In this document: piece after piece, positions 1-64,000 of the stretch
Numbering within the stretch: position 1 is the stretch's first letter
Layout: each line of letters starts with the position of its first letter
Assembly: GCA_020832005.1 (NCBI GenBank)
Contig: JAFIFN010000002.1
Location: 13,600 to 77,599, forward strand
Reading direction: 5' to 3'
Length of the DNA stretch: 64,000 nt
Source of the DNA: Gammaproteobacteria bacterium
Lineage (GTDB): Bacteria; Pseudomonadota; Gammaproteobacteria; Steroidobacterales; PWYM01
Program-made: the position numbers and the translations under genes
Notes under the pieces: model-generated
The model's database searches: none
What the model saw: only the letters and a program-made list of their open reading frames with translations
Told to the model about the DNA's origin: nothing

Positions 1-347
1 GCATCGAGCACGGCGCGCAGCTGTTCGACGTCGTTATCGAGCGATGGTGTCCAGCCGTCGCGGTCTGACAAACCGCAGCCAAGGCGGTCGTACCAGACGA
101 AGCGATGGTGGCGCGCGAGCTTGTCGCGGGCGCTGGCCGCGGCCGGGTGGGTCCACAGCTCGTGCAGGTGCGACAGCCAGCCGGGCAGCATGACCAGTGG
201 GGGTCCGTCGCCCAGACTGGCGTACGCCAGACGTGCGCCGCCGTCCAGCCGGCAGAAGCGCACGACCGGCCCTCGCGACTGTGGTGCCGCGGCTGCGCTC
301 GTGCGATTGCCACTTGCCGGAGGGATCAACGGAGCTTGTGCAGACAT
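1..347 (-). CDS. alpha/beta hydrolase fold protein, N-terminal part (gene runs off the left edge)
   Basis: Missing from the ORF track because it is cut by the window edge. Reverse translation from the ATG (complement of 345-347) has GGAGGA about 6 nt upstream. It reads MSAQAPL..VRFCRLDGGARLAYASLGDGPPLVMLPGWLSHLHELW..RFVWYDRLGCGLSDRD, a typical N-terminal region of alpha/beta hydrolases. It starts 28 nt after the TetR stop on the same strand. Confidence 0.7.
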   Translation of the reverse strand, partial: MSAQAPLIPPASGNRTSAAAAPQSRGPVVRFCRLDGGARLAYASLGDGPPLVMLPGWLSHLHELWTHPAAASARDKLARHHRFVWYDRLGCGLSDRDGWTPSLDNDVEQLRAVLD

Positions 348-375
348 GCTGGATTCCTCCTTCCTTGGCCCGCGC

Positions 376-969
376 CTATGGCGTGATCGCCGAACGGGCG
401 GGCAGTGCGCCGAAACAGAAGTCCAGCACATCGTCGAGCGGCGCCGGATGCCGCCAGAGCCGGCAGCGCAACGCCGCACCTTCCCAGCAGTTGAGAATCA
501 GGTTGGCCGCCTCGTGCGGATCGGTTTGCGCAGCGAGTTCGCCACGCTCTTGCGCCAGCGACAGGCAGGCGGCGATGCGCCCAGCGATGTATACAAAGCA
601 GTCCTCGATCTTGCGTCGGAAGACCTCGCTGGTTCCGGAGAGCTCCTGGCCGAGGCCGCCGAGCATGCAGCCGAAGTAACCCTCGCGCTCGTACTTGTCG
701 CGCGACAACTCGAAGAAGCGGCGGATGCGCGCCAGCGGCGGGCGCGTGGTGTCGTCGAGGCAGGCGTCGAGACCGGCGTGAACCTCGGTCATGTAGCGGT
801 CCACGACCTGCAGGGCAAAGTCCTGCTTGCTATCGAAGTGGTGGTAGAAGGAACCCTTCGGCACCCCCGCGGCCTGCAGCAGATCCTGCATGCCTAGCCC
901 GTTGTAGCCGCGCTCCAGCAGAAGCTGCAGCCCGATTTCAAGCAGCTTGTCCCGCGAATTTCCCGTCAT
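376..969 (-). CDS. TetR/AcrR family transcriptional regulator
   Basis: ORF 376..969. The N-terminus MTGNSRDKLLEIGLQLLLERGYNGLGMQDLLQAAGVPKGSFYHHFDSKQDF is a textbook TetR helix-turn-helix domain. Confidence 0.95.
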   Translation of the reverse strand: MTGNSRDKLLEIGLQLLLERGYNGLGMQDLLQAAGVPKGSFYHHFDSKQDFALQVVDRYMTEVHAGLDACLDDTTRPPLARIRRFFELSRDKYEREGYFGCMLGGLGQELSGTSEVFRRKIEDCFVYIAGRIAACLSLAQERGELAAQTDPHEAANLILNCWEGAALRCRLWRHPAPLDDVLDFCFGALPARSAITP

Positions 970-1059
970 CGCCCCGTCAAGTTGCCAAGCTTGCTCGCTC
1001 AGCGATTAAACCGACTGGTCTACTTGGGAGCCTACCATGACATAGAAACAGCGTAAAGA

Positions 1060-1728
1060 TCACCAAATTTCGTTCATCATCTGGCTTCGTCGCGCCAACT
1101 CCAGTTCGCTGGGCTCAGCACTCGGAAACGAACCGGGTTGGATTTCGCCGTCTGGCACATAGGTACTCATGACCACACCGATGGTCGAGAGCTGAGAGCG
1201 CACGAGCCGAAGGGCCGACGGCCTGGCAGTCTCGCTGAACAGTCGCTTGCCTCGCCCGAGCACGACTGGAAAAGTCCACACGTTGTACACGTCGATCAAC
1301 GAGGCGGCCTGGAGCGACTGAATCAACTCGCCGCTGCCAATCAACTGCAGGTCGGGTCCCGGTTGCGCCTTCAGGGCCGCAACTGCCCGGACGACATCGC
1401 CCTGGAGCAGCGTCGAGTTGGTCCAGCCGAGCGTCGTCAATGTGCGCGAAGCCACATGCTTTCTCGCCGCGTTCAGCGACTTCGCAATCGGGTTGTCCTC
1501 CGGCTGATAAGGCCAGTACGCTTCGAATATCTGATAGGTCCGACGCCCGAGCACAAGCTCTCGATCCTTGCCGTCAAAGCCGGCAGCCGACATGTCCATG
1601 CTGTCGTCCGCGTAGCCGAACATCCAGCCGCCGAGCCTAAAGCCGCCAGTAGCGTCTTCCTGCGGTCCGCCGGGTGCCTGCATGACGCCGTCAAGCGAAA
1701 CAAACGTCGACGCGATGAGTTTTCTCAT
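1060..1728 (-). CDS. dihydrofolate reductase-like (RibD C-terminal domain) family protein
   Basis: ORF 1060..1821 trimmed to the internal ATG at residue 32. MRKLIASTFVSLDGVMQAPGGPQED..LVLGRRTYQIF..LQLIGSGELIQSL..FPVVLGRGKRLF matches the RibD_C/DHFR-like family pattern. Confidence 0.85.
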   Translation of the reverse strand: MRKLIASTFVSLDGVMQAPGGPQEDATGGFRLGGWMFGYADDSMDMSAAGFDGKDRELVLGRRTYQIFEAYWPYQPEDNPIAKSLNAARKHVASRTLTTLGWTNSTLLQGDVVRAVAALKAQPGPDLQLIGSGELIQSLQAASLIDVYNVWTFPVVLGRGKRLFSETARPSALRLVRSQLSTIGVVMSTYVPDGEIQPGSFPSAEPSELELARRSQMMNEIW

Positions 1729-1799
1729 GGTTCTGCCCTTTCGTAAGATGCCGCGGCCATGGACCCACACGCCGCGTCGCCGATAGCAACGGCGTGGCG

Positions 1800-2105
1800 C
1801 TATCTCTCTGGCGCGTGGCAAACCGCTTCGACGTTGTGCCCGTCCGGACCAATCACGAAGGCCGCATAGTAGGTCGCGTGGTATTCCGGGCGCAGACCGG
1901 GAGCACCATTATCTTTGCCACCCGCCGCCAGCGCCGCGCAATAGAACGCGTCAACCTGCTGCCGATTCTCCGTCGGGAGGCCGCCAAGTTTCTCGGTGTG
2001 CTCAACGAGCACCCTTGTGTGCGAGGCATCAGGAATGCACCACGTGCGAGCGTTGCTGCCGTTCGTGTGCCAGTCCAGCATACCGCGCTGCGTGCAATGG
2101 CCCAA
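1800..2105 (-). pseudogene. VOC (glyoxalase/bleomycin-resistance) family gene remnant, C-terminal half only
   Basis: ORF 1800..2105 ends with QQVDAFYCAALAAGGKDNGAPGLRPEYHATYYAAFVIGPDGHNVEAVCH, the conserved C-terminal module of small VOC proteins. No N-terminal beta-alpha-beta-beta-beta module is present. The first 77 nt overlap the 3' end of the monooxygenase gene. The maximal ORF (101 aa) is shorter than a complete VOC domain pair. Confidence 0.5.
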
Positions 2106-3522
2106 ACCATTCCGCTTTCGTGCTTCTGCAGCGTCTCGACGGCAAACCCATGTCGTTCATCAGCCAGTCGATGTAGTGAGCAGTATAGACACCGATGAAA
2201 TGCCCCTCATCGTGCTCGGGCAAGTTTCTTCGGCTCCATTCCAGTACCCGGTCTATGCTTTGTTCCATCTCTGGCCGCGCGGGCAGGGCCAGTTCACCCC
2301 GAAAACATTGGGATAACCAGTGGGCGGCGATCTCGAAAGTCAGCGGGCAATTGCCCGAGGACGCATAGCCGATGAAACCGAGCCGTGGCTCGCCCGGCGG
2401 CAGAACGTGACGATACAGACGGAATCGGCCGTTGGATCGAATCGACTGCTCGAGGGCTGGTTCAAGAAAGGAAATATCCTGGCGCCAACCGGTTGCGCAG
2501 ATAACCAGATCCGCCTCGATCCTCTGACCATTGTCGAGCCTGATCCGATCGCCGCCGGTGAATACGTCAATCGAGGCACGCTTTGCCTCGACCACTCCCT
2601 GGTGGACAAGCGCATAGCATTCCGGCCCGATCCCCTGGTGATAGATGAGGGCATGAATTGGTCGGTCGGGCACCATGTGGCCGGGGGTATTCGACTCGCG
2701 GGCGATGATGCGGCACTGCCACTTGCGAACAAGCCACTGCAAAGGCAGCAGCGGCATGCCGAACCACCGCAGCCAGCGTTCCGTTCGGGGCATAGTGTGA
2801 TAGGCCGGAAAAGTGATCATTTCAGTCCAGCGCGTAAAAGCCTGGCGGTCGACTCGGGTCTGTCCGAAGTATCTCGGCAACATCCAGTAGGGCCTACGAA
2901 ACAGCAACGTGCAGGAATCGGCAACCCGGCCGGCAGCACTTGCGCAATCCAGCGCTGACTTACCCGCACCAACAACGACCACGCGCTTGCCACGGACGCC
3001 GTCAGCCGCTGGCATCTGGCTGCTGTGAAGGAGCTTCCCGGAAAAACCCTCGACGCCGTCGAACTTCGGGACATGGGGTACCGAATGCACGCCGTTGCAG
3101 ATCACCACGAAATCGAATTCGCGGGCTTCCCGCGTACCCGTGTCGTTCGTCCGCGTGACAACCCGAAACCGCCCCGGCGTGGATCCGGCCGGAGGATCGT
3201 GACGGGCCACCGAAATGACTTCGGTGTTCAGGCACAGGTCCTCCAGCAAACTGAAATGGCGCGCGTAGCGTTCAAAATAGTCTCGTAACTGAGCCGCAGT
3301 TGGAAATTCATCGGTCGTATCGGCGTGGGGAAAGTCCGAGTAGGCATACGTCGGTGCGGGATTGTTGGTACGAAGCCCAGGATAGGCACGCGCACTGACC
3401 CAGACGCCGCCAATCTCGGCCTCTTTGTCAAAAACCGTAACCTTGAATCCGTCCTGCTTGAGCACCTTGGCGGCAACCAGCCCCGCCACCCCGGCGCCGA
3501 CAACAGCAACATTCATTTGCAT
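2029..3522 (-). CDS. flavin-containing monooxygenase-like NAD(P)/FAD-dependent oxidoreductase
   Basis: ORF 2029..3552. FAD fold MNVAVVGAGVAGLVAAKVLKQDGFKVTVFDKEAEIGGVW and a second dinucleotide motif KRVVVVGAGKSALD. Length is about 497 aa. The start is set at the ATG at 3520-3522; the ORF-track start 30 nt upstream is a non-ATG codon. Confidence 0.85.
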   Translation of the reverse strand: MQMNVAVVGAGVAGLVAAKVLKQDGFKVTVFDKEAEIGGVWVSARAYPGLRTNNPAPTYAYSDFPHADTTDEFPTAAQLRDYFERYARHFSLLEDLCLNTEVISVARHDPPAGSTPGRFRVVTRTNDTGTREAREFDFVVICNGVHSVPHVPKFDGVEGFSGKLLHSSQMPAADGVRGKRVVVVGAGKSALDCASAAGRVADSCTLLFRRPYWMLPRYFGQTRVDRQAFTRWTEMITFPAYHTMPRTERWLRWFGMPLLPLQWLVRKWQCRIIARESNTPGHMVPDRPIHALIYHQGIGPECYALVHQGVVEAKRASIDVFTGGDRIRLDNGQRIEADLVICATGWRQDISFLEPALEQSIRSNGRFRLYRHVLPPGEPRLGFIGYASSGNCPLTFEIAAHWLSQCFRGELALPARPEMEQSIDRVLEWSRRNLPEHDEGHFIGVYTAHYIDWLMNDMGLPSRRCRSTKAEWFGPLHAARYAGLAHERQQRSHVVHS

Positions 3523-3573
3523 CCCAGGCACCTGTTCCGGTTCGCCAGGCAACGCGTCGACCGGTTTCTCAAG

Positions 3574-3630
3574 GACGATGAGTACGAAGCAGTCCTCGAT
3601 ATTGCGTCGGAAGACCTCGCTTGTGCCAGA
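3574..3630 (-). pseudogene. TetR gene fragment (about 19 codons), a relic copy of part of the TetR gene at 376..969
   Basis: Reverse translation gives SGTSEVFRRNIEDCFVLIV, compared with SGTSEVFRRKIEDCFVYIA in residues 111-129 of the intact TetR. 43 of 48 nt are identical between 3583-3630 and 592-639. The fragment is bounded by the DUF4242 stop at 3632 and runs in frame into the monooxygenase leader. Confidence 0.75.
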
Positions 3631-3631
3631 T

Positions 3632-3958
3632 TCAGTTGTTGGCGGTGAGCGGGTCGATGATCTGTGGGACTTCCGTCACCCGGGTCACCGGGATACCGCT
3701 CAGCTCGGCGTGCTCGTGTACCACCGCTTCGCTTTCGCCAAGATAGATACAGAAGGATTTATCGCCAGCCACGTAGCTGTGCTGCCACTGCACCCGTCCG
3801 TCGAGTTGGCGGATGGCGCCATTGGACGCCCGGGCAGCGCCGCACAGCTCGACGATGGACATCCCGCCGATGCCGGGGATATCACGTTCGATAAGAAATC
3901 GCTTGAGTTGCGTCATCTTCCAGTCCTCCGGGGTTTCGTTCTTGATCGTAGCTGGCAT
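3632..3958 (-). CDS. DUF4242 domain-containing protein (SCO4226-like small alpha/beta protein)
   Basis: ORF 3632..4009. The core KRFLIERDIPGIGGMSIVELCGAARASNGAIRQL..VQWQHSYVAGDKSFCIYLGESEAVVHEHAELSGIPVTRVTEV matches the DUF4242 pattern. The start is uncertain. The ATG at 3958 has GGGAGGG upstream and the ATG at 3916 has GGAGGA upstream; 3916 would give the family-typical 94 aa. Confidence 0.75.
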   Translation of the reverse strand: MPATIKNETPEDWKMTQLKRFLIERDIPGIGGMSIVELCGAARASNGAIRQLDGRVQWQHSYVAGDKSFCIYLGESEAVVHEHAELSGIPVTRVTEVPQIIDPLTANN

Positions 3959-4030
3959 TGTCGCCCTCCCTCGCACACCCGAAAAGCTAAAACTTCTTGG
4001 CGCATACAAAGAAAAACTTTAGTATGAAGT

Positions 4031-4996
4031 ATGGCCGCGCTGTCGCATTTGCGATCTCTTCAAGCCCTCGAAGCCGCCATTCGTGCCGGCTCGCTCAAGG
4101 GCGCGGCAGCGGAGTTGTCGATCACTCCCGCTGCCGTGGGGCAGCGCATCAAGACGCTCGAAGACTATCTCGGTGAGGATCTGCTGATGCGCGGACGCAG
4201 CGGACTGTCGCCCACGACAAGCTGCCACGCCGCGCTGGAGCATCTTCGTCGCGGCTTCCGTCAACTCGAGGCGGCGGCAGAAGCGCTCGAACTGCAGCGA
4301 GGACACGAGATTCATGTCGCGGCGCTGTCGGATTTCGCCGAGCTGTGGCTGAAGCCTCGCCTGTCGACGTATCGGGCAATGCATCCGAACACCTTGTTCT
4401 GCATAAACGGTGAAGGCGACGTGGCCTTGCGCGTCGGCCCAGGCGACTGCGAGATTTTCTTCGGCCCGGTGGTTGATGATCCGTGCAGCGACGTGCTGTT
4501 CCGCGACTTCGTGGCGCCGGTTTCCTCTCCAGAGAACACCCGGCGCATCTCCCGGTCACGCAAGCGCTACAGCCTGGAAGGGTTTCCTCTGTTGCATCTG
4601 GACTTTTACCGCAATGACCCTGCAGTGCCGAGCTGGGCCGGCTGGACGTCCATGCATGGCCGGCGGCGTACCGCACCGGAGCGGGGCATTCGCTTCCAGC
4701 GCATTGCTCCGGTGCTCGATGCCGTGATGGCCGATGCCGGCCTGGCCCTCTGCGGTCTGGTGTTGGCCACGGCGCTCGTTGAACAGGGACGATTGTCGTT
4801 GACGTTCGGCGCCCGCGTCGGGGTGTGGACCGAGCAGGCATTCCAGGCGCGTTATCGCAATGCTGCGCTGCTGCGTCCGCAGGTGCGTAGGTTTCGAGCC
4901 TGGTTGGTCGAAGAGGCCAACATGACACGCGCGCAGCTCGTGGCCCTGGCCGGTGTCACGCCAGCCGAGGCACTGCCTGCCAACGGCAACACCTGA
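4031..4996 (+). CDS. LysR family transcriptional regulator (GcvA-like)
   Basis: ORF 4031..4996. The N-terminal HTH is LRSLQALEAAIRAGSLKGAAAELSITPAAVGQRIKTLEDYLGEDLLMR, followed by a LysR substrate-binding-size C-terminus. It is divergent from the DUF4242 gene. Confidence 0.9.
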   Translation: MAALSHLRSLQALEAAIRAGSLKGAAAELSITPAAVGQRIKTLEDYLGEDLLMRGRSGLSPTTSCHAALEHLRRGFRQLEAAAEALELQRGHEIHVAALSDFAELWLKPRLSTYRAMHPNTLFCINGEGDVALRVGPGDCEIFFGPVVDDPCSDVLFRDFVAPVSSPENTRRISRSRKRYSLEGFPLLHLDFYRNDPAVPSWAGWTSMHGRRRTAPERGIRFQRIAPVLDAVMADAGLALCGLVLATALVEQGRLSLTFGARVGVWTEQAFQARYRNAALLRPQVRRFRAWLVEEANMTRAQLVALAGVTPAEALPANGNT

Positions 4997-5017
4997 ATCG
5001 AGCCACGCAGGTTTTGG

Positions 5018-6262
5018 TCACCGTTCCACGCGGCGTCCGTAGGTCAGCCGCCGCCACAGCCACTCCAGCGGTCCCTGCCGGAATCGACTCAGCCACAGCG
5101 GCGAGTACCACAGCTGCAGCGCCCAGATCGCGAACACCACCAGGATCTGTCCGCTGCGCTCGAGATCGCCGAACCAGCCGAGGCCGTGACCGTAGAACAG
5201 GAAGACGCAGATCACCGTCTGCATCAGGTAATTGGTGAATGCCATCCTTCCGACGGCGGCCAGTCGTGCGGTCAGCCAACTCATCGCGCCGCTCTGATAG
5301 ACGAGGGTGAGTACGCCAATCCAGCCAAGCATTACCAGAACGCTGCCCCAGTAATTGAACTGACTGCCAAGGAACATCGACGAAAGGCCCCACTCGCTGG
5401 CGGTGTTCCAGTAGACCCCGTAGGCCACCAGCGGCAGGCCGATCAATAACGCCGCAGCGATGAAAGCCAGGTAGATGCCCGTCGGGCGTGTGCCGCCCAG
5501 GATGCCGGACTTGTACAGCGCCATGCCGATGAGCATCAGGCCGGCGGCGCGCCAGAAGCCCCAGATCAGCAGCAGGAAGGTCTGGAATTCGATGGCGGTG
5601 GGCACGCGCAGCGCCATCTGCTCGAGCCAGCCACCACGGTAGGCGGCAAGCTCGCGCGCCAGCACCTCGGCGGTGGGTTGCCAGGATTCGTCGATCATCG
5701 CCGCCACCTGCGCCGCGGGCCAATGTGGCAGCGACAGGCCGAAGAACAGGTAGATCAGCGACGACACCGACAGCAGCAGCAGACCGGCGGTCATCAACGA
5801 CACGACAGACCAGCGCCGCGCCCAGAACACCACCGCCCCGCACACCGCATACAGCACCAGGATGTCGCCGAACCACAGCAGGTAGGCGTGCGCCAGCCCA
5901 AACAGCAGCAGCCAGAACAGGCGGCGGTAATGCAGCGCCGTGGCTGAGTGTCCTTTCGCCTCTGCACGTTCGGCGAACAGCACAATACCGGCACCGAACA
6001 GCACCGAGAACAGCGCCATGAACTTCTGGTCGGCGAGCAGGTGACTGCCCAGCCACACCGCGTAATTCAGGCCCGTCAGATCGCCCCACACCGTGGGATT
6101 GACATACGTGGCCATCGGCATCGAGAAGGCCTGGATGTTCATGACGAGGATGCCGAGCACCGCCAGTCCGCGCAGCACATCGAGCTGCACCTGGCACCGT
6201 GCCGGGGCAACACCTTCTGTTGAGATCGATTCGGTGGCGACGCTGGGCGCTGCTTCGCTCAT
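5018..6262 (-). CDS. DUF418 domain-containing membrane protein (YeiB-like)
   Basis: ORF 5018..6397 trimmed to the ATG at residue 46 (MSEAAPSV). LDVLRGLAVLGILVMNIQAF..ADQKFMALFSVLFGAGIVLF..RRLFWLLLFGLAHAYLLWFGDIL..PLEWLWRRLTYG is the YeiB/DUF418 polytopic pattern. Confidence 0.8.
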   Translation of the reverse strand: MSEAAPSVATESISTEGVAPARCQVQLDVLRGLAVLGILVMNIQAFSMPMATYVNPTVWGDLTGLNYAVWLGSHLLADQKFMALFSVLFGAGIVLFAERAEAKGHSATALHYRRLFWLLLFGLAHAYLLWFGDILVLYAVCGAVVFWARRWSVVSLMTAGLLLLSVSSLIYLFFGLSLPHWPAAQVAAMIDESWQPTAEVLARELAAYRGGWLEQMALRVPTAIEFQTFLLLIWGFWRAAGLMLIGMALYKSGILGGTRPTGIYLAFIAAALLIGLPLVAYGVYWNTASEWGLSSMFLGSQFNYWGSVLVMLGWIGVLTLVYQSGAMSWLTARLAAVGRMAFTNYLMQTVICVFLFYGHGLGWFGDLERSGQILVVFAIWALQLWYSPLWLSRFRQGPLEWLWRRLTYGRRVER

Positions 6263-6433
6263 GTCTGCGGTCTCCTGCCTGGCGTGAAGCGCGCCCGCGC
6301 TATCGTAGCCGCGCGGTATGGCAATGGGAACGTCCAGCTGCCCGGGTTTGCATGTCGTTGGCATAGCATGCGTGAACCAAGTGGTCGTGCCCAGCACTCT
6401 GAAATCGACACAAAGGCGCTACAATCGCTGCGT

Positions 6434-7321
6434 ATGCAATTCCTCCACGGCAGCTTCACCCTGGGACTGATCGGCCTGAACCTGCTGTTCTGGGCCATAC
6501 CCCTGTACCTGGTCGCCCTGGTCAAGCTGCTGCCGTTCGAACCGCTGAGACTCACCTGCGACCGGATCCTCGTGCAGCTCGCGCAGAACTGGATCAGCGG
6601 CAACCAGCTGATTCTCTCTTCGACCCAGCGCATCACCTGGGATGTGCAGGGCATTGATGCACTGCAGCGCAAGGACTGGTACCTGGTGATCTGCAACCAC
6701 CAGAGCTGGGTGGACATCCTGGTGCTGCAGGGCGTGTTCAACCGGCGTATCCCGTTTCTGAAGTTCTTTCTAAAGAAACAACTGATCTGGGTGCCGGTGC
6801 TGGGACTGGCCTGGTGGGCGCTGGATTTTCCGTTCATGCAGCGCCATTCGCGCGAGTATCTCGAACGGCACCCGGAGGCGCGCGGCCAGGATCTCGAGGT
6901 CACACGTCGTGCCTGCGAGCACTTCAGCGCCATGCCGACCTCGGTGATGAACTTCGTCGAGGGCACGCGCTTCACCGCCGCCAAGCATGCCGATCAGGAT
7001 TCGCCGTATCGCTACCTGCTCAAGCCGCGCGCCGGCGGCACGGCGTTCGTGCTCGGCGCCATGGGTGAGATCCTGCATCGCATCGTCGATGTCACCATCG
7101 TCTACCCGGGGGGCGCGCCGAGCTTGTGGGAACTGTGCAGCGGGCGCGTCCGGCGCATCGTCGTGCGTGTGAAGGTGCGTGATATCCCCGAGTGGACACG
7201 CCAGGGCGACTACCAGGAAGACGCGGCCTTCCGCGCCCGCCTGCAGGCCTGGCTTACCGCCATGTGGGAAGAGAAGAATCGCCAGATAGGCACGACACTG
7301 GCCAGGGCGACCACGACATGA
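6434..7321 (+). CDS. yihG: YihG-like lysophospholipid (1-acyl-sn-glycerol-3-phosphate) acyltransferase
   Basis: ORF 6284..7321 trimmed to the ATG at 6434 ([20 protein letters not shown]). It aligns with E. coli YihG as I remember it: [17 protein letters not shown] (HX4D motif NHQSWVD), [34 protein letters not shown]. Confidence 0.8.
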
Positions 7322-7989
7322 GTGCAGCGAAGATGCGGCCGCTGAGCGAGTATCGTGAGTATCCGCCCGACGAGATGCGCGGCAGGGCGGCAAGCTTCAG
7401 CGAAGAGATGTCACGCCGACGCAGTGTCCGGGCGTTTTCCGACCGTGCCGTGCCCCGCGAGGTGATCGAGCACTGCCTGCGCGCGGCCGGCAGTGCACCC
7501 TCGGGCGCTCACCGCCAGCCCTGGTATTTCGTCGCCATCGCCGATGCTGGCGTGAAGCGCGAGATCCGCCTGGCCGCGGAGGCCGAAGAACGTGAGTTCT
7601 ATGAACGGCGCGCGCCTGAAGACTGGCTGGCAGCGCTCGCGCCGTTTGCGACCACCGCGGAAAAGCCGTTTCTCGAAACCGCGCCCTGGCTGATCGCCAT
7701 CTTCGAGCAGCGCTGGGGTTACGATGCCGATGGCAACAAGTTGAAGCACTACTACCCCAGCGAATCGGTGGGCATCGCCACCGGACTGCTGATCGCGGCC
7801 CTCCACCATGCCGGCGTGGCGACACTGACCCACACGCCCAGCCCGATGAAATTCCTCAACAGCATTCTCGGCCGACCGACACAGGAGCGGCCGTTTCTGT
7901 TGCTGGTGTGCGGCTACCCGGGTGCCGATGCCACGGTGCCGGATATCCGGCGCAAATCACTGGCGGAGATTGCGGAGTTCCGGGACTAG
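7318..7989 (+). CDS. nitroreductase family protein, iodotyrosine deiodinase (IYD)-like
   Basis: ORF 7192..7989 trimmed to the ATG at 7318, which overlaps the acyltransferase stop (ATGA). [87 protein letters not shown] closely parallels animal and bacterial IYD. Confidence 0.8.
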
Positions 7990-9518
7990 AACGACAAGCG
8001 CTCACCCAGCAGTTTGCCGAAGGTCATGGCGGGCGTGACCAGCGCGCCGCCGACATAGCCCTTGCCGGAGGTCGCCCCGGCGCCGAGGATCTCGCCGGCC
8101 GCATACAGCCCCGGAATCGCCTCGCCGGAGCTTCGCAGCACGCGCAGCTGCTCGTCGACAACAAGACCTGCAAACGACACCAGCGTCCAGCCCTGGGACT
8201 GGATCGCGTAGTAGGGACCCGAGTCGAGCGACACCGGACGGTGTTCACGTCCCAGCGCGTCGGCGTCGTTTCGCTCGCGCGCACGGTTGTACTCGGCCAC
8301 CGTGCGCTGCAGATTCAGCGGATGGATACCCACCCGCGCCGCCAGCGATGCCACGGTGGGCGCGGAGGCAAACATCGGGTGTGACTCGAAGGCGTCGCGC
8401 AACTGCTGCGTGCTCCAGGACGACACCAGCGATGGCGCCTCGGCCAGCGTGCGTTCATCGAAGATCACCCAGAAGCGATGCCCGGGCTGCTTGTCCAGTG
8501 CCGTCTCGCGATGATGCACACCCTCGAGGTCCTCGCGCACGAAACGCTCGCCGCGCTGATTCACATACAGCTCCCAGGGCTTGCGACGCAGCGGATTGAG
8601 CGTGAGGCCCACATCCAGCGCCGCCGGCACCCAGGCATCGGCCATGACCATGCCGAACAGGCCGAGGTACTTGTCACCACCGTGCAGGTGCCCGCCTGCG
8701 CCCAGGCCGAGCATCAATCCGACGCCCTGGCTGTGCGCATAGGCCGCCTGGCAATACAGCGGCACGCCATGCAGGTCTTCGAACATGCGCGGATTGGCGG
8801 CGCAACCGCCGGCGGCCAGCAACACTTTGGCGCCCGAGACATCCCGACGCTGACCTGCCGCGTCCTCGACCACGACGCCGGTGACGCGTCCCTGTGCATT
8901 CTGGATCAGCTCGACCGCGCCGGTCTCCATCATCACGTCGATCCGACCGGCCTCGATGTGCGGCGTTACCAACTGCATCAGGACACGCAGGATGGAGCGC
9001 CCGTCCTCCGGACCCCACAGGTAGCGGCGCGTCTGATAAGGCTCGTGCCCGCCCCCTGCCACCGGCATGTTGGGCGCGGTCTCGAAGCCGTGCTCGGCCA
9101 GCCAGTTGATGGTCGCGCCACCGTGCTGCGTCCACAGCCGCAGCATCTGCGGGTCGGAGGTGTTGTCGTTGATGCGCATGGCATCGTCATAGTGCGCCTG
9201 TGGCGAGTCACTGATGCCCTCGCGCGCCTGGAACACAGTACCGGCAGCCGCGATCTGGCCGGTGGACAGATGCAGCGTGCCACCGAGCTGTGCGGCCTGT
9301 TCGATGATCAGCACCCGCACGCCGCGTTGCGCGGCATGGATGGCGGCGGGCAGCCCCGCGGTACCGCCGCCGATGATGATGAGATCCCAGGTCTTGCCGC
9401 CCGACTGCGCGCGCGCCGCCGACGCCAGCGCCGAGAGCGACAGCATCGCCCCGGCGCCCTTGATGAGCGTGCGGCGGGACAGGTCGAGTGTGCCGGAGCG
9501 GTCAGTGGGCTGGGTCAT
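7986..9518 (-). CDS. Tat-exported FAD-dependent oxidoreductase (fumarate reductase / KstD-like flavoprotein)
   Basis: ORF 7986..9518. Twin-arginine signal [28 protein letters not shown] fold [31 protein letters not shown], and C-terminal [11 protein letters not shown]. Confidence 0.85.
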
Positions 9519-9557
9519 CGAGGCATTCCTTCATTCTGGCGACAGCACAACAAGATA

Positions 9558-9704
9558 TCAGGATTTGCTGCCTGAGGCGCGCTGCCGGCGGCACCGCTCG
9601 GAGCAGTAGCGCACCTCGTCCCACACCCGCTGCCACTTTTTCCGCCATGTGAAGGGACGCCCGCAGATCACGCAGGTCTTGACTGGCAGGTCAGCCTTTT
9701 TCAC
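9558..9704 (-). CDS. DUF2256 domain-containing zinc-ribbon protein
   Basis: ORF 9558..9746. [39 protein letters not shown] is the DUF2256 signature (CxxC...CxxxC). The start is set at the GTG at 9702-9704, which overlaps the DUF423 stop (GTGA) and gives the family-typical 48 aa. Confidence 0.7.
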
Positions 9705-10111
9705 CGTGTCTTCGCAGCGATCGCCGTCAACAGCAACGCTGCCCACCCCGCGATAAAGGCGACCCCACCAATCGGCGTGATGAACCCCAGGGCACGGACA
9801 CCGGTGAAGACCATCGCATACAGGGAACCGGAGAAAAGCACGATGCCGATGATGAATGCCCAGCCGGCAATCATCGCGCTGCGTGCCCGCATCTGCTGGC
9901 AGAGCCAGGCGACGCCGAACAAGGCGAGCGCATGGTACATCTGGTAGCGCACGGCGGTCTCGAACACCTCAAGCATACGCGGCTCAAGCCGAGCGCTGAG
10001 CGCGTGTGCACCGAAGGCGCCTGCGGCCACGCCGAGCAGGCCGAACATTGCGGCGAATATCACGAACGTCCGGCCCTGTAACTGCGCCACCGGTGTCGCC
10101 GAAACGCTCAA
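9701..10111 (-). CDS. DUF423 domain-containing membrane protein (YgdD/TMEM256 family)
   Basis: ORF 9701..10111. [64 protein letters not shown] is the four-TM DUF423 pattern. The ORF-track start is a TTG overlapping the upstream stop (TTGA). An alternative GTG lies at 10090. Confidence 0.8.
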
Positions 10112-10725
10112 CCCGTGCGTTGGCGCGGGCCGACGCAGCGCGCCGAGCCATCAGGTGCGACCACACAACGTTGTGCCGGTCCGCAACGCAGTTCGGCACA
10201 GGGGTCGGCAGCCTGCGGATCACGGATGCAACGTGCCTGTCCGGTGGCATCCACGCTGCAGCGCTGGCCCGGTGGGCAGCCCATGCGCGCGCAGGCCGCA
10301 GCCTCTGCATCACTGCTGACACAGCGGGCGCGTGTGCCGTCGCTGACGCAACGCTCGCCCTGGGGGCAGCTAAGCTCGGCACAGGGATCGGGCCGTGCGC
10401 CCATCGACGGGGTGCTCTCACCCGACGCGGCAATACAACAGAAGCCGCCGTTGCCAAGCGGGTTGCAGCGCATGCCCGCGGGGCAGGGATTGGCATCGCA
10501 GACCGAACCACTCGGCGCAGGCGCGTCGGCCGCGCAATAGGCGGTATCGCCGCGCACCATGCAGCGCTGACCCGCTGGACAGCGCATGTTGCGGCAGGGA
10601 TCCGTCAGCGGCGCGCGTCCATCCGGGGTGATCTGTGCAGGCGCTGCCTGCTGGGCGAGCGCAGCGGGCGCACCTGTGAGCGCGGCGACGAACAGTACCA
10701 TCAGTATTGCCAGGCAACGCAGCAC
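10108..10725 (-). CDS. secreted cysteine-rich repeat protein (five C-x4-C-P-x-G-x-x-C-x8-9-C modules)
   Basis: ORF 10108..10818 trimmed to the GTG at 10723-10725, which has GGGGGG 7 nt upstream. This gives the signal peptide MLRCLAILMVLFVAALTGAPAALA. The mature part has five tandem modules: DPCRNMRCPAGQRC..YC, SVCDANPCPAGMRC..FCC, DPCAELSCPQGERC..RC, AACARMGCPPGQRC..RC, DPCAELRCGPAQRC..RC. Confidence 0.7.
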   Translation of the reverse strand: MLRCLAILMVLFVAALTGAPAALAQQAAPAQITPDGRAPLTDPCRNMRCPAGQRCMVRGDTAYCAADAPAPSGSVCDANPCPAGMRCNPLGNGGFCCIAASGESTPSMGARPDPCAELSCPQGERCVSDGTRARCVSSDAEAAACARMGCPPGQRCSVDATGQARCIRDPQAADPCAELRCGPAQRCVVAPDGSARCVGPRQRTG

Positions 10726-11023
10726 GACTAACCCCCCTGTGGCTCGGGCTTGCCCATTTAGGCCGATGCTGCGCTGGATGCCTGTCGCGCGCAAGCTGTC
10801 CGGGCATGCGACGGACACCCCGGCACCGGCGCGTCACGTGCCGCTGCCAAGTTGAGCGATCTTTGTCCGGACGATTGCCCGGTCTGCAGTGTGAACACTG
10901 TCAACCAGACCGCAGGCCAACCGTTGTAAGGTTCAGGTTCCGTTCAGCCTGCCTCGGCATGCTGGAGGATGAGTACCGGCGCTCACAGGGCGATTCAATC
11001 CTTTCGACACCGGGGCAGGCGCA

Positions 11024-12724
11024 GTGACTGCGAGACATCTCGTTGCCAGGCTGGAACCGCTATCAGGCGCACGGACTCTCGGCGCACTGGCGCTGGCCAT
11101 GCTGCTGCTCGCCAGTGGCTGCGGCGGCGGCTCCGGCGACAGCGCGGGGAGTGTGGCATCACCGCCGCCACCACTCCCGCCGCCGCCTGCCGTCTCCCAG
11201 GCCGAGGCGTTCAGCTTCCTGAACCAGGCGACCTTTGGCGCCACCGAGGCTAAGGCCGAACATCTGCGCGACGTCGGACTCGACGCCTGGCTCGATGCAC
11301 AGATGGACACGCCGGCCTCGCTGCAGCTGCCGCATCTGCTCGAGATCGAGTCGTCTTCGCAGGCTTTGGGCTTCACGTTCCAGGCCGACCGAGTGGACAT
11401 CTGGTTCCGCAATTCCCTGCACGGCCCCGACCAGCTGCGCCAGCGCGTGGCGTTCGCGCTGTCGCAGATCATGGTGGTCTCGCAGCTCGGCGTCCTGGTG
11501 CAGGGGCCCTGGGCGCTCGCTGATTACTACGATACGCTGGCGCGTCACGCGTTCGGCAATTTCCGCGAGCTCATGGAAGAGGTCACGCTGCACCCTGCGA
11601 TGGGTGTGTACCTGAGCATGCGCGGTAATCGCAGACCCGATCCGGCACTCAACATCCGCCCGGACGAAAACTATGCGCGAGAACTCATGCAGCTGTTCAC
11701 GATCGGCCTGGTGGAGCTCGATATCGACGGCAGCGTGCCCACCGACGCCAACGGGCAGCCCATCCCCACCTTTGACCAGTCGGTTGTGGAGGGTTTCGCG
11801 CATGTGTTTACAGGCTGGAACTTCGCCGGCGCCCCCAGTTTCGAGCAGGCCAGACCGACCATCAGTAACCAGACACAACGCATGCAGCTGTATCCGGCGT
11901 TCCACGACACCGGCGCCAAGCAATTGCTTGATGGCGTGGTGCTGCCTGCGGGACAGAGCGGTGAGCAGGACCTCGCCGATGCGCTGGACAACATCTTCAT
12001 GCATCCCAATGTCGGCCCGTTCATCGGCCGCCAGCTGATCCAGCGCCTGGTCACCAGCAATCCCTCGCCAGCGTACGTGCAGCGCGTGGCCGAAACATTC
12101 AACGACAATGGCGCAGGCGTGCGGGGCGATCTTTCGGCAGTGCTGCGTGCGATCCTGCTGGACCCGGAAGCACGCCCTGCGAACCCGTCGGATACGGCCG
12201 GCAAGCTCAAGGAGCCGCTGCTGCGGGTCACGCAGCTGTGGCGGGCCTACGAAGGTGAATCGGCCAGCGGACGCTATCAGCTGGGGCAATCGTATGTGCT
12301 GTTCGGCCAGGGTCCGTTGCAGGCACCCTCGGTGTTCAATTTCTTCAGCCCCGACTATGCGCCGCCGGGCGAGATCGGCATCCGGGGGCTGGTGGCCCCG
12401 GAGATGCAGATCGCCACCGAGTTCCAGAACACCCTGATCACCAACGTGCTGGCCGCCTACACCTTCGTTCAGAATTCGGCCAATCCCGACCTGAGACCCG
12501 ACCAGGTGGCCATCAATATCGATGAAGAGCTCACGCTGGCCAACGACATCGACGCACTGATCGACCGTGTCAGCGCGAAACTGCTGGCGGGCGAGATCTC
12601 GCCGGTGCTGCGTGCCGAGATCGTCGGCATGCTGGAACTCATCCCGGTGTCCGATGCGGTGGCGCGCGTGGCCGAGACCATTTATTTCATCGTCACCTCA
12701 CCCGAGTACGCCTACCAACGCTGA
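11024..12724 (+). CDS. DUF1800 domain-containing lipoprotein
   Basis: ORF 11024..12724 (GTG start). Lipobox LLLASGC. FLNQATFGAT, LRQRVAFALSQIMVVS, FGNFRELMEEVTLHPAMGVYLSMRGN and DENYARELMQLFTIGL are DUF1800 hallmarks. Confidence 0.85.
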   Translation: MTARHLVARLEPLSGARTLGALALAMLLLASGCGGGSGDSAGSVASPPPPLPPPPAVSQAEAFSFLNQATFGATEAKAEHLRDVGLDAWLDAQMDTPASLQLPHLLEIESSSQALGFTFQADRVDIWFRNSLHGPDQLRQRVAFALSQIMVVSQLGVLVQGPWALADYYDTLARHAFGNFRELMEEVTLHPAMGVYLSMRGNRRPDPALNIRPDENYARELMQLFTIGLVELDIDGSVPTDANGQPIPTFDQSVVEGFAHVFTGWNFAGAPSFEQARPTISNQTQRMQLYPAFHDTGAKQLLDGVVLPAGQSGEQDLADALDNIFMHPNVGPFIGRQLIQRLVTSNPSPAYVQRVAETFNDNGAGVRGDLSAVLRAILLDPEARPANPSDTAGKLKEPLLRVTQLWRAYEGESASGRYQLGQSYVLFGQGPLQAPSVFNFFSPDYAPPGEIGIRGLVAPEMQIATEFQNTLITNVLAAYTFVQNSANPDLRPDQVAINIDEELTLANDIDALIDRVSAKLLAGEISPVLRAEIVGMLELIPVSDAVARVAETIYFIVTSPEYAYQR

Positions 12725-12736
12725 GCGGAGTGGACC

Positions 12737-14077
12737 ATGACACGATTGACCAGGAGAGATCTGCTGGCCGGAAGTGCCGCCGCAGCGATGGGCACCGGCT
12801 GGCCGTCGCTGCAGGTACTGGCCGCACCGGCACCGTTCAGCGATTATCGCGCGCTGGTCTGCGTGTTCCTGTTCGGCGGCAACGACGCGTGGAACACGCT
12901 GGTGCCACGCAGCCCGGCCGAGTACGACGTTTATGCGACGTCACGCCAGAATCTTGCCATCGAGCGTGAGGCGCTGCTGCCGATCACGCCGATGGCCAGC
13001 GACGGTGTCGACTACGGTCTGCACCCGATGATGGGTGGGCTGCAGGCCCTGTTCGAACAGGGCCGGCTTGCGATCATCAACGATGTCGGACCCCTGATCC
13101 AGCCGATCACCGTAGCCGAGTACTTCTCCGGCAGCGCGACGCTGCCGCCACAGCTATTCTCGCACAACGACCAGCAGGACCAGTGGCATACCTTGAAGGG
13201 CACCAGCCAGTCGGCCACCGGCTGGGCGGGGCGCATGGCTGACGTGCTGCGAGCGCAGGTGGCCGGTCAGCAGCTCGCCACGAACATCTCGCTGTTCGGC
13301 AACTCGCTGTTCCAGGCCGCCGACGACACGATTGCCTACGTGATGGGTGCAGGCGGACCGGCGGCCTTCCTGGGTTTCGACGACAGCGGTTTCGGCCTGG
13401 AGCAGCGACGCGCGTTCGAACGCATCATTGACGCCGAGTACGGTTCCATCTATGAACGGGCCTTCGCCGCCGTGCAGCGCCGGGCGGTATCGACCGTGGA
13501 CCTGGTCACCGGTGCACTGTCGCAGGCGCCGGCGCTGCAGACGGCGTTTCCGGACTCGCAGCTGGGCGTGCAGTTGCAGACCGTGGCGCGCATGATTGCC
13601 GTGCGCGACCAGCTGGAGATGCAGCGACAGGTGTTTTTCGTCGCCATCGGCGGCTTCGACACCCACGATGATCAGAATGATCTGCAACCCGGCCTGCTCA
13701 GCGATGTCAGCGACGCGATGAGCGCCTTCTACACGGCCACCGAAGAACTCGGCGTGGCCGACGCCGTGACCACTTTCACGCAGTCGGATTTCGGCCGCAC
13801 GCTGACCTCGAACGGCACCGGCACCGACCATGCCTGGAGTTCGGTGCAGATGGTGATGGGCGGTGCGGTGCTGGGTCGCCAGCTCTACGGCCAGTATCCG
13901 CTGCTGGAGCTCGGCGGTGCCGGAGATGTCGGCGGCGGGCGCTTCATCCCGACGCTGTCGTCGGATCAGTACGCCGCAACGCTGGCGCGCTGGTTTGGCA
14001 TCGAGGCCGCGGATCTGCCAATAGTCGCGCCGAATATCGGCAACTTCGCGCAGCAGGATCTGGGGTTCATGCTCTAG
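12737..14077 (+). CDS. DUF1501 domain-containing protein (sulfatase/alkaline-phosphatase-like fold), Tat signal
   Basis: ORF 12737..14077. MTRLTRRDLLAGSAAAAMG twin-arginine signal, LVCVFLFGGNDAWNTLVP, FFVAIGGFDTHDDQ and FGRTLTSNGTGTDHAW are DUF1501 hallmarks. It lies 12 nt after DUF1800, the classic pair. Confidence 0.85.
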   Translation: MTRLTRRDLLAGSAAAAMGTGWPSLQVLAAPAPFSDYRALVCVFLFGGNDAWNTLVPRSPAEYDVYATSRQNLAIEREALLPITPMASDGVDYGLHPMMGGLQALFEQGRLAIINDVGPLIQPITVAEYFSGSATLPPQLFSHNDQQDQWHTLKGTSQSATGWAGRMADVLRAQVAGQQLATNISLFGNSLFQAADDTIAYVMGAGGPAAFLGFDDSGFGLEQRRAFERIIDAEYGSIYERAFAAVQRRAVSTVDLVTGALSQAPALQTAFPDSQLGVQLQTVARMIAVRDQLEMQRQVFFVAIGGFDTHDDQNDLQPGLLSDVSDAMSAFYTATEELGVADAVTTFTQSDFGRTLTSNGTGTDHAWSSVQMVMGGAVLGRQLYGQYPLLELGGAGDVGGGRFIPTLSSDQYAATLARWFGIEAADLPIVAPNIGNFAQQDLGFML

Positions 14078-14087
14078 AGTGGCGGAT

Positions 14088-14456
14088 TCAGCCCTCCGAG
14101 GCTGCCGCCTTCGCACACTGCACCTCATAGCGCAGGTTGCGTCGTCGCGGGTGCACCTCCGAAGCGGGGATCTGCGCCCGTGAGACGACCTCCCAGCCGC
14201 CCGGGCAGAGGTTCGCGCGGCGCATCCACGCGCCCAGCCATTCCATCCTGACCGCCTCGGCGGCGTCACTGTCTGCCGGGTAGTCTGCCGAGGTACTGGC
14301 CTCGAACAGCAGCGTACCCGGCCGCTGCCAGTCTTCCTGCAGGTCGCTCATCGTGTGGCGCTGGTAGTCGCGTTGATCGTCCATGCCGGCGCAGCCGGCG
14401 ATCGCGACGACCACACAGGCCGCAAGCATCGTCGCCGCTGATGTGATCTTGAGCAT
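14088..14456 (-). CDS. hypothetical lipoprotein
   Basis: ORF 14088..14468 trimmed to the ATG at 14456, with GAGGA upstream. Signal plus lipobox MLKITSAATMLAACVVVAIAGC. I do not recognise a family. Confidence 0.6.
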   Translation of the reverse strand: MLKITSAATMLAACVVVAIAGCAGMDDQRDYQRHTMSDLQEDWQRPGTLLFEASTSADYPADSDAAEAVRMEWLGAWMRRANLCPGGWEVVSRAQIPASEVHPRRRNLRYEVQCAKAAASEG

Positions 14457-14492
14457 CTTCTTCCTCAATGTTCGCGTCAGGCTGGGCTGACC

Positions 14493-14520
14493 TTGACAAG
14501 GATACTATCCTTGCTAGAGT
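14493..14520 (+). promoter_or_regulatory. putative vapB promoter with embedded perfect palindromic operator
   Basis: TTGACA at 14493-14498, a 16-nt spacer, then TAGAGT at 14515-14520. The palindrome CAAGGATA-C-TATCCTTG (14497-14513) fills the spacer. The start codon lies 7 nt after the -10 box. Confidence 0.5.
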
Positions 14521-14526
14521 AAGGAA

Positions 14527-14820
14527 ATGGCCAAAGTCACCAGCAAGCTTCAGGTCACCATCCCCAAGCGGATAGCCGATGAGTACGGCATTGCCCCCGG
14601 CGACGAGGTCGATTTCCTTCCGGCCGGCGATGCCATCCGGATGCAGCCTGCACGATCAGCCAGCCGCTCGCGCCTGAGTGTCGCGGAGCGGCTCAGGCTC
14701 TTTGATGCGGCGACAAACCGGCAGCGCGAGCGTGAAAAAACGATGACCGTATCCGCTCAGCCATCAGATACACGCGACTGGACACGCGAAGAACTCTACA
14801 GCCGTGGCAAGCCTCGCTGA
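14527..14820 (+). CDS. vapB: AbrB/MazE/SpoVT family antitoxin (VapB-type)
   Basis: ORF 14527..14820. MAKVTSKLQVTIPKRIADEYGIAPGDEVDF is the SpoVT-AbrB swapped-hairpin motif. It overlaps the PIN gene by 17 nt. Confidence 0.85.
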   Translation: MAKVTSKLQVTIPKRIADEYGIAPGDEVDFLPAGDAIRMQPARSASRSRLSVAERLRLFDAATNRQREREKTMTVSAQPSDTRDWTREELYSRGKPR

Positions 14821-15277
14821 TACCAACATTCTGGTCTACCAGTTCGATCCTCGCGATCCGCGCAAGCAGCAGGTGGCAACCGATGTGCTGCGCCTGGGCC
14901 TGATGCAGGACACCATCGTGCTGGCCCATCAATGCATACTCGAATTCGTAGCGGCCGTCGCCAGGCCGCGCGCGGATCTGGGCGGCGCACCGCTGCTCGC
15001 AGCGGACGCCGCGCGTCTCGAGGCGGAGAACCTGCTCAGCCAGTTCCACGTGCTGTACCCGACACGCGAAGTGGTACTGACCGCGTTGCGCGGCGCGGCG
15101 ATGTACGGGCTTTCCTGGTTCGATGCACACCTGTGGGCGTATGCCGAGGTGTACGGCCTTGCCGAAATCATCTCGGAGGACTTCGAGCATGGCCGCCATT
15201 ACGGCACTGTGCGAAGCGTCAATCCGTTCCTCGCTGAAGCTTCCGGCGTCCACGAACTGCCGCCGCTATACGCCTAA
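14804..15277 (+). CDS. vapC: PIN domain ribonuclease toxin (VapC)
   Basis: ORF 14804..15277 (GTG start). LADTNILVY near the N-terminus and SWFDAHLWAYAEVYGLAEIISED later supply the PIN acidic residues. Confidence 0.85.
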   Translation: MASLADTNILVYQFDPRDPRKQQVATDVLRLGLMQDTIVLAHQCILEFVAAVARPRADLGGAPLLAADAARLEAENLLSQFHVLYPTREVVLTALRGAAMYGLSWFDAHLWAYAEVYGLAEIISEDFEHGRHYGTVRSVNPFLAEASGVHELPPLYA

Positions 15278-15356
15278 CCTTCTACGAGATCGCGGTGTGA
15301 CCCGCTTCCAGGTACGCAGGAAGCGCTCGCAATTTACTGGCCCGCGCTACGCCTGC

Positions 15357-16136
15357 TCAGAACCGGTAACCAAACCCCAGCGTAGCGAAGTGCAGCCACG
15401 CAAACGCGTAGATGTCATCGACATCGGCACCGCCCTCAAGCGTGCGGTAGCCGCCATGGACGTACCAGCCGGAGTCGAACGCGTGTTCTGCCCGCAGCGC
15501 GACATCGAAGGCCCGGCCCTGTGAGGCCGCAGCGCCCTCGATATCCAGCACCAGCGTCGTGCGCGGCGTCATGGCGTAGCGTCCATGCAGGTGCAGCAAG
15601 GGCACGACACCCAGGTCGTCATCCTGCGCGCTGACACCGTCCTGCGTCAGGCGGATGAGCGCATCGCGCACCAGCAATGCCGCCCCCGCACCCCAGTCCC
15701 AGCGCTCGCCGCGATAGAAGCGATAGCGCCAGGTGAGACGGTAGGTGTTGAACCGGTATTGCGCGCGCGTCGCCTCGCCGGCCGCGAACTCACTGCCGGC
15801 GAAGACGATGTTCGCATCAGGCACGCCGGTGCCGTCCGTGTTGATCGGCGCCAGTGTCAGGCGCAACGCGTTGCGCTCGTTCCACCACCAGGTGCCGTTG
15901 AGCCGCAGGTCGGCACCGCTGTTGCCGACCAGTTCGGTCAGATCGAAGCGCGTGCCGCCCACATTGGGGATACGCACATCGTTGCGGCTGTAGTGATACA
16001 CGCCCAGCTCGACGTCGATGCTGGCAGGCGGACGGGCATCCCCGGCGTCGTCGGCGAGCGCAAGGCCAGGCACGCACAACACGAGCGCGACAAGCACAGG
16101 CACGGCGGCATGGCGCCGGGACAGAGATTCAGGCAT
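15357..16136 (-). CDS. outer-membrane beta-barrel protein, family not recognised
   Basis: ORF 15357..16334 trimmed to the ATG at 16136 (MPESLSRRHAAVPVLVALVLCVPGLALA signal). It has alternating amphipathic strands and a C-terminal ...ATLGFGYRF ending in Phe. Confidence 0.65.
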   Translation of the reverse strand: MPESLSRRHAAVPVLVALVLCVPGLALADDAGDARPPASIDVELGVYHYSRNDVRIPNVGGTRFDLTELVGNSGADLRLNGTWWWNERNALRLTLAPINTDGTGVPDANIVFAGSEFAAGEATRAQYRFNTYRLTWRYRFYRGERWDWGAGAALLVRDALIRLTQDGVSAQDDDLGVVPLLHLHGRYAMTPRTTLVLDIEGAAASQGRAFDVALRAEHAFDSGWYVHGGYRTLEGGADVDDIYAFAWLHFATLGFGYRF

Positions 16137-16152
16137 TCGGGAAACTCCCAGA

Positions 16153-16947
16153 TTACGGGTCGATGGAAAAACGATCGGCGTCCAGATGCGCGGGGAAGCG
16201 CTCGCGATGTTCGCGCAATTGCGCGGCCGAGAGCGCGCAGGTGACGCTTTCGTCACGATCGGCAAGATCGACGACGATCTCGCCCAGCGGATCGATGACC
16301 AGGCTGTCGCCGACGTAGGGGACGTCGTTGCCATCGCGCCCGATGCGATTCACGCCGACCACCCAGCTTAAGTTTTCGATTGCACGCGCCACCAGCAGGC
16401 TGCGCCAGGCATGGCGGCGCGCACGCGGCCAGTTGGCGACGAACAGCATCAGGTCGTAGTCCACGACGCCTTGCGCAGCCTCGCGGTTGCGGCACCACAC
16501 GGGGAAGCGCAGGTCGTAGCAGACCAGCGGACAGATGCGCCAGTCGCGCCACTCGACGATGAGCCTGCGATCGCCACCGGCGTAGCGCTTGTGTTCACCG
16601 GCCATGCGGAACAGGTGGCGCTTGTCGTACCACTGCAGGCCGCCCTCGGGCGTGGCCCAGATCAGCCGGTTGTAAATCGCGCCGTTCTCGGCGATGACCA
16701 GGCTGCCGGTGACCGCGGCATCGGCGCGGCGCGCCATCTCGCGCATCCAGGCCACGCCCTCGCCATCCATGTCCTCGGCGTTGGCGCTCGCCTCGCGGGT
16801 GAAGCCGCTGAGCAGCGTCTCGGGCAGGACGATGACATCCGTCGACCCTGCCAGCGGCTCGATACGCTCGCCGTACATGCGCATGTTTGCCTGCGGATCG
16901 TGCCAGTGGGTGGCCGCCTGTACCAGGCTGACTTGTAGGTCGTGCAT
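16153..16947 (-). CDS. yafV: omega-amidase YafV (carbon-nitrogen hydrolase/nitrilase superfamily)
   Basis: ORF 16153..17337 trimmed to the ATG at 16947 (MHDLQVSLVQ). YDKRHLFRMAGEH..IVEWRDWRICPLVCYDLRFPVW..FVANWP..ARAIEN..FPAHLDADRF aligns with E. coli YafV as I remember it. Confidence 0.85.
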   Translation of the reverse strand: MHDLQVSLVQAATHWHDPQANMRMYGERIEPLAGSTDVIVLPETLLSGFTREASANAEDMDGEGVAWMREMARRADAAVTGSLVIAENGAIYNRLIWATPEGGLQWYDKRHLFRMAGEHKRYAGGDRRLIVEWRDWRICPLVCYDLRFPVWCRNREAAQGVVDYDLMLFVANWPRARRHAWRSLLVARAIENLSWVVGVNRIGRDGNDVPYVGDSLVIDPLGEIVVDLADRDESVTCALSAAQLREHRERFPAHLDADRFSIDP

Positions 16948-17072
16948 TGTGTCTCCCGAACGGACCATAGAAAATAGCATGACAGATGTGCCAATGCTGC
17001 CGTTGCTGTGAGGCGAGACGCCCGTCGGCCAGGCTGGGCAGCTCGCAGGCCACGTGAAGGGGCAGTATCCGG

Positions 17073-19370
17073 ATGACCGATTCCCACCAGCAGGCCTCCC
17101 GCGAGGCGGCCCTGAACTACCACGAGCTGCCGAAGCCCGGTAAACTCGAAGTGCGGGCGACCAAGCCGCTGGCCAATGGCCATGACCTGGCACGCGCCTA
17201 CTCTCCCGGTGTCGCCGAGGCCTGTCACGAGATCGTCCGCAACCCCGCCGATGCCGCCCGCTACACCAGCCGCGCCAATCTCGTGGCCGTGGTAACCAAC
17301 GGCACGGCCGTGCTGGGCCTGGGCAATATCGGGCCACTGGCCGCCAAGCCCGTGATGGAGGGCAAGGCGGTGCTGTTCAAGAAGTTCGCCAACATCGACT
17401 GCTTCGACCTGGAGATCAACGAACCCGACCCGCAGCGTCTCGCCGAGCTCGTGTGTGCGCTCGAACCCTCCTTCGGCGCCATCAACCTGGAAGACATCAA
17501 GGCGCCGGACTGTTTCATTGTCGAGCGCATCTGCCGCGAGCGCATGAACATCCCGGTGTTCCATGATGACCAGCACGGCACGGCGATCGTGGTGGCCGCA
17601 GCGCTGCGCAATGCCCTGCAGGTCACCGGCCAGCGCTTCGACGAGATCAAGGTCGTCTCCACCGGCGGCGGTGCGGCCGGTATCGCCTGCCTGAACATGC
17701 TCATGAAGGTGGGCGTGCGCCGCGAGAATATCTGGCTGTGCGATATCCACGGCCTCGTCTACGAAGGTCGCGAACAGGACATGACGGCTGAGAAGGCGGC
17801 CTTCGCCCAGGCCACCGAGCTTCGCACGCTCGATGACGTCATCGAGGGTGCCCACCTGTTCCTCGGGCTCTCCGGCCCCGGCGCGCTCAAGCCCGAACAC
17901 GTCGCGCGCATGGCGCCACGTCCGATGGTCTTCGCGCTGGCCAACCCGGCACCTGAGATCCTGCCCGACGAGGTGCGCAAGGTCGCACCCGACGCGGTGG
18001 TCGCCACCGGGCGCTCGGATTATCCCAACCAGGTCAACAACGTCCTGTGTTTTCCGTTCATCTTCCGCGGCGCACTCGATGTGGGCGCCACCGAGATCAA
18101 CGACGCCATGCAGCTGGCCTGCGTCGAGGCACTGGCCGCCCTGGCGCGCGCTACCACGTCGGCCGAAGCCGCTGCGGCCTACCAGAACGAATCGCTACTG
18201 TTCGGCCCCGACTCGCTGATTCCCAAGCCGTTCGATCCGCGACTGATGGGCGTGATCGCTCCCGCGGTGGCAGGCGCTGCGATGGCCTCCGGCGTGGCCA
18301 CACGCCCGATCGATGATCTGGCGGCCTACAAGGAACACCTCGACGCCTCGGTGTTCCGTTCGGCGATGATCATGCGCCCGGTCTTCGAACTGGCGCGCAA
18401 GCACACGCGGCGCATTGTGTTCGCCGAGGGCGAGGACGAACGCGTACTGCGCACCGCCCACGCCATGCTCGAGGAAAGCGCGCTGGTGCCCATCCTGATC
18501 GGCCGCCCGGAAGTCGTCGAGATGCGCTGCGAACGTGCCGGCCTGCCGATCCGTGCAGGGCGTGACTTCGAACTGGTGAATCCAGAGAGCGATTCACGCT
18601 ATCGCCAGTACTGGATGGCCTATCACGAGATCATGCAACGCCGCGGTGTCACACCGGATGTGGCCAAGAACGTCCTGCGCACCAGCACCACCGCGATCGG
18701 CGCGGTGATGGTGCAGCAGGGCGACGCGGACAGCCTGATCTGCGGCACCTACGGGCAGTACCTTTGGCACCTGAAGTACGTCAGGCGCATCCTCGCCGGT
18801 GACGGCTGCACGCCGGTCGGCGCGCTCAGCCTGATGATCCTCGAGGACGGCCCGCTGTTCATCGGCGACACCCAGGTCAACCCCGAACCCTCGCCCGCGC
18901 AGATCGCCGCATGCGTGATGCGTGCGGCACAGAACGTGCGCCGGTTCGGTCTTGCTCCGCAGGTGGCCCTGTGTTCCCACTCGCAGTTCGGCAACCTCGA
19001 AACCTCGAGTGGTCTGCGCATGCGCGCAGCACTTGCCATCCTCGATGAGATGAAGCCGGATTTCGCCTACGAGGGTGAGATGTCGGTGGATCTTGCGCTC
19101 GATCCGAGCTTGCGCGAGCGCACCTTCCCTAATTCGCGCATTGAAGGCCCTGCCAACGTCCTGATCTTCGCGTTCACGGACGCGGCCAACGGCGTGCGCA
19201 ATGTCCTGAAGATGCGCGCCAGCGGACTGGAGGTCGGCCCCATGCTGCTGGGCATGCGCAATCGCGCCCACATCGTCACGCCCTCGGTCACGGCGCGCGG
19301 CCTGCTGAATACCACGATGCTGGCGGGCACGCCGGTGGGGGGGAATGGGAAGGGCGAGCTGCCGTTGTGA
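17073..19370 (+). CDS. maeB: NADP-dependent malic enzyme with C-terminal phosphotransacetylase-like domain
   Basis: ORF 17073..19370, 765 aa. [57 protein letters not shown] and [11 protein letters not shown], plus a roughly 330-aa PTA-like tail. Confidence 0.95.
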
Positions 19371-19425
19371 GTCGGTGAGTTGCGAGGGGCGCTATCGCAT
19401 ACCTGACAGCCGGGTTGGCCAATGT

Positions 19426-20448
19426 CTACAAGCTCGCTGGATCATATTCGATCAGCGTGAAACTCGTGCCCGGGTTTGCATGCACGTAGACCTGGCATGG
19501 TCCCCAGGCTTCCGGCAGGTGCCAGGCAGCCCCTTCGGCGTACTCGATGCTCTCGGCACGTCGCTCGCAGCGGAAATCAAGCCGCGAAACAATGCCGGTC
19601 AGATCGCGCAGCTCGACGCTGCGCCGCGAAAGCCCATGTGACCAAGGCTGTGTCGAGTGGACGTTGCCGCGGACTTGTATGAAGGGGGCGTCTGTCAACA
19701 TGATCTGAAGTTCGTCGACAGCAGGGCGCAGTCGTGCGGAGACATCGCCGGCCTCATCATGCTCCACGATCCGCTCATAGACTCGCAGCGCGGCGGCGGG
19801 ATTACCTCCGCGGGCATGGTCGACGAATTGCAGCTGCAATGCATTGAGGAAGATATCGGGGGGCAGAAAAACGCCCTCGTAGGCGATTGCCCGCCTGAGG
19901 CTCACACGGGCCGATTCGGTATCGCCAAGGCGCGTTTCGTAGTTCGCCTTCGCCCACCAGTACCACGCATCTTCATACAGGTTCAGGCGCGGTCGATTCT
20001 GCATTCGGTTGAGTTCCCGACCAGCCTGCTCGTGATTGCCGCGCTCGAGGTGGTTCTGCAGGCGACGGAAGCTCTGTGCAAATCTCGGGCTGGCCGCCTG
20101 CTCACTTTCCTCCAACTGGAAGGTGATCTTGAACCGGCTTTCGGAGTGCTCGATGGCCACACCATCGAGTTGGGCCGGTTCGTAGCGGAACCGCTTTACG
20201 GCCGCTTTGGCTGCGCGCTCGAACAGGGGACTGCCCGTGGAATCTGCAACGAACACGTCGCGGACATCTCCGTCGACGGTGATGACATAGCTGAGTACGA
20301 CCCAGCCTTCCTGCCCCGATAGTTGAGCGACTCGAGGGTATTCGGGCGGCTGGCTGTTGATCAGCCGTGCAGGCCGGAAATCGTCGCTGACTGCCTTCGC
20401 GGGTAACCAGGCTGCGAAGATCAAGGCGACAACGATCATTTCGCGCAT
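19426..20448 (-). CDS. TonB C-terminal domain protein with long uncharacterised C-terminal extension
   Basis: ORF 19426..20586 trimmed to the ATG at 20448 (MREMIVVALIFAAWLPAKA signal). PEYPRVAQLSGQEGWVVLSYVITVDGDVRDVFVADSTGSPLFERAAKAAVKRFRYEPA is a TonB_C fold. It is followed by about 220 aa that are helical/TPR-like and then a beta-rich tail. Confidence 0.7.
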   Translation of the reverse strand: MREMIVVALIFAAWLPAKAVSDDFRPARLINSQPPEYPRVAQLSGQEGWVVLSYVITVDGDVRDVFVADSTGSPLFERAAKAAVKRFRYEPAQLDGVAIEHSESRFKITFQLEESEQAASPRFAQSFRRLQNHLERGNHEQAGRELNRMQNRPRLNLYEDAWYWWAKANYETRLGDTESARVSLRRAIAYEGVFLPPDIFLNALQLQFVDHARGGNPAAALRVYERIVEHDEAGDVSARLRPAVDELQIMLTDAPFIQVRGNVHSTQPWSHGLSRRSVELRDLTGIVSRLDFRCERRAESIEYAEGAAWHLPEAWGPCQVYVHANPGTSFTLIEYDPASL

Positions 20449-20937
20449 TGGTCGACCCCATTCTTGAAAGGCAAGCACGCGGTAGTCTGATTTTGTGGAA
20501 TTGGAGTGGCCGGCACAAGGTCCAGCTGAGCGTGCAACCGAAGGCGCTGATGCACCGTGCTCGGAACCGACCCCTGGTCCGGACATTAATTTCTCTGAGT
20601 CGTTGCCATGTCGAGCTCAGGGAGGCTTGCTCGACCAGGAACCGCTGGCATGCGCTCGCTTTTGTGAACCTACCGGTAGATTCGGGCGTAATCCCGGTCC
20701 ACTGTGTTGTGTCCTTTAAACCATATGGATTCTCGAGGCAACGGCGTTGCCAAAATTCCTGGCGAACGCACCGAAGCGGCTTCAAGAGCCCGAGGTGAAG
20801 TTGGCAAGCTTCTTCCTTGAGCGCTTCATACGCAACACTGAACGAGAGGCGGATACCTTCAAACGGTGATCCAAGCCGAGCTTGATCAGGCGAATCGTTT
20901 TCTACTAAGGTTTGCGCCTCAGCAAGAGGGTCCGCCC

Positions 20938-21531
20938 ATGCGCACCAACTACGTACTCGTCGACTACGAGAGCATCCAGCCTGCAACAATGGCTGTCGTC
21001 GATCGCGAGCACTTCAAGACACTTGTGTTTATCGGCGCCAACCAGACCAAAGTGCCAACCGAGTTTGCGGACGCGCTGCAGCGGATGGGCCCTCGTGCCG
21101 AGTACGTCCGGATCTCCGGAAACGGACCGAATGCGCTCGACTTTCACATTGCGTTCTACATTGGCCAGCTCGCCGCCGCCGACCCCAAAGCCTACTTCCA
21201 CATCGTTTCGAACGATACCGGCTTCGATCCTCTGCTCCGACATCTTAAGGCCCGGAAAGTCCTTGCCGATCGGGTGAAGTCCATTGAGGAAATCCCGCTA
21301 GTCAAGACCAACGGTGCCACGAGCAAGGAAGCGAAACTGGCGTGCATCATCACGCGACTTCAGCAGATGAAGACAGCCAAACCGCGGACGGTGAAGACCT
21401 TGGGAACCACGATCTCGGCGTTGTTTCAGAAGCAGATCGATGACAAAGAGATCGAATCGCTGATTAAGGCGCTGGAGAAACGCGCGGAGATTTCGATCGA
21501 AGATAACAAAGTCTCGTACTCCCTGCCCTGA
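20938..21531 (+). CDS. PIN-like (NYN/LabA-like) domain protein with helical C-terminal domain
   Basis: ORF 20866..21531 trimmed to the ATG at 20938. NYVLVDYESIQP..LVFIGANQTK..ISGNGPNALDFHIAFYIGQL..FHIVSNDTGFDPLLRHL resembles NYN/LabA-type PIN-like nucleases. It lies in an AT-richer stretch. The family call is from memory only. Confidence 0.55.
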   Translation: MRTNYVLVDYESIQPATMAVVDREHFKTLVFIGANQTKVPTEFADALQRMGPRAEYVRISGNGPNALDFHIAFYIGQLAAADPKAYFHIVSNDTGFDPLLRHLKARKVLADRVKSIEEIPLVKTNGATSKEAKLACIITRLQQMKTAKPRTVKTLGTTISALFQKQIDDKEIESLIKALEKRAEISIEDNKVSYSLP

Positions 21532-21568
21532 ACTTTCAGCCTGCGCCTCATGCCCCTTGGAGGTCCTT

Positions 21569-21988
21569 TCAGCCGGACCGCCCGATGCTTACAAGGTCCA
21601 GTCCTGGAATGTCGGCAAAGTCTTCGGTGTTGCGCGTGACCAGGCCCAAGCCGTGCTGGATCGCCTGGCTGGCCAGCCACAGATCCTGAACCCGGGTGCG
21701 GTGAGCGCGGACACCGGCCTTGGCCAGCAGCCCCGCGACCTCTCCGAACACGTCGGCGGTATCGGCATCGATCGGCAGCAAGGGTTTGCGGGTCATTCGT
21801 CGATAGGTGGCCAAGCGCTTCTGGCGCGCACCGGGGTCAACGGTCATCTCGACCCCCATGCGCAACTCCGCCAATGTCACAGGGGACAGATACACGGGAT
21901 CATCGCCCGTGCGCGCGGACACGTCGGCCGGACCGAGTCTGCCCTGTTCGACGTCGATCCAGATGCAGGTATCGATCAGGAAGCCCAC
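21569..21988 (-). CDS. vapC: PIN domain ribonuclease toxin (VapC)
   Basis: ORF 21569..21988. MGFLIDTCIWIDVEQG..YLSPVTLAELRMGV..DLWLASQAIQHGLGLVTRNTEDF is a classic VapC layout. Confidence 0.85.
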   Translation of the reverse strand: MGFLIDTCIWIDVEQGRLGPADVSARTGDDPVYLSPVTLAELRMGVEMTVDPGARQKRLATYRRMTRKPLLPIDADTADVFGEVAGLLAKAGVRAHRTRVQDLWLASQAIQHGLGLVTRNTEDFADIPGLDLVSIGRSG

Positions 21989-22242
21989 GGATCACGCAGT
22001 TCGTCGTCAAGAAGATCGCCACCTCGGCGGGCGTCTTCCAGCCAACCTTCCGCGGCCTCAGCGGGCAGAGTGCGATACAGATCGGCCAGCGCCTGCTCGG
22101 CGTTCTGCTGGCCAGGTGTGGGCGAGACCTGTGCGACCGAGCGGCCGCCGCGCTCGACGATGTAGGCCTCGCCCGATTCCCGGACCCGATCGAGCACCGC
22201 GCGAAGATTGCGGGCGAGTTCGGTGGAGGTGATCTTCTGCAT
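21976..22242 (-). CDS. Phd/YefM-type antitoxin
   Basis: ORF 21976..22350 trimmed to the ATG at 22242. MQKITSTELARNLRAVLDRVRESGEAYIVERGGRSVAQVSP is the Phd/YefM N-terminal fold. It overlaps vapC by 13 nt. Confidence 0.8.
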   Translation of the reverse strand: MQKITSTELARNLRAVLDRVRESGEAYIVERGGRSVAQVSPTPGQQNAEQALADLYRTLPAEAAEGWLEDARRGGDLLDDELRDPWAS

Positions 22243-22375
22243 AGTAATCCAGAATATATGATAGTACCTGATTCTATGTAACTCACGAGATAAGCGCAAT
22301 TGCCAGAAAACCGACCGAACCGAGGCGATCACGCTCGGAAGCGCGAGCATCCGTTGTTGCTCTCTCCATGAGTCT

Positions 22376-22402
22376 ATTGTAGATTGTCGACAATCGACAA
22401 TC
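22376..22402. promoter_or_regulatory. candidate GntR/FadR-type operator upstream of the TonB-dependent receptor operon
   Basis: ATTGTAGATTGTCGACAATCGACAATC. The perfect 12-nt palindrome ATTGTCGACAAT sits at 22383-22394 and ends 45 nt before the ATG at 22440. The same palindrome recurs at 30515-30526. Confidence 0.6.
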
Positions 22403-22439
22403 TAAGTGAACTCATAATTCACGCTGGGGGAGGCGCATT

Positions 22440-24731
22440 ATGATCTGGCACCGGTACGTGCTGTTCCTGTCGCTGTTGTCCGTTTCCATCCCGATGGCTT
22501 CGTTGGCCGCCCCGGCAACTGCCAGCGAATCCCGGGCGCCGGTGCTGGAAGAAATCATCATTACCGCGCGGCGCTACCAGGAAAGCCTGCAGAACGTGCC
22601 GATTTCCGTGGCGGTCATGAACGATGACTACCTGACTACGCAGAACATCAGCCAGGTCAAGGACATCATCGACAAGTCTCCGGGAACCGGTTTCACGCGC
22701 TTCAACAAGTTGCAGAACGTCTACAGCATGCGCGGCTTGAATTCCCAGACCACGGGCTCGGCCGGCGATCCCTCGGTGCTGACCGTGGTGGATGACGTCG
22801 TCTATGTGAAGGACTACATGAAGTCGGTCGAGTTCTTCGACGTCGAACGCGTGGAGATCCTGCGTGGTCCGCAGGGCACGTCCTTCGGTCGCAACGCCAC
22901 CGGAGGTCTCGTTCACATCATCAGTAAACGCCCCACCCAGGAGCGCGAGGGCTATGTCTCCGCCACCGCAGGGAACTACGGGCACTGGGCGGTCAACGGT
23001 GCAGTCAACGGACCATTGGGCGATACCTCTGCCGGCAGGCTTGCGATTCATTACACGACCCATGATGGCTATACGCGCGATGTCATCCGCAACCGCAATC
23101 TTGCCGGCGAAGAGAACATCAGCCTGCGCGGTTCATTGCTGTTCACGCCGAGCGACGACCTGGAGGTCTACCTCAAGGCGGAGTTCAGCAGGGACGATGA
23201 CGAGTCGGCCGTCCGGCAGCCGCGCGACTGCGTGAATCCTCAGGAGAACTTCACGAACTTCATTGATCCCTGCAGCCCTTGGGAAACGGCCATATCGGAG
23301 ACCACTGGAGCGGGCGAGCCGTTCTACCTCAAGCGCGAGATCCTGAACCTTACGGCGCATGTTGCCTGGGATGTTGGCCAATCCGCGCGACTGACGTCGG
23401 TGAGCGCCTTTCTGGATGGCGAGGGCAACTACAACATGGATTCGGGCGGCACGCCGCGCGATCTCAATTTCAGCCTGACGCGTAATAACTCATCCCAGTT
23501 CAGCCAGGAAATCAGGCTCGACAACCACAACAGTGCGAACCCATTGCGATGGCTTACAGGTGTGTATTACCTCGATGACAAGCATGACCAGTCGGAAGGT
23601 CGTGAATGGTTCCAGGAGGACCTGAGCATCTACGGCCCGGGACCACCGTTTTCGCCGACCTCCGTGGTCGCCGTCTCCACGAACAAGACCACGAGCCTTG
23701 GACTCTTCGGAGAGCTGAGCTTCGACCTCACTGATCGACTGACCACCACGGCAGGTCTGCGCTACAGTCGAGACAAGAAGAATTTCGTCATCAACCATAA
23801 TGGCAGCGGCTTTCGCGGGCCGGTGACGAACTTTCTGGCGAACATTCCTGCCAACGGCGGCCCCTGCCCGCCCGGCCCGCTGTGCACGCTGGGATTCGAC
23901 GACGTGGCCACCTCCAACAGCTGGGATCACCTGAGCTTCCTGGCGTCGCTGGCCTTCGCGGCAAGCGACGATGTGATGCTCTACGCCACCGTCTCGGAGG
24001 CTTACAAGACCGGCGGCTACAACGGCGAGCCGCAGACGCCCGATGACGCAGTCATTCCCTACAACGAGGAGACTGCACTGAATTTCGAGCTCGGCATGAA
24101 GTCCCAGTGGTTCGACCGGCTGCGGTTGAATATCAGCGCCTTCTATGTGAAGTATGACGATCAACAAGTCAACGTGTTTCGTCAAGGTACCGGTGGCTTC
24201 ATAACCCAGGTCATCGACAACGCTGCCAAGAGCGATGTTCTGGGTATTGAGGTCGACTATGCTTGGCAGATCACCGAGCTGTTCCGAATCAGTGGCACGT
24301 TTGCCCACCTTGAGGCGGAGTTCAAGAATACCGAGCTGCAAACCGGACCAGGACCTGACAACGTGACCGACATCAGCGGCAACCGCCCGAACAATGTTCC
24401 GACCTGGACCGCGACACTCGTTGGCGAACTGGAGCTGCCGCTTCGTGACGGTGCCTATTTCTCGCTGCGTGCGGACTGGCGGGGCCGAAGCGCGGTTTTC
24501 AACGATATTGTCAACAACGTCGAGTTCCGACGCCCAGGCACCAACATCATTGGCGCACGCGCGATGTGGGCCTCAGCCGATGAGCGCTGGAACGTGGCGC
24601 TCTGGGGGCGGAATCTTGGCAACAAGGTGGACGTACTGAACATCGGACCGCGCCCGGGCTTTCTCAACGACAATCCAGCCGGCTTCGGTCCGCCACGCAC
24701 CTACGGCGGCACTGTGACACATCGTTTCTAG
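22440..24731 (+). CDS. TonB-dependent receptor
   Basis: ORF 22440..24731, 763 aa. It has a signal peptide, the plug motif LEEIIITARRYQESLQNVPISVAV, VERVEILRGPQGTSFGRNATGG, and the C-terminal PRTYGGTVTHRF ending in Phe. Confidence 0.9.
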   Translation: MIWHRYVLFLSLLSVSIPMASLAAPATASESRAPVLEEIIITARRYQESLQNVPISVAVMNDDYLTTQNISQVKDIIDKSPGTGFTRFNKLQNVYSMRGLNSQTTGSAGDPSVLTVVDDVVYVKDYMKSVEFFDVERVEILRGPQGTSFGRNATGGLVHIISKRPTQEREGYVSATAGNYGHWAVNGAVNGPLGDTSAGRLAIHYTTHDGYTRDVIRNRNLAGEENISLRGSLLFTPSDDLEVYLKAEFSRDDDESAVRQPRDCVNPQENFTNFIDPCSPWETAISETTGAGEPFYLKREILNLTAHVAWDVGQSARLTSVSAFLDGEGNYNMDSGGTPRDLNFSLTRNNSSQFSQEIRLDNHNSANPLRWLTGVYYLDDKHDQSEGREWFQEDLSIYGPGPPFSPTSVVAVSTNKTTSLGLFGELSFDLTDRLTTTAGLRYSRDKKNFVINHNGSGFRGPVTNFLANIPANGGPCPPGPLCTLGFDDVATSNSWDHLSFLASLAFAASDDVMLYATVSEAYKTGGYNGEPQTPDDAVIPYNEETALNFELGMKSQWFDRLRLNISAFYVKYDDQQVNVFRQGTGGFITQVIDNAAKSDVLGIEVDYAWQITELFRISGTFAHLEAEFKNTELQTGPGPDNVTDISGNRPNNVPTWTATLVGELELPLRDGAYFSLRADWRGRSAVFNDIVNNVEFRRPGTNIIGARAMWASADERWNVALWGRNLGNKVDVLNIGPRPGFLNDNPAGFGPPRTYGGTVTHRF

Positions 24732-24764
24732 TCCGTATCACGGCTCCGGGGGGGCTGGGTTCCT

Positions 24765-26126
24765 ATGGCACATCAGGACATTAACGTCGCCGGGGTGCTG
24801 GAAGAGGCACCAATGGGTCCGGTGCAGTACGGGGTCATCGCGATGTGTTTCGCGCTGATCATGGTCGATGGCTTCGACACGCAGAACGTCGCCTTCGTGG
24901 CGCCGGCACTGCGTGACGCATGGGACGTGTCTCCGAGCACTTTCGGCCTTCTGTTCAGCGCCGGTCTGACCGGCAGCATGCTCGGGGCGATGTTGCTGGG
25001 AGTGCTCGGTGACCGACTGGGTCGCCGACCACTGATCCTGGGCTCAACGATCGTCTTCAGTGTGATGTCCTTGTTGAGCGCGACCGCGCCCAACGTGGAG
25101 ACGCTGGCGATCTATCGTTTCATCGGCGGTCTTGGGCTCGGCGGCCTGCTGCCGAACGCCATCGCGCTCGTCGCGGAGTACTCACCCAGGCGCGTGCGCT
25201 CCACGATGGTGGTCTCGGCTTTCATTGGCTTTCCGCTGGGCGCGGTGCTAGGAGGCATGGCCAGCGCCCGCATCATTCCGGCATTCGGCTGGGAGATGGT
25301 GTTCATCGCAGGTGGGGTCATCCCGTTGCTGCTGCTGGTGGTCGTCTGGTGGCAACTGCCCGAGTCGCTGCGCTTCCTTGCCATGAAGCGCGCGCAGCCG
25401 GAGAAGATCCTGCGGACGCTGGTACGCATCCAGCCTGATCTGGCTGATCGCACGATTGCCAGCATCCGTGCCCCGGAGGTCGCGACCGTCCAGCAGCCCC
25501 TGCGGACGCTGTTTCGCGATGGTCGCGGTGGATGGACTGTTTATCTGTGGCTGCTGACGTTCTGCTCGCTGCTGTTGACTTACTTTCTCGTACACTGGAT
25601 TCCGCTTGTCCTGGTGGACGCCGGCATCGCCCAACAAAGCGCGATCATGGGTGTCGCACTACTCAATCTCGGCGGCATCATTGGCAGCCTGATCATCGGC
25701 CGCTGGAGCGACAAGCGCGGGCCTTACCTGGCCATGGGGCTCGCTCTGGTGCTGGCAATCGGGTTCATCTCGATGATCGGCTTCAGCGTACAGGCGGGTG
25801 TCGCGGTCCTGCTGAGCGTGATCTTCTTCGCCGGTCTGACCTTCGTTGGCGCGCAGCTGAATATCAGTGCGCTTGCCGCCACGAATTATCCGGTAGAGAT
25901 TCGCAGCGCCGGCACCGGGGCGAGCATCGCCGCAGGACGCGTCGGCTCGATCGTCGGCCCCCTGGTCGGTGGCATACTCATCAGCCGGCACGTGGAAACC
26001 GAGGCCATTTTCCTGGTGGCGATCATCCCCGCAGCAATCGCGCTTGCCGCAATCGTGGCTATGGCCAGAATCAAGCGCAAGGCGGGCGCCGAGATCAGCC
26101 CCGCAGTCACACGCCCGACGGCATGA
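24765..26126 (+). CDS. MFS transporter, aromatic acid:H+ symporter (AAHS)-like
   Basis: ORF 24765..26126. 12-TM layout. MVDGFDTQNVAFVAPAL and GDRLGRRPLIL (MFS motif A) resemble PcaK/BenK-type transporters. Confidence 0.9.
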   Translation: MAHQDINVAGVLEEAPMGPVQYGVIAMCFALIMVDGFDTQNVAFVAPALRDAWDVSPSTFGLLFSAGLTGSMLGAMLLGVLGDRLGRRPLILGSTIVFSVMSLLSATAPNVETLAIYRFIGGLGLGGLLPNAIALVAEYSPRRVRSTMVVSAFIGFPLGAVLGGMASARIIPAFGWEMVFIAGGVIPLLLLVVVWWQLPESLRFLAMKRAQPEKILRTLVRIQPDLADRTIASIRAPEVATVQQPLRTLFRDGRGGWTVYLWLLTFCSLLLTYFLVHWIPLVLVDAGIAQQSAIMGVALLNLGGIIGSLIIGRWSDKRGPYLAMGLALVLAIGFISMIGFSVQAGVAVLLSVIFFAGLTFVGAQLNISALAATNYPVEIRSAGTGASIAAGRVGSIVGPLVGGILISRHVETEAIFLVAIIPAAIALAAIVAMARIKRKAGAEISPAVTRPTA

Positions 26127-27880
26127 GGACATATCCCGATCGCACGATTGCCATGCGTGCGGTACCTCTCGCGATGATCGCGTGGCTGGCACTGAGCGCC
26201 TGCGGTGAGGCGCCGCCGATAGCGCGCACTGACCTGCCGGCAGACCGCCCGGCCAACGACCTGGCGGCCACATTAACCGTGCGCCCCAACTTCGTGGTGA
26301 TTCTGGCCGACGACCTGGGATACACCGATATCGGTGCCTTTGGCGGCGAAATCCGCACGCCACACCTCGATGCGCTGGCTCGCGAGGGTCTGGTGTTCTC
26401 AAACTTCTATGCTTCGCCGGCGTGTTCACCCACGCGCGCGATGCTGATGTCGGGCATGGACAACCATCGGGCCGGACTCGGCAATCTCGCCGAGCGTCTG
26501 TCGCCCAACCAGGTCGGCCAGCCGGGTTACGAAGGATTCCTACCCGCGCAGGTGGCCGCCTTGCCTGAAGTACTGCGTGCCGCGGGCTACCGCACTTACA
26601 TGACGGGGAAGTGGCACCTCGGACTGGAGGAAGGCAACAGCCCTGCCGCCGCCGGTTTTGATCGCTCGTTTGCGCTCGCTCCGTCAGGCGCGAGTCACTT
26701 CAGCGACATGCTGCCAGTGCGTGGTCCGGGGCGCGCGATCTATCGCGAGGATGGCAGACTCGTCGAGTCGCTTCCCGAGGACTTCTACTCGACCCGCTTC
26801 TACACCGAGCGCCTGATCGAATACATCGATGAGAATCGCGACAGCGGACAGCCTTTTTTCGCGTATCTCGCATTCACCGCTCCGCACTTCCCCCTGCAGG
26901 CGCCAGACGAGTCCATCGCCCGGTACGCAGACCGCTACGATGAAGGCTACGATGCACTGCACGCGCAGCGCCTGCACCGGCTCGAACAGCTGGGGCTTAT
27001 CCAGGCTGGCATCGAGCCTTACCCGCGACAGCGCTCGGAGCGCCCGTGGTCGGAACTCGATGCACAGGAACGGCAGGTATCTGCCCGGCGAATGGAAATC
27101 CATGCCGCGATGGTGGACGACATGGATCGTTACATCGGCCGACTGATCAGCTACCTGCGCGATACCGGCCAGTATGAGCACACCGTAATTGTTTTCCTCT
27201 CCGACAACGGAGCCGAAGGCCGCTGGCTGCATCAGGGTCTGACGCCGCTGAAGGCCTGGGCCGACGAGTGTTGCGACAACAGCCTTGAGAACATGGGTCG
27301 GCCAGGTTCGTACGTGATGCTCGGGGCAAACTGGGCGCGGGCGATCACCGGCCCGTATCGCATGTTCAAGGGGTTCACTACCGAGGGAGGTATACGGGTT
27401 CCAGCATTGCTGCACGCACCCGCCCTTGTCGCCGAGGGCAGGCAGGTCGACGAGCCGGTGACAGTCATGGATGTCATGCCGACGCTGCTCGATCTGGCCG
27501 GCATCGGCCACCCGGCGCCGCACTTCGAGGATCGCGAAGTCATGCCCATGCAGGGTCGGTCCATGCGCCCGGTGATACACGGTATCGGAACGGTGGCGGA
27601 TGAACAGGGCTTCGCCATGGGTTGGGAACTGCAGGGCAAGCGCGCCTACCGTCTGGGCGAATGGAAAATCGTCTGGCAACCCGCGCAGGCGGGCTGGGCG
27701 CCTTGGCCAAGCGCGGTCAGGGTCGATGACTGGCAGCTCTACCACCTGGGGGAGGATCCTGCCGAACTTCATGACCTTTCTGCCCGGCATCCGGAGAAGA
27801 GAGAGGAGCTGATCGGGCGCTGGGCAGAGTACGCGCGCAGGAACCACGTGATTTTGCCGGACAGGGTCGGTGACTACTAG
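26123..27880 (+). CDS. arylsulfatase (Cys-type, formylglycine-dependent), lipoprotein
   Basis: This is the C-terminal 585 aa of ORF 25532..27880. The ATG at 26123 overlaps the MFS stop (ATGA); an alternative ATG lies at 26153. Lipobox [28 protein letters not shown] and the sulfatase signature [14 protein letters not shown] (C-x-P-x-R). Confidence 0.9.
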
Positions 27881-29588
27881 GCCGCGACGATCCGAGATCG
27901 TGACACGCGGGCTGTCGCGCGCCCCGCACAGGGCTTTTCTGCGAGGCATGGGACTCACCGACGAGGATCTCGAGAAGCCTTTCGTCGGTGTGGTCACCAC
28001 CGCAGGCGAGACCACACCCTGCAATCTGAACCTTGCCAGCCAGGCGCAGGGTGCCAAGCTTGCCATCGCCGAAGCCGGCGGCGTCGCCCGAGAGTTCACC
28101 ACCATATCAGTCGCCGACAGCGTGTCGATGAATCATCAGGGCATGCGATTCTCCCTGGTCGGTCGTGAAGTGATCGCCGACAGCATCGAGGCGGTGATGC
28201 GTGGGCATGCCTATGACGGCCTGGTCGGCTTCGCAGGCTGCGACAAGACCTTGCCGGGCATCATGATGGCTATGGTTCGGTGCAATGCGCCCGCCGCGTT
28301 CGTTTTCGGTGGCAGCACGCTGCCTGGACGCCTGCATGGCCGCGACGTCACGATCCTCGACGTGACCGAGGGGGTGGGTTCCGTGTTGGCCGCCACGCTC
28401 GAGCGACGGCAACTCGATGCCATGGAACGCATCTGCATCCCCGGCGCAGGCGCCTGCCCAGGTCAGTTCACGGCCAATACCATGGGCATGGTGGCCGAGG
28501 CGCTGGGTCTCGCGCCACTAAACTCATCGGTGATTCCGGCGGTGTACGCCGCACGCGCGGAAGTATCGCGACGGGCCGGCGCAGCGGTGATGAGGATGCT
28601 TGGCGAGGGCGGACCCCTGCCTAGGGACCTGGTGACGCGAAAGAGCCTCGAGAACGCCTGCGCGGTGGTCGCTGCGACCGGCGGCTCGACGAATGCAGCA
28701 TTGCATATTCCGGCGATTGCTCATGAAGCCGGCATCCGCTTCGGACTCGACGATGTCGCGGCGGTGTTCCAACGCACACCCCACCTCGCCGATCTGCAGC
28801 CCGGTGGCCGGTATCTGGTCAAGGATCTGCATGACATCGGCGGCACCTCGATGATTTTCCGGGCACTGGTCGAAGGTGGCTACCTGCACGGCGACTGCCT
28901 GTATCTGGAGGGCGGCACGATCGGCGAGCAACTCGCCGCGGCGTGCCCGCCTGACGGCGAGATCGTACGCACGCTGGCCAATCCGGTATCCGCCAGCGGC
29001 GGCCTTGCCGTGCTCAAGGGCAACCTCTGCCCTGATGGGGCGCTGATCAAGGTCGCTGGCCTGAAGCAGCTGCAGTTCGAGGGGCCGGCAAGGGTATTCG
29101 AAAGCGAAGAAGCCTGTATGCACGCCGTGAGGTCGCGGGACTTCGCCCCCGGTTCGGTGCTGGTGATCAGAAACGAGGGCCCCCGGGGAGGACCCGGCAT
29201 GCGCGAGATGCTCGGTGTCACGTCGCTGCTCTATGGCCACGGCCTCGGCGAACAGGTGGCGCTGCTGACCGACGGTCGATTCTCGGGGGCCACGCGCGGC
29301 ATGTGTATAGGTTACGTCGGGCCTGAAGCCGCGGTCGGTGGGCCGATTGCCCTGCTTCGCGATGGCGATCGCATTCGTGTCGACGCCGATCGCGGAAGCA
29401 TCGATGTCCTGCTGGATGCCGAAGAGTTGCAAGCGCGTGCGGCGCGCTGGCAGCCACCCGACCCGGGCCGACTCGGCGGCGTGCTGGAGAAATACGCCGC
29501 GCTGGTGGGTCCGGCTCACCTCGGCGCCGTCACGCACCGCGGGGCAGTCGATTGGCCCCTCGAGCATCCGGCGGCCGCGGATGAATAG
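27870..29588 (+). CDS. IlvD/Edd family dehydratase (dihydroxy-acid / sugar-acid dehydratase)
   Basis: ORF 27870..29588, 572 aa. [43 protein letters not shown]. It overlaps the sulfatase end by 11 nt. Confidence 0.9.
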
Positions 29589-30459
29589 GGCTGCGGTCGG
29601 ATTCATCGGCATCGGCAAGATGGGCTTGCCGATGGTCGGGCGCCTGCTTAGTGCCGGACATGCAGTCACGGCGTTCAATCGCACGCCTGGCAAGCTCGAC
29701 GCGGTGCGTGAGGCTGGCGCCAGCGTCGCCGCATGCCCGGCAGATGTCGCCGCAGCTACCGAGCTGATCGTGCTGTGTCTGCGCGACTCGGCCGCTGTCG
29801 AGGACGTTGTGTTCGGGCCCAACGGAATTGCCGCGGCCCGACGATGCGAAGGCAGGCTGCTGGTGGACTGCTCGAGCATCTCACCAGCGTGCACGCGGGC
29901 CCTCGCGGCCAGACTGGAGGATGTTGCCGGCATGCACTGGCTGGACGCGCCGGTCTCGGGCGGCGTGATCGGCGCGCAGCGCGGCTCCCTGGTATTCATG
30001 TGCGGCGGCGCGGCCGAGGACTACGAGCGTGCCCAAAGGGTCTTCGCCAGCCTCGGCCAGCACAGCACGCACATGGGGCCGGTGGGCAGTGGCCAGGTCA
30101 CCAAGCTGTGTAACCAGATGATCGTGAGCTGCAATCTCGCAGTCATTGCCGAGGCCATCAACCTTGCGCAGCGCACGGGGGTCGACGCGCAACGCCTGCC
30201 GGAAGCGCTTCACGGCGGGTTTGCCGATTCGCTGCCATTGCAGATCTACGGGCCGCGCATGGCCCAAGCCGACGAACGGCCTGCGATGGGCGAGATTCGC
30301 ACCATGCACAAGGACATGCTCAATGCCCTGCAGCACGCGCAGGCACAGGGTGTGCCGACGCCGATGACCGAAAGCGCTGCAGCACTGTATGCCCAGGTCG
30401 CAAACAGCGGCTACGCCTCTGCCGATCTCGAGGCACTCATCAGGCTGTTCGATCGATGA
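29581..30459 (+). CDS. NAD(P)-dependent beta-hydroxyacid dehydrogenase (3-hydroxyisobutyrate dehydrogenase family)
   Basis: ORF 29338..30459 trimmed to the ATG at 29581, which overlaps the dehydratase stop. [18 protein letters not shown] Rossmann motif, [18 protein letters not shown]. Confidence 0.85.
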
Positions 30460-30499
30460 GCAGGCTTGCATCAATGGGTCGCCAGCAGGCGTTTTCCTA

Positions 30500-30528
30500 A
30501 ATTGTATATTGTCGATTGTCGACAATAT
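30500..30528. promoter_or_regulatory. candidate GntR/FadR-type operator upstream of the SnoaL-FAH-MDR-VOC operon
   Basis: AATTGTATATTGTCGATTGTCGACAATAT. The palindrome ATTGTCGACAAT sits at 30515-30526, 66 nt before the ATG at 30592. The 13-mer AATTGTATATTGT (30500-30512) is identical to 34443-34455. Confidence 0.6.
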
Positions 30529-30591
30529 GAGTATGATTCGAAAGAACAGGAAACCTCCTGCGCAAGCGCACCCGACAGCGATGGACGCCAG

Positions 30592-31032
30592 ATGACCGCA
30601 CCAGATGCCCTCGACCTGACCACCCAGCGCCAGCTGGAGGCGCTGCTCAGCGAATTCGCCTGGCGCGTCGACCATGGCATGGCCGATCGCGTGCATGAAC
30701 TGTTTACCGACGATGGCGAGATTTCCGCGCCAGGGCTGGCTCTCAAGGGTCGGCCCGAGATCGCGAGAACTTTCGGCGCACGCTCGAAGAACCCGCGTCG
30801 GGTGTCGCGCCACTTCTGGAGCAATCCGCGCTTCGAGCGCCTCGGCGAGCGCACCGTCCGGGTGATCACCGCGGTTCAAACCTACATGCATGTACTGGCA
30901 GACAACGAAGCGCTGCCGGCGCCGGTGGGTTCGTGCGTGGTCGGCGATTCCACGGACATCATGGATCACGGATCCGACGGCCGGTGGCGATTTCGTTCCC
31001 GGACGCTCGATGTCGTTTTCCGGTTCGATTGA
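30592..31032 (+). CDS. SnoaL-like / NTF2-fold protein
   Basis: ORF 30466..31032 trimmed to the ATG at 30592, 146 aa. QLEALLSEFAWRVDHGMADRVHELFTDDGE and ...WRFRSRTLDVVF fit the SnoaL_4/NTF2-like size and pattern. The call is weak. Confidence 0.6.
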   Translation: MTAPDALDLTTQRQLEALLSEFAWRVDHGMADRVHELFTDDGEISAPGLALKGRPEIARTFGARSKNPRRVSRHFWSNPRFERLGERTVRVITAVQTYMHVLADNEALPAPVGSCVVGDSTDIMDHGSDGRWRFRSRTLDVVFRFD

Positions 31033-31058
31033 GCCTGCCCGCAGCGACCGACTCACTG

Positions 31059-31970
31059 ATGAAACTGGTGACATTCACCTGGCGCAACAAGACCTCCATC
31101 GGCGCGGTTCGCGACGATACGGTCATCGACCTGCGCCAGGCAGCACCGCAACTTCCCGAGACCATGCGACGCTTTCTGGAGGCCGGCGGTGAGGCCCTGG
31201 AGATCGCTCGGCGGGTGGTGGAGTCCGCACGCGACGCCATTCCCTTGAGCGACGTGCGACTTGAAGCGCCTGTGCCCGATCCACGCAAGTTTCTGGGTAT
31301 TGGCGGCAACACCCGCTCGCATCTCGAAGAGGTACGGGCGGCCGGCGTGCCCATCAGGCACTCACCCCACCAGACCTGGTTCAACAAGCAGGTGACCTGC
31401 ATCAACGGCCCCTACGACGATGTGCACCTGCCACGCATCTCGCACGAACTCGATTACGAAGGCGAGCTGGCCATGGTGATAGGACGGCGCTGCCGCAACG
31501 TCAAGCAAGCCCGGGCGCTGGAGGTGGTCGCGGGCTATACCGTCTGCAACGACATCAGCGTACGTGACTGGCAGTTGCGTGCACCGACCGCAACGCTTGG
31601 CAAATCGTTCGATACGCATGGGCCAGTTGGCCCGTGGATCGTCACCGCCGACGAGATCCCGGATCCGCATGCGCTTTCGTTGCGAACATGGGTCAATGAT
31701 GAGCTGCGCATGGACGGTCGCACCGACGAGTTTCTGCACAGCTGCGACGAAATGATCGCCGAGCTCTCCAGTGTATTCACGCTCGAGCCGGGCGACATAC
31801 TCACCACCGGCTCGCCCGCGGGTGTCGGAGCGTTGATGCAGCCACCACGATTCCTGCGCGTCGGCGATGTCGTCAGAGTAGAGGTCGAGCGTATCGGCTG
31901 GATCGAGAACCCGATCATCGAGGCACCAGCGGATTTCGTATATCTGCCGCCCAGGGGAATGGGCGCATGA
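31059..31970 (+). CDS. fumarylacetoacetate hydrolase (FAH) family protein
   Basis: ORF 30933..31970 trimmed to the ATG at 31059. LDYEGELAMVIGR, GYTVCNDISVRDWQ, KSFDTHGPVGPWIVT and LEPGDILTTGSPAGVG are FAH-family hallmarks. Confidence 0.9.
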   Translation: MKLVTFTWRNKTSIGAVRDDTVIDLRQAAPQLPETMRRFLEAGGEALEIARRVVESARDAIPLSDVRLEAPVPDPRKFLGIGGNTRSHLEEVRAAGVPIRHSPHQTWFNKQVTCINGPYDDVHLPRISHELDYEGELAMVIGRRCRNVKQARALEVVAGYTVCNDISVRDWQLRAPTATLGKSFDTHGPVGPWIVTADEIPDPHALSLRTWVNDELRMDGRTDEFLHSCDEMIAELSSVFTLEPGDILTTGSPAGVGALMQPPRFLRVGDVVRVEVERIGWIENPIIEAPADFVYLPPRGMGA

Positions 31971-33061
31971 CTGCCACGATGCGGGCAGTGCAGATCAGGC
32001 GCTATGGCCCAGCCGAGCAGGTCCTTGAACTGGTCGAAGACGTGCCCGTCCCAGTGCCCGCCGCCGACGAAATCCTGATTCGTGCCAGCGCGACCGCCAT
32101 AAATCCGGTCGACTGCACGGCACGCAACGGTTATGGCCGGCATTTCTTTTCATCCCTGTGGGGTGATCTGCCACTGATACTCGGCCGCGATGTGTCTGGA
32201 ACGGTGGTCGCAGCGGGCAGTGAAGTGCGCAGCTTCTCGGCAGGTGACGAAGTGTATGCCGCACCGCATATCGGTTGCTATGCAGAGTACGTCGTCGTGA
32301 AGGCGGCCCATGCTGCAACCAAGCCACGCAACCTTGATCATCTTCAGGCGGCGGCGCTGCCATTCGTCGCGCTGACCACGTGGTCGGCGCTGGTCGATCA
32401 CGCCGGGTTGTCGCCAGGCAATGCGCACGGCCTCCAGGCGGTGATTCCACGCGCTGCCGGCGGAGTCGGCAGCTTCGCCGTGCAGTTGCTCAAAGCCTGG
32501 GGCGCCCATGTCAGTGCGATCTGCAGCACCCGCAATGTCGAGCTGGTTCGCGCGCTGGGCGCCGACGTGGTGATCGACTACACGCGGCAGGATTTCTCCG
32601 AGCTGCTGCGCGACCAGGACCTCGTGCTCGACACCGTAGGCAAGCCCAGCGATTTCGAAACCATGGAGGGCCCGCGACCAAACGCCGGCAGCGAAGAAGA
32701 CTTCGACGACAAGCTGCTCAATGTACTCAAGCGCGGCAACGACGCAGTCTATGTCACCATCTGCTCGCCCAAGATGATGCTCACGGACAGTCTCGGCCTG
32801 CAGCAAGGCCTGCAACAGGCTCAGAAGATTTTCCAGCAGCGCGCCGCCGTTCAGCAGGCGCTTGGCCGACGATACTGCTGGTCTTTCTTCAATCCCAGCG
32901 GCGCGGCACTTGCCAGGATCAGCGAACTGGTGGAATCCGGCGACATCAAGCCAGTTATCGACAGCGAGTTCGCCCTGGAAGACATGGTTGCGGCGCACCA
33001 GCGGAGTGAGTCCGGTCGGACTCAGGGCAAGATCGTCATCCGGATTGGCGGGGCTTCCTAG
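31967..33061 (+). CDS. medium-chain (zinc-type) dehydrogenase/reductase, quinone-oxidoreductase-like
   Basis: ORF 31967..33061. The ATGA overlap joins it to the FAH gene. MRAVQIRRYGPAEQVLELVEDVPVPVPAADEILIRASATAINPVD and the Rossmann motif AAGGVGSFAVQLLK. Confidence 0.85.
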   Translation: MTATMRAVQIRRYGPAEQVLELVEDVPVPVPAADEILIRASATAINPVDCTARNGYGRHFFSSLWGDLPLILGRDVSGTVVAAGSEVRSFSAGDEVYAAPHIGCYAEYVVVKAAHAATKPRNLDHLQAAALPFVALTTWSALVDHAGLSPGNAHGLQAVIPRAAGGVGSFAVQLLKAWGAHVSAICSTRNVELVRALGADVVIDYTRQDFSELLRDQDLVLDTVGKPSDFETMEGPRPNAGSEEDFDDKLLNVLKRGNDAVYVTICSPKMMLTDSLGLQQGLQQAQKIFQQRAAVQQALGRRYCWSFFNPSGAALARISELVESGDIKPVIDSEFALEDMVAAHQRSESGRTQGKIVIRIGGAS

Positions 33062-33072
33062 GAGCACATGCC

Positions 33073-33681
33073 ATGAGAAAATTCGACGCTCGCGTGGTGG
33101 TCCCCGCGAAAGCCCGCGGCAAGATCGCGCCCGTACGCATGTCTCATGTGGTGCTCAATACACATCCGGACAATTACGAGGCCATGGTTGCGTGGTATCT
33201 GGCAGTGTTCGAAGGCGAGATCGCCTATGCCAATGATGAAGTCGCGTTCCTGGGGTTCGATGAGGAGCATCACCGCATTGCTATCGCGGCCGTGCCCCAT
33301 GTTGTAGAGCCACGTCCGAAGGCCTGGGGCCTGAATCATTTCGCTTTCACTTACGAGAGTCTTGAGCAGTTGCTCGAGACCTATCAGCGTTTGAAACAGG
33401 GAGGGATTACGCCTTACTGGCCGATTCTCCATGGCCCGACCACGTCGCTGTACTATAAGGATCCTGATCTCAATCGCGTCGAGCTGCTGTGTGACAATCT
33501 ACAGGGCGAGGAGCTCCTTGAGTTCTTCAAGTCCGGAGCGTTCGATGAAAACTTCATGGGGATTATATTCGATCCGGACGAGATGCACGCGAAGCTTAAG
33601 GCAGGCGTGCCCAAGGAGGAACTGACGCGTCGCGAGCGGCTGGCCGAGGGACAGACACCCTGGGACATGTATCGCGAGTAG
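33073..33681 (+). CDS. VOC family protein (extradiol-dioxygenase-like fold)
   Basis: ORF 33073..33681, with GGAG upstream. MSHVVLNTHPDNYEAMVAWYLAVFEGEI..HHRIAIA..LNHFAFTYESLEQLLETY..HGPTTSLYYKDPDLNRVEL fits VOC modules. Confidence 0.75.
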   Translation: MRKFDARVVVPAKARGKIAPVRMSHVVLNTHPDNYEAMVAWYLAVFEGEIAYANDEVAFLGFDEEHHRIAIAAVPHVVEPRPKAWGLNHFAFTYESLEQLLETYQRLKQGGITPYWPILHGPTTSLYYKDPDLNRVELLCDNLQGEELLEFFKSGAFDENFMGIIFDPDEMHAKLKAGVPKEELTRRERLAEGQTPWDMYRE

Positions 33682-33684
33682 GCT

Positions 33685-34389
33685 TCAGCGGCTGGCAGCC
33701 AGACGCTGCTTGATTTTCTCTACAGTGCTGAGAAGATGCGCATGCAGTCTGCTTGTGGCCCGCTCGCGATCGCGCGCGAGCAAGGCGGCGATGAATTCCT
33801 CATGTTCCTCGAAAGAGTCGTCTGTCACCGCTTCCAGGGCCCCCGACAGGTTCTGCAACCGGGTGATGAAGCGCTGTATACCTTCGTGAGTAGACACCAG
33901 CGCAGCATTGCCGCTGGCCGCTACAATGGCGCGGTGCACGGTATTGTTAAGCTCGAAATAACGCGCGACATCATGGCGCTTGCTGCAGGCACGCATGCGT
34001 TCGTGCAGTTGCCGGATATCGACGAGCTGCTCATCGGTCGCACGGCTGCAGGCCAAGTCGATCGCCAGCACCTCCAGCGCCATGAGCACCTCGGCGTGCT
34101 CGACCGCGTCGATCGCGGTTGGCCGGGTAACCACCGCCCCTCGTCCGGGCAGCAGTTCCAGCAAGCCCTCCTTGGCCATCACCTGGAACGCCTCGCGCAA
34201 AGGCGAACGCGAGACACCATAGCGTTCGCACAGCACACGCTCCTGCAGGCGAGAGCCAGGCGCCCACAACCCCTCCACGATCTCGGCACGCAGGCGCGCG
34301 GCGATCTCTTCCTGCAGGGGTCGCCGGGGAATCGGACTCGGGGCGTCGGTGGCGCTCAACGCGCCAGGAATGTCGGGCCTGCGTGCCAT
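33685..34389 (-). CDS. GntR family transcriptional regulator, FadR subfamily (FCD domain)
   Basis: ORF 33685..34389. Winged HTH LQERVLCERYGVSRSPLREAFQVMAKEGLLELLPGRGAVV, then a helical FCD-type C-terminal domain. Confidence 0.9.
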   Translation of the reverse strand: MARRPDIPGALSATDAPSPIPRRPLQEEIAARLRAEIVEGLWAPGSRLQERVLCERYGVSRSPLREAFQVMAKEGLLELLPGRGAVVTRPTAIDAVEHAEVLMALEVLAIDLACSRATDEQLVDIRQLHERMRACSKRHDVARYFELNNTVHRAIVAASGNAALVSTHEGIQRFITRLQNLSGALEAVTDDSFEEHEEFIAALLARDRERATSRLHAHLLSTVEKIKQRLAASR

Positions 34390-34442
34390 CGATGGAACGA
34401 TCCTTCAGGACGGTGTATGCCGGGCGGAAAACTGGAAGCTCG

Positions 34443-34462
34443 AATTGTATATTGTAGACGAA
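34443..34462. promoter_or_regulatory. candidate GntR operator in the GntR/FGE divergent intergenic region
   Basis: AATTGTATATTGTAGACGAA. The first 13 nt are identical to 30500-30512 and related to 22376-22390. It lies in the 131-nt gap between the starts at 34389 (-) and 34521 (+). Confidence 0.55.
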
Positions 34463-34520
34463 ACCACTTCATACCGAGTGAACAATCCCTCGCGCCGAGG
34501 GCGTTCGGGAGACATTTCTG

Positions 34521-35612
34521 ATGCGGAAAGTCACACGCGGGACCGACCGCCTCGGCGGTGCCCGAGGCCCGTTCAGGGCCGGTCTGTTCGGGCTCGCGGC
34601 CACGCTCGCGATTGGTTTGGCGCCCCGCGTACATGGCCTTGGCAGTGAATCCGCTGCGGTCTGTGATGGTCGCTTTCATCACGAAGTGAACGGCCCCAAC
34701 GGCCACGCACGGGTCTGGATAGAGACCGGACGTTTTCACATGGGTGACGCGCACGGCTATGTCGAAGAGGGTCCCGTGGTGGAACGCGCAGTGGACGGGT
34801 TCTGGATGGACAGCTTCGCCGTCACCAACGGTCAGTTTGCCGCTTTCGTCGAGGCCACGGGCTATGTGACAGTGGCCGAGCGGAAAGGCCTGGACTTCGA
34901 TGCGGCGCAGTCGGTCGGTGATGCAGGCGCGGCGGTATTTCGCCGACGCGGCGATTCGCCGACGTCCCAGAGACAGCCTGGTTACTGGACTTTCGTGCCA
35001 GGGGCGAGCTGGCGCCATCCGGACGGACCGGGGAGCACGATCGAGGGCGCAGAGCACTTTCCGGTGGTCCAGGTCGCTTTCGAAGATGCCGCGGCCTATG
35101 CGACATGGGTGGGTGCCGAGCTGCCGTCGGAGGTGCAGTGGGAATACGCAGCGCGCGGCGGCCTGGCCTCAGCGCGCTATGCCTGGGGCGATGAGTTCCA
35201 GCCCGAGGGCCGATTCATGGCCAATACCTGGCAAGGCGAGTTCCCATTTATCGATGAGGGCCTGGATGGTTTCCCGGGGCTCGCTCCGGTGGGCTGCTTC
35301 GCAGCCAACGGATTCGGTCTCTACGACATGATCGGCAACGTCTGGGAATGGACCACGACAGCCTTTCACCCCAAACACCGGCCTGAGCACGGCGCGGGTG
35401 CGCCCGAGCAAGCCACGCAGACCGTCACTGACCCCACAGCGGAGTTCCGGGTCATCAAGGGAGGATCGCACCTGTGCGCGGCCAATGCCTGCAGACGCTA
35501 TCGACCGGGCGCGCGCCAGCCCGCGGAGGCGGATCTGGGGACGAATCACATCGGCTTTCGGACGATCGTCACGGGCGCGCGGGACTTGCCGCCGGTCGCG
35601 TCGGACAGGTGA
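34521..35612 (+). CDS. formylglycine-generating enzyme (FGE/SUMF1 family)
   Basis: ORF 34521..35612. FWMDSFAVTNGQFAAFVEATGY, WRHPDG, PVVQVAFEDAAAYATWVG, LPSEVQWEYAARGG, YDMIGNVWEWT and GGSHLC are FGE-sulfatase domain hallmarks. Confidence 0.9.
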   Translation: MRKVTRGTDRLGGARGPFRAGLFGLAATLAIGLAPRVHGLGSESAAVCDGRFHHEVNGPNGHARVWIETGRFHMGDAHGYVEEGPVVERAVDGFWMDSFAVTNGQFAAFVEATGYVTVAERKGLDFDAAQSVGDAGAAVFRRRGDSPTSQRQPGYWTFVPGASWRHPDGPGSTIEGAEHFPVVQVAFEDAAAYATWVGAELPSEVQWEYAARGGLASARYAWGDEFQPEGRFMANTWQGEFPFIDEGLDGFPGLAPVGCFAANGFGLYDMIGNVWEWTTTAFHPKHRPEHGAGAPEQATQTVTDPTAEFRVIKGGSHLCAANACRRYRPGARQPAEADLGTNHIGFRTIVTGARDLPPVASDR

Positions 35613-35641
35613 CATTGTGTCGACTGCGGACCCAGGCCCAG

Positions 35642-36532
35642 TCAGGACAGCAGGCGTCCACCATCCACCGGCAGGACGACACCTGTCACGTAGCTGCCTG
35701 CCCTGGAACACAGGTAGATCACGGCCCCGGCGATGTCGTCCGGACCTCCCTGACGGCCCATTGGAATGGCTGCCTCGACCTGCTCACTGAGCTCAGGATC
35801 CCGACTGATGAACGCAGTCATCCTGGAGGGAAAGTATCCGGGGGCGATGGCGTTGACGTTGATGTGGTCAGCGCAGAGATCCCGCGCCAGAACCCTGCTC
35901 AGCTGATGCACTGCCGCCTTGCTGGCCGAGTAGGAGTAGGCACTGGCCACATCGGTGGAGACGCCGAATATCGATCCGATATTGATGATGCGCGCCGGGT
36001 CGGCCGGGCTTGCGCCTGACGCCAGAAGCGGATGCAGCCGCTGCGCCAACATGAAGGGCGCATATACATTGACGCCCATTACCTTCGGCCAGGCCTTGTC
36101 GGGAAACTCGCTGAACTGCGCGCCCCAGGTCGTCCCGGCATTGTTGATCAGAATGTGCAGACTCTCGGTGCCGATTCGCGACGCCAGTTCGTCCACACCC
36201 TCGGGGGTGGATACATCACAGTGCACTCCCCGGCAGGCCCCGAAAGGCCCGATCCTCTGGACTGCCGCGTCGAGCGTATCTCGATTGCGCCCGGTGATGA
36301 TCACATCCGCGCCTGCCTTCGCGAGCCCCGTGGCGATCATCTCGCCAATCCCGCCGGTCGCGCCTGTCACCAGGGCCGTCTTTCCGGTCAGGGAAAACAG
36401 CCTGCACAATTCTGAGAAGTTTTCTGCGTTCAAATGCCTGCCCTTCAATACCCCGACGCGGGTGCCTGTGGTCGCATACACGAGGTTTGTTGACAAAGAC
36501 CCGAGTAGACTTGATGCTTGGACGATAGTCAA
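35642..36532 (-). CDS. SDR family oxidoreductase
   Basis: ORF 35642..36532. GKTALVTGATGGIG, NNAG, and SAYSYSASKAAV (catalytic Y-x-x-x-K present). An unusually long (about 45 aa) N-terminal extension leaves the start uncertain. Confidence 0.85.
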   Translation of the reverse strand: MTIVQASSLLGSLSTNLVYATTGTRVGVLKGRHLNAENFSELCRLFSLTGKTALVTGATGGIGEMIATGLAKAGADVIITGRNRDTLDAAVQRIGPFGACRGVHCDVSTPEGVDELASRIGTESLHILINNAGTTWGAQFSEFPDKAWPKVMGVNVYAPFMLAQRLHPLLASGASPADPARIINIGSIFGVSTDVASAYSYSASKAAVHQLSRVLARDLCADHINVNAIAPGYFPSRMTAFISRDPELSEQVEAAIPMGRQGGPDDIAGAVIYLCSRAGSYVTGVVLPVDGGRLLS

Positions 36533-36576
36533 CTGAGTTGACAGACTTGCGCTTTATCCGGTGGGGGAGCCAGCGT

Positions 36577-37935
36577 ATGCAGGACCAGACAGTCGTTCGG
36601 GTCACCGACAGCATCGACAACAGTCCTGTCGGAAACTTCCAGAGAATGATTATCCTGCTGTGCTTCCTGGTGGCACTCCTCGAGGGCTATGACACCCAGA
36701 TCATGGCGTACGTCGCGCCGAAACTGGCGCAGGAATGGGGCGTCACACCGGCAGGGTTCGGACCCGTCTTTGCGGCAAGTCTCGTCGGACTGATGTTCGG
36801 CGCCGCCGGGTTGGGCTGGGCGGGAGATCGCTTTGGCCGCAAGCCGGTGCTGCTGGTTTCGATCACCATCGTCGGTGTTTTCACACTGCTGATCGCCACC
36901 TCGTCATCGCTTGGCGAGACGCTGGTCTACAGATTTCTGTCGGGCATCGGCATTGGCGGCACGCTGCCCAACATCACGGCCCTGGTCAGCGAGTTTTCGC
37001 CCCGCCGCAGACGCTCGACGCTGGTCGCGGTCGTGCTCAGCGGCTTTCCGCTGGGCGCCGCCCTGGGAGGGCCCGTTTCCTCGGCATTGATCGCAACCTA
37101 CGGCTGGCCGTGGGTATTCGTGCTCGGTGGGGTTTTGCCGCTGGTCCTCGTCGGTGTGCTGGGTCTGCTGCTTCCCGAATCGATACGGTTCCTCGCAGCA
37201 ACCGAACCCGGCCAGCAACGTATTGGCGTCCTGCTCGCCAGGATCGACAAGACGATCCAGCTGTCGCCGCAAACCCGCTTCGAGGTAGAGAGTCCGCCGA
37301 AGAGCAGCAAATCAAGAGTCGGCCAGCTGTTCGAGGATGGGCGGTTGGGCGGCACACTGGCCCTGTGGTGTGTCTTCTTCGCCAACCTGCTGATGCTGTA
37401 TTTCGTCATCAACTGGCTACCCACCCTGTTTACCCAGGGCGGGCTCGAACTTTCCGATGCGATCATTGCCACGGCACTGTTCAGCATAGGCGGCTTGATC
37501 TCGGGGCTCGCGATCGGACGCCTGATGGACAGCATTCCGCCTCATTGGGTCTTCATCACAGCCTATGCGATTGGCGCGGCCAGCGTGCTGGCACTGGGCG
37601 CATCGGTGTCAGCCGCGCAGGCGCCGCTGCTGATCGCCTTGTCCATGGCTGCCGGCGCCGGGATCGCAGGTCCGCAGCTCGCGATCAATGCGCTGGCCGC
37701 CAACTACTATCCTGTGCACATCCGAAGCACCGGCCTGGGGGCGGCGCTTGCCGTTGGACGGGTAGGCTCGATCCTTGGACCCGTGGTCGGATCGGCTGTG
37801 CTTTTGCTCAACTGGGGGGCGGACGAGATTCTAAAGGCCCTTGCGATACCCGCGGCTGCGTGCATGATCGCGATCTTCGCGCATCGTGCCGCAAGCCGCG
37901 CAGCTAGTACCCGCGCGCCGTCAGCCACTGGCTGA
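36577..37935 (+). CDS. MFS transporter, AAHS-like
   Basis: ORF 36538..37935 (TTG) trimmed to the ATG at 36577. LLEGYDTQIMAYVAPKL and GDRFGRKPVLL. It is a paralog of the 24765 transporter. Confidence 0.9.
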   Translation: MQDQTVVRVTDSIDNSPVGNFQRMIILLCFLVALLEGYDTQIMAYVAPKLAQEWGVTPAGFGPVFAASLVGLMFGAAGLGWAGDRFGRKPVLLVSITIVGVFTLLIATSSSLGETLVYRFLSGIGIGGTLPNITALVSEFSPRRRRSTLVAVVLSGFPLGAALGGPVSSALIATYGWPWVFVLGGVLPLVLVGVLGLLLPESIRFLAATEPGQQRIGVLLARIDKTIQLSPQTRFEVESPPKSSKSRVGQLFEDGRLGGTLALWCVFFANLLMLYFVINWLPTLFTQGGLELSDAIIATALFSIGGLISGLAIGRLMDSIPPHWVFITAYAIGAASVLALGASVSAAQAPLLIALSMAAGAGIAGPQLAINALAANYYPVHIRSTGLGAALAVGRVGSILGPVVGSAVLLLNWGADEILKALAIPAAACMIAIFAHRAASRAASTRAPSATG

Positions 37936-39070
37936 TCACGGCGGCAGCCTCATCAACCAGGGCGCGCTGGCCAACGTAATAGTGCGTCGCGCCGACGATC
38001 TCGGCCATGGTTCTGTCCTCACTTGCGACGGCCTCGAAGAGTCGATGCGTATGACTGGGGGTACAGGCATCGTCGGCGGTATTTCCGATCACGAGCACCG
38101 GTACCGATACACGCTGCAGGGAAGCAGGACCATCTGCGTTCGAGTCATCCAGACTCCATTGCGACAACCAGCTTCTCAGTGTGCAGAACCGCGCGAGGCC
38201 TACCGGGCTGTTGTTGACAGTGCGCGGATCACCCAAGTAGCACCAGCGCGGTTTCCGCTCGTTCGGATCCACTGACGGGTCGAGCCACCGCGGGTCGGCC
38301 ATCGTGCCATGCACGACGAAGCACAACTCCTCGGACTGTCGACCCTGCTCGCGAAGTGAGCCGAGCTTCGCCTTCACCCAGGCGGTGATGTTGCGATTGC
38401 GCCTTTCCTGGGCTGCCCGGTAGCGCTGCAGAAACTGCTCGCTGTAAGGCGGTTGGTTCGGATTGCGCGGATCGTAGAGGTCGAGTTCCGGATCCCGGCG
38501 CTCCGGGTCGTTTTCGTCAATGATCGACGCATCCATCCACTCGGTGAGCGTTCTCGCCCGACTGACATGCGCTGCAATGAGCACCAGGCCGTCGGCCGCA
38601 GACAACTCGGCCGCGGTGAGGTCGGGTGGATCACCGGCGGGCGTGCAGACCACACTGGGCCGCTCGGCCTGGGCCTGGTAGAACGCAGAGAGTGATCCGC
38701 CGCCACTCCAGCCGACGAGGATGACGCGGCTGTAGCCCAGGCGTTCGCGCGCGTCGCGCACGCAGGCGCCCAGGTCCAGCGCGACTTTCTCCATGATCAG
38801 GGCGTAATCGACCCCCGGATACCTGCTGTTGCAGTAGATGACGTGGTGTCCCGCCCGGGCCAGGGCCGACACCACAGGCAGGTACTCGCCGCCGCCGATG
38901 GGATGCATGAATACCAGCACGGTGTCGGAGGGTGTCGTACGCGGGCGCAACAGGTGGGCCTTGAGCGCCACATGTCCAACCTCACCCCCGTAGGTATCCT
39001 TGAACAGGGCCTTTTCCCGAAAGGTGATCAGATAAGGTATCCGGTCATATTCGCTGCTGCGAACTGTCAT
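37904..39070 (-). CDS. alpha/beta hydrolase (GWSGG nucleophile elbow), specific family not recognised
   Basis: ORF 37904..39070. VLVFMHPIGGG..., VILVGWSGGGSLSAFY (G-x-S-x-G), and a C-terminal ..DDACTPSHTHRL..GATHYY consistent with Asp/His triad positions. The start overlaps the upstream stop (ATGA). Confidence 0.7.
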   Translation of the reverse strand: MTVRSSEYDRIPYLITFREKALFKDTYGGEVGHVALKAHLLRPRTTPSDTVLVFMHPIGGGEYLPVVSALARAGHHVIYCNSRYPGVDYALIMEKVALDLGACVRDARERLGYSRVILVGWSGGGSLSAFYQAQAERPSVVCTPAGDPPDLTAAELSAADGLVLIAAHVSRARTLTEWMDASIIDENDPERRDPELDLYDPRNPNQPPYSEQFLQRYRAAQERRNRNITAWVKAKLGSLREQGRQSEELCFVVHGTMADPRWLDPSVDPNERKPRWCYLGDPRTVNNSPVGLARFCTLRSWLSQWSLDDSNADGPASLQRVSVPVLVIGNTADDACTPSHTHRLFEAVASEDRTMAEIVGATHYYVGQRALVDEAAAVISQWLTARGY

Positions 39071-39480
39071 GATGCCTCCTTGCCGGAATCGCCCGACGCC
39101 TCGTGGGGGGCCGTCACGCCCGAGAGCCGCAGATAGCGGGGATTGTCGATGCGCAGCTGCTCGATCGTCGTGGCCCGCAGATGGGCGCTCAGCTCGGGAT
39201 TGCTCCAGTGGATTTCGCCGGCGTGCAGTGCCTTGCAGAGTTGTGCATCGAGCGTGGAGAGATCGGTCTCGCTGCTGCCGAGGAGTGTCTGCAGGCGCTG
39301 TCTCTGCGCGGGCTCGTGGACCGGTCTCAGCGCCAGTTCACGACACACGAGCTCGACGCAGTTGCGGGCGATCCGTGCCTCCCAGTCTCGCCCACCCGCA
39401 GCCTCCTCCCGGATCAATGACTGCAGGAAAGCGCTGACTGCGCGTAGCAGTACCGGTGCCTCAGGGGATCTGGCAGTCAT
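39067..39480 (-). CDS. small helical protein, DUF6285-like (possible partner of the adjacent kinase)
   Basis: ORF 39067..39489 (TTG) trimmed to the ATG at 39480. 137 aa. Both ends overlap neighbouring genes. Its position between a phosphotransferase and its operon partners matches what I recall for DUF6285. No diagnostic motif can be verified by eye. Confidence 0.5.
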   Translation of the reverse strand: MTARSPEAPVLLRAVSAFLQSLIREEAAGGRDWEARIARNCVELVCRELALRPVHEPAQRQRLQTLLGSSETDLSTLDAQLCKALHAGEIHWSNPELSAHLRATTIEQLRIDNPRYLRLSGVTAPHEASGDSGKEAS

Positions 39481-40486
39481 GACCTTCAATCACCTCCAGG
39501 AGATCCAGCTCCACTTCCGATACCCGTCGTCCGATCGCCAGTCGTTCCAGTGACGGCTGGGCACTGGCTAGCGTGTCATGCAGAAACCACTGACAGATCA
39601 CGCCCCACTTCAGCGTGCCCAACACCTCCCAGAATCGCAATCTGGCAGCATCGACCTGAGACTCGCCGCACTGGGCGTATGCTTCATACAGCGCCTGGCG
39701 AGTGCCTATGCCACCCATCGCCAGGTCGAGGCGCCCGAAACGCCACGGACGAATGCACAGCCACGCGAGGTCTTCCATCGGATCCCCGATATGTGCCATC
39801 TCCCAGTCCAGCACAGCCACCAGACCGCCGTCGTCAACGATCAGGTTACCCACACGAAAGTCGCCATGGACGACAACCTCAGGGTACTCGCCAGGCAGAT
39901 GCGCCTTCAGCCACTGAATCGCCAGCTCGAATACCGGTATCGGTTGACCGTAGTCGCGATGCAATCCGGCGAGCAGGTCCAGCTGCGCACGCGCGCCGAA
40001 GGGATGCAGCATGTCGAAGTCCGCAACAGGCAGGGCATGAATGGCAGCCAGTTCCCGGGCACACTGTGCCGTAAGCTGCGCCCTCGCAGGCGCCAGCGCC
40101 TCGGCGGTCACGATCCGACGTCCGACTGTCTCGCCGCGCTGGAAGCGGGTCGCGAATCCCTCCGGCAGGCCATCGCCTGGCCCGGTGAACAGCAGCACCT
40201 CGGGTGTGGTGATGCCACTGGCAGCCGCCAGCCTTGCCACATGACCCTGCGCAACCTTGCCAAGTGCACCGGGAAACTGCCGAGCGCTGGCGAAAAGCTG
40301 CAGCACCATCTCCACGTCCTGCCCGCCGTCTATCGTCGCGGAGAGGTGGAAACTGTCAGCAGACGCACCCGCTGACAGGCGGCGCAGCTGTGTAACCTGC
40401 AGACGACTCTGGTGCTGCCGCGACCAGGCCTTCTCGATCTTGTCGATCAGCTCGTCGGCTGCTCGCTCCTGTCCCGCATCGCCCAT
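39461..40486 (-). CDS. phosphotransferase (APH/ChoK-like kinase, ACAD10/11 N-terminal-domain-like)
   Basis: ORF 39461..40486. Catalytic loop VVVHGDFRVGNLIV (HxDxxxxN) and the metal-binding loop AVLDWEMAHIGDPMEDLAW. Confidence 0.85.
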   Translation of the reverse strand: MGDAGQERAADELIDKIEKAWSRQHQSRLQVTQLRRLSAGASADSFHLSATIDGGQDVEMVLQLFASARQFPGALGKVAQGHVARLAAASGITTPEVLLFTGPGDGLPEGFATRFQRGETVGRRIVTAEALAPARAQLTAQCARELAAIHALPVADFDMLHPFGARAQLDLLAGLHRDYGQPIPVFELAIQWLKAHLPGEYPEVVVHGDFRVGNLIVDDGGLVAVLDWEMAHIGDPMEDLAWLCIRPWRFGRLDLAMGGIGTRQALYEAYAQCGESQVDAARLRFWEVLGTLKWGVICQWFLHDTLASAQPSLERLAIGRRVSEVELDLLEVIEGHDCQIP

Positions 40487-40494
40487 CGAAGCCT

Positions 40495-41712
40495 CTAGGC
40501 CTTGCGCCTAGGCGGGACAAGCTCGTCGGCGGTCCCAAAGTCCACACCGGGCTCGTCAGGACCATAGCGGCGCAACATGCGCCGGGCGGTGGATTGAATA
40601 TGCACCTCGTCGGGCCCGTCGTAGATCCGGGCCTCCCGCGCATGCCGGAACATGCGCTCCAGCGGCTGCAGCGGGGTGAGCCCCTCGGCCCCGAACACCT
40701 GGATTGCCCTGTCCGTGACCTGCGTGACCATGCGGGCACCGACGACCTTGATCATGGCGATCTCATCGCGCGCCTGCAGGCCCCGGTCGAGCTTGGCGGC
40801 TGCATCGAGCGTCATGCACCTGACGGCATGAATCTCCGCTGCGCTGTCAAAGACATGCTGTTGCATCAACTGCTTCTCAGCCAGAGGGCTGCCAAATGCG
40901 ACGCGTTCGTTGAGCCTGCGACACATCAGATCGAAAGCGCGCTGCGCCTGGCCCAGCCACCGCATGCAATGAAAGATTCGTCCGGGCCCGAGCCGCTGCT
41001 GGGCGATGATGAAGCCCTGACCCCGCTCGCCAACCAGATTGGACTGCGGGACGAGGACGTCGTTGAGTTCGATCTCGTAGTGGCCTTCTTCCATGCCGAG
41101 CACGGGATAATCCCGTACGATCCGATAGCCCGGTGTGCTCGTGGGCACAATGATCATGCTGAACGCGCGATGCGGCGGCACATCTGACTCGGTCCGGCAC
41201 ATCACGGTGGTGTAGGCCGCATCCGCCGCGCCAGTGGTAAACCATTTGCGCCCACTGATCCGCCACTGGTCACCCTCAAGCACAGCGCGTGTCTGCAACT
41301 GTGTGGGGTCCGAACTCGATACCCCCGGCTCGGTCATCGCGAAACTGGGCACGAACTCTCCAGCGACCAGCGGCGCGAGGTATTTTTCCTTCCACTCCTC
41401 TGAGGCATGCTGGCGCAGCATCAGCGAGTCCTGCAAAGACAGGGTTCCCAGCGCCTGCATGGCGTAGTGCGAGCGGCCAATCACTTCGTTCACGCGGACA
41501 TAGTCAAGAAACGGCATGCCCTGGCCGCCGATCTCAACAGGATGCCCAGGCGCCCAAAGCCCCGCCTCCTTGGCCTGTCGCATGAGCCCGCGCATCAGGC
41601 TTCGCGACTCATCGCGTGGTCCGGCTGCCAGGCGCCCTTCCAGCGGATAGATAAGCTGCTCGATGAACTCGAGCGTACGCTGCCGGAGTTCCGCCCAACT
41701 GTCATCTGTCAT
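40495..41712 (-). CDS. acyl-CoA dehydrogenase family protein (FadE2 / ACAD10-11-like clade)
   Basis: ORF 40495..41835 trimmed to the ATG at 41712, with GGGAGGA upstream. FAMTEPGVSSSDPTQL, WFTTGAADA, and the C-terminal ...HAREARIYDGPDEVHIQ typical of the FadE2-like subgroup. Confidence 0.9.
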   Translation of the reverse strand: MTDDSWAELRQRTLEFIEQLIYPLEGRLAAGPRDESRSLMRGLMRQAKEAGLWAPGHPVEIGGQGMPFLDYVRVNEVIGRSHYAMQALGTLSLQDSLMLRQHASEEWKEKYLAPLVAGEFVPSFAMTEPGVSSSDPTQLQTRAVLEGDQWRISGRKWFTTGAADAAYTTVMCRTESDVPPHRAFSMIIVPTSTPGYRIVRDYPVLGMEEGHYEIELNDVLVPQSNLVGERGQGFIIAQQRLGPGRIFHCMRWLGQAQRAFDLMCRRLNERVAFGSPLAEKQLMQQHVFDSAAEIHAVRCMTLDAAAKLDRGLQARDEIAMIKVVGARMVTQVTDRAIQVFGAEGLTPLQPLERMFRHAREARIYDGPDEVHIQSTARRMLRRYGPDEPGVDFGTADELVPPRRKA

Positions 41713-41738
41713 ACGAATCCTCCCATGAGGCGCCGGCC

Positions 41739-42110
41739 TCAATGTGGCTTCGTGGTGTCGGGAAGGCTTACCGTGCGGCGCTTGAGTGTCCAGCCACGCC
41801 CGGAGCCGTACTGAGCGTCGAGGCGCATCATCCATCGGTAGATCATGCGCGTAAACAGCACATAGAAGACCAGTGTGAACACGATCGGCTTCCAGCCGAA
41901 TATCCAGGTCTGCTCGTGTATGACAAACTCGAACACGATCATCCCCAGGATCAGATAGACGTGAATCACGGTGGAGATGAGAATACTCAGGCGCATGTAG
42001 CGAGCAGGATTACCCGAGAACTCGCGCGACGCCCCCGCCGCAACACGCTCATCCCGTTCCTGCGCAGACTGGGTTCCGTCCATGGGGTGGCCCTTCTGTT
42101 CCTGGCTCAT
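41739..42110 (-). CDS. hypothetical small membrane protein (2 predicted TM helices)
   Basis: ORF 41739..42110. Hydrophobic stretches LSILISTVIHVYLILGMIVFEFVI and IVFTLVFYVLFTRMIY. It is 3 nt downstream of the previous membrane-protein gene and 26 nt upstream of the ACAD gene. I do not recognise a family. Confidence 0.5.
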   Translation of the reverse strand: MSQEQKGHPMDGTQSAQERDERVAAGASREFSGNPARYMRLSILISTVIHVYLILGMIVFEFVIHEQTWIFGWKPIVFTLVFYVLFTRMIYRWMMRLDAQYGSGRGWTLKRRTVSLPDTTKPH

Positions 42111-42113
42111 CGT

Positions 42114-42638
42114 TCAGATCGGCTTGGTGACGGCAAGGTAAATCACGGCCATGGCGAACACCATGACCGGTCCGCTGGTCACGAGGAAAAACCACCAGTG
42201 CCGGTGAATCGCCTGCTCGTAGCGCACCATGTCGCCCGTTTCCCGGATACGGCGCTTGTTACCACCAAGATGAGAGATGTAGTAGTCGCAGATCTCGATC
42301 GGAAGAAACACGCCGACGATAATGAGGATCTTCAGAGTGAGCCATGCCGCGCTCGTCGACCACCCGCCAGCGATGTACAGGAGAGGACCGGTCAACAGCA
42401 CAATCGGAAAGGCAATATGCTCATACGAGGCACCATGGTCGAAGCGCTCCATCACCCAGTTGCGCAACTCGATGACGCCCTCGTCTCCAGGGTTCCGGCG
42501 CCAGGCCTTGAATACCGGCACGAGGTAGTAGGCATACGCCACCGACGTGCTCCAGACCCACACCATCACCGCCAGCAGGTGAATGAACTTCAGTTGCAGA
42601 TAGAACGGGGCGAGCAGATCCTGCAGCAATCCAATCAT
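42114..42638 (-). CDS. hypothetical polytopic membrane protein (about 4 TM; LKxxH motif in TM1)
   Basis: ORF 42114..42671 (TTG) trimmed to the ATG at 42638. YLQLKFIHLLAVMVWVWSTSVAYAYYLV, IAFPIVLLTGPLLYIAGGW, LKILIIVGVFLPIEI, WWFFLVTSGPVMVFAMAVIYL. It loosely resembles HemJ/CopD/DUF2269-type proteins, but this is not a confident family call. Confidence 0.55.
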   Translation of the reverse strand: MIGLLQDLLAPFYLQLKFIHLLAVMVWVWSTSVAYAYYLVPVFKAWRRNPGDEGVIELRNWVMERFDHGASYEHIAFPIVLLTGPLLYIAGGWSTSAAWLTLKILIIVGVFLPIEICDYYISHLGGNKRRIRETGDMVRYEQAIHRHWWFFLVTSGPVMVFAMAVIYLAVTKPI

Positions 42639-42717
42639 AGCCGACTCTTGAGCGAATTCCCGGCCATGCAACCGGGTGGTTTGGTTCTCGCGGTATCTTC
42701 TTGCGCTCCCGGCAACA

Positions 42718-42734
42718 TGTCAAGTATATTGACA
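42718..42734. promoter_or_regulatory. inverted repeat in a divergent promoter region (candidate operator)
   Basis: TGTCAA-GTATA-TTGACA (6-nt arms, 5-nt spacer) lies between the divergent starts at 42638 (-) and 42817 (+). It shares the GTATATTG core with the 30500/34443 motif. Confidence 0.4.
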
Positions 42735-42816
42735 GAACCAGTCGCTCTGGGTCTCTTCTGCTTTCTGGGCTGAGCGGGAGAGAATCTGCGGTATCGGGCC
42801 ACCGGGGGAGGTGGAA

Positions 42817-44376
42817 ATGTTTTCATTGAGCCAGATTCTGGTTCGAATGCAATCGATCGGACGCGACACGCTCGCCGTTCGTTTCGGCGAGCATAAGCTG
42901 TCCTGGCAGCAGCTCCATGATGAGGTCGAACAGCTGGCCGGCGCGCTGGTTGCGGCGGGCCTCGGAAAGGGCGACCGGGTCGCGGTGCTGGCACCCAACA
43001 GCGTCCTCACCCTGCAACTCATGTTCGCCGTGCCCTGGGCAGGCGGTGTGTTTGTCCCGATCAATACGCGACTGTCCGTTCGCGAGATGCTGGAGTGGGT
43101 GGCCGACAGCAGCGCGCAGGTCGTGGTTGTAGCCGATGCGAGCGATGAAGTCATCGCCGCCCTGCGAGAAGGCTGCGGTGACGGTGTTGTCCTGATCCAC
43201 CATGGCGATAAATCAGCGCCAGACGGCTTTCGCAGCCTGACCTCACTACTTGCCAAGGCCGATGCACTGCCAGACCAGGGCCGGTGCGGCGAGGATGTAG
43301 CTGCACTGTTCTACACGGGCGGTACTACAGGCAGATCCAAGGGCGTCATGCTCAGCCACGCCGGCATCATCCTCAATTCCCTGCAATGGTGTTCGGCGGT
43401 CGGTGTCACGCCTTCTGACAGGATTCTTGTGGTCGCACCGATGTTTCACATGGTCGGCGCACTCAATGCCGTGGTCGGCGTCATGCTGGGCGTGGAGATC
43501 GTGATCCTGCCCAGATTCGATCCGAAGTTGCTGCTACGCAGCATCGAGGAAACCAAACCGACCAAGGTGGCACTGGTGCCGGTGATGATCGATGCCATGG
43601 TTCGGCTGGCCGCCAATGGCGGATACGACCTCAGCAGCCTCCGCAAGATCAGCTATGGCGGCTCACCCATCTCCGAACGCAGCCTTGAGAACGCATTGCG
43701 GGTACTGCCTGACGTGGACTTCTATCAGATCTACGGCCAGACGGAAGGCGGCCCGACGATCAGCGTGCTCGGTCCGCAGTACCACGTCCTGGAAGGACCC
43801 ATGAGTGGCCGGTTGCGAAGCGCCGGACGCCCCGTTCCGCTGACCGAAGTGCGTATCGTCGATCCGGCTGGCCAGCCCGCCGCGCCGGGTGAGGTGGGCG
43901 AGATCTGCGTCTGCGGGCCTGCGCTGTCGCTTGGCTACTGGAACCAGCCCGAAGCGACCGAAGCGGTGCGCGTCGGCCAGTGGCGCCGCACCGGCGATGC
44001 CGGATACATCGATGACGAGGGATTCCTTTATATCGTTGACCGAATCAAGGACATGATCGTATCGGGCGGCGAGAACGTCTACGCAGCCGAGGTCGAAAAC
44101 GTTCTGTATCAGCACCCCGCCGTCAGCCAGTGCGCCGTCATCGGCATTCCCAGTGACAGGTGGGGTGAGCAGGTCCACGCCGTGGTTCATCCTCTTCCGG
44201 ACCATGACGTCGACGCAGACGAGCTCATCGCCTTCTGCCGCGAGCGCCTGGCCGCCTTCAAAAGCATCCGCAGCGTCGACTTCTCCCGCGACCCCCTGCC
44301 ACTGAGCGGGGCCAACAAGATCCTCAAGAGAGTCATCCGGGATCGCTACTGGAAAGACAACACCGCGGCACCTTGA
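42817..44376 (+). CDS. AMP-dependent acyl-CoA synthetase/ligase
   Basis: ORF 42811..44376 trimmed to the ATG at 42817, with GGAGG upstream. AMP-binding motifs LFYTGGTTGRSKGVMLSH, YGQTEG, TGDAGYIDDEGFLYIVDRIKDMI, GENV. Confidence 0.9.
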   Translation: MFSLSQILVRMQSIGRDTLAVRFGEHKLSWQQLHDEVEQLAGALVAAGLGKGDRVAVLAPNSVLTLQLMFAVPWAGGVFVPINTRLSVREMLEWVADSSAQVVVVADASDEVIAALREGCGDGVVLIHHGDKSAPDGFRSLTSLLAKADALPDQGRCGEDVAALFYTGGTTGRSKGVMLSHAGIILNSLQWCSAVGVTPSDRILVVAPMFHMVGALNAVVGVMLGVEIVILPRFDPKLLLRSIEETKPTKVALVPVMIDAMVRLAANGGYDLSSLRKISYGGSPISERSLENALRVLPDVDFYQIYGQTEGGPTISVLGPQYHVLEGPMSGRLRSAGRPVPLTEVRIVDPAGQPAAPGEVGEICVCGPALSLGYWNQPEATEAVRVGQWRRTGDAGYIDDEGFLYIVDRIKDMIVSGGENVYAAEVENVLYQHPAVSQCAVIGIPSDRWGEQVHAVVHPLPDHDVDADELIAFCRERLAAFKSIRSVDFSRDPLPLSGANKILKRVIRDRYWKDNTAAP

Positions 44377-44467
44377 GTCGCCCTATTGCAAAAGCCTTTT
44401 TGTCAAGTAAACTCACAAAGTCATTATCGGCTTCTGTCTCGCACGAAGTACTAACCGGGGGAGTAAC

Positions 44468-46687
44468 ATGAGTCATCCGAACCAAGCCTGTGCGCCTGTC
44501 AAGCGCGGCCACTACCGAAGCGCCTTGGCCGCCGCGATCTCCATGGCTCTTTGCGGTACGACGCTGGCCGACGAGCGTCCAGACAGAATCGATGAGATCA
44601 TCGTCTCGGCACAGAAGCGTGAGCAATCCCTCCAGGAAGTCCCCATCTCCCTGCAGGTAGTCTCCGGTGGGGATATCCAGAGATTGGGCATACTGACGTT
44701 TGACCAGCTCGACACCTACGTGCCCAATCTGGTGATCTCCAAGTCGCCCTCCACGTACGTCATTAACATGCGAGGTATCGGCTCTGGCGCTGGCAGTCTG
44801 TCCGTAGAACAGTCTGTGGTGATGTTTGTCGATGGCATCTATGGCGGACGTGGCCGCCAGTTTCAGGCACCGTTCATGGACGTCCAGCGCATCGAGATCC
44901 TGCGCGGACCGCAAGGTGCCCTGGTTGGCAAGAACACCAGCGCCGGTGCGATCAACATTATCTCGGCCAGACCCACCGATGAACTCGAACGCATCATGAT
45001 GGCCGACTATGACTTCGAACTCAGTGGTGGCTCGGTCACGGGGATCGTGTCCGGACCGGTCACCGATCGCCTGGGATTGCGGCTCGCAGCAAACTACGGC
45101 GACTACGATGGCTATATTCGAAACAGCCTGAATGGGAAAGACGAGCCCGGAAAGGAGCAGACCGCCGTCCGGGGCACAGCCGTGTATGGCGGCGATCTCC
45201 TGGAGGCCATCCTCAAGCTCGAGTACGCAGACTACAGGACGGTGGGATCACCGTTCCAGCTGGTGTCGGCCAACATCAACCGGCCGCTGGATCGCAACAA
45301 GGAAACCGGAAGCAGCCTCGGTGATGAGGCAGACCAGACCTACTCGACAAATCTTGCGCTTACCTTGAACATGGACATCTCAGATCATACGCTGACGTCC
45401 ATCACCGGTTACTCCCGATACTCGAACTTCTCGACCATTGACGCCGATTTCTTCGAGGCCGACCTGGCGTTTGCCACTTTTGATGAAGCGTACGAGCAGG
45501 TGTCCCAGGAATTGCGGCTGCTCTCCCCTGTCGGCGAGCAATTCGAGTACATCGTCGGAGCGTATGTCCACACCTCCCGCCTCAATATTGCGAGGGCGAC
45601 GGGAATCGTGTTTGCGCCACCGGCCAGCTCGTACCGCGAGTACGACCAGTCGGGGTCCGTGCTCTCGGCGTTTGGTCAGCTCACGTACAACATTACGGAT
45701 GACGTGCGTGCGAACGCCGCATTGCGCTATACCTTCGAGAAGAAGAACGCGGACTTTGCTATTTTCGGCGGCCCGCTGGCTGCCACGCAGTTCACGGGCA
45801 CGCTGCTGCGCAGCTTCTCTGACCGACTCAGGGAGAACGAAGTCGATCCCTCTGTCAGTCTGCAGTGGGATGTTTCCGACAACCTCATGACCTACGCAAG
45901 CTATGCGCGCGGCTCGAAGGGCGGTGGCTTTCAGGGTGCCATTTCCAACGCCGAGGCGGCGACATTCCGGTTCGAATCCGAGTCGTCTTCTTCCCTGGAG
46001 TCGGGAATGAAGTGGTCGCTCGATCGCGGCTTTTTCAATCTCACTGCCTATTTCACCGAGTACAAGGACCTCCAGTTATCCGTCGCTTTGCCGAGCACGG
46101 GCGCTGCAGGGTTCGACTTCTTTACCGGCAATGCCGGTGAGGCGCGAGCTTACGGACTGGAATCTGACGCACTGTACCGCCTTACAGACAACTTCGTTGT
46201 TCGCGGATCGTTGGCATTCCTGAACGGCAAGTTCACTGATTACCCCTCCGGGCCGTGTCCCACCGGTGTCGCACCCGATGGCGAGGCACCCGGCTCATGT
46301 ACATACAATGGTGTGAAACTGCCGTTTGCGCCGCGCTGGAGTGGCTCGGTGAGCGGTGAGTACGACCAGAATCTCACCAGTAATCTGACCCTCCGCGCCG
46401 GTACCACGGTAAGCTTCCGCAGCTCGGCACGGATGGAAAGCGGCAGGGACCCGGGCGCGATCCAGGGTGGGTACGCGAAGGTCGATGTCCGGCTCGGCAT
46501 AGGTGATGCCAATGATCGCTGGGAGATTGCCTTGCTGGCCAAGAACCTGACAGATCGCCTGACCATCGGTTTCTCGCCGCCCGCAGCGCTGGCCAACAAC
46601 CCTTTTCTCGGCATCACGAATGACGGATTCGCGCAGACGCTGGATCCGCCCAGGACGTTTGCCGTGCAGGGCATGGTCCGCTTCTAG
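44468..46687 (+). CDS. TonB-dependent receptor
   Basis: ORF 44468..46687, 739 aa. Plug motif IDEIIVSAQKREQSLQEVPISLQVV, IEILRGPQGALVGKNTSAGAINI, and the C-terminal PRTFAVQGMVRF. Confidence 0.9.
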   Translation: MSHPNQACAPVKRGHYRSALAAAISMALCGTTLADERPDRIDEIIVSAQKREQSLQEVPISLQVVSGGDIQRLGILTFDQLDTYVPNLVISKSPSTYVINMRGIGSGAGSLSVEQSVVMFVDGIYGGRGRQFQAPFMDVQRIEILRGPQGALVGKNTSAGAINIISARPTDELERIMMADYDFELSGGSVTGIVSGPVTDRLGLRLAANYGDYDGYIRNSLNGKDEPGKEQTAVRGTAVYGGDLLEAILKLEYADYRTVGSPFQLVSANINRPLDRNKETGSSLGDEADQTYSTNLALTLNMDISDHTLTSITGYSRYSNFSTIDADFFEADLAFATFDEAYEQVSQELRLLSPVGEQFEYIVGAYVHTSRLNIARATGIVFAPPASSYREYDQSGSVLSAFGQLTYNITDDVRANAALRYTFEKKNADFAIFGGPLAATQFTGTLLRSFSDRLRENEVDPSVSLQWDVSDNLMTYASYARGSKGGGFQGAISNAEAATFRFESESSSSLESGMKWSLDRGFFNLTAYFTEYKDLQLSVALPSTGAAGFDFFTGNAGEARAYGLESDALYRLTDNFVVRGSLAFLNGKFTDYPSGPCPTGVAPDGEAPGSCTYNGVKLPFAPRWSGSVSGEYDQNLTSNLTLRAGTTVSFRSSARMESGRDPGAIQGGYAKVDVRLGIGDANDRWEIALLAKNLTDRLTIGFSPPAALANNPFLGITNDGFAQTLDPPRTFAVQGMVRF

Positions 46688-46717
46688 GTTCAGCGCCCGA
46701 GCAGAAAGGCGGCGCGA

Positions 46718-46758
46718 GACGATCGGCAGTGCGAAATCCAGAAGCGCTGCCGGTCGTC
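46718..46758. terminator. putative bidirectional stem-loop between convergent genes
   Basis: GACGATCGGCAG (46718-46729) pairs with CTGCCGGTCGTC (46747-46758). This is a 12-bp stem with one G-U pair and a 17-nt loop. It lies between the TBDR stop (46687) and the VOC stop (46811). There is no clear U-tract. Confidence 0.4.
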
Positions 46759-46810
46759 TGTTACGCCGCCGACAGCTGAAGACTCTGCGCTGACGGCTGA
46801 AGCCGCCGCG

Positions 46811-47392
46811 CTACCCGTCCTGGCGCGGCTTCCTGATCGTCAGGGACTCAGCGCCAAACTTGCGAACTTTCTCGTCCCTAGTGCGCGCCGTCCATTGCGC
46901 CATGGCCTCGCTGGCACCCCGCTCCTCTTCGGCCATGATTTCGCTGAAGGCCGCAGTGCGGAAGGTAATCTCGACCTGCAGACCATTGGGGTCGTACATA
47001 TACACGGACTTGACGAAGCCGTGATCGACTGGCCCAAGACAGGTGACACCGCGTGAATTGATTGCCTTGCACCAGGCAAGCAGAGCTTCTTCACTCTCGG
47101 TTTCCAGCGCAACATGTCGATCGAAACTGTGCGCGCGCTTGAAATGTTCGATCGTTGCGTTCTGTGGGTCGTCGAAGAACGCCAGGAACTCGCCGTTTCC
47201 AAGCCTGAAGAACAGGTGCATGTAAGGATACTTGTCGCCCAGCCCCGGCACTTCCTCCAGCACCAGCGCGGCAGCCAGTGGCAAGCCAAGCACGTCTTCG
47301 TAGAACCATCGCGTCTGCTCGGCATCACGACAGCGATAAGCAACATGATTGAATCCCGACAGCATCGGCAGACCATGCTTCTGAGCATCCAT
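46811..47392 (-). CDS. VOC family protein (extradiol-dioxygenase-like)
   Basis: ORF 46811..47455 trimmed to the ATG at 47392. FNHVAYRCRDAEQTRWFYEDVLGLPL..YMHLFFRLGNGEFLAFF..FDRHVALETESEEALLAW..VKSVYMYDPNGLQVEI fits two VOC modules. Confidence 0.75.
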   Translation of the reverse strand: MDAQKHGLPMLSGFNHVAYRCRDAEQTRWFYEDVLGLPLAAALVLEEVPGLGDKYPYMHLFFRLGNGEFLAFFDDPQNATIEHFKRAHSFDRHVALETESEEALLAWCKAINSRGVTCLGPVDHGFVKSVYMYDPNGLQVEITFRTAAFSEIMAEEERGASEAMAQWTARTRDEKVRKFGAESLTIRKPRQDG

Positions 47393-47472
47393 GAGCACCC
47401 CGGTTGTCAAGGCAGTTGACAGACTCAGACTAGCTTGCCCTGGCTGCAAGGTCAATCGACTGGAAGCGGCGC

Positions 47473-48006
47473 TTATCTGGAGCGTCTTCGCTGGTTCACG
47501 GGACGCTGGCGCGTTGAGCTAGATGACCGCTTCGCACGGCTTGCGCCGGATGCCTTATCCACGCGCGGCGAAGGCTGTACGACGGGGCCCCAGTCGACTT
47601 CTGTAAGCGAGCGCTTAAGAGTGTTGAAGGCGGTTTTGCCGAGACGCTTTTCGAGTTCCCGGTCGATTCTGCGCATGCCGCGCATCGCCTCTATCCCACG
47701 GCGTTTGCCCTCGTCGGAGAACCTCACGACCTTCGAGCGCCCGTCGCTCGGGTCCGCAACCAGCGTGATCAGCCCTTCGCCTTCCATGGAGCGCAATGTC
47801 TGCTGAATCGCCTGCCGGCTGATGCCCAGGTTGCGGGCCAGATGCGCAGGGCGTGTTACGCCGTTGGCCACGTTCAACATGATCATGGATTCGCTTCTCG
47901 GCACAGTCGGTATGCCGCAGGAGAAGAAATGATTCTGAAGGCTCTCGTCGTACCAGTAATACGCCCGCAGCAGCCCACGAAGCAGGTAGTCCTTTTCAGT
48001 GCTCAT
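47473..48006 (-). CDS. MarR family transcriptional regulator
   Basis: ORF 47473..48006. Winged HTH ESMIMLNVANGVTRPAHLARNLGISRQAIQQTLRSMEGEGLITLVADPSDGRSKVVRFSDEG. Confidence 0.9.
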   Translation of the reverse strand: MSTEKDYLLRGLLRAYYWYDESLQNHFFSCGIPTVPRSESMIMLNVANGVTRPAHLARNLGISRQAIQQTLRSMEGEGLITLVADPSDGRSKVVRFSDEGKRRGIEAMRGMRRIDRELEKRLGKTAFNTLKRSLTEVDWGPVVQPSPRVDKASGASRAKRSSSSTRQRPVNQRRRSR

Positions 48007-48086
48007 AGTCGATCGCCCAGGGATGGACTGCGTATACGCGGCGCGCCCGAAGTCGCGATCCGCACCCAGCTACCAAGTCGCATCTA

Positions 48087-48101
48087 GTCAAGCCACTTGA
48101 C
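48087..48101. promoter_or_regulatory. inverted repeat overlapping a TTGACA box in the MarR/P450 intergenic region (candidate MarR operator)
   Basis: GTCAAG-CCA-CTTGAC (6-nt arms). The right arm overlaps TTGACA at 48097-48102. It lies between the divergent MarR gene (start 48006) and the P450 gene (start 48261). Confidence 0.35.
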
Positions 48102-48260
48102 ATACTGAAGGTCCTTTGAGATTGTTTCAACACGATGGAGGACAAATGGTGGCGAAGCGCAAGAATACGCGGCTTGGCTCCGACGCGTCCAGCGCATGGG
48201 TCTTCCTGCCGCGCCAGGGATTCACCTTTTCGTCAGCCGGCGTCGCTCAGAGGAGCAATC

Positions 48261-49487
48261 ATGAAGCATGAGCTTGATGTCGATGACTTCAACCTTCTCT
48301 CCACGAGCACCTTCAGCCATGGGCACCCTCAGGAGGCATACGATCGCATCAGGGCCACGAGTCCAGTCCTGAGACACGCCGGCTCTGCCGTGCAGCCGGA
48401 CTTCTGGGTACTCACCCGCTACGATGACATCCACAGCGTATCCATGGATGGTGAACGGTTCAGCTCCGCGAAAGGCTTTCGACTCCAGACGGACAATCGC
48501 GCGAGCATGGATCCCGAGATCGGCAGAATTCTCAGCCGGTTCCTCATCGCGATGGATCCGCCGGAACACACGCCATTCAGGCGGCTCATACAGCCAGCAT
48601 TCCTGCCCAACGCCCTGGCCGAGAAACGCCCCCGGATCCAGGCGAGCGTCGATGCCCTGATTGGCTCGCTTGAGCCCGGCATGAACGTCGAGTTCGTTCG
48701 CCAGGTCGCTGCGGTCGTACCGATTAAAACTATCTGCGCGATTCTTGGCGTCCCCGCGGAGGACGAGTCCAAGGTCATGGATTGGACCAACGGGATCTTC
48801 GGTACGGACGACCCCGATTACGCGATCACCCTGGAGGAGGCCAACCAGAAGTATCTCGCGGTGTTCGACTATGCGATATGGCTGGTCAGGAAGAAGCGCG
48901 AGCAGCCGGAAGACGACCTGATGTCGGTCCTGGCACATGCTGAGATCAATGGTGAACCGCTGGACGACGACACGCTCAAGAGCTATTTCTCGAACACGCT
49001 CGCGGCCGGCAATGAGACGACGCGAAGTTCGCTGGCAGGGGCCGTCTGGACCCTGTACAACCACCAGGCGCAGCTGAAACGCCTTATCGATGATCCTGAA
49101 CTCATCCCGAACGCCATCAACGAGCTGCTTCGACACTTCTCGCCCGTATACCAGATGATGCGCACAGCACGGACCAAGGTAGAGATTGGCGGACAGATGA
49201 TCAGCGAGGGCGAGCGTGTCGTCATGCTCTACGGAGCAGCCAACCACGACCCCGATATGTTCGAGGCCCCACACGAAGTGAGCGTCACTCGGGATAACGC
49301 CCAAAAGCACCTGGCATTCGGGGTAGGCATCCATCACTGCGCGGGATCAAGACTCGGCCGGATGCAACTACAGATGCTGCTCGCAGCGTTTCTGCAGCGC
49401 TTTCCAGGCTATCGGGTAACCGGTGAACCGACATTCCTCGCGTCGAACTTCGTGCAGGCGATGAAGTCCCTGCACGTGCGCCTCTAG
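48261..49487 (+). CDS. cytochrome P450
   Basis: ORF 48135..49487 trimmed to the ATG at 48261, with GAGGAG upstream. I-helix AGNETT, ExxR ELLR, and the haem loop FGVGIHHCAGSRLG (FxxGxHxCxG). Confidence 0.9.
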   Translation: MKHELDVDDFNLLSTSTFSHGHPQEAYDRIRATSPVLRHAGSAVQPDFWVLTRYDDIHSVSMDGERFSSAKGFRLQTDNRASMDPEIGRILSRFLIAMDPPEHTPFRRLIQPAFLPNALAEKRPRIQASVDALIGSLEPGMNVEFVRQVAAVVPIKTICAILGVPAEDESKVMDWTNGIFGTDDPDYAITLEEANQKYLAVFDYAIWLVRKKREQPEDDLMSVLAHAEINGEPLDDDTLKSYFSNTLAAGNETTRSSLAGAVWTLYNHQAQLKRLIDDPELIPNAINELLRHFSPVYQMMRTARTKVEIGGQMISEGERVVMLYGAANHDPDMFEAPHEVSVTRDNAQKHLAFGVGIHHCAGSRLGRMQLQMLLAAFLQRFPGYRVTGEPTFLASNFVQAMKSLHVRL

Positions 49488-49532
49488 CCTGTCCACGCAT
49501 CCGAAACAACAAGAGAACCCAGGGGAAGGGAC

Positions 49533-50201
49533 ATGGAGTTGATCTATCTCGAGTGCTCGCCGAGAAAACGGCTTTCAGTATCGATTCGGCTCGCACAAGA
49601 GTTCCTGGCCTCCTCGCGGAGAAAAGTGCCCGACCTGAAGGTGGACACCATCGACCTGTGGTCCCTGAGACTGCCGGATTTCAACGAATACTACCTCGAC
49701 GCGAAGTACAAGATCATCCGCGGCAAGCCCCACAGCGAAGAGGAAGCGACCGCATGGTCAGAGGTTGTTGCGATGACCGACCAACTCAAGCGCGCCGACG
49801 GCTATGTTGTCAGCCTGCCGATGTGGAACTGGTCGATTCCCTACAAGCTGAAACACTACATCGATCTTATCTGCCAACCGGGGCTAACCTGGGGCTACAG
49901 CCGCCGACGCGGACACTTCGGCCTGCTCGAAGACAAACCCACCGCCATCCTGCTGAGCAGCGGCAGCGTTTATAGCAGGGATGGAAGCGATGACAGCGAG
50001 GCCGCGTCGGAAACAATGCCCGAGTTCGTCAAGCCCTATCTTCGACATGTGCTCGGAATGATGGGATTGCGTAATCTGCACTTCGTGCATGCGGCAGGCT
50101 CGGACTACCCACCTGAGCATGCCCAACCCGCGTTCGAGCAAGCAAAAGAGGAGGCCAGAGCGCTGGGAGAAACACTGTGGTGCCACACTCAGACTTCATG
50201 A
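49533..50201 (+). CDS. FMN-dependent NADH-azoreductase / flavodoxin-like-fold quinone reductase family protein
   Basis: ORF 49533..50201. IYLECSPR.., ADGYVVSLPMWNWSIPYKLKHYIDLICQPGLTW and KPTAILLSSG parallel AzoR (PMYNFxIPxxLKxYxD). It lies 45 nt after the P450 gene. Confidence 0.75.
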   Translation: MELIYLECSPRKRLSVSIRLAQEFLASSRRKVPDLKVDTIDLWSLRLPDFNEYYLDAKYKIIRGKPHSEEEATAWSEVVAMTDQLKRADGYVVSLPMWNWSIPYKLKHYIDLICQPGLTWGYSRRRGHFGLLEDKPTAILLSSGSVYSRDGSDDSEAASETMPEFVKPYLRHVLGMMGLRNLHFVHAAGSDYPPEHAQPAFEQAKEEARALGETLWCHTQTS

Positions 50202-50230
50202 GCGAAGGCACAGGCGCCCCGTGCGCGGGA

Positions 50231-51982
50231 CTATTCGGGCAGGAGAATCTGCTCTTCGAAAATCTGCCGATCCGGAAGAATGACACCGACCTCCTCGGCG
50301 TACTTGTCCCACAGTCCGAGCATCTGCTTCAGACGATCCGGTTTGACCGGCGCAAGATCGTTGCGCTCGCCGGGATCGCGCTGCAGATCAAACAGCTCCC
50401 AATGCCCCTCCCGCGTTCGCGTATCAATGTTGATCGCCTTCCAGGTGCCCATTCGCACCGCCCGGCGCCCGAACAGCTCCCAGCCGAACACTTCCTGCGG
50501 ATCATGCACCTGCTGGGCGTCGCCGGAGAGATACGCCAGTAATGATTGCCCCCTCATCGGCAGCACCTCCCGTCCCTGGAAGACGCCGGCCGGCGGTTCA
50601 GCGCCGGCAAGCTCGAGCAGCGTCGGCGCAATATCCATGACGGTCATCGGAGCGAGCCTCACACCTCCCGCGCGCACGACCCCAGGATAACGCACAAAAG
50701 CTGCAACCCGGATGCCACCCTCCGTCGGGTAGCGCTTGAACAGGCGAAACGGGCTGCTGCTGACCGTCGCCCAGTAAGGTCCGGTGGTCACGAACGAGTC
50801 CTCAGAACCCATGGCTTCAAAGCTATGATCGAAGTTGGCGGCGACGAATTCCTTCCATATCGGACTGCGCTCGACACGCTCGCCTTCGGCGCCATTGTCG
50901 GATAAGAAGATCACCAGCGTCTCGTCGAGCTGCTCTTGCTCCTCCAGCAATTCGATCACGCGGCCCACATTGCGATCCATCCTGTCGATCATTGCCGCGT
51001 AAATCTCCATCCTGCGACTCTCGACGCGACGCTCGTCGGGCGACAGCGCCTGCCAGGCGTGGTTCAACAGATCAACGATCTGCGGATCGGGGTCTCCAAG
51101 CTGGATGCCCAGCTCTTCCATCGCGGCATGGCGGGCGAGCAGCACAGGCACATAGCCATCGTCATAACGCCCCTTGTGACGCGCAATATCCTCTTTGGGT
51201 GCCTGCAGCGGCCAATGGGGTGCGGTATAGGAAAGCAGCGCGAAGAAAGGCCGCGCATCATCGTGCTCGCGGTCTTCGAGATATTCGAGGAGCTTGTCGG
51301 TAAAGGTGTCCGAAGAATAGAAGTCCGCCGGCAAATCATCGAGCGTCTGCCCATCCTCACGATACAGCGGATCTGAAATCCCCTTCGGAGCAATCAGTCC
51401 CCAGCCGAAATGGTTGTGCCCGCCTGGAATCAGTGCAAAGGCACGCTCGAAACCACGCGCAGCCGGGTCGTGTTCAGGTTCATTGCCGAGATGCCACTTG
51501 CCCGACATCGCGGTGAAATAGCCGGCGTCGCGCATCAGAGCAGCAAGCGAAGCGACGCGGAAGTTGAGATGGCCCTCGTAACCCGGGCGGTCAATCTGGT
51601 TGGGCGTGCGCACCGCCCGCATATTGCCCAAACCCGCCTCGTGGCTCGATGTACCGGACAGCAGCATCGCGCGCGTCGGAGAGCATGTGGGTGAGGCATA
51701 GAATGCGCCCAGCCGGCTTCCTTCCATCGCGAGCCGATCAAGATTCGGGGTTGAGATCTCGCTCCCGAACGCGCCCAGGTCGGAGAAACCCATATCGTCA
51801 ACGACAATCAGGAGCACGTTAGGGGGGCGGCCTGGGATCTCGTCGGCAGTCGCTGCGAATGCGCTCGGCAGCAGGGTCATCGCGGCTACCACCGCTGCGG
51901 TACAAATCGTCGTACACAATACCGCCAGGCGAGCCAGAGAGTACGCGTATCGTGTGTCGGTGAAACGGGGACGCCAGTCCAT
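50231..51982 (-). CDS. arylsulfatase (Cys-type, formylglycine-dependent), secreted
   Basis: ORF 50231..51985 (TTG); the ATG is at 51982. It has a signal peptide ending AFA. PNVLLIVVDDMGFSDLGAFGS and the sulfatase signature [14 protein letters not shown]. It is a paralog of the 26123 gene. Confidence 0.9.
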   Translation of the reverse strand: MDWRPRFTDTRYAYSLARLAVLCTTICTAAVVAAMTLLPSAFAATADEIPGRPPNVLLIVVDDMGFSDLGAFGSEISTPNLDRLAMEGSRLGAFYASPTCSPTRAMLLSGTSSHEAGLGNMRAVRTPNQIDRPGYEGHLNFRVASLAALMRDAGYFTAMSGKWHLGNEPEHDPAARGFERAFALIPGGHNHFGWGLIAPKGISDPLYREDGQTLDDLPADFYSSDTFTDKLLEYLEDREHDDARPFFALLSYTAPHWPLQAPKEDIARHKGRYDDGYVPVLLARHAAMEELGIQLGDPDPQIVDLLNHAWQALSPDERRVESRRMEIYAAMIDRMDRNVGRVIELLEEQEQLDETLVIFLSDNGAEGERVERSPIWKEFVAANFDHSFEAMGSEDSFVTTGPYWATVSSSPFRLFKRYPTEGGIRVAAFVRYPGVVRAGGVRLAPMTVMDIAPTLLELAGAEPPAGVFQGREVLPMRGQSLLAYLSGDAQQVHDPQEVFGWELFGRRAVRMGTWKAINIDTRTREGHWELFDLQRDPGERNDLAPVKPDRLKQMLGLWDKYAEEVGVILPDRQIFEEQILLPE

Positions 51983-52144
51983 CAAGAGCTCCCGCAGTGA
52001 AGCGAAACCGCTACGGAGAAAGTGAGAATATCACGATCTGAAACGACAGCGACCGAACGACGAAGGGGACGCGATAACCAGTCACGAAGGCGGTACTAGA
52101 TGACGCTGGTCACACACAGTGAGCCAATTCCGCTGAAGGCAGGC

Positions 52145-52171
52145 TAAAGAAAGCGCCACCTCGGCCGACAA
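52145..52171 (+). promoter_or_regulatory. sigma-28 (FliA)-type promoter match immediately upstream of fliC
   Basis: TAAAGAAA (52145-52152), an 11-nt spacer, then GCCGACAA (52164-52171). The enterobacterial consensus as I remember it is TAAAGTTT-N11-GCCGATAA. The -10 element ends only 9 nt before the ATG at 52181. Confidence 0.55.
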
Positions 52172-52180
52172 GGTTGTGTA

Positions 52181-53350
52181 ATGAGCCAGGTCATCAACAC
52201 CAACGTCGCGTCACTCAACGCCCAGCGCAGTCTCGGGACCTCCCAGGGCTCGCTGGCCACGTCGTTGCAGCGACTCTCATCGGGGCTGCGGATCAACTCT
52301 GCAAAGGACGATGCCGCCGGGCTTGCCATCTCCGAGCGCTTCACCACGCAGATTCGCGGCGTCAACCAGGCCGTGCGCAACGCCAACGACGCGATCTCCC
52401 TGGCCCAGACCGCCGAGGGCGCGATGACGCAGATTAGCAGCAACCTGCAGCGCATCCGTGAACTCGCGGTCCAGGCGGTCAACGCCACCAACAGCGAACG
52501 TGACCGCGCCGCCCTCGACGCCGAGGCACAGCAGCTCAAGCAGGAGATCGATCGCGTCGCCGCGCAGTCGGAGTTCAACGGCACCCGGCTGCTCGATGGC
52601 GGATTCAGCGGCCAGGCCTACCAGGTCGGCGCCAATGCAGGCCAGCTGCTGACGCTGCCCTCGCTGCAGAGTCTGCGCCTGGCAGATGTCCGCGGAGCCG
52701 ACGGCTTCCGCGTGGACGCACCGGCCGGCACCACCGTCGGCACGAGTCTGCCGCTTTCGATCGATGTCTCTACGCTGATATTCGATCAGGATGCGGATTC
52801 CGAGCGTGAGGCGCAGGACGCCTTCATGCAGGCGGTGGCGGCAGCCTTCGATGCCGCGCCCATTTCATCGGCGACTTACGATGCCGCCTCTGGCGACCTG
52901 ACGATACGCAACGTGGGCTGGGCGAGCCTGATCGTTGGCCTGGATAACATAGGCGGCACCACGGCGGATCTTGGCTTCGGACAGTCGCTGGTGATGAACG
53001 TCTCAAGCCTGAGCCTGGCGGTCGTACCGGCGGAGAGCACGATCGACTCGGTCTCACTGGCCACGCCCCAGTCGGCGACGCTGGCGATTGCGGCCATGGA
53101 CAGGGCGCTGGAGACGGTCAACGGCCAGCGCGCGCAGGTGGGCGCGCTACAGAACCGCTTCGAATCGGTCATCGCGAATCTGCAAACCACTTCCGAGAAC
53201 CTGACGACGTCGCGCAGCCGGATCCAGGACGCTGACTTCGCCACCGAAACGGCCAGCCTGGTGCGCGATCAGATACTGCAGCAGGCCGGCACGACCATGC
53301 TGGTGCAGGCCAACGCGCTGTCGCAGAACGTGCTCAGCCTGCTGCGTTGA
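52181..53350 (+). CDS. fliC: flagellin
   Basis: ORF 52181..53350, 389 aa. N-terminal MSQVINTNVASLNAQRSLGTSQGSLATSLQRLSSGLRINSAKDDAAGLAISERF and C-terminal LQNRFESVIANLQTTSENLTTSRSRIQDADFATETASLVRDQILQQAGTTMLVQANALSQNVLSLLR are canonical D0/D1 flagellin segments. Confidence 0.95.
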   Translation: MSQVINTNVASLNAQRSLGTSQGSLATSLQRLSSGLRINSAKDDAAGLAISERFTTQIRGVNQAVRNANDAISLAQTAEGAMTQISSNLQRIRELAVQAVNATNSERDRAALDAEAQQLKQEIDRVAAQSEFNGTRLLDGGFSGQAYQVGANAGQLLTLPSLQSLRLADVRGADGFRVDAPAGTTVGTSLPLSIDVSTLIFDQDADSEREAQDAFMQAVAAAFDAAPISSATYDAASGDLTIRNVGWASLIVGLDNIGGTTADLGFGQSLVMNVSSLSLAVVPAESTIDSVSLATPQSATLAIAAMDRALETVNGQRAQVGALQNRFESVIANLQTTSENLTTSRSRIQDADFATETASLVRDQILQQAGTTMLVQANALSQNVLSLLR

Positions 53351-53518
53351 TTCACCCGCGCGTCACGCGCGATGGTCCACACCACGGCGCTGCCCCCAGC
53401 GCGACACAGCAATGTTCGGACAGCCTTGGTCCCGGCCCGTCATTTGCGCGCTACAGGATGACACCAAAGCTGTCATCCGGCATATTCCAAAACGTACACC
53501 ACACTCGGAGCTTCGGGC

Positions 53519-56227
<2,709 letters not shown>

Positions 56228-56282
56228 AGGGTAACTGATAGTATCCGCGAGCCTATTCAGCTGGTTCGGGAGTCGCCCTGCC

Positions 56283-57398
56283 ATGTCGCTGTCACGCCTT
56301 GCCTGCCTGGTGCTGCTCGCGATATCGATGCCGCTGACTGGCTGCGGGGGCGGCGGCGGTGACACCGCGCAGGCACCCCCTGCGTCGCCGCCCCCTGCAG
56401 CGGCCGATCCCGCCGCAGCGCTCGACGCCGCCGCAGCTGAAGCGTTCGCCGAAGACGCGCCGGCCTCCGTGCCGGGCATGGCACTGGCCATCTACCGCCC
56501 CGGTGGTGAGCGCGTGTTCCTCGGCGTCTATGGCGACTTCGACTCGGAAGGCCGCTACGCTGTGGCCTCTGCCAGCAAGCTGGTCACCAGCCTGGTGCTG
56601 CTGAGGCTGATCGACCAGTCGTTCCTGGAGCTGACCAGCACCACCGGTGCTGTGCTGGGCTGGAGCGGCCCGCAGGCGGCCATCACCCTTGAGCAGTTGC
56701 TGTCGTTCACCTCAGGCCTGGCGCGCGATGCTGACTGTCTGCGCGAGGTGGCCATCACCCTGGCCGAATGTGCCGCCCAGATCGGTGCCGGGGCCCTGGT
56801 CGCAGCGCCCGGGACACGCTTTGACTACGGCGGTTCGCACATGCAGGTGGCCGCCCGCATGGCGGAGGTGGTCACCGGCTCGAACTGGAACGCGATATTT
56901 CGAACACAACTCGCTGACCCGCTCGGCCTCGCCGCTGATGTTCGCTACACCACGCTGCCGCGTCAGCGCATCGGGTTCAGCAACCCGCTTATCGGAGGCG
57001 GTCTGGCAGCGTCGGTCGATGAGTATGCCCGGCTGGTCGAGGCCGCGCTGGGGGCGCAGGCCGATGTGCAGGGTGTTGCGATCGACGCGGATCTGGCGGC
57101 GGCGATCTTCCGCTCACCCTACCCGGAAGCGCAGCGCGGCCAGGTGCCGGAACTGGCCGAAGTCCAGGACTTCGGCTACGGGCTCGGTGCCTGGCTGGAG
57201 TGCGATACACCGGGCACGGGCTGCGACATCGCCTCGTCCGCCGGGCTGTTCGGCTGGATGCCCTGGGTGGATCGCGAAGCCGGTTACATCGGCATTCTGG
57301 CGATGGAGGGCTCGGCCGTGCCCGGGGTCGCGACGGGTTTCTCCGTGCCACTGGCCGAGCGGCTGCGTCCGCTGGTATTGAAGGTACTTGGGAACTGA
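56283..57398 (+). CDS. serine hydrolase (beta-lactamase/transpeptidase-like, class C-related) lipoprotein
   Basis: ORF 56283..57398. Lipobox MPLTGCGG and an Ala/Pro-rich linker. The S-x-x-K motif ASASKLVT follows VPGMALAIYRPGG. A YGGSH-type motif is also present. Confidence 0.8.
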   Translation: MSLSRLACLVLLAISMPLTGCGGGGGDTAQAPPASPPPAAADPAAALDAAAAEAFAEDAPASVPGMALAIYRPGGERVFLGVYGDFDSEGRYAVASASKLVTSLVLLRLIDQSFLELTSTTGAVLGWSGPQAAITLEQLLSFTSGLARDADCLREVAITLAECAAQIGAGALVAAPGTRFDYGGSHMQVAARMAEVVTGSNWNAIFRTQLADPLGLAADVRYTTLPRQRIGFSNPLIGGGLAASVDEYARLVEAALGAQADVQGVAIDADLAAAIFRSPYPEAQRGQVPELAEVQDFGYGLGAWLECDTPGTGCDIASSAGLFGWMPWVDREAGYIGILAMEGSAVPGVATGFSVPLAERLRPLVLKVLGN

Positions 57399-57752
57399 GG
57401 CTGCAGGCGCCGGGCCATGAGCATCGCCGGGACCGGGGTATGTCGATGGGATATACGATAGGGCTGGTATCTGGGACCGCGGGGCATGGGTACATTGTCC
57501 TGTAATACAGCGGATGCACCATCCCTTTGAATTTCTGGCACACGACACTAGCCCGCCCGGTATTATTTCCAAAGCTAAGCAATACGTATGCAGCGTGCGG
57601 GTCAGGATTGCGAGCCCCCTGGGAGGGCGACTCGGGGCAGATGGAACAAGAAAAAATTGCGTATTTAGAGAGGGTTGCCGGCGGAATGCCGTCTCGAATC
57701 GCCGACTATCATGCCTTTTCTCTGGGCGTGCCGTACAGCTCGGCCGCTGGCG

Positions 57753-58211
57753 TCAGACCGCCGAATCGATCGAGTACAGCACAATCAGATGGCCGTCGGA
57801 GTCGACCACACCACGTTCCCGGCCACGCCGGCCATCCTGAGTATGCAGCACCTGCTCCTGCATCACTTCGACACCGTTAGTTGAAAGGAGGGCTGCGCTC
57901 ACTCGATCCATGTCTGCTACGCGGATCACTGCGGCCGCCAGGCGTGGCTTTGGCAATGGCGGCAAATCGACACCGCGGACTTCCGTCAACGCCAGTGTGC
58001 GTTGCTGAGTGGGGGTGCTGAGCGTACACAGGCGCAGCTGCGCCTGCGCTGGCATCCCGAACACGATCCACGAATAGGCGATATCCTCGCCCCCGATAAT
58101 GTAATCAACGCTAAACCCGAGTACATCCCGATAGACAGTCAGCGCATGTTCGAGGTCACGGACGATCAGATTGGCGCGCTGAAAAAACGGGGCCACTGCC
58201 GCTGTGCTCAT
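57753..58211 (-). CDS. VOC family protein
   Basis: ORF 57753..58211. ANLIVRDLEHALTVYRDVLGFSV and a C-terminal ..GVVDSDGHLIVLY fit a single VOC domain pair. Confidence 0.7.
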   Translation of the reverse strand: MSTAAVAPFFQRANLIVRDLEHALTVYRDVLGFSVDYIIGGEDIAYSWIVFGMPAQAQLRLCTLSTPTQQRTLALTEVRGVDLPPLPKPRLAAAVIRVADMDRVSAALLSTNGVEVMQEQVLHTQDGRRGRERGVVDSDGHLIVLYSIDSAV

Positions 58212-58244
58212 AAAATCCTCCTGAAACCGATCGGGTAGCCAATC

Positions 58245-59078
58245 TCAGTTGGCTGACTTCACCCCATGATGTGTGGCGAATTCACCTGCGAAACGCCCGC
58301 CGTCCACGACGATTTCGGCCCCCGTGATTCCACGCGCGGCATCGCTGCACAGGAATACCACCATGTTGCCAATATCCCTTGGGTGTCCGAGTCTGCCCAG
58401 CGGCGTTTTCGCGATATTCGCGCGTACGAAGGCCATTGCTCCCTCCTCGCCGTAGAGAGCGATCGCACCGGGCGATGGGCGATCCGCGTCTTCAAACATG
58501 ACGCCCGGATGCACAGCATTGACACGCACGGCGAGTCCTCCATGGCGGCCTTCCAGGGCAGCAGCCCGTGCCAGATTGGTCGAACCACCCTTGGCCATGG
58601 CATAGGCCGTCGAGTTCGGGGTACCCCGAAGTGCCGATAGGGCCGATATGTTCACGATCGAGCCCTCGCCGCCCGGGTTGTGTCGCATGACGCGAAACGC
58701 ATGGCGGATTCCAAGGAACATACCGAGCACGTTGACGCGTACGACGAAGTGGAGATCCTCGAGCGAGAGTTCGCCGATAGGGCGCAGACGGGAGACGCCG
58801 GCATTGTTGAGTAGAACGTCAAGCCGTCCGTAGCGTTCAACCACACCGTCCACGACCCGCGACCAGTCGGCATCGACAGCAACGTCGTGCGGAACGTATT
58901 CCGCGCGAAGTCCCGCGGCGGCCAGAAGATCGAGCGTCTCGGCAGCACCTTGCTCATTGCGCCCCGTGATCACAACCGTTGCACCCGCTGACGCCAGCGC
59001 TAACGCACTGCCGCGACCAAGGCCCGCGGTACCACCGGTCACCAGCGCGACCCGACCGTGCAACACCGGCCTGACCAT
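58245..59078 (-). CDS. SDR family oxidoreductase (catalytically complete)
   Basis: ORF 58245..59129 trimmed to the ATG at 59078 (MVRPVLHGRVALVTGGTAGLG). NNAG, and STAYAMAKGG (Y-x-x-x-K present). The start lies 1 nt after the upstream SDR-like stop. Confidence 0.85.
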   Translation of the reverse strand: MVRPVLHGRVALVTGGTAGLGRGSALALASAGATVVITGRNEQGAAETLDLLAAAGLRAEYVPHDVAVDADWSRVVDGVVERYGRLDVLLNNAGVSRLRPIGELSLEDLHFVVRVNVLGMFLGIRHAFRVMRHNPGGEGSIVNISALSALRGTPNSTAYAMAKGGSTNLARAAALEGRHGGLAVRVNAVHPGVMFEDADRPSPGAIALYGEEGAMAFVRANIAKTPLGRLGHPRDIGNMVVFLCSDAARGITGAEIVVDGGRFAGEFATHHGVKSAN

Positions 59079-59079
59079 C

Positions 59080-59811
59080 TCAGGCTGCAAGGAATCCGGC
59101 GTCGACGGGTAACTCCAGGCCCGTGACATAACCGGATTCTTCTGTGAGCAGGAACACGACTGCCGCGGCTACGTCCTGCGCGGCGACCGGTACCGCATTG
59201 GGAAGTACGCGCCCATCCGGGAAGTGTTCCGGATCGTCGTCCATACGCCCTGCGAGCACCGCGTTGACGAGAATGCCGTCGCGTTCCCGGGCGCATTCGA
59301 GCGCAGCCGACTTCGTTGCCATGAGGATGCCGCGCGCTGCCGCGCAGGTCGCCGAGCAACCTGCAGCGGCGGTGCGAGCAAGCACACTTGTAACGTTGAC
59401 GATGCGTCCGCCACCTCGTGCGCGCAGCAGCGGAATACCGTACTTCATGCCCAGCCAGCTCGCAGTGCCGTTACGATTGAACAGGTCCATGAACCGATCT
59501 GGCGACAGGCACTCCACGTCGTCGAAACGAAATGCCTGCGCTGCGTTTACCAGCAGGTCAAGGCCTCCCGATTGCTTGGTCAGCTGCTCACTGACGTACG
59601 CCCACTGCGATTCGTCAACCGGGTCAAAGGCGATGGCCCGTGCCCCCACCTGTGCGCCCGCAGCACGCTGCGCCGCCGCAGCGTCGCGATCTGCAAACCA
59701 GGTGTCGACGCCAGCCGAGGCAAGAAGCCTGCCCACGGCCGCGCCGACAGCATTCCCGGTACCGGTCACCAGCGCGACGAGATCCTCTCTGGCGCCTAAG
59801 GCTGGTGCCAC
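59080..59811 (-). CDS. SDR-fold protein lacking the catalytic Tyr and Lys (possible non-catalytic partner subunit)
   Basis: This is the C-terminal 243 codons of ORF 59080..60585. The GTG at 59809-59811 has AGAGG upstream and overlaps the MFS stop by 16 nt. LVALVTGTGNAVG glycine motif. Ser is present (NVTS), but 13 and 17 residues later the expected Y and K are T and A (GCSATCAAARG, where GLSAYSASKAA is expected). Confidence 0.7.
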   Translation of the reverse strand: MAPALGAREDLVALVTGTGNAVGAAVGRLLASAGVDTWFADRDAAAAQRAAGAQVGARAIAFDPVDESQWAYVSEQLTKQSGGLDLLVNAAQAFRFDDVECLSPDRFMDLFNRNGTASWLGMKYGIPLLRARGGGRIVNVTSVLARTAAAGCSATCAAARGILMATKSAALECARERDGILVNAVLAGRMDDDPEHFPDGRVLPNAVPVAAQDVAAAVVFLLTEESGYVTGLELPVDAGFLAA

Positions 59812-61169
59812 GCGTCCGCCTCTTCTGCAGAACGACGATAATTGGTCCGCCCCAGCAGCAGGATCACCAGCCCGACAGAACCGACCACGACCGTAACGAG
59901 CAGCAGCGAGTACCGCAGCAGCGCTTCGTCGCGGAACACGTAATCCGTGAGCATGGCCACCGAAGTGGGGCCAAGAAACAATCCGGCGAGACTGATGACC
60001 AGCAGGTAGAGCGCGGATATCTGCGCGCGGAACTCGGCCGGAGCCACGTGGACCACGGCCGCCGAACTCGAAGCCGACGCCATCGCCATCGCAAACATGG
60101 CCGGGCACAGGAGCGCCACCGCCACCAGTGGGCCAGGCGCCAGCGGCACGAGGATCGCGAACGGCAGCGCAAGCAGCACGCTGGCAAGGAAAGTAAGGTA
60201 CGGCGCATCCGGCCGGCCGCGTCGATACAGGACCTCGGACACCCTGGCACCGGTGATCACGCCGAGAGGACCGAACACGGCGAGCACGCCCCCGTAGTAA
60301 AGGCCTGCGGTAGCCGCATCGAGCCCCCAGGTACGTTGGAACATGCTGGGCAACCAGAAGTACGAATAGCCGATCGTGGTAATAACCGAGTTTCCGAGGA
60401 ACACTGCGCCAAACGTACGCCAGCGCTGCAGTACGAATCTCGCGGTATCGGCTACCGGAAGGCGCTTGCGGACACCCACCGCCCCACCGGTCATGAACCC
60501 ACGACGCAAGGGTTCGCGGATCGTCAGCATGACAACAGCGAGCAGAATGCCTGGCAGCCCGACCACCACGAAGGTCATCTGCCAAGGCTCAAGTTCACCG
60601 ACAAGCGGCCAAACGACCCCCTGAGCCTGAGTTACCCAAAGGACAACCTGCGCACCCAGCAGAAAGGCCAGCCCCGCGCCGATCGACTGCCCCATCGTGT
60701 ATAGGCCGATGGCCTTCAGCGCGGTTCGCCTCGGGAAGTAGTCCGAAATCATGGAATAGGCGGAGGGCGACAGCGTGGCTTCACCCACGCCGACCATGAT
60801 CCGGGATACGAAGAGATGCAGGAAGTTGGCTGCCAGACCACAGGCTGCCGTCGCAGCCGACCACAGGGCCACGCCGACGACGATGATGTTGCGTCGGTTT
60901 GAGCGGTCAGCGAGAACCCCGATGGGAATACCTAGCGTGGCGTAGAAGATTCCGAAAGCAGGACCCATCAGCCAGGCCATCTGCACATCGGAAAGACCTA
61001 GGTCTGCCTTGATCGGTTCGATCAACAACGCGAGTATGCCGCGGTCGATAAACGCGACAATGTAGGCGACGATCAAAAGGGCAACTACGTACCAGGCATA
61101 GAGAGGCCGTGGATACGGGACGGTCGCCTCGGTTTTGACATCGCCGTTACCCGACTCGACAAGCGCCAT
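59796..61169 (-). CDS. MFS transporter
   Basis: ORF 59796..61169. 12-TM layout. FIDRGILALLIEPIKADLGLSD and LADRSNRRNIIV (motif A-like). The start overlaps the upstream stop by 1 nt (TGATG). Confidence 0.85.
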   Translation of the reverse strand: MALVESGNGDVKTEATVPYPRPLYAWYVVALLIVAYIVAFIDRGILALLIEPIKADLGLSDVQMAWLMGPAFGIFYATLGIPIGVLADRSNRRNIIVVGVALWSAATAACGLAANFLHLFVSRIMVGVGEATLSPSAYSMISDYFPRRTALKAIGLYTMGQSIGAGLAFLLGAQVVLWVTQAQGVVWPLVGELEPWQMTFVVVGLPGILLAVVMLTIREPLRRGFMTGGAVGVRKRLPVADTARFVLQRWRTFGAVFLGNSVITTIGYSYFWLPSMFQRTWGLDAATAGLYYGGVLAVFGPLGVITGARVSEVLYRRGRPDAPYLTFLASVLLALPFAILVPLAPGPLVAVALLCPAMFAMAMASASSSAAVVHVAPAEFRAQISALYLLVISLAGLFLGPTSVAMLTDYVFRDEALLRYSLLLVTVVVGSVGLVILLLGRTNYRRSAEEADAWHQP

Positions 61170-62206
61170 CAGCAGTTCACCGGCGTGCTGTCGGCAGCCT
61201 CAAGCAGGCACCAGGTGCTGCCGTCCGGGGCATCACACAGCACGGCGCGCTCACCGAATTCATTGGCAACCGGTGCGCTGTGCACCGTGCCACCGGCCTC
61301 CTCCACACGCCTGCACGCCGTTTCCAGACCGAGCATACGCAAACTATAGGTCGTGTAGCCAAGCGCTCCGGGCGTCGTATGGGCCCGGTAGTCGGGCATA
61401 TCGATGTCAGGCGAGAAATTGAACAGCGTCACTCGTCCAGAACGTTTGCCAGCGCCTAACGGATCGGAACGCGGATCATCGAACTTTACCAAGCGGAAAC
61501 CCTCGCCTTCAGCCAAGCCCAGAATATCCTTACCCGAGGTCCCGATGTCCTCCCAAGGCAGCTCGAAGTCACCCGTACGACGTAGACCAAGGGTCTCGTC
61601 GTAGAACGACAGCGAAGTATCATCGGCACCCTGTATCACCAGACAGAAGTGTGTGAACTGGCTGGCTTCGAACATGCTGCCACGGTGGATCGTCCCGTAC
61701 AAAGGATGATCCACATCGGCGCGCTCGAACAGCACCTGACGAGACAGAGGCTGGGCGAGCGCCATCTCCACCACGCCGGGAATGGGTCGCCTGAAAGGGG
61801 TATGCCCCGGCTGCGCTGGCACGAAGTCAGGGGCGTGGATGCGGATATCGCCGCCCTGCTGACGGAGGTATTTCGCGTGCGCGAGCATTCGCCCCAATTG
61901 TTTGACCATGCCGGCTGTCCAACGGCCGCCCCGGACCCGGAATGGCGCCAACTCAAGACCCCGCCCCGTCGGGGAGCTCCACTGAACCAGTCTGACAAGA
62001 CCATGGTCCGCCTGCTGATGCCACATGCGTACAGCGCGGCACGCAGAAGGAACACCGTAGAGGCGTTGCGCGCCCTGCGCGTCGAGCTGGCCGATGTCGC
62101 CGACCCGGTAGCCGAACAACTCCCAATAGGCGATCGCCGATACCAGGTCCGGCACCCCCACCATGACGTCGAGGACGCCACCGGTGACTTGGCCTTCCGG
62201 AGTCAT
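61169..62206 (-). CDS. multi-module VOC-fold protein, paralog A (function unknown)
   Basis: ORF 61169..62323 trimmed to the ATG at 62206, 345 aa. It has three VOC-like modules: VGVPDLVSAIAYWELFGYRV.., QFTHFCLVIQGADDTSLSFYDETLGL.., YSLRMLGLETACRRVEEAGG..EFGERAVLCDAPDGSTWCLLE. By eye it is roughly 55-60% identical to the upstream paralog. Confidence 0.65.
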   Translation of the reverse strand: MTPEGQVTGGVLDVMVGVPDLVSAIAYWELFGYRVGDIGQLDAQGAQRLYGVPSACRAVRMWHQQADHGLVRLVQWSSPTGRGLELAPFRVRGGRWTAGMVKQLGRMLAHAKYLRQQGGDIRIHAPDFVPAQPGHTPFRRPIPGVVEMALAQPLSRQVLFERADVDHPLYGTIHRGSMFEASQFTHFCLVIQGADDTSLSFYDETLGLRRTGDFELPWEDIGTSGKDILGLAEGEGFRLVKFDDPRSDPLGAGKRSGRVTLFNFSPDIDMPDYRAHTTPGALGYTTYSLRMLGLETACRRVEEAGGTVHSAPVANEFGERAVLCDAPDGSTWCLLEAADSTPVNC

Positions 62207-62237
62207 CGCCTGCCCCGGTGCACGCGCAGATGATGGC

Positions 62238-63281
62238 TCATGCCGCCAAGGCCAGCGTATCGTCGGAGGCCACGAAGCACCAAGGTGTGCCATCGGGCGC
62301 AGTGGCGACGAAACTTCGCTCACCGAACTCGTTCACCATGACATCACTCTGGGCGCCCGCGCCGCTTGCAGCTGCAGTGGCGTGTGTTGCCTCCACATCG
62401 GCGACACGTAACGAATAAAGCGAGTGACCCCAGGCGCCTGGACGCGATGCGATGCGCATGTCCTCCAGCTCACTGTCGGCGGAGAAATTGAACAGAATGA
62501 TGCGCCCGGAACGCTTGTTCACCCCACCCTCGGAGCGAGGATCGTCAAAACGGAACATGTGGAAGCCCTCACCTTCCCGAAGCTCAAAGATATCCTTGCC
62601 GGAGCTGCCGACATCAGCCCACGAGAGCTTGAAGTCCCCGCTACGCTGAAGACCCAACACTCGGTCGTAGAATTCGAATGCATCCGCGGCAACGCCGCAG
62701 AGGATCACGCACACGTGCGTGAACTGGCTTGCTCGCATCAGACAATCGTGGTTTACAGCCCCGTACAAAGGGCTCGGAAAGTCCGCTCGCTCGAAAAGCA
62801 CCTGCCGATACAGAGGCTGCACGACGGCCATCTCCATTGCGACAGGCAGCTCACGACGGAACGGAGCCATTGGCGTACCTGATCCAGGTAGAACATCAGG
62901 GTGGAACATCCTGACCTCTCCACCCTGTGCGGCATGATACTTGGCATGTGCAATCATCCGGGCGATGCGGTCCAGCTCCATCGCACTCCAGCGGCTGCCG
63001 TGCACACGGAACGGCGCCATGCCGAGCCCGGGGCCACTCGGATTCTCCCATTGCCAAAGGCGCACCAGGCCATGGTCCGCCTTCTGGTGCCACATGCGGA
63101 CGGCCTGAAGCGCGCCGGAGTGCCCGTACAACCTATCGGCGCTGGTTGCATCCAGTGCACCGATATCTCCCACTCGGTAGCCGAAGAGCTCCCAGTAGGC
63201 GATTGCCTCGACCAGATCAGGGACACCTATGCAGACATCGAACGCCCCGCCGCGAACATGGCCAGTCTCACCCCCCGCCAT
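62238..63281 (-). CDS. multi-module VOC-fold protein, paralog B (function unknown)
   Basis: This is the C-terminal 347 codons of ORF 62238..63890, starting at the ATG at 63281 (MAGGETGHVRGGAFDVCIGVPDLVEAIAYWELFGYRV). It is colinear with paralog A along its whole length. The start overlaps the receptor stop by 14 nt. Confidence 0.65.
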   Translation of the reverse strand: MAGGETGHVRGGAFDVCIGVPDLVEAIAYWELFGYRVGDIGALDATSADRLYGHSGALQAVRMWHQKADHGLVRLWQWENPSGPGLGMAPFRVHGSRWSAMELDRIARMIAHAKYHAAQGGEVRMFHPDVLPGSGTPMAPFRRELPVAMEMAVVQPLYRQVLFERADFPSPLYGAVNHDCLMRASQFTHVCVILCGVAADAFEFYDRVLGLQRSGDFKLSWADVGSSGKDIFELREGEGFHMFRFDDPRSEGGVNKRSGRIILFNFSADSELEDMRIASRPGAWGHSLYSLRVADVEATHATAAASGAGAQSDVMVNEFGERSFVATAPDGTPWCFVASDDTLALAA

Positions 63282-64000
63282 AGCGCACCGTGAAGGTCGC
63301 ACCAAAAGTTCGGCCATCGGCCGGACTGACATTCCACGCGCGTGCAAAGAATCCGTTCCCGAGCGAATTGGCTGCGTCGATGAAACGAATACCCACCGGG
63401 GGCGTGCGGTCGTCGAATACGTTACGCGCCCAGAGACTTGCCTCCCATCGTTCGGAAACCAGCCCGAGGCGCAGGTTGACCCGTGTCGAATCACCCGTCG
63501 AGGCAAGATTGGCCGACGTCGAGTACTGCTTCGACTGGTAGAGCATTTCCGACCGCAAGTACCAGCTAGCCCCGGCCAGCGGCGCAAACTCACGCTCGAA
63601 AGTGGCGACCATATTCGCCTGATGCTTGGATTGCCTTGGTAACTGGTTGCCAGATACGTCGCCGTCAGGTGCGAAACTGGGCAGCGGCGCGAGCGCCACA
63701 TCGAAGAACTCGTCGAACTCCGCATCGGCCAGCGCATAGCCAGCCTGTATCGTCCAGTCGTTACCCAGGCGCGCCAGGAGCTCGACCTCGATACCCTTGA
63801 CTGTGCTGGCTGCTGCGTTGGTGACGTAGGTGTTGGCGCTTGGGCCGGCCTGCGAGGCCGATGAGATCTGCTGATCCTTCCAGTCGACATAGAAGACGCC
63901 GAAATTCAGGACTGCGCGCCCGTCGGCCAGTGTCAGCTTGGCCCCGGTTTCGTAGGTCCAGTTTTGCTCAGGATTATAGCTTCGCTCCTCGGGGAAAACG
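63268..64000 (-). CDS. TonB-dependent receptor, C-terminal part (gene continues past the right edge)
   Basis: ORF 63268..63699 gives ...YLRSEMLYQSKQY..RVNLRLGLVSERWEASLWARNVFDD..RTFGATFTVRYGGG, typical terminal barrel strands. The frame stays open upstream to the window edge, where the reverse translation continues as barrel-like sequence. Confidence 0.8.
   Translation of the reverse strand, partial: VFPEERSYNPEQNWTYETGAKLTLADGRAVLNFGVFYVDWKDQQISSASQAGPSANTYVTNAAASTVKGIEVELLARLGNDWTIQAGYALADAEFDEFFDVALAPLPSFAPDGDVSGNQLPRQSKHQANMVATFEREFAPLAGASWYLRSEMLYQSKQYSTSANLASTGDSTRVNLRLGLVSERWEASLWARNVFDDRTPPVGIRFIDAANSLGNGFFARAWNVSPADGRTFGATFTVRYGGG

What the first reader, a model, noticed from the sequence alone, without database searches (positions are those of the whole stretch)
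22376..35612. Shared palindromic operator (ATTGTCGACAAT / AATTGTATATTGT) links the sulfatase, IlvD-type dehydratase, FAH and FGE genes into one GntR-type regulon
Seen in the sequence:
- The perfect 12-nt palindrome ATTGTCGACAAT occurs at 22383-22394, ending 45 nt before the TonB-dependent receptor start.
- It occurs again at 30515-30526, 66 nt before the SnoaL-like gene. Each copy is preceded by ATTGTA(G/T)ATTGT.
- The 13-mer AATTGTATATTGT is identical at 30500-30512 and 34443-34455. The second copy lies in the 131-nt divergent gap between the GntR gene and the formylglycine-generating-enzyme gene.
- All three sites are AT-rich intergenic spots in otherwise GC-rich DNA.
- The downstream genes are chained by overlaps: MFS/sulfatase ATGA, sulfatase/dehydratase 11 nt, dehydratase/dehydrogenase 8 nt, FAH/MDR ATGA.

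Established knowledge: FadR-subfamily GntR regulators bind inverted repeats of the T.GT-N-AC.A type, and TTGTCGACAA fits this. Cys-type sulfatases (C-x-P-x-R, present in both sulfatases here) need FGE. IlvD/Edd dehydratases plus FAH-family enzymes are the core of non-phosphorylative sugar-acid routes (Weimberg/Dahms-like).

Inference: the regulator at 33685-34389 controls itself, FGE, and two plus-strand operons: receptor, MFS, sulfatase, dehydratase and dehydrogenase; then SnoaL, FAH, MDR and VOC. Together these would form a pathway for a sulfated compound taken up through the outer membrane. The substrate could be a sulfated sugar or sugar acid, or an aromatic sulfate ester (the MFS is AAHS-like). 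I do not know of a described pathway with this gene combination.
Basis: partly seen in the sequence, partly recalled or inferred. Interest (0 to 1): 0.66.

Follow-up and report, generated by a model that had tools for sequence, protein, structure and literature searches.

The report
Conserved GntR operator for sulfatase cluster
Three short repeated DNA motifs are very probably the binding sites of a neighbouring GntR-type repressor that controls a gene cluster for importing, de-sulfating and breaking down an unknown sulfate ester in Woeseiaceae-like marine bacteria. The type of regulation is ordinary and well known, but the compound being degraded has not been identified.

Summary
Both exact strings occur where stated, and 0 of 100 shuffles reproduce either one. 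The sites are more than a palindrome: they are arrays of 3-4 ATTGT/ACAAT pentamers at a strict 7-nt period. A weight matrix finds only these three sites in the 64 kb.

Comparative genomics supports the regulon. The same arrays sit upstream of the orthologous receptor, SnoaL, IlvD, dehydrogenase and GntR genes in 13 further related genomes, including cultured Woeseia oceani. They stay with the GntR gene through rearrangements. They are essentially absent from 1.44 Mb of control DNA.

A motif-only metagenome scan placed about 40% of hits beside distant GntR/FCD genes, so this is a widespread operator class. It fits the published FadR-subfamily pattern: TKGT/ACMA boxes, 2-nt spacing and extra half-site boxes.

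FGE membership is supported only in the window and its nearest relative. The Weimberg/Dahms analogy is weak, because the dehydratase belongs to the true dihydroxy-acid dehydratase clade. The sulfatase is a full-length homologue of Pseudomonas arylsulfatase with a lipoprotein signal, and the MFS is of the aromatic-acid type.

Verdict: a new member of a known kind. The regulation is well supported but not shown experimentally, and the substrate is unknown.

The parts
22376..22401 (.). Operator site 1. It has four pentamer boxes at a 7-nt period (ATTGT-AG-ATTGT-CG-ACAAT-CG-ACAAT) and ends 38 nt before the receptor start codon.
   Evidence: Sequence. Weight-matrix score 36.0. It aligns column for column with the receptor-proximal sites of L001 and L096.
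22440..24731 (+). TonB-dependent outer-membrane receptor, the first gene of operon 1.
   Evidence: Pfam Plug plus TonB_dep_Rec_b-barrel. Orthologues lie next to GntR orthologues in all long related loci.
24765..26126 (+). MFS transporter of the aromatic-acid:H+ symporter type.
   Evidence: Pfam MFS_1. NCBIfam TIGR00895 scores 359 bits (cut-off 418), PcaK 290 bits and MhpT 272 bits.
26123..27880 (+). Cys-type sulfatase with a lipoprotein-type signal (LALSAC) and CSPTR at residues 101-105. It is a homologue of the P. aeruginosa arylsulfatase.
   Evidence: Pfam Sulfatase. PDB 1HDH: E = 8e-155, residues 52-576 against 2-526, with CSPTR aligned to the formylglycine site. N-terminus and motif.
27870..29588 (+). 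IlvD/Edd-family dehydratase of the dihydroxy-acid dehydratase clade.
   Evidence: Pfam. NCBIfam NF002068 scores 785 (cut-off 644) and TIGR00110 scores 620 (cut-off 618). 547 bits to DHAD 6OVT, against 222-266 bits to sugar-acid dehydratases.
29581..30459 (+). Beta-hydroxyacid dehydrogenase (tartronate-semialdehyde reductase / HIBADH family), the last gene of operon 1.
   Evidence: Pfam NAD_binding_2 plus NAD_binding_11. NCBIfam and PDB neighbours. It is an invariant neighbour of the regulator.
30501..30526 (.). Operator site 2. It has three direct boxes and one inverted box (ATTGT-AT-ATTGT-CG-ATTGT-CG-ACAAT) and overlaps a predicted promoter.
   Evidence: Sequence. Weight-matrix score 35.9. 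The same arrangement of three direct boxes and one inverted box lies upstream of SnoaL in L001; L084, L085, L086 and L096 have 2-3 same-oriented boxes plus a degenerate inverted one.
30509..30537 (+). Sigma-70-like promoter call (TTGTCG, 17 nt, TATGAT) for operon 2. Its -35 element and spacer lie inside site 2.
   Evidence: 1 found against 0.1 expected. This is a consensus match only.
30592..31032 (+). SnoaL_4 (NTF2-like) protein, the first gene of operon 2.
   Evidence: Pfam PF13577.
31059..31970 (+). FAH-family enzyme (HpaG/HpcE-like or diketo-acid hydrolase-like). The likely start is ATG 31059; the ORF opens at 30933.
   Evidence: Pfam FAA_hydrolase. Start candidates. Orthologues are 300-306 aa. 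PDB neighbours.
31967..33061 (+). Medium-chain dehydrogenase/reductase, quinone-oxidoreductase-like.
   Evidence: Pfam ADH_N plus ADH_zinc_N_2. NCBIfam PIG3-type, 174 bits, below its cut-off.
33073..33681 (+). VOC/glyoxalase-fold protein, the last gene of operon 2.
   Evidence: Pfam Glyoxalase. It is the most conserved gene of the cluster: 84% identical in L001 and 93% in L095.
33694..33710 (+). Terminator-like hairpin just after the VOC gene, inside the 3' end of the convergent GntR gene.
   Evidence: 1 found against 0.1 expected.
33685..34389 (-). GntR-family regulator of the FadR/FCD subfamily, the proposed binder of the three sites.
   Evidence: Pfam GntR plus FCD. It is the only GntR homologue in the window. 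Residues 20-91 are almost invariant across 14 orthologues.
34444..34462 (.). Operator site 3, at the middle of the GntR-FGE divergent gap. Read towards GntR it is TTCGT-CT-ACAAT-AT-ACAAT.
   Evidence: Sequence. Weight-matrix score 26.7. The 23-nt core is identical in L095. The same box order and orientation lie upstream of GntR in L084, L085, L086, L089 and L096.
34521..35612 (+). Formylglycine-generating enzyme with an N-terminal signal-like segment. It is a probable, lineage-specific regulon member.
   Evidence: Pfam FGE-sulfatase, 236 bits. It is divergent to GntR also in L095, at 70% identity. It is absent beside GntR in all other loci.

Best explanation
The three AT-rich sites are operators for the FadR/FCD-subfamily GntR regulator encoded at 33685-34389.

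**Operator.** Each operator is built on a TTGT-NN-ACAA palindrome, which one dimer would bind. It is extended by one or two further ATTGT boxes exactly 7 nt apart, which probably recruit further subunits or dimers.

**Regulation.** With no inducer, the protein sits on or next to the core promoters and represses three units:
- operon 1: TonB receptor, MFS, sulfatase, DHAD-type dehydratase, beta-hydroxyacid dehydrogenase
- operon 2: SnoaL, FAH, MDR, VOC
- the GntR/FGE divergent pair, in this lineage

A pathway metabolite binding the FCD domain would release the protein from DNA.

**Pathway.** The receptor imports a sulfate ester of an organic acid. The lipoprotein arylsulfatase, matured by FGE, removes the sulfate in the periplasm. 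The aromatic-acid-type MFS carries the de-sulfated acid inwards, and cytoplasmic enzymes degrade it.

**What is shown and what is inferred.**
- Shown computationally: the motifs, their significance, their conservation, their co-migration with the regulator gene, and the protein family assignments.
- Inferred: binding itself, repression rather than activation, the stoichiometry on the extra boxes, the effector, the cellular compartments, and the substrate.

**My estimates**
- This regulator binds these sites: about 0.85.
- It acts as an inducible repressor: about 0.7.
- The substrate is an aryl or phenolic-acid sulfate rather than an aliphatic or sugar-acid sulfate: about 0.55.
For: **Significance in the window**
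- The exact strings occur twice each, with 0 of 100 shuffles matching. The heptad pattern gives 5 matches against 1.07 expected.
- The weight matrix scores only the three sites at 26.7 or above; the next best position scores 10.0.

**Conservation**
- Arrays lie upstream of the orthologous receptor, SnoaL, IlvD, dehydrogenase, MFS and GntR genes in L001, L081-L087, L089, L091, L093, L095 and L096, where GntR is 57-84% identical. This includes Woeseia oceani CP016268.
- Every hit scoring 13 or more in these loci lies in such a gap.
- Controls: 3 weak hits in 1.44 Mb, and 0-2 per replicate in locally shuffled sequence, against 29 clusters observed.

**Link to the regulator**
- The regulator-proximal site keeps its box order and orientation, nnnGT-NN-ACAAT-AT-ACAAT reading towards GntR, although the neighbouring gene differs.
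- In a motif-only metagenome scan, 37 of 120 hits lie -30 to +300 nt upstream of a distant GntR/FCD gene and about 12 more lie at its 3' end. Random positions give 4.4.
- The DNA-binding domain is almost invariant among orthologues, and there is no other GntR gene in the window.

**Fit to the known family**
- The motif fits the FadR-subfamily TKGT/ACMA consensus in its 2-nt-spacing class. Extra boxes 7-12 nt from the centre are documented, and a single mid-gap site usually serves both operons of a divergent pair (PMC4494728).
- Site 2 overlaps the -35 element and spacer of a predicted promoter.

**Pathway genes**
- The sulfatase is a full-length homologue of PAS arylsulfatase and has a lipobox.
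- The MFS belongs to the aromatic-acid symporter family.
Against: - There is no binding, expression or genetic data.
- No promoter was called at sites 1 and 3, so repression is inferred from one promoter call and from how close the sites lie to start codons.
- The motif class is shared by many distant GntR/FCD regulators. A paralogue elsewhere in the genome could also bind, and only 64 kb of the genome could be scanned.
- Site 3 has a degenerate third box (ACGAA).
- FGE lies beside GntR only in the window and L095.
- The enzyme set has no ring hydroxylase or clear ring-cleavage dioxygenase in the window. The DHAD-type dehydratase and beta-hydroxyacid dehydrogenase point to small aliphatic hydroxy acids. 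The substrate call is therefore weak.
Confidence: 0.8

Rival explanations
1. The sites are true GntR-type operators, but a different regulator binds them, either mainly or in addition. This would be a paralogous FCD-type GntR encoded elsewhere in the genome that recognises the same widespread triple-box motif. The local regulator would then be only one of several inputs.
For: The motif-only metagenome scan shows the same ATTGT-MK-ATTGT-MK-ACAAT pattern beside many GntR/FCD genes that are only 24-37% identical to this one, across contigs of 40-73% GC. Recognition specificity is therefore not unique to this orthologue group. Only 64 kb of the genome could be examined.
Against: One site always lies just upstream of this regulator's own gene and travels with it through rearrangements. 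The regulator gene is always linked to the receptor, MFS, sulfatase and dehydrogenase genes. No second GntR homologue lies in the window.
Confidence: 0.1
2. The local GntR regulator binds the sites but acts as an activator or a dual regulator, rather than as a simple inducible repressor.
For: No promoter could be called at sites 1 and 3. The multi-box arrays extend upstream of the palindrome, where an activator could sit. From my own recollection, not checked here, some FadR-subfamily proteins such as FadR itself activate some promoters.
Against: Site 2 overlaps the -35 element and spacer of the only predicted promoter. Receptor-proximal arrays end only about 25-38 nt before the start codon in the window, L001 and L096, which leaves no room for a promoter downstream of them. 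Local catabolic FCD regulators such as DgoR and NanR are repressors (PMC11705089, PMC8012715).
Confidence: 0.08
3. Site 1 belongs to the divergent toxin-antitoxin pair (PIN toxin 21569-21988, antitoxin 21976-22242) as its autoregulatory operator. Its similarity to sites 2 and 3 would be incidental.
For: From my own knowledge, toxin-antitoxin operons are usually autoregulated through palindromes in their promoter region. Site 1 lies in the 197-nt gap shared with the antitoxin gene.
Against: Site 1 lies 134 nt from the antitoxin start but 38 nt from the receptor start. The only promoter call for the TA pair is at 22282-22253, well away from it. The same array, with the same flanking bases, lies upstream of the receptor gene in L001 and L096, where no homologous TA pair is present. 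The TA proteins have no homologues in the related loci.
Confidence: 0.01
4. The repeats are chance similarities among AT-rich intergenic stretches in a GC-rich genome and have no regulatory role.
For: The bare 12-mer with up to 2 mismatches is not enriched: 3 matches against 1.57 expected. Intergenic DNA here is more AT-rich than the genes.
Against: The exact copies and the heptad pattern are never reached in shuffles. Shuffles in 100-nt blocks, which keep local AT-richness, give 0-2 clusters against 29 observed. The boxes are conserved at orthologous positions while the flanks diverge.
Confidence: 0.01

Closest known systems
FadR/FCD-subfamily GntR repressors with 2-nt GT-AC spacing (the GntR, HpxS, HypR, MdcY, PrpR and UxuR groups in Suvorova et al. 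2015, PMC4494728)
   Same: Winged-helix GntR domain plus FCD domain. AT-rich palindrome with TKGT/ACMA boxes and 2 nt between GT and AC. Local regulator next to the catabolic and transport genes it controls, and a site upstream of its own gene. Extra half-site boxes 7-12 nt from the palindrome centre; here the box centre is 10.5 nt away.
   Different: This orthologue group and its sulfatase-linked regulon are not among the groups named in the passages of that paper I read. All NCBIfam regulator models score below their cut-offs; the best is phnR at 101 bits against a cut-off of 271. The extra boxes are as well conserved as the palindrome halves, not weaker, and can number two per site.
E. coli DgoR (D-galactonate repressor, FadR subfamily)
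   Same: A local repressor of a transport-plus-catabolism operon. [quoted passage not shown] Its repeat, AATTGTAGTACAACAAT, also contains TTGT/ACAA boxes.
   Different: DgoR has 3-nt GT-AC spacing and uses two separate palindromes, not a phased 7-nt array. It did not appear among the solved structures matched by sequence at E up to 1e-5.
E. coli NanR (sialic-acid repressor, FCD type) on the (GGTATA)3 operator
   Same: An FCD-type GntR regulator that recognises three closely spaced repeats. Three dimers assemble cooperatively on them (PMC8012715). This is a precedent for more than one dimer on a short multi-box operator.
   Different: NanR boxes are all direct repeats of a different sequence. 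Its cooperativity needs a 32-residue N-terminal extension. Here the roughly 19 residues before the conserved IPRR motif vary in sequence and are partly absent in orthologues. Similarity to NanR is weak: 82.6 bits against a cut-off of 260 in NCBIfam, and E = 4.5e-6 over the HTH only in the PDB search.
Pseudomonas aeruginosa arylsulfatase AtsA/PAS (PDB 1HDH)
   Same: Full-length homology: E = 8e-155, residues 52-576 against 2-526, with the Cys-x-Pro-x-Arg site aligned to the PAS formylglycine position.
   Different: The protein here has an extra 51-residue N-terminus with a lipoprotein-type signal, so it probably acts in the periplasm. It is embedded in a carbon-catabolic cluster with a TonB receptor and a GntR regulator. 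From my own knowledge, not checked here, PAS belongs to the sulfate-starvation response.
Weimberg/Dahms non-phosphorylative pentose routes (XylD/AraC dehydratase plus XylX-type FAH enzyme)
   Same: An IlvD/Edd-family dehydratase and a FAH-family enzyme occur in one cluster.
   Different: The dehydratase is in the DHAD clade: 547 bits to DHAD, against 266 bits to L-arabinonate dehydratase and 222 bits to an IlvD/Edd-family dehydratase (5OYN). No sugar dehydrogenase, lactonase or 2-ketoglutarate-semialdehyde dehydrogenase is present. The two enzymes lie in different operons. In more distant relatives both are replaced by an HpcH aldolase and an FMN dehydrogenase.

Membership tests
GntR family, FadR (FCD) subfamily regulator | N-terminal winged-helix GntR DNA-binding domain | tested here: met
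   PF00392 scores 64.6 bits (cut-off 27) over residues 25-87.
GntR family, FadR (FCD) subfamily regulator | C-terminal all-helical FCD effector-binding domain | tested here: met
   PF07729 scores 85.1 bits (cut-off 24.3) over residues 99-219. The closest solved structures are FCD-type regulators.
GntR family, FadR (FCD) subfamily regulator | Operator matching NyGT-Nx-ACNy with TKGT/ACMA boxes and 2-3 nt between GT and AC | tested here: met
   The consensus from 23 non-redundant sites is ATTGT-AT-ATTGT-CG-ACAAT. The definition comes from PMC4494728.
GntR family, FadR (FCD) subfamily regulator | The protein physically binds the operator and is released by a small-molecule effector | not testable with these tools
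   This needs EMSA or footprinting and ligand screening. The only indirect support is that the site and the gene migrate together.
GntR family, FadR (FCD) subfamily regulator | Metal-binding residues of the FCD pocket | tested here: inconclusive
   H129, H152, H196, H218 and N148 are invariant in 14 orthologues. They were not mapped onto a structure.
NanR-type cooperative multi-dimer assembly on repeat operators | Three or more closely spaced repeats of the recognition box | tested here: met
   There are 3-4 boxes at a 7-nt period at every strong site. Orientation is mixed, unlike NanR's all-direct repeats.
NanR-type cooperative multi-dimer assembly on repeat operators | Conserved N-terminal extension that mediates dimer-dimer cooperativity | tested here: not met
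   Residues 1-19 vary in sequence and are about 12 residues shorter in P0024, P0033, P0051 and P0079. The NanR requirement is described in PMC8012715.
Type I (formylglycine) sulfatase, PAS/AtsA-like arylsulfatase | Sulfatase fold with the C-x-P-x-R maturation motif | tested here: met
   PF00884 scores 202.8 bits. CSPTR lies at residues 101-105 and aligns to the formylglycine site of 1HDH.
Type I (formylglycine) sulfatase, PAS/AtsA-like arylsulfatase | Full-length similarity to a characterised arylsulfatase | tested here: met
   1HDH: E = 8e-155, 520 bits, 525 aligned residues. The next family, 7ALL, scores 244 bits, and carbohydrate sulfatases score 160 bits or less. The NCBIfam arylsulfatase model is below its cut-off: 132 bits against 481.
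Type I (formylglycine) sulfatase, PAS/AtsA-like arylsulfatase | Hydrolysis of aryl sulfate esters | not testable with these tools
   This needs an enzyme assay after co-expression with the FGE encoded at 34521-35612.
Weimberg/Dahms non-phosphorylative sugar-acid pathway | Pentonate or hexonate dehydratase of the XylD/AraC/YjhG clade | tested here: not met
   The protein passes the DHAD cut-offs (NF002068 785 > 644; TIGR00110 620 > 618). The L-arabinonate model scores 349 against a cut-off of 882, and the YjhG/YagF model 207 against 808. PDB: 547 bits to DHAD, against 222-266 bits to sugar-acid dehydratases.
Weimberg/Dahms non-phosphorylative sugar-acid pathway | Sugar 1-dehydrogenase, lactonase and 2-ketoglutarate-semialdehyde dehydrogenase (or a KDX aldolase) in the cluster | tested here: not met
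   None of these is among the 11 cluster genes or their immediate flanks.

The most novel reading that the evidence does not exclude
The cluster encodes a so far undescribed catabolic route for a sulfated organic acid, widespread in Woeseiaceae, which are abundant bacteria of marine sediments and particles. The substrate could be a sulfated phenolic acid of plant or algal origin, or a sulfated small hydroxy acid.

In this route a TonB-dependent receptor is coupled to a periplasmic PAS-type arylsulfatase. A DHAD-type dehydratase is recruited for catabolism. The downstream module is interchangeable: IlvD/FAH/MDR/VOC in some genomes, HpcH aldolase plus FMN dehydrogenase in others.

The regulator's operator would also be a clean natural case in which the 'extra half-site boxes' of FadR-type regulators are as strong as the palindrome itself. 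That would make their unexplained function directly testable.
Probability: 0.4. Interest if true: 0.55.

Novelty: new member of a known kind. Interest (0 to 1): 0.4.

Why it matters
The regulation itself is standard: a local FadR/FCD-type GntR repressor with a TTGT-NN-ACAA operator. Two things make the locus useful.

1. **A handle on an unknown sulfate-ester pathway.** The conserved regulon marks out a sulfate-ester utilisation system whose substrate is unknown, in Woeseiaceae. A recent comparative study of this family counted sulfatase genes but did not assign substrates (PMC12175321). The regulon is intact in the sequenced species Woeseia oceani (which I recall is cultured). Induction experiments, regulator deletion and effector screening could therefore identify the substrate. 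That would connect a class of PAS-like arylsulfatases, whose natural substrates I believe are poorly known, to a defined carbon source.

2. **A clean model for the 'additional boxes'.** The operators have 3-4 equally strong boxes at an exact 7-nt period. Such boxes were noted statistically next to GntR-family palindromes and left unexplained (PMC4494728). The motif-only scan shows the same triple-box layout beside many unrelated GntR/FCD genes, so a mechanistic answer would apply widely.

Tried and rejected
1. **GntR excised from between the TA pair and the receptor gene.** I considered this because L096-L098 have a PIN pair next to GntR. It is rejected: the window's TA proteins have no tblastn hit in any related locus.

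2. **NanR-like cooperativity through an N-terminal arm.** Rejected, because the extension is not conserved.

3. **An organosulfur theme for the IlvD plus dehydrogenase pair.** Bradyrhizobium L070 has the pair next to an SsuA-like ABC transporter, a DszC/SfnB-like flavin monooxygenase and a flavin reductase. However, Aliihoeflea L009 has it with a TRAP transporter, and in Hydrogenophaga L005 the dehydratase stands alone. The theme is not general, so I did not use it.

4. **Promoter calls at sites 1 and 3.** None was found on the relevant strands. A CATAAT hexamer at 22413-22418 has no acceptable -35 partner.

5. **Full-text search for TTGTCGACAA.** It returned only unrelated papers.

6. **Searches for the gene combination.** They returned nothing.

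7. **The motif-only metagenome scan.** It says nothing about other members of this particular regulon, only about the motif class.

8. **Greedy ORF picking in GC-rich loci.** It produced antisense artefacts. ORF 36735-37907, which had no Pfam hit, was the wrong frame of an MFS paralogue at 36538-37935.

9. **PDB search with the VOC protein.** It gave only marginal hits, so it offers no functional clue.

Full report
**1. The observation**

- ATTGTCGACAAT is at 22383-22394 and 30515-30526.
- AATTGTATATTGT is at 30500-30512 and 34443-34455.
- Neither occurs anywhere else in the window, and no dinucleotide-preserving shuffle produced even one copy of either.

The stated distances to start codons, the 131-nt GntR-FGE gap and the four gene junctions are correct. 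Pfam confirms every gene identity:
- TonB-dependent receptor, MFS, sulfatase, IlvD/Edd dehydratase
- NAD_binding_2/11 dehydrogenase, SnoaL_4, FAH, MDR, VOC
- GntR plus FCD regulator, and FGE

Both sulfatases in the window carry CSPTR at residues 101-105.

Two corrections apply. At site 1 the 12-mer ATTGTAGATTGT overlaps the palindrome and does not precede it. With two mismatches allowed, the bare palindrome is not enriched (3 matches against 1.57 expected).

**2. What the sites really are**

Each site is an array of ATTGT/ACAAT pentamers with an exact 7-nt period.
- Site 1 (22376-22401) has two forward and two reverse boxes.
- Site 2 (30501-30526) has three forward boxes and one reverse.
- Site 3 (34444-34462) has two forward boxes and a degenerate reverse box.

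ATTGTNNATTGT with up to 1 mismatch gives 5 matches, all inside the three sites, against 1.07 expected.

I built a 25-nt weight matrix from 23 non-redundant sites. Its consensus is TAT-ATTGT-AT-ATTGT-CG-ACAAT-CTA, and the spacers are nearly always (A/C)(T/G). It scores the three window sites 26.7-36.0, and the next best position in the 64 kb scores 10.0. Within this window the regulon therefore consists of these three sites only. The second sulfatase (50231-51985), a second MFS (36538-37935) and a second receptor (44468-46687) have no site.

**3. Conservation in relatives**

The window's own genome is not in the species-representative collection. The best match for the dehydratase is 75% identical, in a Woeseiaceae MAG (L001). 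Of 80 loci recovered with the dehydratase, only L001 has the whole cluster.

The regulator has many orthologues. I fetched context for twelve of them. With L001 this gives 13 distinct related genomes, including the complete genome of Woeseia oceani. Three results follow.
- **Invariant neighbours.** The regulator always sits with the TonB receptor, the aromatic-acid-type MFS, the sulfatase and the beta-hydroxyacid dehydrogenase.
- **Variable downstream module.** Closer relatives (62-84% identical) have IlvD plus SnoaL or an AP_endonuc_2 protein, plus FAH, MDR and VOC. More distant ones (57-64%) have an HpcH/HpaI aldolase, an FMN-dependent 2-hydroxyacid dehydrogenase and an enoyl-CoA hydratase.
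- **Site positions.** Every array scoring at least 13 of 15 in these loci lies in an intergenic gap flanking the regulator, receptor, SnoaL, IlvD, MFS or dehydrogenase genes.

The control set was 1.44 Mb of unrelated dehydratase loci with the same GC content. It has three weak hits, none with the palindromic layout. Shuffling in 100-nt blocks, which keeps local AT-richness, gives 0-2 clusters per replicate, against 29 observed.

The architecture is conserved too.
- The arrangement of three direct boxes and one inverted box upstream of SnoaL recurs in L001. L084, L085, L086 and L096 have 2-3 same-oriented boxes plus a degenerate inverted one.
- The two-plus-two array upstream of the receptor gene aligns column for column in L001 and L096, while the flanks diverge.

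**4. Which protein binds**

The strongest argument is that one site travels with the regulator gene. Read towards GntR it is always nnnGT-NN-ACAAT-AT-ACAAT. This holds whether the divergent or upstream neighbour is:
- FGE (window, L095)
- the receptor gene (L084, L085, L086, L096)
- a CMD gene (L089)

L001 has a related three-box site (ATTGT-AT-gTTGT-CT-ACAAa) about 40-50 nt upstream of its GntR gene.

In L095 the 23-nt core GTTTCGTCTACAATATACAATTC is identical to the window's, although the rest of the gap differs. The winged-helix domain (residues 20-91) is almost invariant across 14 orthologues. No other GntR homologue is encoded in the window.

An independent, gene-blind test was to search metagenome contigs for ATTGTMKATTGTMKACAAT alone.
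- None of the 120 sampled hits carried this cluster.
- 58 carried a distant GntR/FCD homologue (24-37% identical).
- In 37 of those the motif lay -30 to +300 nt upstream of that gene's start, and in about 12 more it lay just past the 3' end.
- Random positions in the same contigs give 4.4. Only one such homologue occurs in the 1.44 Mb of control DNA.
- All 24 hits on contigs below 40% GC lacked a GntR neighbour, so they are probably chance matches.

This confirms that the motif is a GntR-type operator. It also shows that it is a widespread class and not something peculiar to this cluster.

**5. Mechanism**

Site 2 overlaps the -35 element and spacer of a predicted promoter: TTGTCG, 17 nt, TATGAT, at 30509-30537. 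The receptor-proximal arrays end only about 25-38 nt before the start codon in the window, L001 and L096, so the core promoter must overlap them. No promoter was called at sites 1 and 3.

Site 3 is centred at about 34453 in a gap centred at 34455. Published comparative work finds that a single mid-gap site in a divergent pair usually controls both operons (PMC4494728). In L095 the same site abuts the FGE start.

I therefore propose repression by promoter occlusion of three units: operon 1, operon 2 and the GntR/FGE pair. A pathway metabolite binding the FCD domain would relieve it. A terminator-like hairpin follows the VOC gene. None separates the dehydrogenase and SnoaL genes, so some read-through from operon 1 into operon 2 is possible.

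The extra boxes most likely recruit additional subunits or dimers. NanR shows that FCD regulators can stack three dimers on three close repeats (PMC8012715). However, the N-terminal arm that NanR uses for this is not conserved here. The binding stoichiometry is unknown.

**6. The pathway**

- **Sulfatase.** It is a full-length homologue of Pseudomonas aeruginosa arylsulfatase (1HDH, E = 8e-155). Carbohydrate sulfatases score 160 bits or less. It has an added N-terminal lipoprotein-type signal.
- **MFS.** It falls in the aromatic-acid:H+ symporter family, close to PcaK and MhpT, though below the family cut-offs.

This suggests receptor-mediated import, desulfation in the periplasm, and uptake of the de-sulfated acid.

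- **Dehydratase.** It is not of the Weimberg/Dahms kind. It passes the NCBIfam DHAD cut-offs and scores 547 bits to M. tuberculosis DHAD, against 222-266 bits to solved sugar-acid-type IlvD/Edd dehydratases (L-arabinonate, galactonate and PDB 5OYN).
- **Dehydrogenase.** It is closest to tartronate-semialdehyde and 3-hydroxyisobutyrate dehydrogenases.
- **FAH enzyme.** It is closest to HpaG/HpcE-type isomerase/decarboxylases and diketo-acid hydrolases.

The dehydratase and dehydrogenase pair also occurs without a sulfatase, next to other acid transporters. It looks like a portable hydroxy-acid module.

Woeseia oceani adds an MhpA-like flavin hydroxylase and a second VOC protein to the SnoaL operon. 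This gives some support to an aromatic substrate.

I favour an aryl or phenolic-acid sulfate, at about 0.55, over an aliphatic or sugar-acid sulfate. This is inference only.

**7. Comparison with what is known, and novelty**

The regulator meets the defining features of the FadR/FCD subfamily. Its operator fits the published consensus in the 2-nt-spacing class, including the documented but unexplained extra half-site boxes 7-12 nt from the palindrome centre (PMC4494728). It resembles DgoR in logic (PMC11705089). It is not a NanR-type assembly by the one feature I could test.

I found no paper describing this regulon or this gene combination. The recent Woeseiaceae comparative study only counts sulfatases.

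**8. Verdict**

- The regulon inference is well supported by comparative genomics but has not been shown experimentally.
- FGE membership is lineage-specific.
- The substrate is unknown.

This is a new member of a known kind. It is of moderate interest, mainly as a route to identifying an unknown sulfate-ester substrate in an abundant marine family, and as a clean model for multi-box GntR operators.

Noticed in passing
window 20866-22242: A toxin-antitoxin pair on the minus strand lies directly upstream of, and divergent to, the receptor gene: PIN/VapC toxin at 21569-21988 and an 88-aa antitoxin at 21976-22242 beginning MQKITSTELARNLR. A PIN7-domain protein lies at 20866-21531. Unrelated PIN pairs sit beside the same cluster in L091 and L096-L098. 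The window's pair has no homologue there.
   Followed up: partly
window 36538-37935, 44468-46687, 50231-51985: A second set of paralogues is scattered downstream without any operator site: an MFS 42% identical to the cluster's, a TonB-dependent receptor 28% identical, and a sulfatase 44% identical with CSPTR at the same residues. They are mixed with an acyl-CoA dehydrogenase (40495-41835), an AMP-binding ligase (42811-44376) and a cytochrome P450 (48135-49487). This may be a second sulfate-ester system under different control.
   Followed up: partly
L099-L218 (metagenome contigs): The triple-box pattern ATTGT-MK-ATTGT-MK-ACAAT lies just upstream or just downstream of distant GntR/FCD genes (24-37% identical) in about 49 of 120 sampled contigs, at 40-73% GC. 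The palindrome plus one phased extra box therefore looks like a general operator layout for a large group of FCD regulators. I did not examine which pathways they control.
   Followed up: partly
L070 4525-13435 (Bradyrhizobium centrosematis); also L009, L005: The DHAD-type dehydratase and the beta-hydroxyacid dehydrogenase form a pair that is widespread in Bradyrhizobium and other Alphaproteobacteria (60-68% identical). In L070 the pair lies next to an SsuA/TauA-like ABC transporter, a DszC/SfnB-like Acyl-CoA_dh_2 protein, a flavin reductase and a family III CoA-transferase. In Aliihoeflea (L009) it lies next to a TRAP transporter. The pair's substrate is unknown.
   Followed up: partly
L089-L094 (for example L093 10001-16569): In more distant relatives the regulator is co-directional with MFS and sulfatase. 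The IlvD/SnoaL/FAH/MDR/VOC genes are replaced by an HpcH/HpaI aldolase, an FMN-dependent 2-hydroxyacid dehydrogenase and an enoyl-CoA hydratase. An operator site lies in the gap between the FMN dehydrogenase and the dehydrogenase gene. The downstream catabolic module is therefore interchangeable while the uptake and desulfation core is fixed.
   Followed up: partly
L083 1008-9799 (Woeseia oceani CP016268): The SnoaL operon is longer in W. oceani and in L087. After SnoaL, FAH, MDR and VOC come a second VOC, an AA_synth (PF06684) protein, a second FAH, a DAO-type oxidase, a second beta-hydroxyacid dehydrogenase and a 531-aa FAD_binding_3 aromatic-ring hydroxylase-like protein.
   Followed up: no
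window 11024-14077: A DUF1800 and DUF1501 gene pair (566 and 446 aa) lies here. It is unrelated to the finding.
   Followed up: no
window 53519-56227: A 902-aa protein with FG-GAP/VCBS-type repeats and a PKD-like domain lies here. It is unrelated to the finding.
   Followed up: no

Follow-up and report, generated by a model that had tools for sequence, protein, structure and literature searches.

The neighbouring genes for VOC-A and VOC-B in the window (the whole analysed stretch of 64,000 nucleotides) possibly encode two cytoplasmic isoenzymes that differ in pocket specificity and act on an imported lipophilic carbonyl compound; this interpretation is tentative and is held with somewhat less than even confidence. 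The two proteins belong to a small, well-conserved VOC subfamily with no studied member and an atypical set of conserved residues, and as paralogues which differ at a handful of predicted pocket positions they represent a natural experiment. They are encoded in a translationally coupled minus-strand operon in the order receptor, VOC-B, VOC-A, MFS transporter, two SDRs and a small VOC protein (Table 1).

Table 1. Features of the VOC-A/VOC-B operon in the window.
Feature	Position	Strand	Basis and remarks
TonB-dependent receptor, 3' part	63268..64000	-	ORF; gene start past the window end
VOC-B, 347 aa, B clade, four-module VOC fold	62238..63281	-	ORF, BLASTP, AF2, Foldseek, tree
VOC-B modules 2-3, residues 97-266, predicted functional concavity	62484..62993	-	AF2 secondary structure, clade-specific and invariant columns
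VOC-A, 345 aa, A clade	61169..62206	-	ORF, BLASTP, AF2, Foldseek; GenBank MCC5867040.1 'VOC family protein'
VOC-A modules 2-3, residues 95-264, predicted functional concavity	61415..61924	-	AF2, clade-specific columns, column coupling
Spinster-family MFS transporter, 457 aa	59796..61169	-	PF07690; best PDB match HnSpns
SDR 1, 243 aa, GTG start	59080..59811	-	ORF; generic SDR matches only
SDR 2, 294 aa (ATG 59129) or 277 aa (GTG 59078)	58245..59129	-	ORF and profile searches
Small two-module VOC protein, 152 aa	57753..58211	-	PF00903, E 4e-9

The sequence-only reading had described two adjoining VOC reading frames on the minus strand, and the ORF list returned them at exactly the same positions. 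The overlaps it had reported were likewise seen at the sequence level: the TGA of the receptor gene overlaps the ATG of VOC-B by 14 nt (ATGGCGGGGGGTGA), and the stop codon of VOC-A and the start codon of the MFS gene have 1 nt in common (TGATG). The MFS transporter, the two SDRs and the further VOC gene were also found downstream as it had described. VOC-B and VOC-A are separated by 31 nt, and the start of SDR 1 overlaps the MFS stop codon by 16 nt. The receptor, completed from the identical contigs L001-L003, comprises 736 amino acids with Plug and barrel domains; its nearest NCBIfam model, a siderophore-receptor subfamily, scored below its cutoff (170 vs 223.5 bits). Just past the window end lies a trio of genes for a DUF1330 protein, a small VOC protein and a CurA-like reductase. 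Two more small VOC proteins (157 and 163 aa) are encoded past the window end, and a three-way alignment identified them as paralogues of the 152-aa protein.

VOC-A and VOC-B share 54% identical and 69% positive positions over 337 amino acids (BLASTP, E 5e-133). The likeness noticed by eye is therefore real, even if the value is just under the 55-60% estimated, and the shared blocks quoted at that time are present in the alignment. Homologues of VOC-A matched down to E 1e-60, and comparison with an 80%-identical orthologous locus gave dN/dS ratios of 0.11 for VOC-A and 0.09 for VOC-B; on these grounds both genes are considered real. In a tree of close relatives, separate A and B clades were formed, each of the seven tandem pairs consisted of one A and one B gene, and the order was B then A in every pair. 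The duplication, as previously proposed, is genuine and conserved, and it is old. Across 70 sequences, down to 37% identity, 36 columns rich in His, Asp, Glu and Arg are invariant, and each of the two proteins keeps all of these residues. Decay of one copy, which had been considered before, is contradicted by the retained residues and by the dN/dS of about 0.1 in both genes; judged from the sequences, a catalytic subunit with a decayed partner appears disfavoured, and two isoenzymes are the best reading.

The family is small, with 341 representative clusters and 462 loci in 185,579 species, and most of its members are single-copy genes in Nostocales. Neither protein matched any NCBIfam model even at E ≤ 1, TIGR00068 (glyox_I) included, a PDB sequence search gave no significant match, the family has no solved structure, and the database names of its members are generic and uninformative. 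The assumption of an uncharacterised family was thus borne out. Some database records label members as 'bleomycin resistance protein', a name assigned automatically.

AF2 models with pLDDT values of 96.4 (VOC-A) and 95.6 (VOC-B) revealed not three VOC modules per protein, as had been suggested, but four. In the VOC-A model, the beta-alpha-beta-beta-beta modules comprise residues 13-76, 95-163, 181-264 and 283-336 and are predicted to be arranged in two pairs; VOC-B likewise shows four such modules. Pfam recognised only the C-terminal module pair, and weakly (PF00903, E about 1e-5, above its cutoff). A Foldseek search, which had been recommended for finding the nearest characterised VOC enzymes, assigned the models to the VOC superfamily fold with 203-286 PDB VOC matches at E ≤ 1e-3 and placed maize GlxI and PcpA at the top. 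Whole-chain matches were obtained only with maize GlxI, B. cereus 1zsw, PcpA, B. subtilis 3oaj and GLOD4 (TM 0.52-0.57, rmsd 5-7 A). In the models, the modules are arranged as in monomeric glyoxalase I and PcpA, with two lateral concavities formed by modules 1+4 and 2+3.

The best whole-chain match was GLX1 of Zea mays (PDB 5d7z, 6bnz; TMq 0.53-0.57, TMt 0.62-0.67), which also carries four beta-alpha-beta-beta-beta modules in one chain. Maize GlxI possesses two lateral concavities, a single one of which is active (PMC5412262). VOC-A and VOC-B differ from it in having only 12-14% identical residues, about 60 additional residues and an extra helix in modules 1 and 3, and no glutathione-related genes occur near them. 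The PcpA/LinE/MhqO proteins share the four-module arrangement and a similar length at 10-13% identity (TMq 0.52-0.54 for 4huz, 0.55 for 1zsw and 0.53-0.55 for 3oaj). Human GLOD4, whose own function is unknown, has a similar arrangement (TM about 0.5), but it is eukaryotic, only 7-10% identical and does not share the gene context. Type I extradiol dioxygenases (BphC, XylE, HsaC) and HPPD/HMS belong to the same superfamily and also have four modules, but the extradiol enzymes and HPPD overlay on only one domain of the models (TM 0.25-0.3, rmsd about 20 A). The 1+2/3+4 module pairing of the extradiol enzymes was rejected, as BphC, XylE-type enzymes, HsaC and LapB superposed at TM 0.23-0.32 and an rmsd of about 20 A. 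Proteins with the VOC fold perform very different chemistries, and the fold itself does not reveal the function.

The assignment of residues to the concavities combines the topology of the strands with motif alignment and with profile alignments that were weak (hhalign probability 13-44%); its register may be off by one. Modules 2-3 of VOC-A contain the invariant residues E147, R156, E161, H186, D243, D244 and R258; in the wider family, position 161 is E or Q and position 258 is R or K. His186 aligns with the metal ligand His5 of E. coli GloA, and its equivalent in VOC-B is His189, also located in modules 2-3. At the canonical metal positions, the sequences appear to retain just two residues, His186 (module 3, strand 1) and residue 13 (module 1, strand 1), which is always acidic, while Glu/Gln161 and, in VOC-B only, Glu100 are candidates for further ligands. 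In the alignment with GloA, its His74 corresponds to residue 286 (Leu/Thr) and its Glu122 to residue 333 (Thr/Cys and others). Where GlxI has its ligands, module 4 carries Leu/Thr286 and Thr/Cys333, and module 1 carries Asp/Glu13 and probably Arg72. Of the four ligands of the GlxI site, at most two to three are present in the module 2/3 concavity (His186, Glu/Gln161, and Glu100 in VOC-B only) and one in the other. Judged from the sequences, an assignment to glyoxalase I (lactoylglutathione lyase) was rejected, because no equivalog model matched and the His/Glu/His/Glu (or Gln/Glu/His/Glu) metal site is incomplete.

It had been proposed to look for a His/His/Glu metal triad, and neither protein keeps it at the extradiol or the PcpA-type positions. 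Of the Fe(II) triad of type I extradiol enzymes only the first His (His186) is present. In PcpA, iron is bound by His11, His227 and Glu276 (PMC3204407), which are located in module 1 (strand 1) and module 4 (strands 1 and 4), respectively. Their equivalents, deduced from module topology and not from a structure-based alignment, are Asp/Glu13, Leu/Thr286 and Thr/Cys333, and a PcpA/LinE-type Fe(II) site was rejected. These replacements, together with the sequence identity of 10-14%, make it quite improbable that VOC-A and VOC-B act as hydroquinone-type (PcpA/LinE/MhqO) Fe(II) dioxygenases, which would cleave an aromatic or hydroquinone ring in the imported compound and leave an unsaturated ring-fission product to the CurA-like reductase and the SDRs. 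Such a role would fit the top structural ranks of PcpA (4huz), 1zsw and 3oaj, and the best match of the LysR regulator encoded in the gene set was PcaQ, with a score of 160 bits that lies below the cutoff. An ene-reductase step following ring fission would be similar to maleylacetate reduction; however, none of the usual ring-fission partners, such as an ALDH or a hydrolase, accompanies the gene set constantly. Glyoxalase-I-like proton transfer is tentatively preferred to dioxygenation with Fe(II)-dependent ring cleavage. The least certain part of the isoenzyme interpretation concerns this chemistry, which would be that of an isomerase or lyase, probably metal-assisted, on a keto-aldehyde, ketol or enone.

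The incomplete metal-ligand sets in both concavities could also indicate non-catalytic binding or sequestration proteins, comparable to the VOC proteins of bleomycin or mitomycin resistance, and the name given to some records would agree with this. This is very improbable: names of this kind are automatic, the many His, Asp, Glu and Arg residues among the 36 invariant columns are kept across phylum-level distances, and the operon is shared with redox enzymes and transporters.

The differences between the two paralogues cluster in modules 2 and 3, beside the invariant His186. Columns 239, 241 and 260 discriminate the clades strictly and columns 100, 124, 229, 238 and 340 under relaxed conditions, and seven of these eight fall in modules 2-3. 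The A-specific residues are L/M100, H124, R238, L239, K241 and T260; at the same A positions, VOC-B carries the B-specific residues Glu, Phe, His, Met, Arg and Ile, respectively. Columns 241 and 260 form the second strongest coupled pair and carry charged residues, which suggests a position on the open face of the sheet; the coupling analysis was underpowered (Neff about 107) and alone does not separate the module pairings. Since the paralogues differ almost only at predicted concavity residues, they are interpreted as isoenzymes with different preferences for substrate, isomer or step. The working site would be the module 2/3 concavity around His186, Asp243, Arg258, Glu147 and Glu161.

The sequence-only reading had considered a heteromer, for which the tight coupling of the genes speaks. 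An obligate heteromeric enzyme, with coupling ensuring 1:1 synthesis of the subunits, would also explain the constant B-then-A order, the retention of both copies since the old duplication, the tight B/A junctions (a 4-nt overlap in loci L004, L005 and L091, the short gap in the window) and the fact that, wherever the contig permits checking, no A-clade gene was seen without an upstream B gene. However, lone B-clade genes occur within the same gene set (L007, L092, L094, L097) and, in the tree, branch from within the paired B genes, and an obligate heteromer is therefore not supported. In addition, four modules provide two complete concavities per chain, so that no partner is needed for building a site, and the small number of clade-specific residues map to the predicted pocket instead of forming a broad surface patch. 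Overall, a heteromer is considered unlikely.

The gene set, composed in shuffled order of TonB receptor, Spinster-type MFS, LysR regulator, DUF1330 protein, small VOC proteins, CurA-like ene-reductase and SDRs, recurs in seven independent tandem loci and in several single-copy loci. The cross-genome comparison that had been suggested showed that the tandem pair recurs with receptor and MFS, and the receptor adjoins the VOC genes in every tandem locus. The constant partners are the receptor and the Spinster-type MFS, usually joined by the DUF1330 protein, a small VOC protein and the CurA-like reductase. The 152-aa small VOC protein of the window recurs in L091 and L093. Of the proposed uptake and catabolic operon, the core of VOC pair, receptor and MFS was confirmed, but the two SDRs do not belong to the constant partners. 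The reductase (CurA/LTB4-12HD-like) reached 346 bits vs the cutoff of 440 bits of NF058644; it belongs to the same ADH_N_2/MDR subfamily, and its assignment to the CurA equivalog was rejected. Among 29 non-cyanobacterial loci, 11 combine the VOC gene with an orthologous MFS gene, and these span VOC identities of 43-100%. The majority of the family, formed by the Nostocales members, consists of stand-alone genes with non-conserved neighbours, and the link to the transporter is consequently limited to the proteobacterial branches.

The best PDB match of the MFS protein was HnSpns (6e8j/6e9c, E 1.8e-47), compared with 2.8e-17 for DgoT. The residues D41, R42, D60, R122, E129, Y277 and R289, which serve as protonation-switch and substrate residues in HnSpns (PMC9440201), are all seven identical in the alignment. 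Judged from its sequence, the transporter is a member of the Spinster family, shorter than the lipid transporters HnSpns, SPNS1 and SPNS2 (457 vs about 498 aa). The context of the Hyphomonas HnSpns orthologue differs, with two tandem Spns genes, an APH-type kinase and no VOC gene. To our knowledge, no native cargo has been assigned to bacterial Spinster homologues; with its LysR/MarR regulators, receptor, transporter and enzymes, the gene set provides a defined regulon in which such a cargo could be sought.

According to the isoenzyme interpretation, VOC-A and VOC-B would process a compound carried across the envelope by the TonB receptor and the Spinster-type permease. This compound would most likely be organic and either amphipathic or lipophilic, with carbonyl, enone or hydroxyl groups. 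The redox partners may act next on the compound or its products; they comprise the two SDRs, the CurA/PTGR1-like ene-reductase and a PQQ dehydrogenase that is present in some genomes. In a rather improbable extension, the enzymes would perform a new VOC chemistry with a non-canonical catalytic set in modules 2/3 (His186, Asp243, Arg258, Glu147, Glu161) on an imported oxidised lipid or amphipathic carbonyl, A and B being tuned to two isomers or successive intermediates. If true, the conserved cluster would for the first time link a bacterial Spns homologue to a physiological substrate and a pathway.

The Spinster-type MFS could also export instead of import, as bacterial Spns proteins can be efflux pumps (PMC9440201). 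This would be in line with a defence regulon against reactive carbonyls and other electrophiles instead of a catabolic pathway, in which the VOC proteins, the ene-reductase and the SDRs would detoxify reactive lipid-derived or quinone-like compounds and the products would leave the cell by this transporter. MarR and HxlR-type regulators in L007, L091, L093 and L100, an ECF sigma factor and a thioredoxin adjoining L004, and the alkenal/one-reductase type enzyme of the set would fit. The same applies to the amine-oxidase, DUF1365 and CMAS lipid-modifying genes beside a VOC gene of the distant clade, and the stand-alone Nostocales genes are compatible with housekeeping protection. TonB-dependent receptors, however, only import, and the receptor gene is translationally coupled to VOC-B in the window and adjacent in every tandem locus; moreover, the PQQ dehydrogenases in two loci suggest oxidation for use. 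A defence function is regarded as unlikely. If the role proved to be ordinary detoxification, the results would be of value only for the annotation of a few hundred 'VOC family protein' entries.

Two further gene contexts are suggestive only. GlcD-like FAD 2-hydroxyacid oxidases are encoded beside the VOC gene in five loci of a more distant clade, and in two alphaproteobacterial loci a COG0523 metallochaperone is part of a CobW-amidase-VOC operon.

The two ORFs of the tandem pair, here called A (VOC-A) and B (VOC-B), agreed with the minus-strand coordinates proposed by the sequence-only reading, and the junctions described there were found in the sequence as well. [quoted passage not shown] The exact identity of the pair, which had been left to an alignment, was 54% by BLASTP (69% positives, 337 residues, two 1-residue gaps, E 5e-133). 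In a scan of the operon block no internal promoter-like site was detected, and terminator-like sites were not commoner than in shuffled sequence. Three identical contigs from three public samples (L001-L003) extend past the window end and complete the receptor to 736 aa. There, a PcaQ-like LysR regulator gene, a gene for a 202-aa DUF1330 protein, two more small VOC genes (157 and 163 aa; the former termed Glx157) and a gene for a zinc-ADH-type reductase resembling the NADPH ene-reductases CurA/PTGR1 are oriented divergently from the operon (L001 2818-6622). The public gene calls for the second short-chain dehydrogenase (SDR2) are inconsistent (272, 277 and 294 aa). The neighbouring genes at window 44468-57398 are seemingly unrelated to the operon.

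Features of the window in and beside the operon of the tandem VOC pair
Feature	Position in window	Strand	Remarks
VOC-B	62238-63281	minus	ORF, 347 aa
VOC-A	61169-62206	minus	ORF, 345 aa
MFS transporter	59796-61169	minus	Spinster family
SDR1	59080-59811		downstream of MFS
SDR2	58245 to 59078 or 59129	minus	start ambiguous: ATG at 59129 (294 aa, 50-nt overlap with SDR1) or GTG at 59078 (277 aa)
Small VOC (VOC152)	57753-58211	minus	152 aa
Beta-lactamase-family protein	56283-57398		
FG-GAP repeat protein	53519-56227		902 aa
Flagellin	52181-53350		
Sulfatase	50231-51985	minus	
Cytochrome P450	48135-49487		
Second TonB-dependent receptor	44468-46687		

AlphaFold2 models of both proteins, built with a 70-sequence alignment (pLDDT 96.4 for A and 95.6 for B), showed four beta-alpha-beta-beta-beta modules per chain, which in A span residues 13-76, 95-163, 181-264 and 283-336, with an extra short helix in module 1 and in module 3. 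The three modules of the sequence-only reading were therefore rejected. A structure-based search with Foldseek against the PDB gave whole-chain superpositions (TM 0.5-0.57, rmsd 5-7 A) only with the monomeric maize glyoxalase I (GlxI), the glyoxalase-family protein 1zsw of B. cereus, PcpA (4huz), 3oaj of B. subtilis and human GLOD4. In contrast, extradiol dioxygenases, HPPD and hydroxymandelate synthase aligned over their full length in sequence order, but only one domain could be superposed (TM 0.23-0.32, rmsd about 20 A), and membership of A and B in this type was rejected. On the analogy of dimeric GlxI, modules 1+4 are expected to form one concavity of A and B, and modules 2+3 the other. 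The two similar domains of maize GlxI give rise to two lateral concavities, of which one is active and one is cryptic (PMC5412262). No significant internal repeat was found when the profiles of the chain halves were compared.

Across the 70 sequences, which reach down to 37% identity, 36 columns are invariant, including H63, D67, H68, R72, W96, E147, R156, H186, D243, D244, R246, S256, E316 and D328 (numbering of A), and all invariant residues are present in both A and B. R95, H110, Q157, R162, R255, Y287 and R290 are among the many residues kept in more than 90% of the sequences. The canonical metal ligands were mapped by hhalign to E. coli GloA, which was informative for modules 3 and 4 only. 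The invariant His186 on strand 1 of module 3 aligned with GloA His5, residue 286 (Leu/Thr) on strand 1 of module 4 with His74, and residue 333 (Thr/Cys and others) on strand 4 of module 4 with Glu122; residue 13 on strand 1 of module 1 is Asp or Glu in all sequences. The extradiol His/His/Glu triad, the conservation of which the sequence-only reading had left to be checked, is therefore absent. PcpA binds its metal by His11, His227 and Glu276 (PMC3204407), and this site is likewise missing from the equivalent positions of A and B. A PcpA-like dioxygenase with its metal site shifted would be an alternative reading of A and B. In the module 2/3 concavity, His186 and Glu/Gln161 are candidate ligands, joined by Glu100 in the B clade alone; the strand register of this region is uncertain by one residue. 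In two alphaproteobacterial MAGs (L013 7459-11002 and L086 3510-7049), a single-copy family member is the last gene of a CobW(COG0523)-amidase-VOC operon, which weakly suggests that the VOC protein may be a metal-dependent client of the metallochaperone.

A and B belong to an uncharacterised subfamily within the well-known VOC superfamily. Neither protein matched any NCBIfam model even at E<=1, and Pfam gave PF00903 alone, as a weak match to the C-terminal half. The best match in single-sequence and profile searches of all PDB sequences was a small VOC protein at E 2e-5. Searched exhaustively with a profile, 1.84 billion cluster representatives contained only 341 matches at E<=1e-3, and 120 with E<=1e-30. 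In 185,579 species, each represented by one genome, 462 loci were detected. The best 80 of these are mostly from Nostocales, and the others from Steroidobacteraceae, further gamma- and alphaproteobacterial MAGs and Acidobacteria; the protein search added the actinomycete Yinghuangia soli and an Aggregatilineales genome. Among 72,556 plasmids tblastn found no match, and a metagenome scan gave only 6 loci. Database naming is generic throughout ('VOC family protein', 'bleomycin resistance protein', 'catechol 2,3-dioxygenase-like...'), and literature searches with the gene combination, DUF1330 plus glyoxalase and the accession numbers returned no study of the family. The sequence-only reading had been correct in not assigning the pair to a known family.

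In a neighbour-joining tree rooted with more distant members, two clades separate among the close relatives, one with A and one with B. Seven protein pairs encoded on the same contig have one member in each clade, and the gene order is B then A in every readable tandem locus. On average, the sequences of the A clade are 61% identical to one another and those of the B clade 63%; A and B share 55%, and identity to the outgroup averages 41%. The single-copy genes of four Steroidobacteraceae-type loci (L007, L011, L092 and L094) are nested between paired B genes in the B clade, so A was probably lost there. In comparison to the 80%-identical orthologous locus L004, dN/dS was 0.11 for A and 0.09 for B (MFS 0.065; receptor 0.052). 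With dN/dS near 0.1 and the invariant residues complete in both proteins, decay of one copy was rejected; neither gene is decaying. These data show that the pair, already taken for a duplication from the sequence alone, goes back to an old tandem duplication which has been maintained.

At the 85% level only three columns distinguish the clades by fixed residues: 239 is Leu in A and Met in B, 241 is Lys in A and Arg in B, and 260 is Thr in A and Ile in B; in the outgroup, 241 is Asp and 260 is Lys. Five more columns separate the clades at the 75% level: 100 with Leu/Met in A and Glu in B, 124 with His and Phe, 229 with Leu and Phe, 238 with Arg and His, and 340. Seven of these eight columns are located in modules 2 and 3, and none in module 1 or in the strands of module 4. 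In a mean-field coupling analysis (242-269 sequences, Neff 107-133, gap artefacts cleaned out), which also recovered local strand contacts, the pair 241-260 ranked second in coupling strength. Counts among the 100 best long-range pairs do not separate the module pairings (M2-M3 15, M1-M4 14, M1-M2 14, M3-M4 6). Columns 241 and 260 lie on the adjoining strands 3 and 4 of module 3 and carry charged residues, and are therefore placed on the open side of the sheet, which they share with His186, Asp243 and Arg258. The gathering of discriminating columns and of the 241-260 coupling in modules 2 and 3 points to the concavity between them as the predicted working site. It also points to A and B differing in specificity, rather than being an active and an inactive subunit. 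An obligate heteromer of A and B would be an alternative; the heteromer considered in the sequence-only reading found no support.

The gene set around the pair is conserved and equally uncharacterised. The window (L001-L003) and L004 share the arrangement LysR / receptor-B-A-MFS-SDR-SDR-VOC152, with DUF1330, Glx157 and the CurA-like reductase upstream; L005 (Parasphingopyxis) has LysR / receptor-B-A-MFS-small VOC. L091, L093 and L100 show LysR / B-A-receptor with a receptor of a different family (814-817 aa), and also contain MarR, MFS, small VOC, DUF1330, Glx157 and CurA-like reductase genes at varying positions. The contig of P0025 carries B-A-receptor-MFS-ADH-PQQ dehydrogenase. The single B-type genes of L007 and L097 have MFS, DUF1330, Glx157 and CurA-like partners as in the tandem loci. 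In a clade of about 44% identity to A, an orthologous MFS gene is located immediately upstream of the VOC gene in L032, L040, L054 and L081, which also contain small glyoxalase and alpha/beta hydrolase genes. A GlcD-like FAD oxidase is encoded in L040, L054 and L081, and immediately upstream of the VOC gene in L062 and L069, where the orthologous MFS was not detected. When ORFs from 29 non-cyanobacterial loci were clustered, 11 loci had the MFS and 10 a receptor; 6 had the CurA-like reductase and 5 the GlcD-like oxidase. The SDR pair is an inconstant member. In Nostocales the VOC gene stands alone without a conserved neighbour, any shared one occurring in at most 21 of 81 loci.

The MFS protein belongs to the Spinster family. 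Among solved structures, HnSpns (6e8j/6e9c; E 1.8e-47, vs 2.8e-17 for DgoT) is by far its best relative, and the alignment shows identity at all of Asp41, Arg42, Asp60, Arg122, Glu129, Tyr277 and Arg289. Roles in protonation switching, in gating and in the binding of substrate were attributed to these seven residues of HnSpns; its native substrate is lipophilic but of unknown identity, and the direction of transport is unresolved (PMC9440201). Alternatively, the gene set might be a regulon for defence against electrophiles, in which the MFS would act as an exporter. The reductase is closest to NADPH curcumin/dihydrocurcumin reductase and leukotriene-B4 12-hydroxydehydrogenase/15-oxoprostaglandin 13-reductase, and the LysR regulator to PcaQ, all below the respective cutoffs (equivalog cutoffs for the reductase). 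The three small VOC proteins (VOC152 and those encoded at L001 3921-4905) are mutual paralogues with Arg/Thr, not His, at the strand-1 ligand position, and no solved relative was found among the PDB sequences. DUF1330 matched only weakly the unnamed hypothetical protein 2fiu (E 2e-4).

In its operon the pair is coupled to genes for an importer in the outer membrane and a Spinster-type transporter in the inner membrane, and its recurring company consists of small VOC proteins and redox enzymes for carbonyls and alkenes. A and B would act in the cytoplasm on the transported compound, as their N-termini show no visible signal peptides. This compound is probably amphipathic, with carbonyl, enone or alcohol functions. 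The site would be the concavity between modules 2 and 3, with different specificities of A and B. A GlxI-like proton transfer (isomerase or lyase chemistry) is favoured over ring-cleaving dioxygenation, because the dioxygenase triads are missing, the arrangement of the fold is GlxI-like, and 2-hydroxyacid oxidases and a hydrolase are encoded beside the distant clade; it is the weakest link of the proposed scheme. Alternatively, A and B may be non-catalytic binding proteins. The description in the sequence-only reading held except for the module count, and its interpretation held in outline, apart from the heteromer. The pair is moderately interesting, mainly as a tractable way into a new VOC activity and into the cargo of a bacterial Spinster transporter.

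Some further observations were made in the neighbourhoods. An orthologue 89% identical to the crystallised HnSpns is encoded in Hyphomonas sp. WL0036 (L102 10001-14029), where its gene and that of a Spns paralogue (498 aa each) are arranged in tandem next to a gene for an APH-type kinase; no VOC gene was found near it, and this context differs from the operon of A and B. In the clade of about 44% identity to A, amine-oxidase, DUF1365 and CMAS-type lipid-modifying genes and a GlcD-like FAD oxidase gene lie upstream of the VOC gene (L040 3361-12506; also L017, L032, L054, L069 and L081), and in L040 genes for an alpha/beta hydrolase and a DUF4112 protein are located 3' of it. DUF1838 genes occur within 9 kb of a family member in a Steroidobacteraceae MAG (L007 1241-2077) and in Yinghuangia soli (L010 15139-16113), which may be coincidental. 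In two loci with the tandem pair (L100 12180-14270 and the contig of P0025), a gene for a PQQ-dependent dehydrogenase (about 697 aa) comes after that for the MFS; one of the two dehydrogenases has a cytochrome c domain. Furthermore, DUF1330 (47-73% identical across loci), Glx157 and the reductase (both 69-73%) form a trio which is more conserved than the large VOC genes (57-61%).
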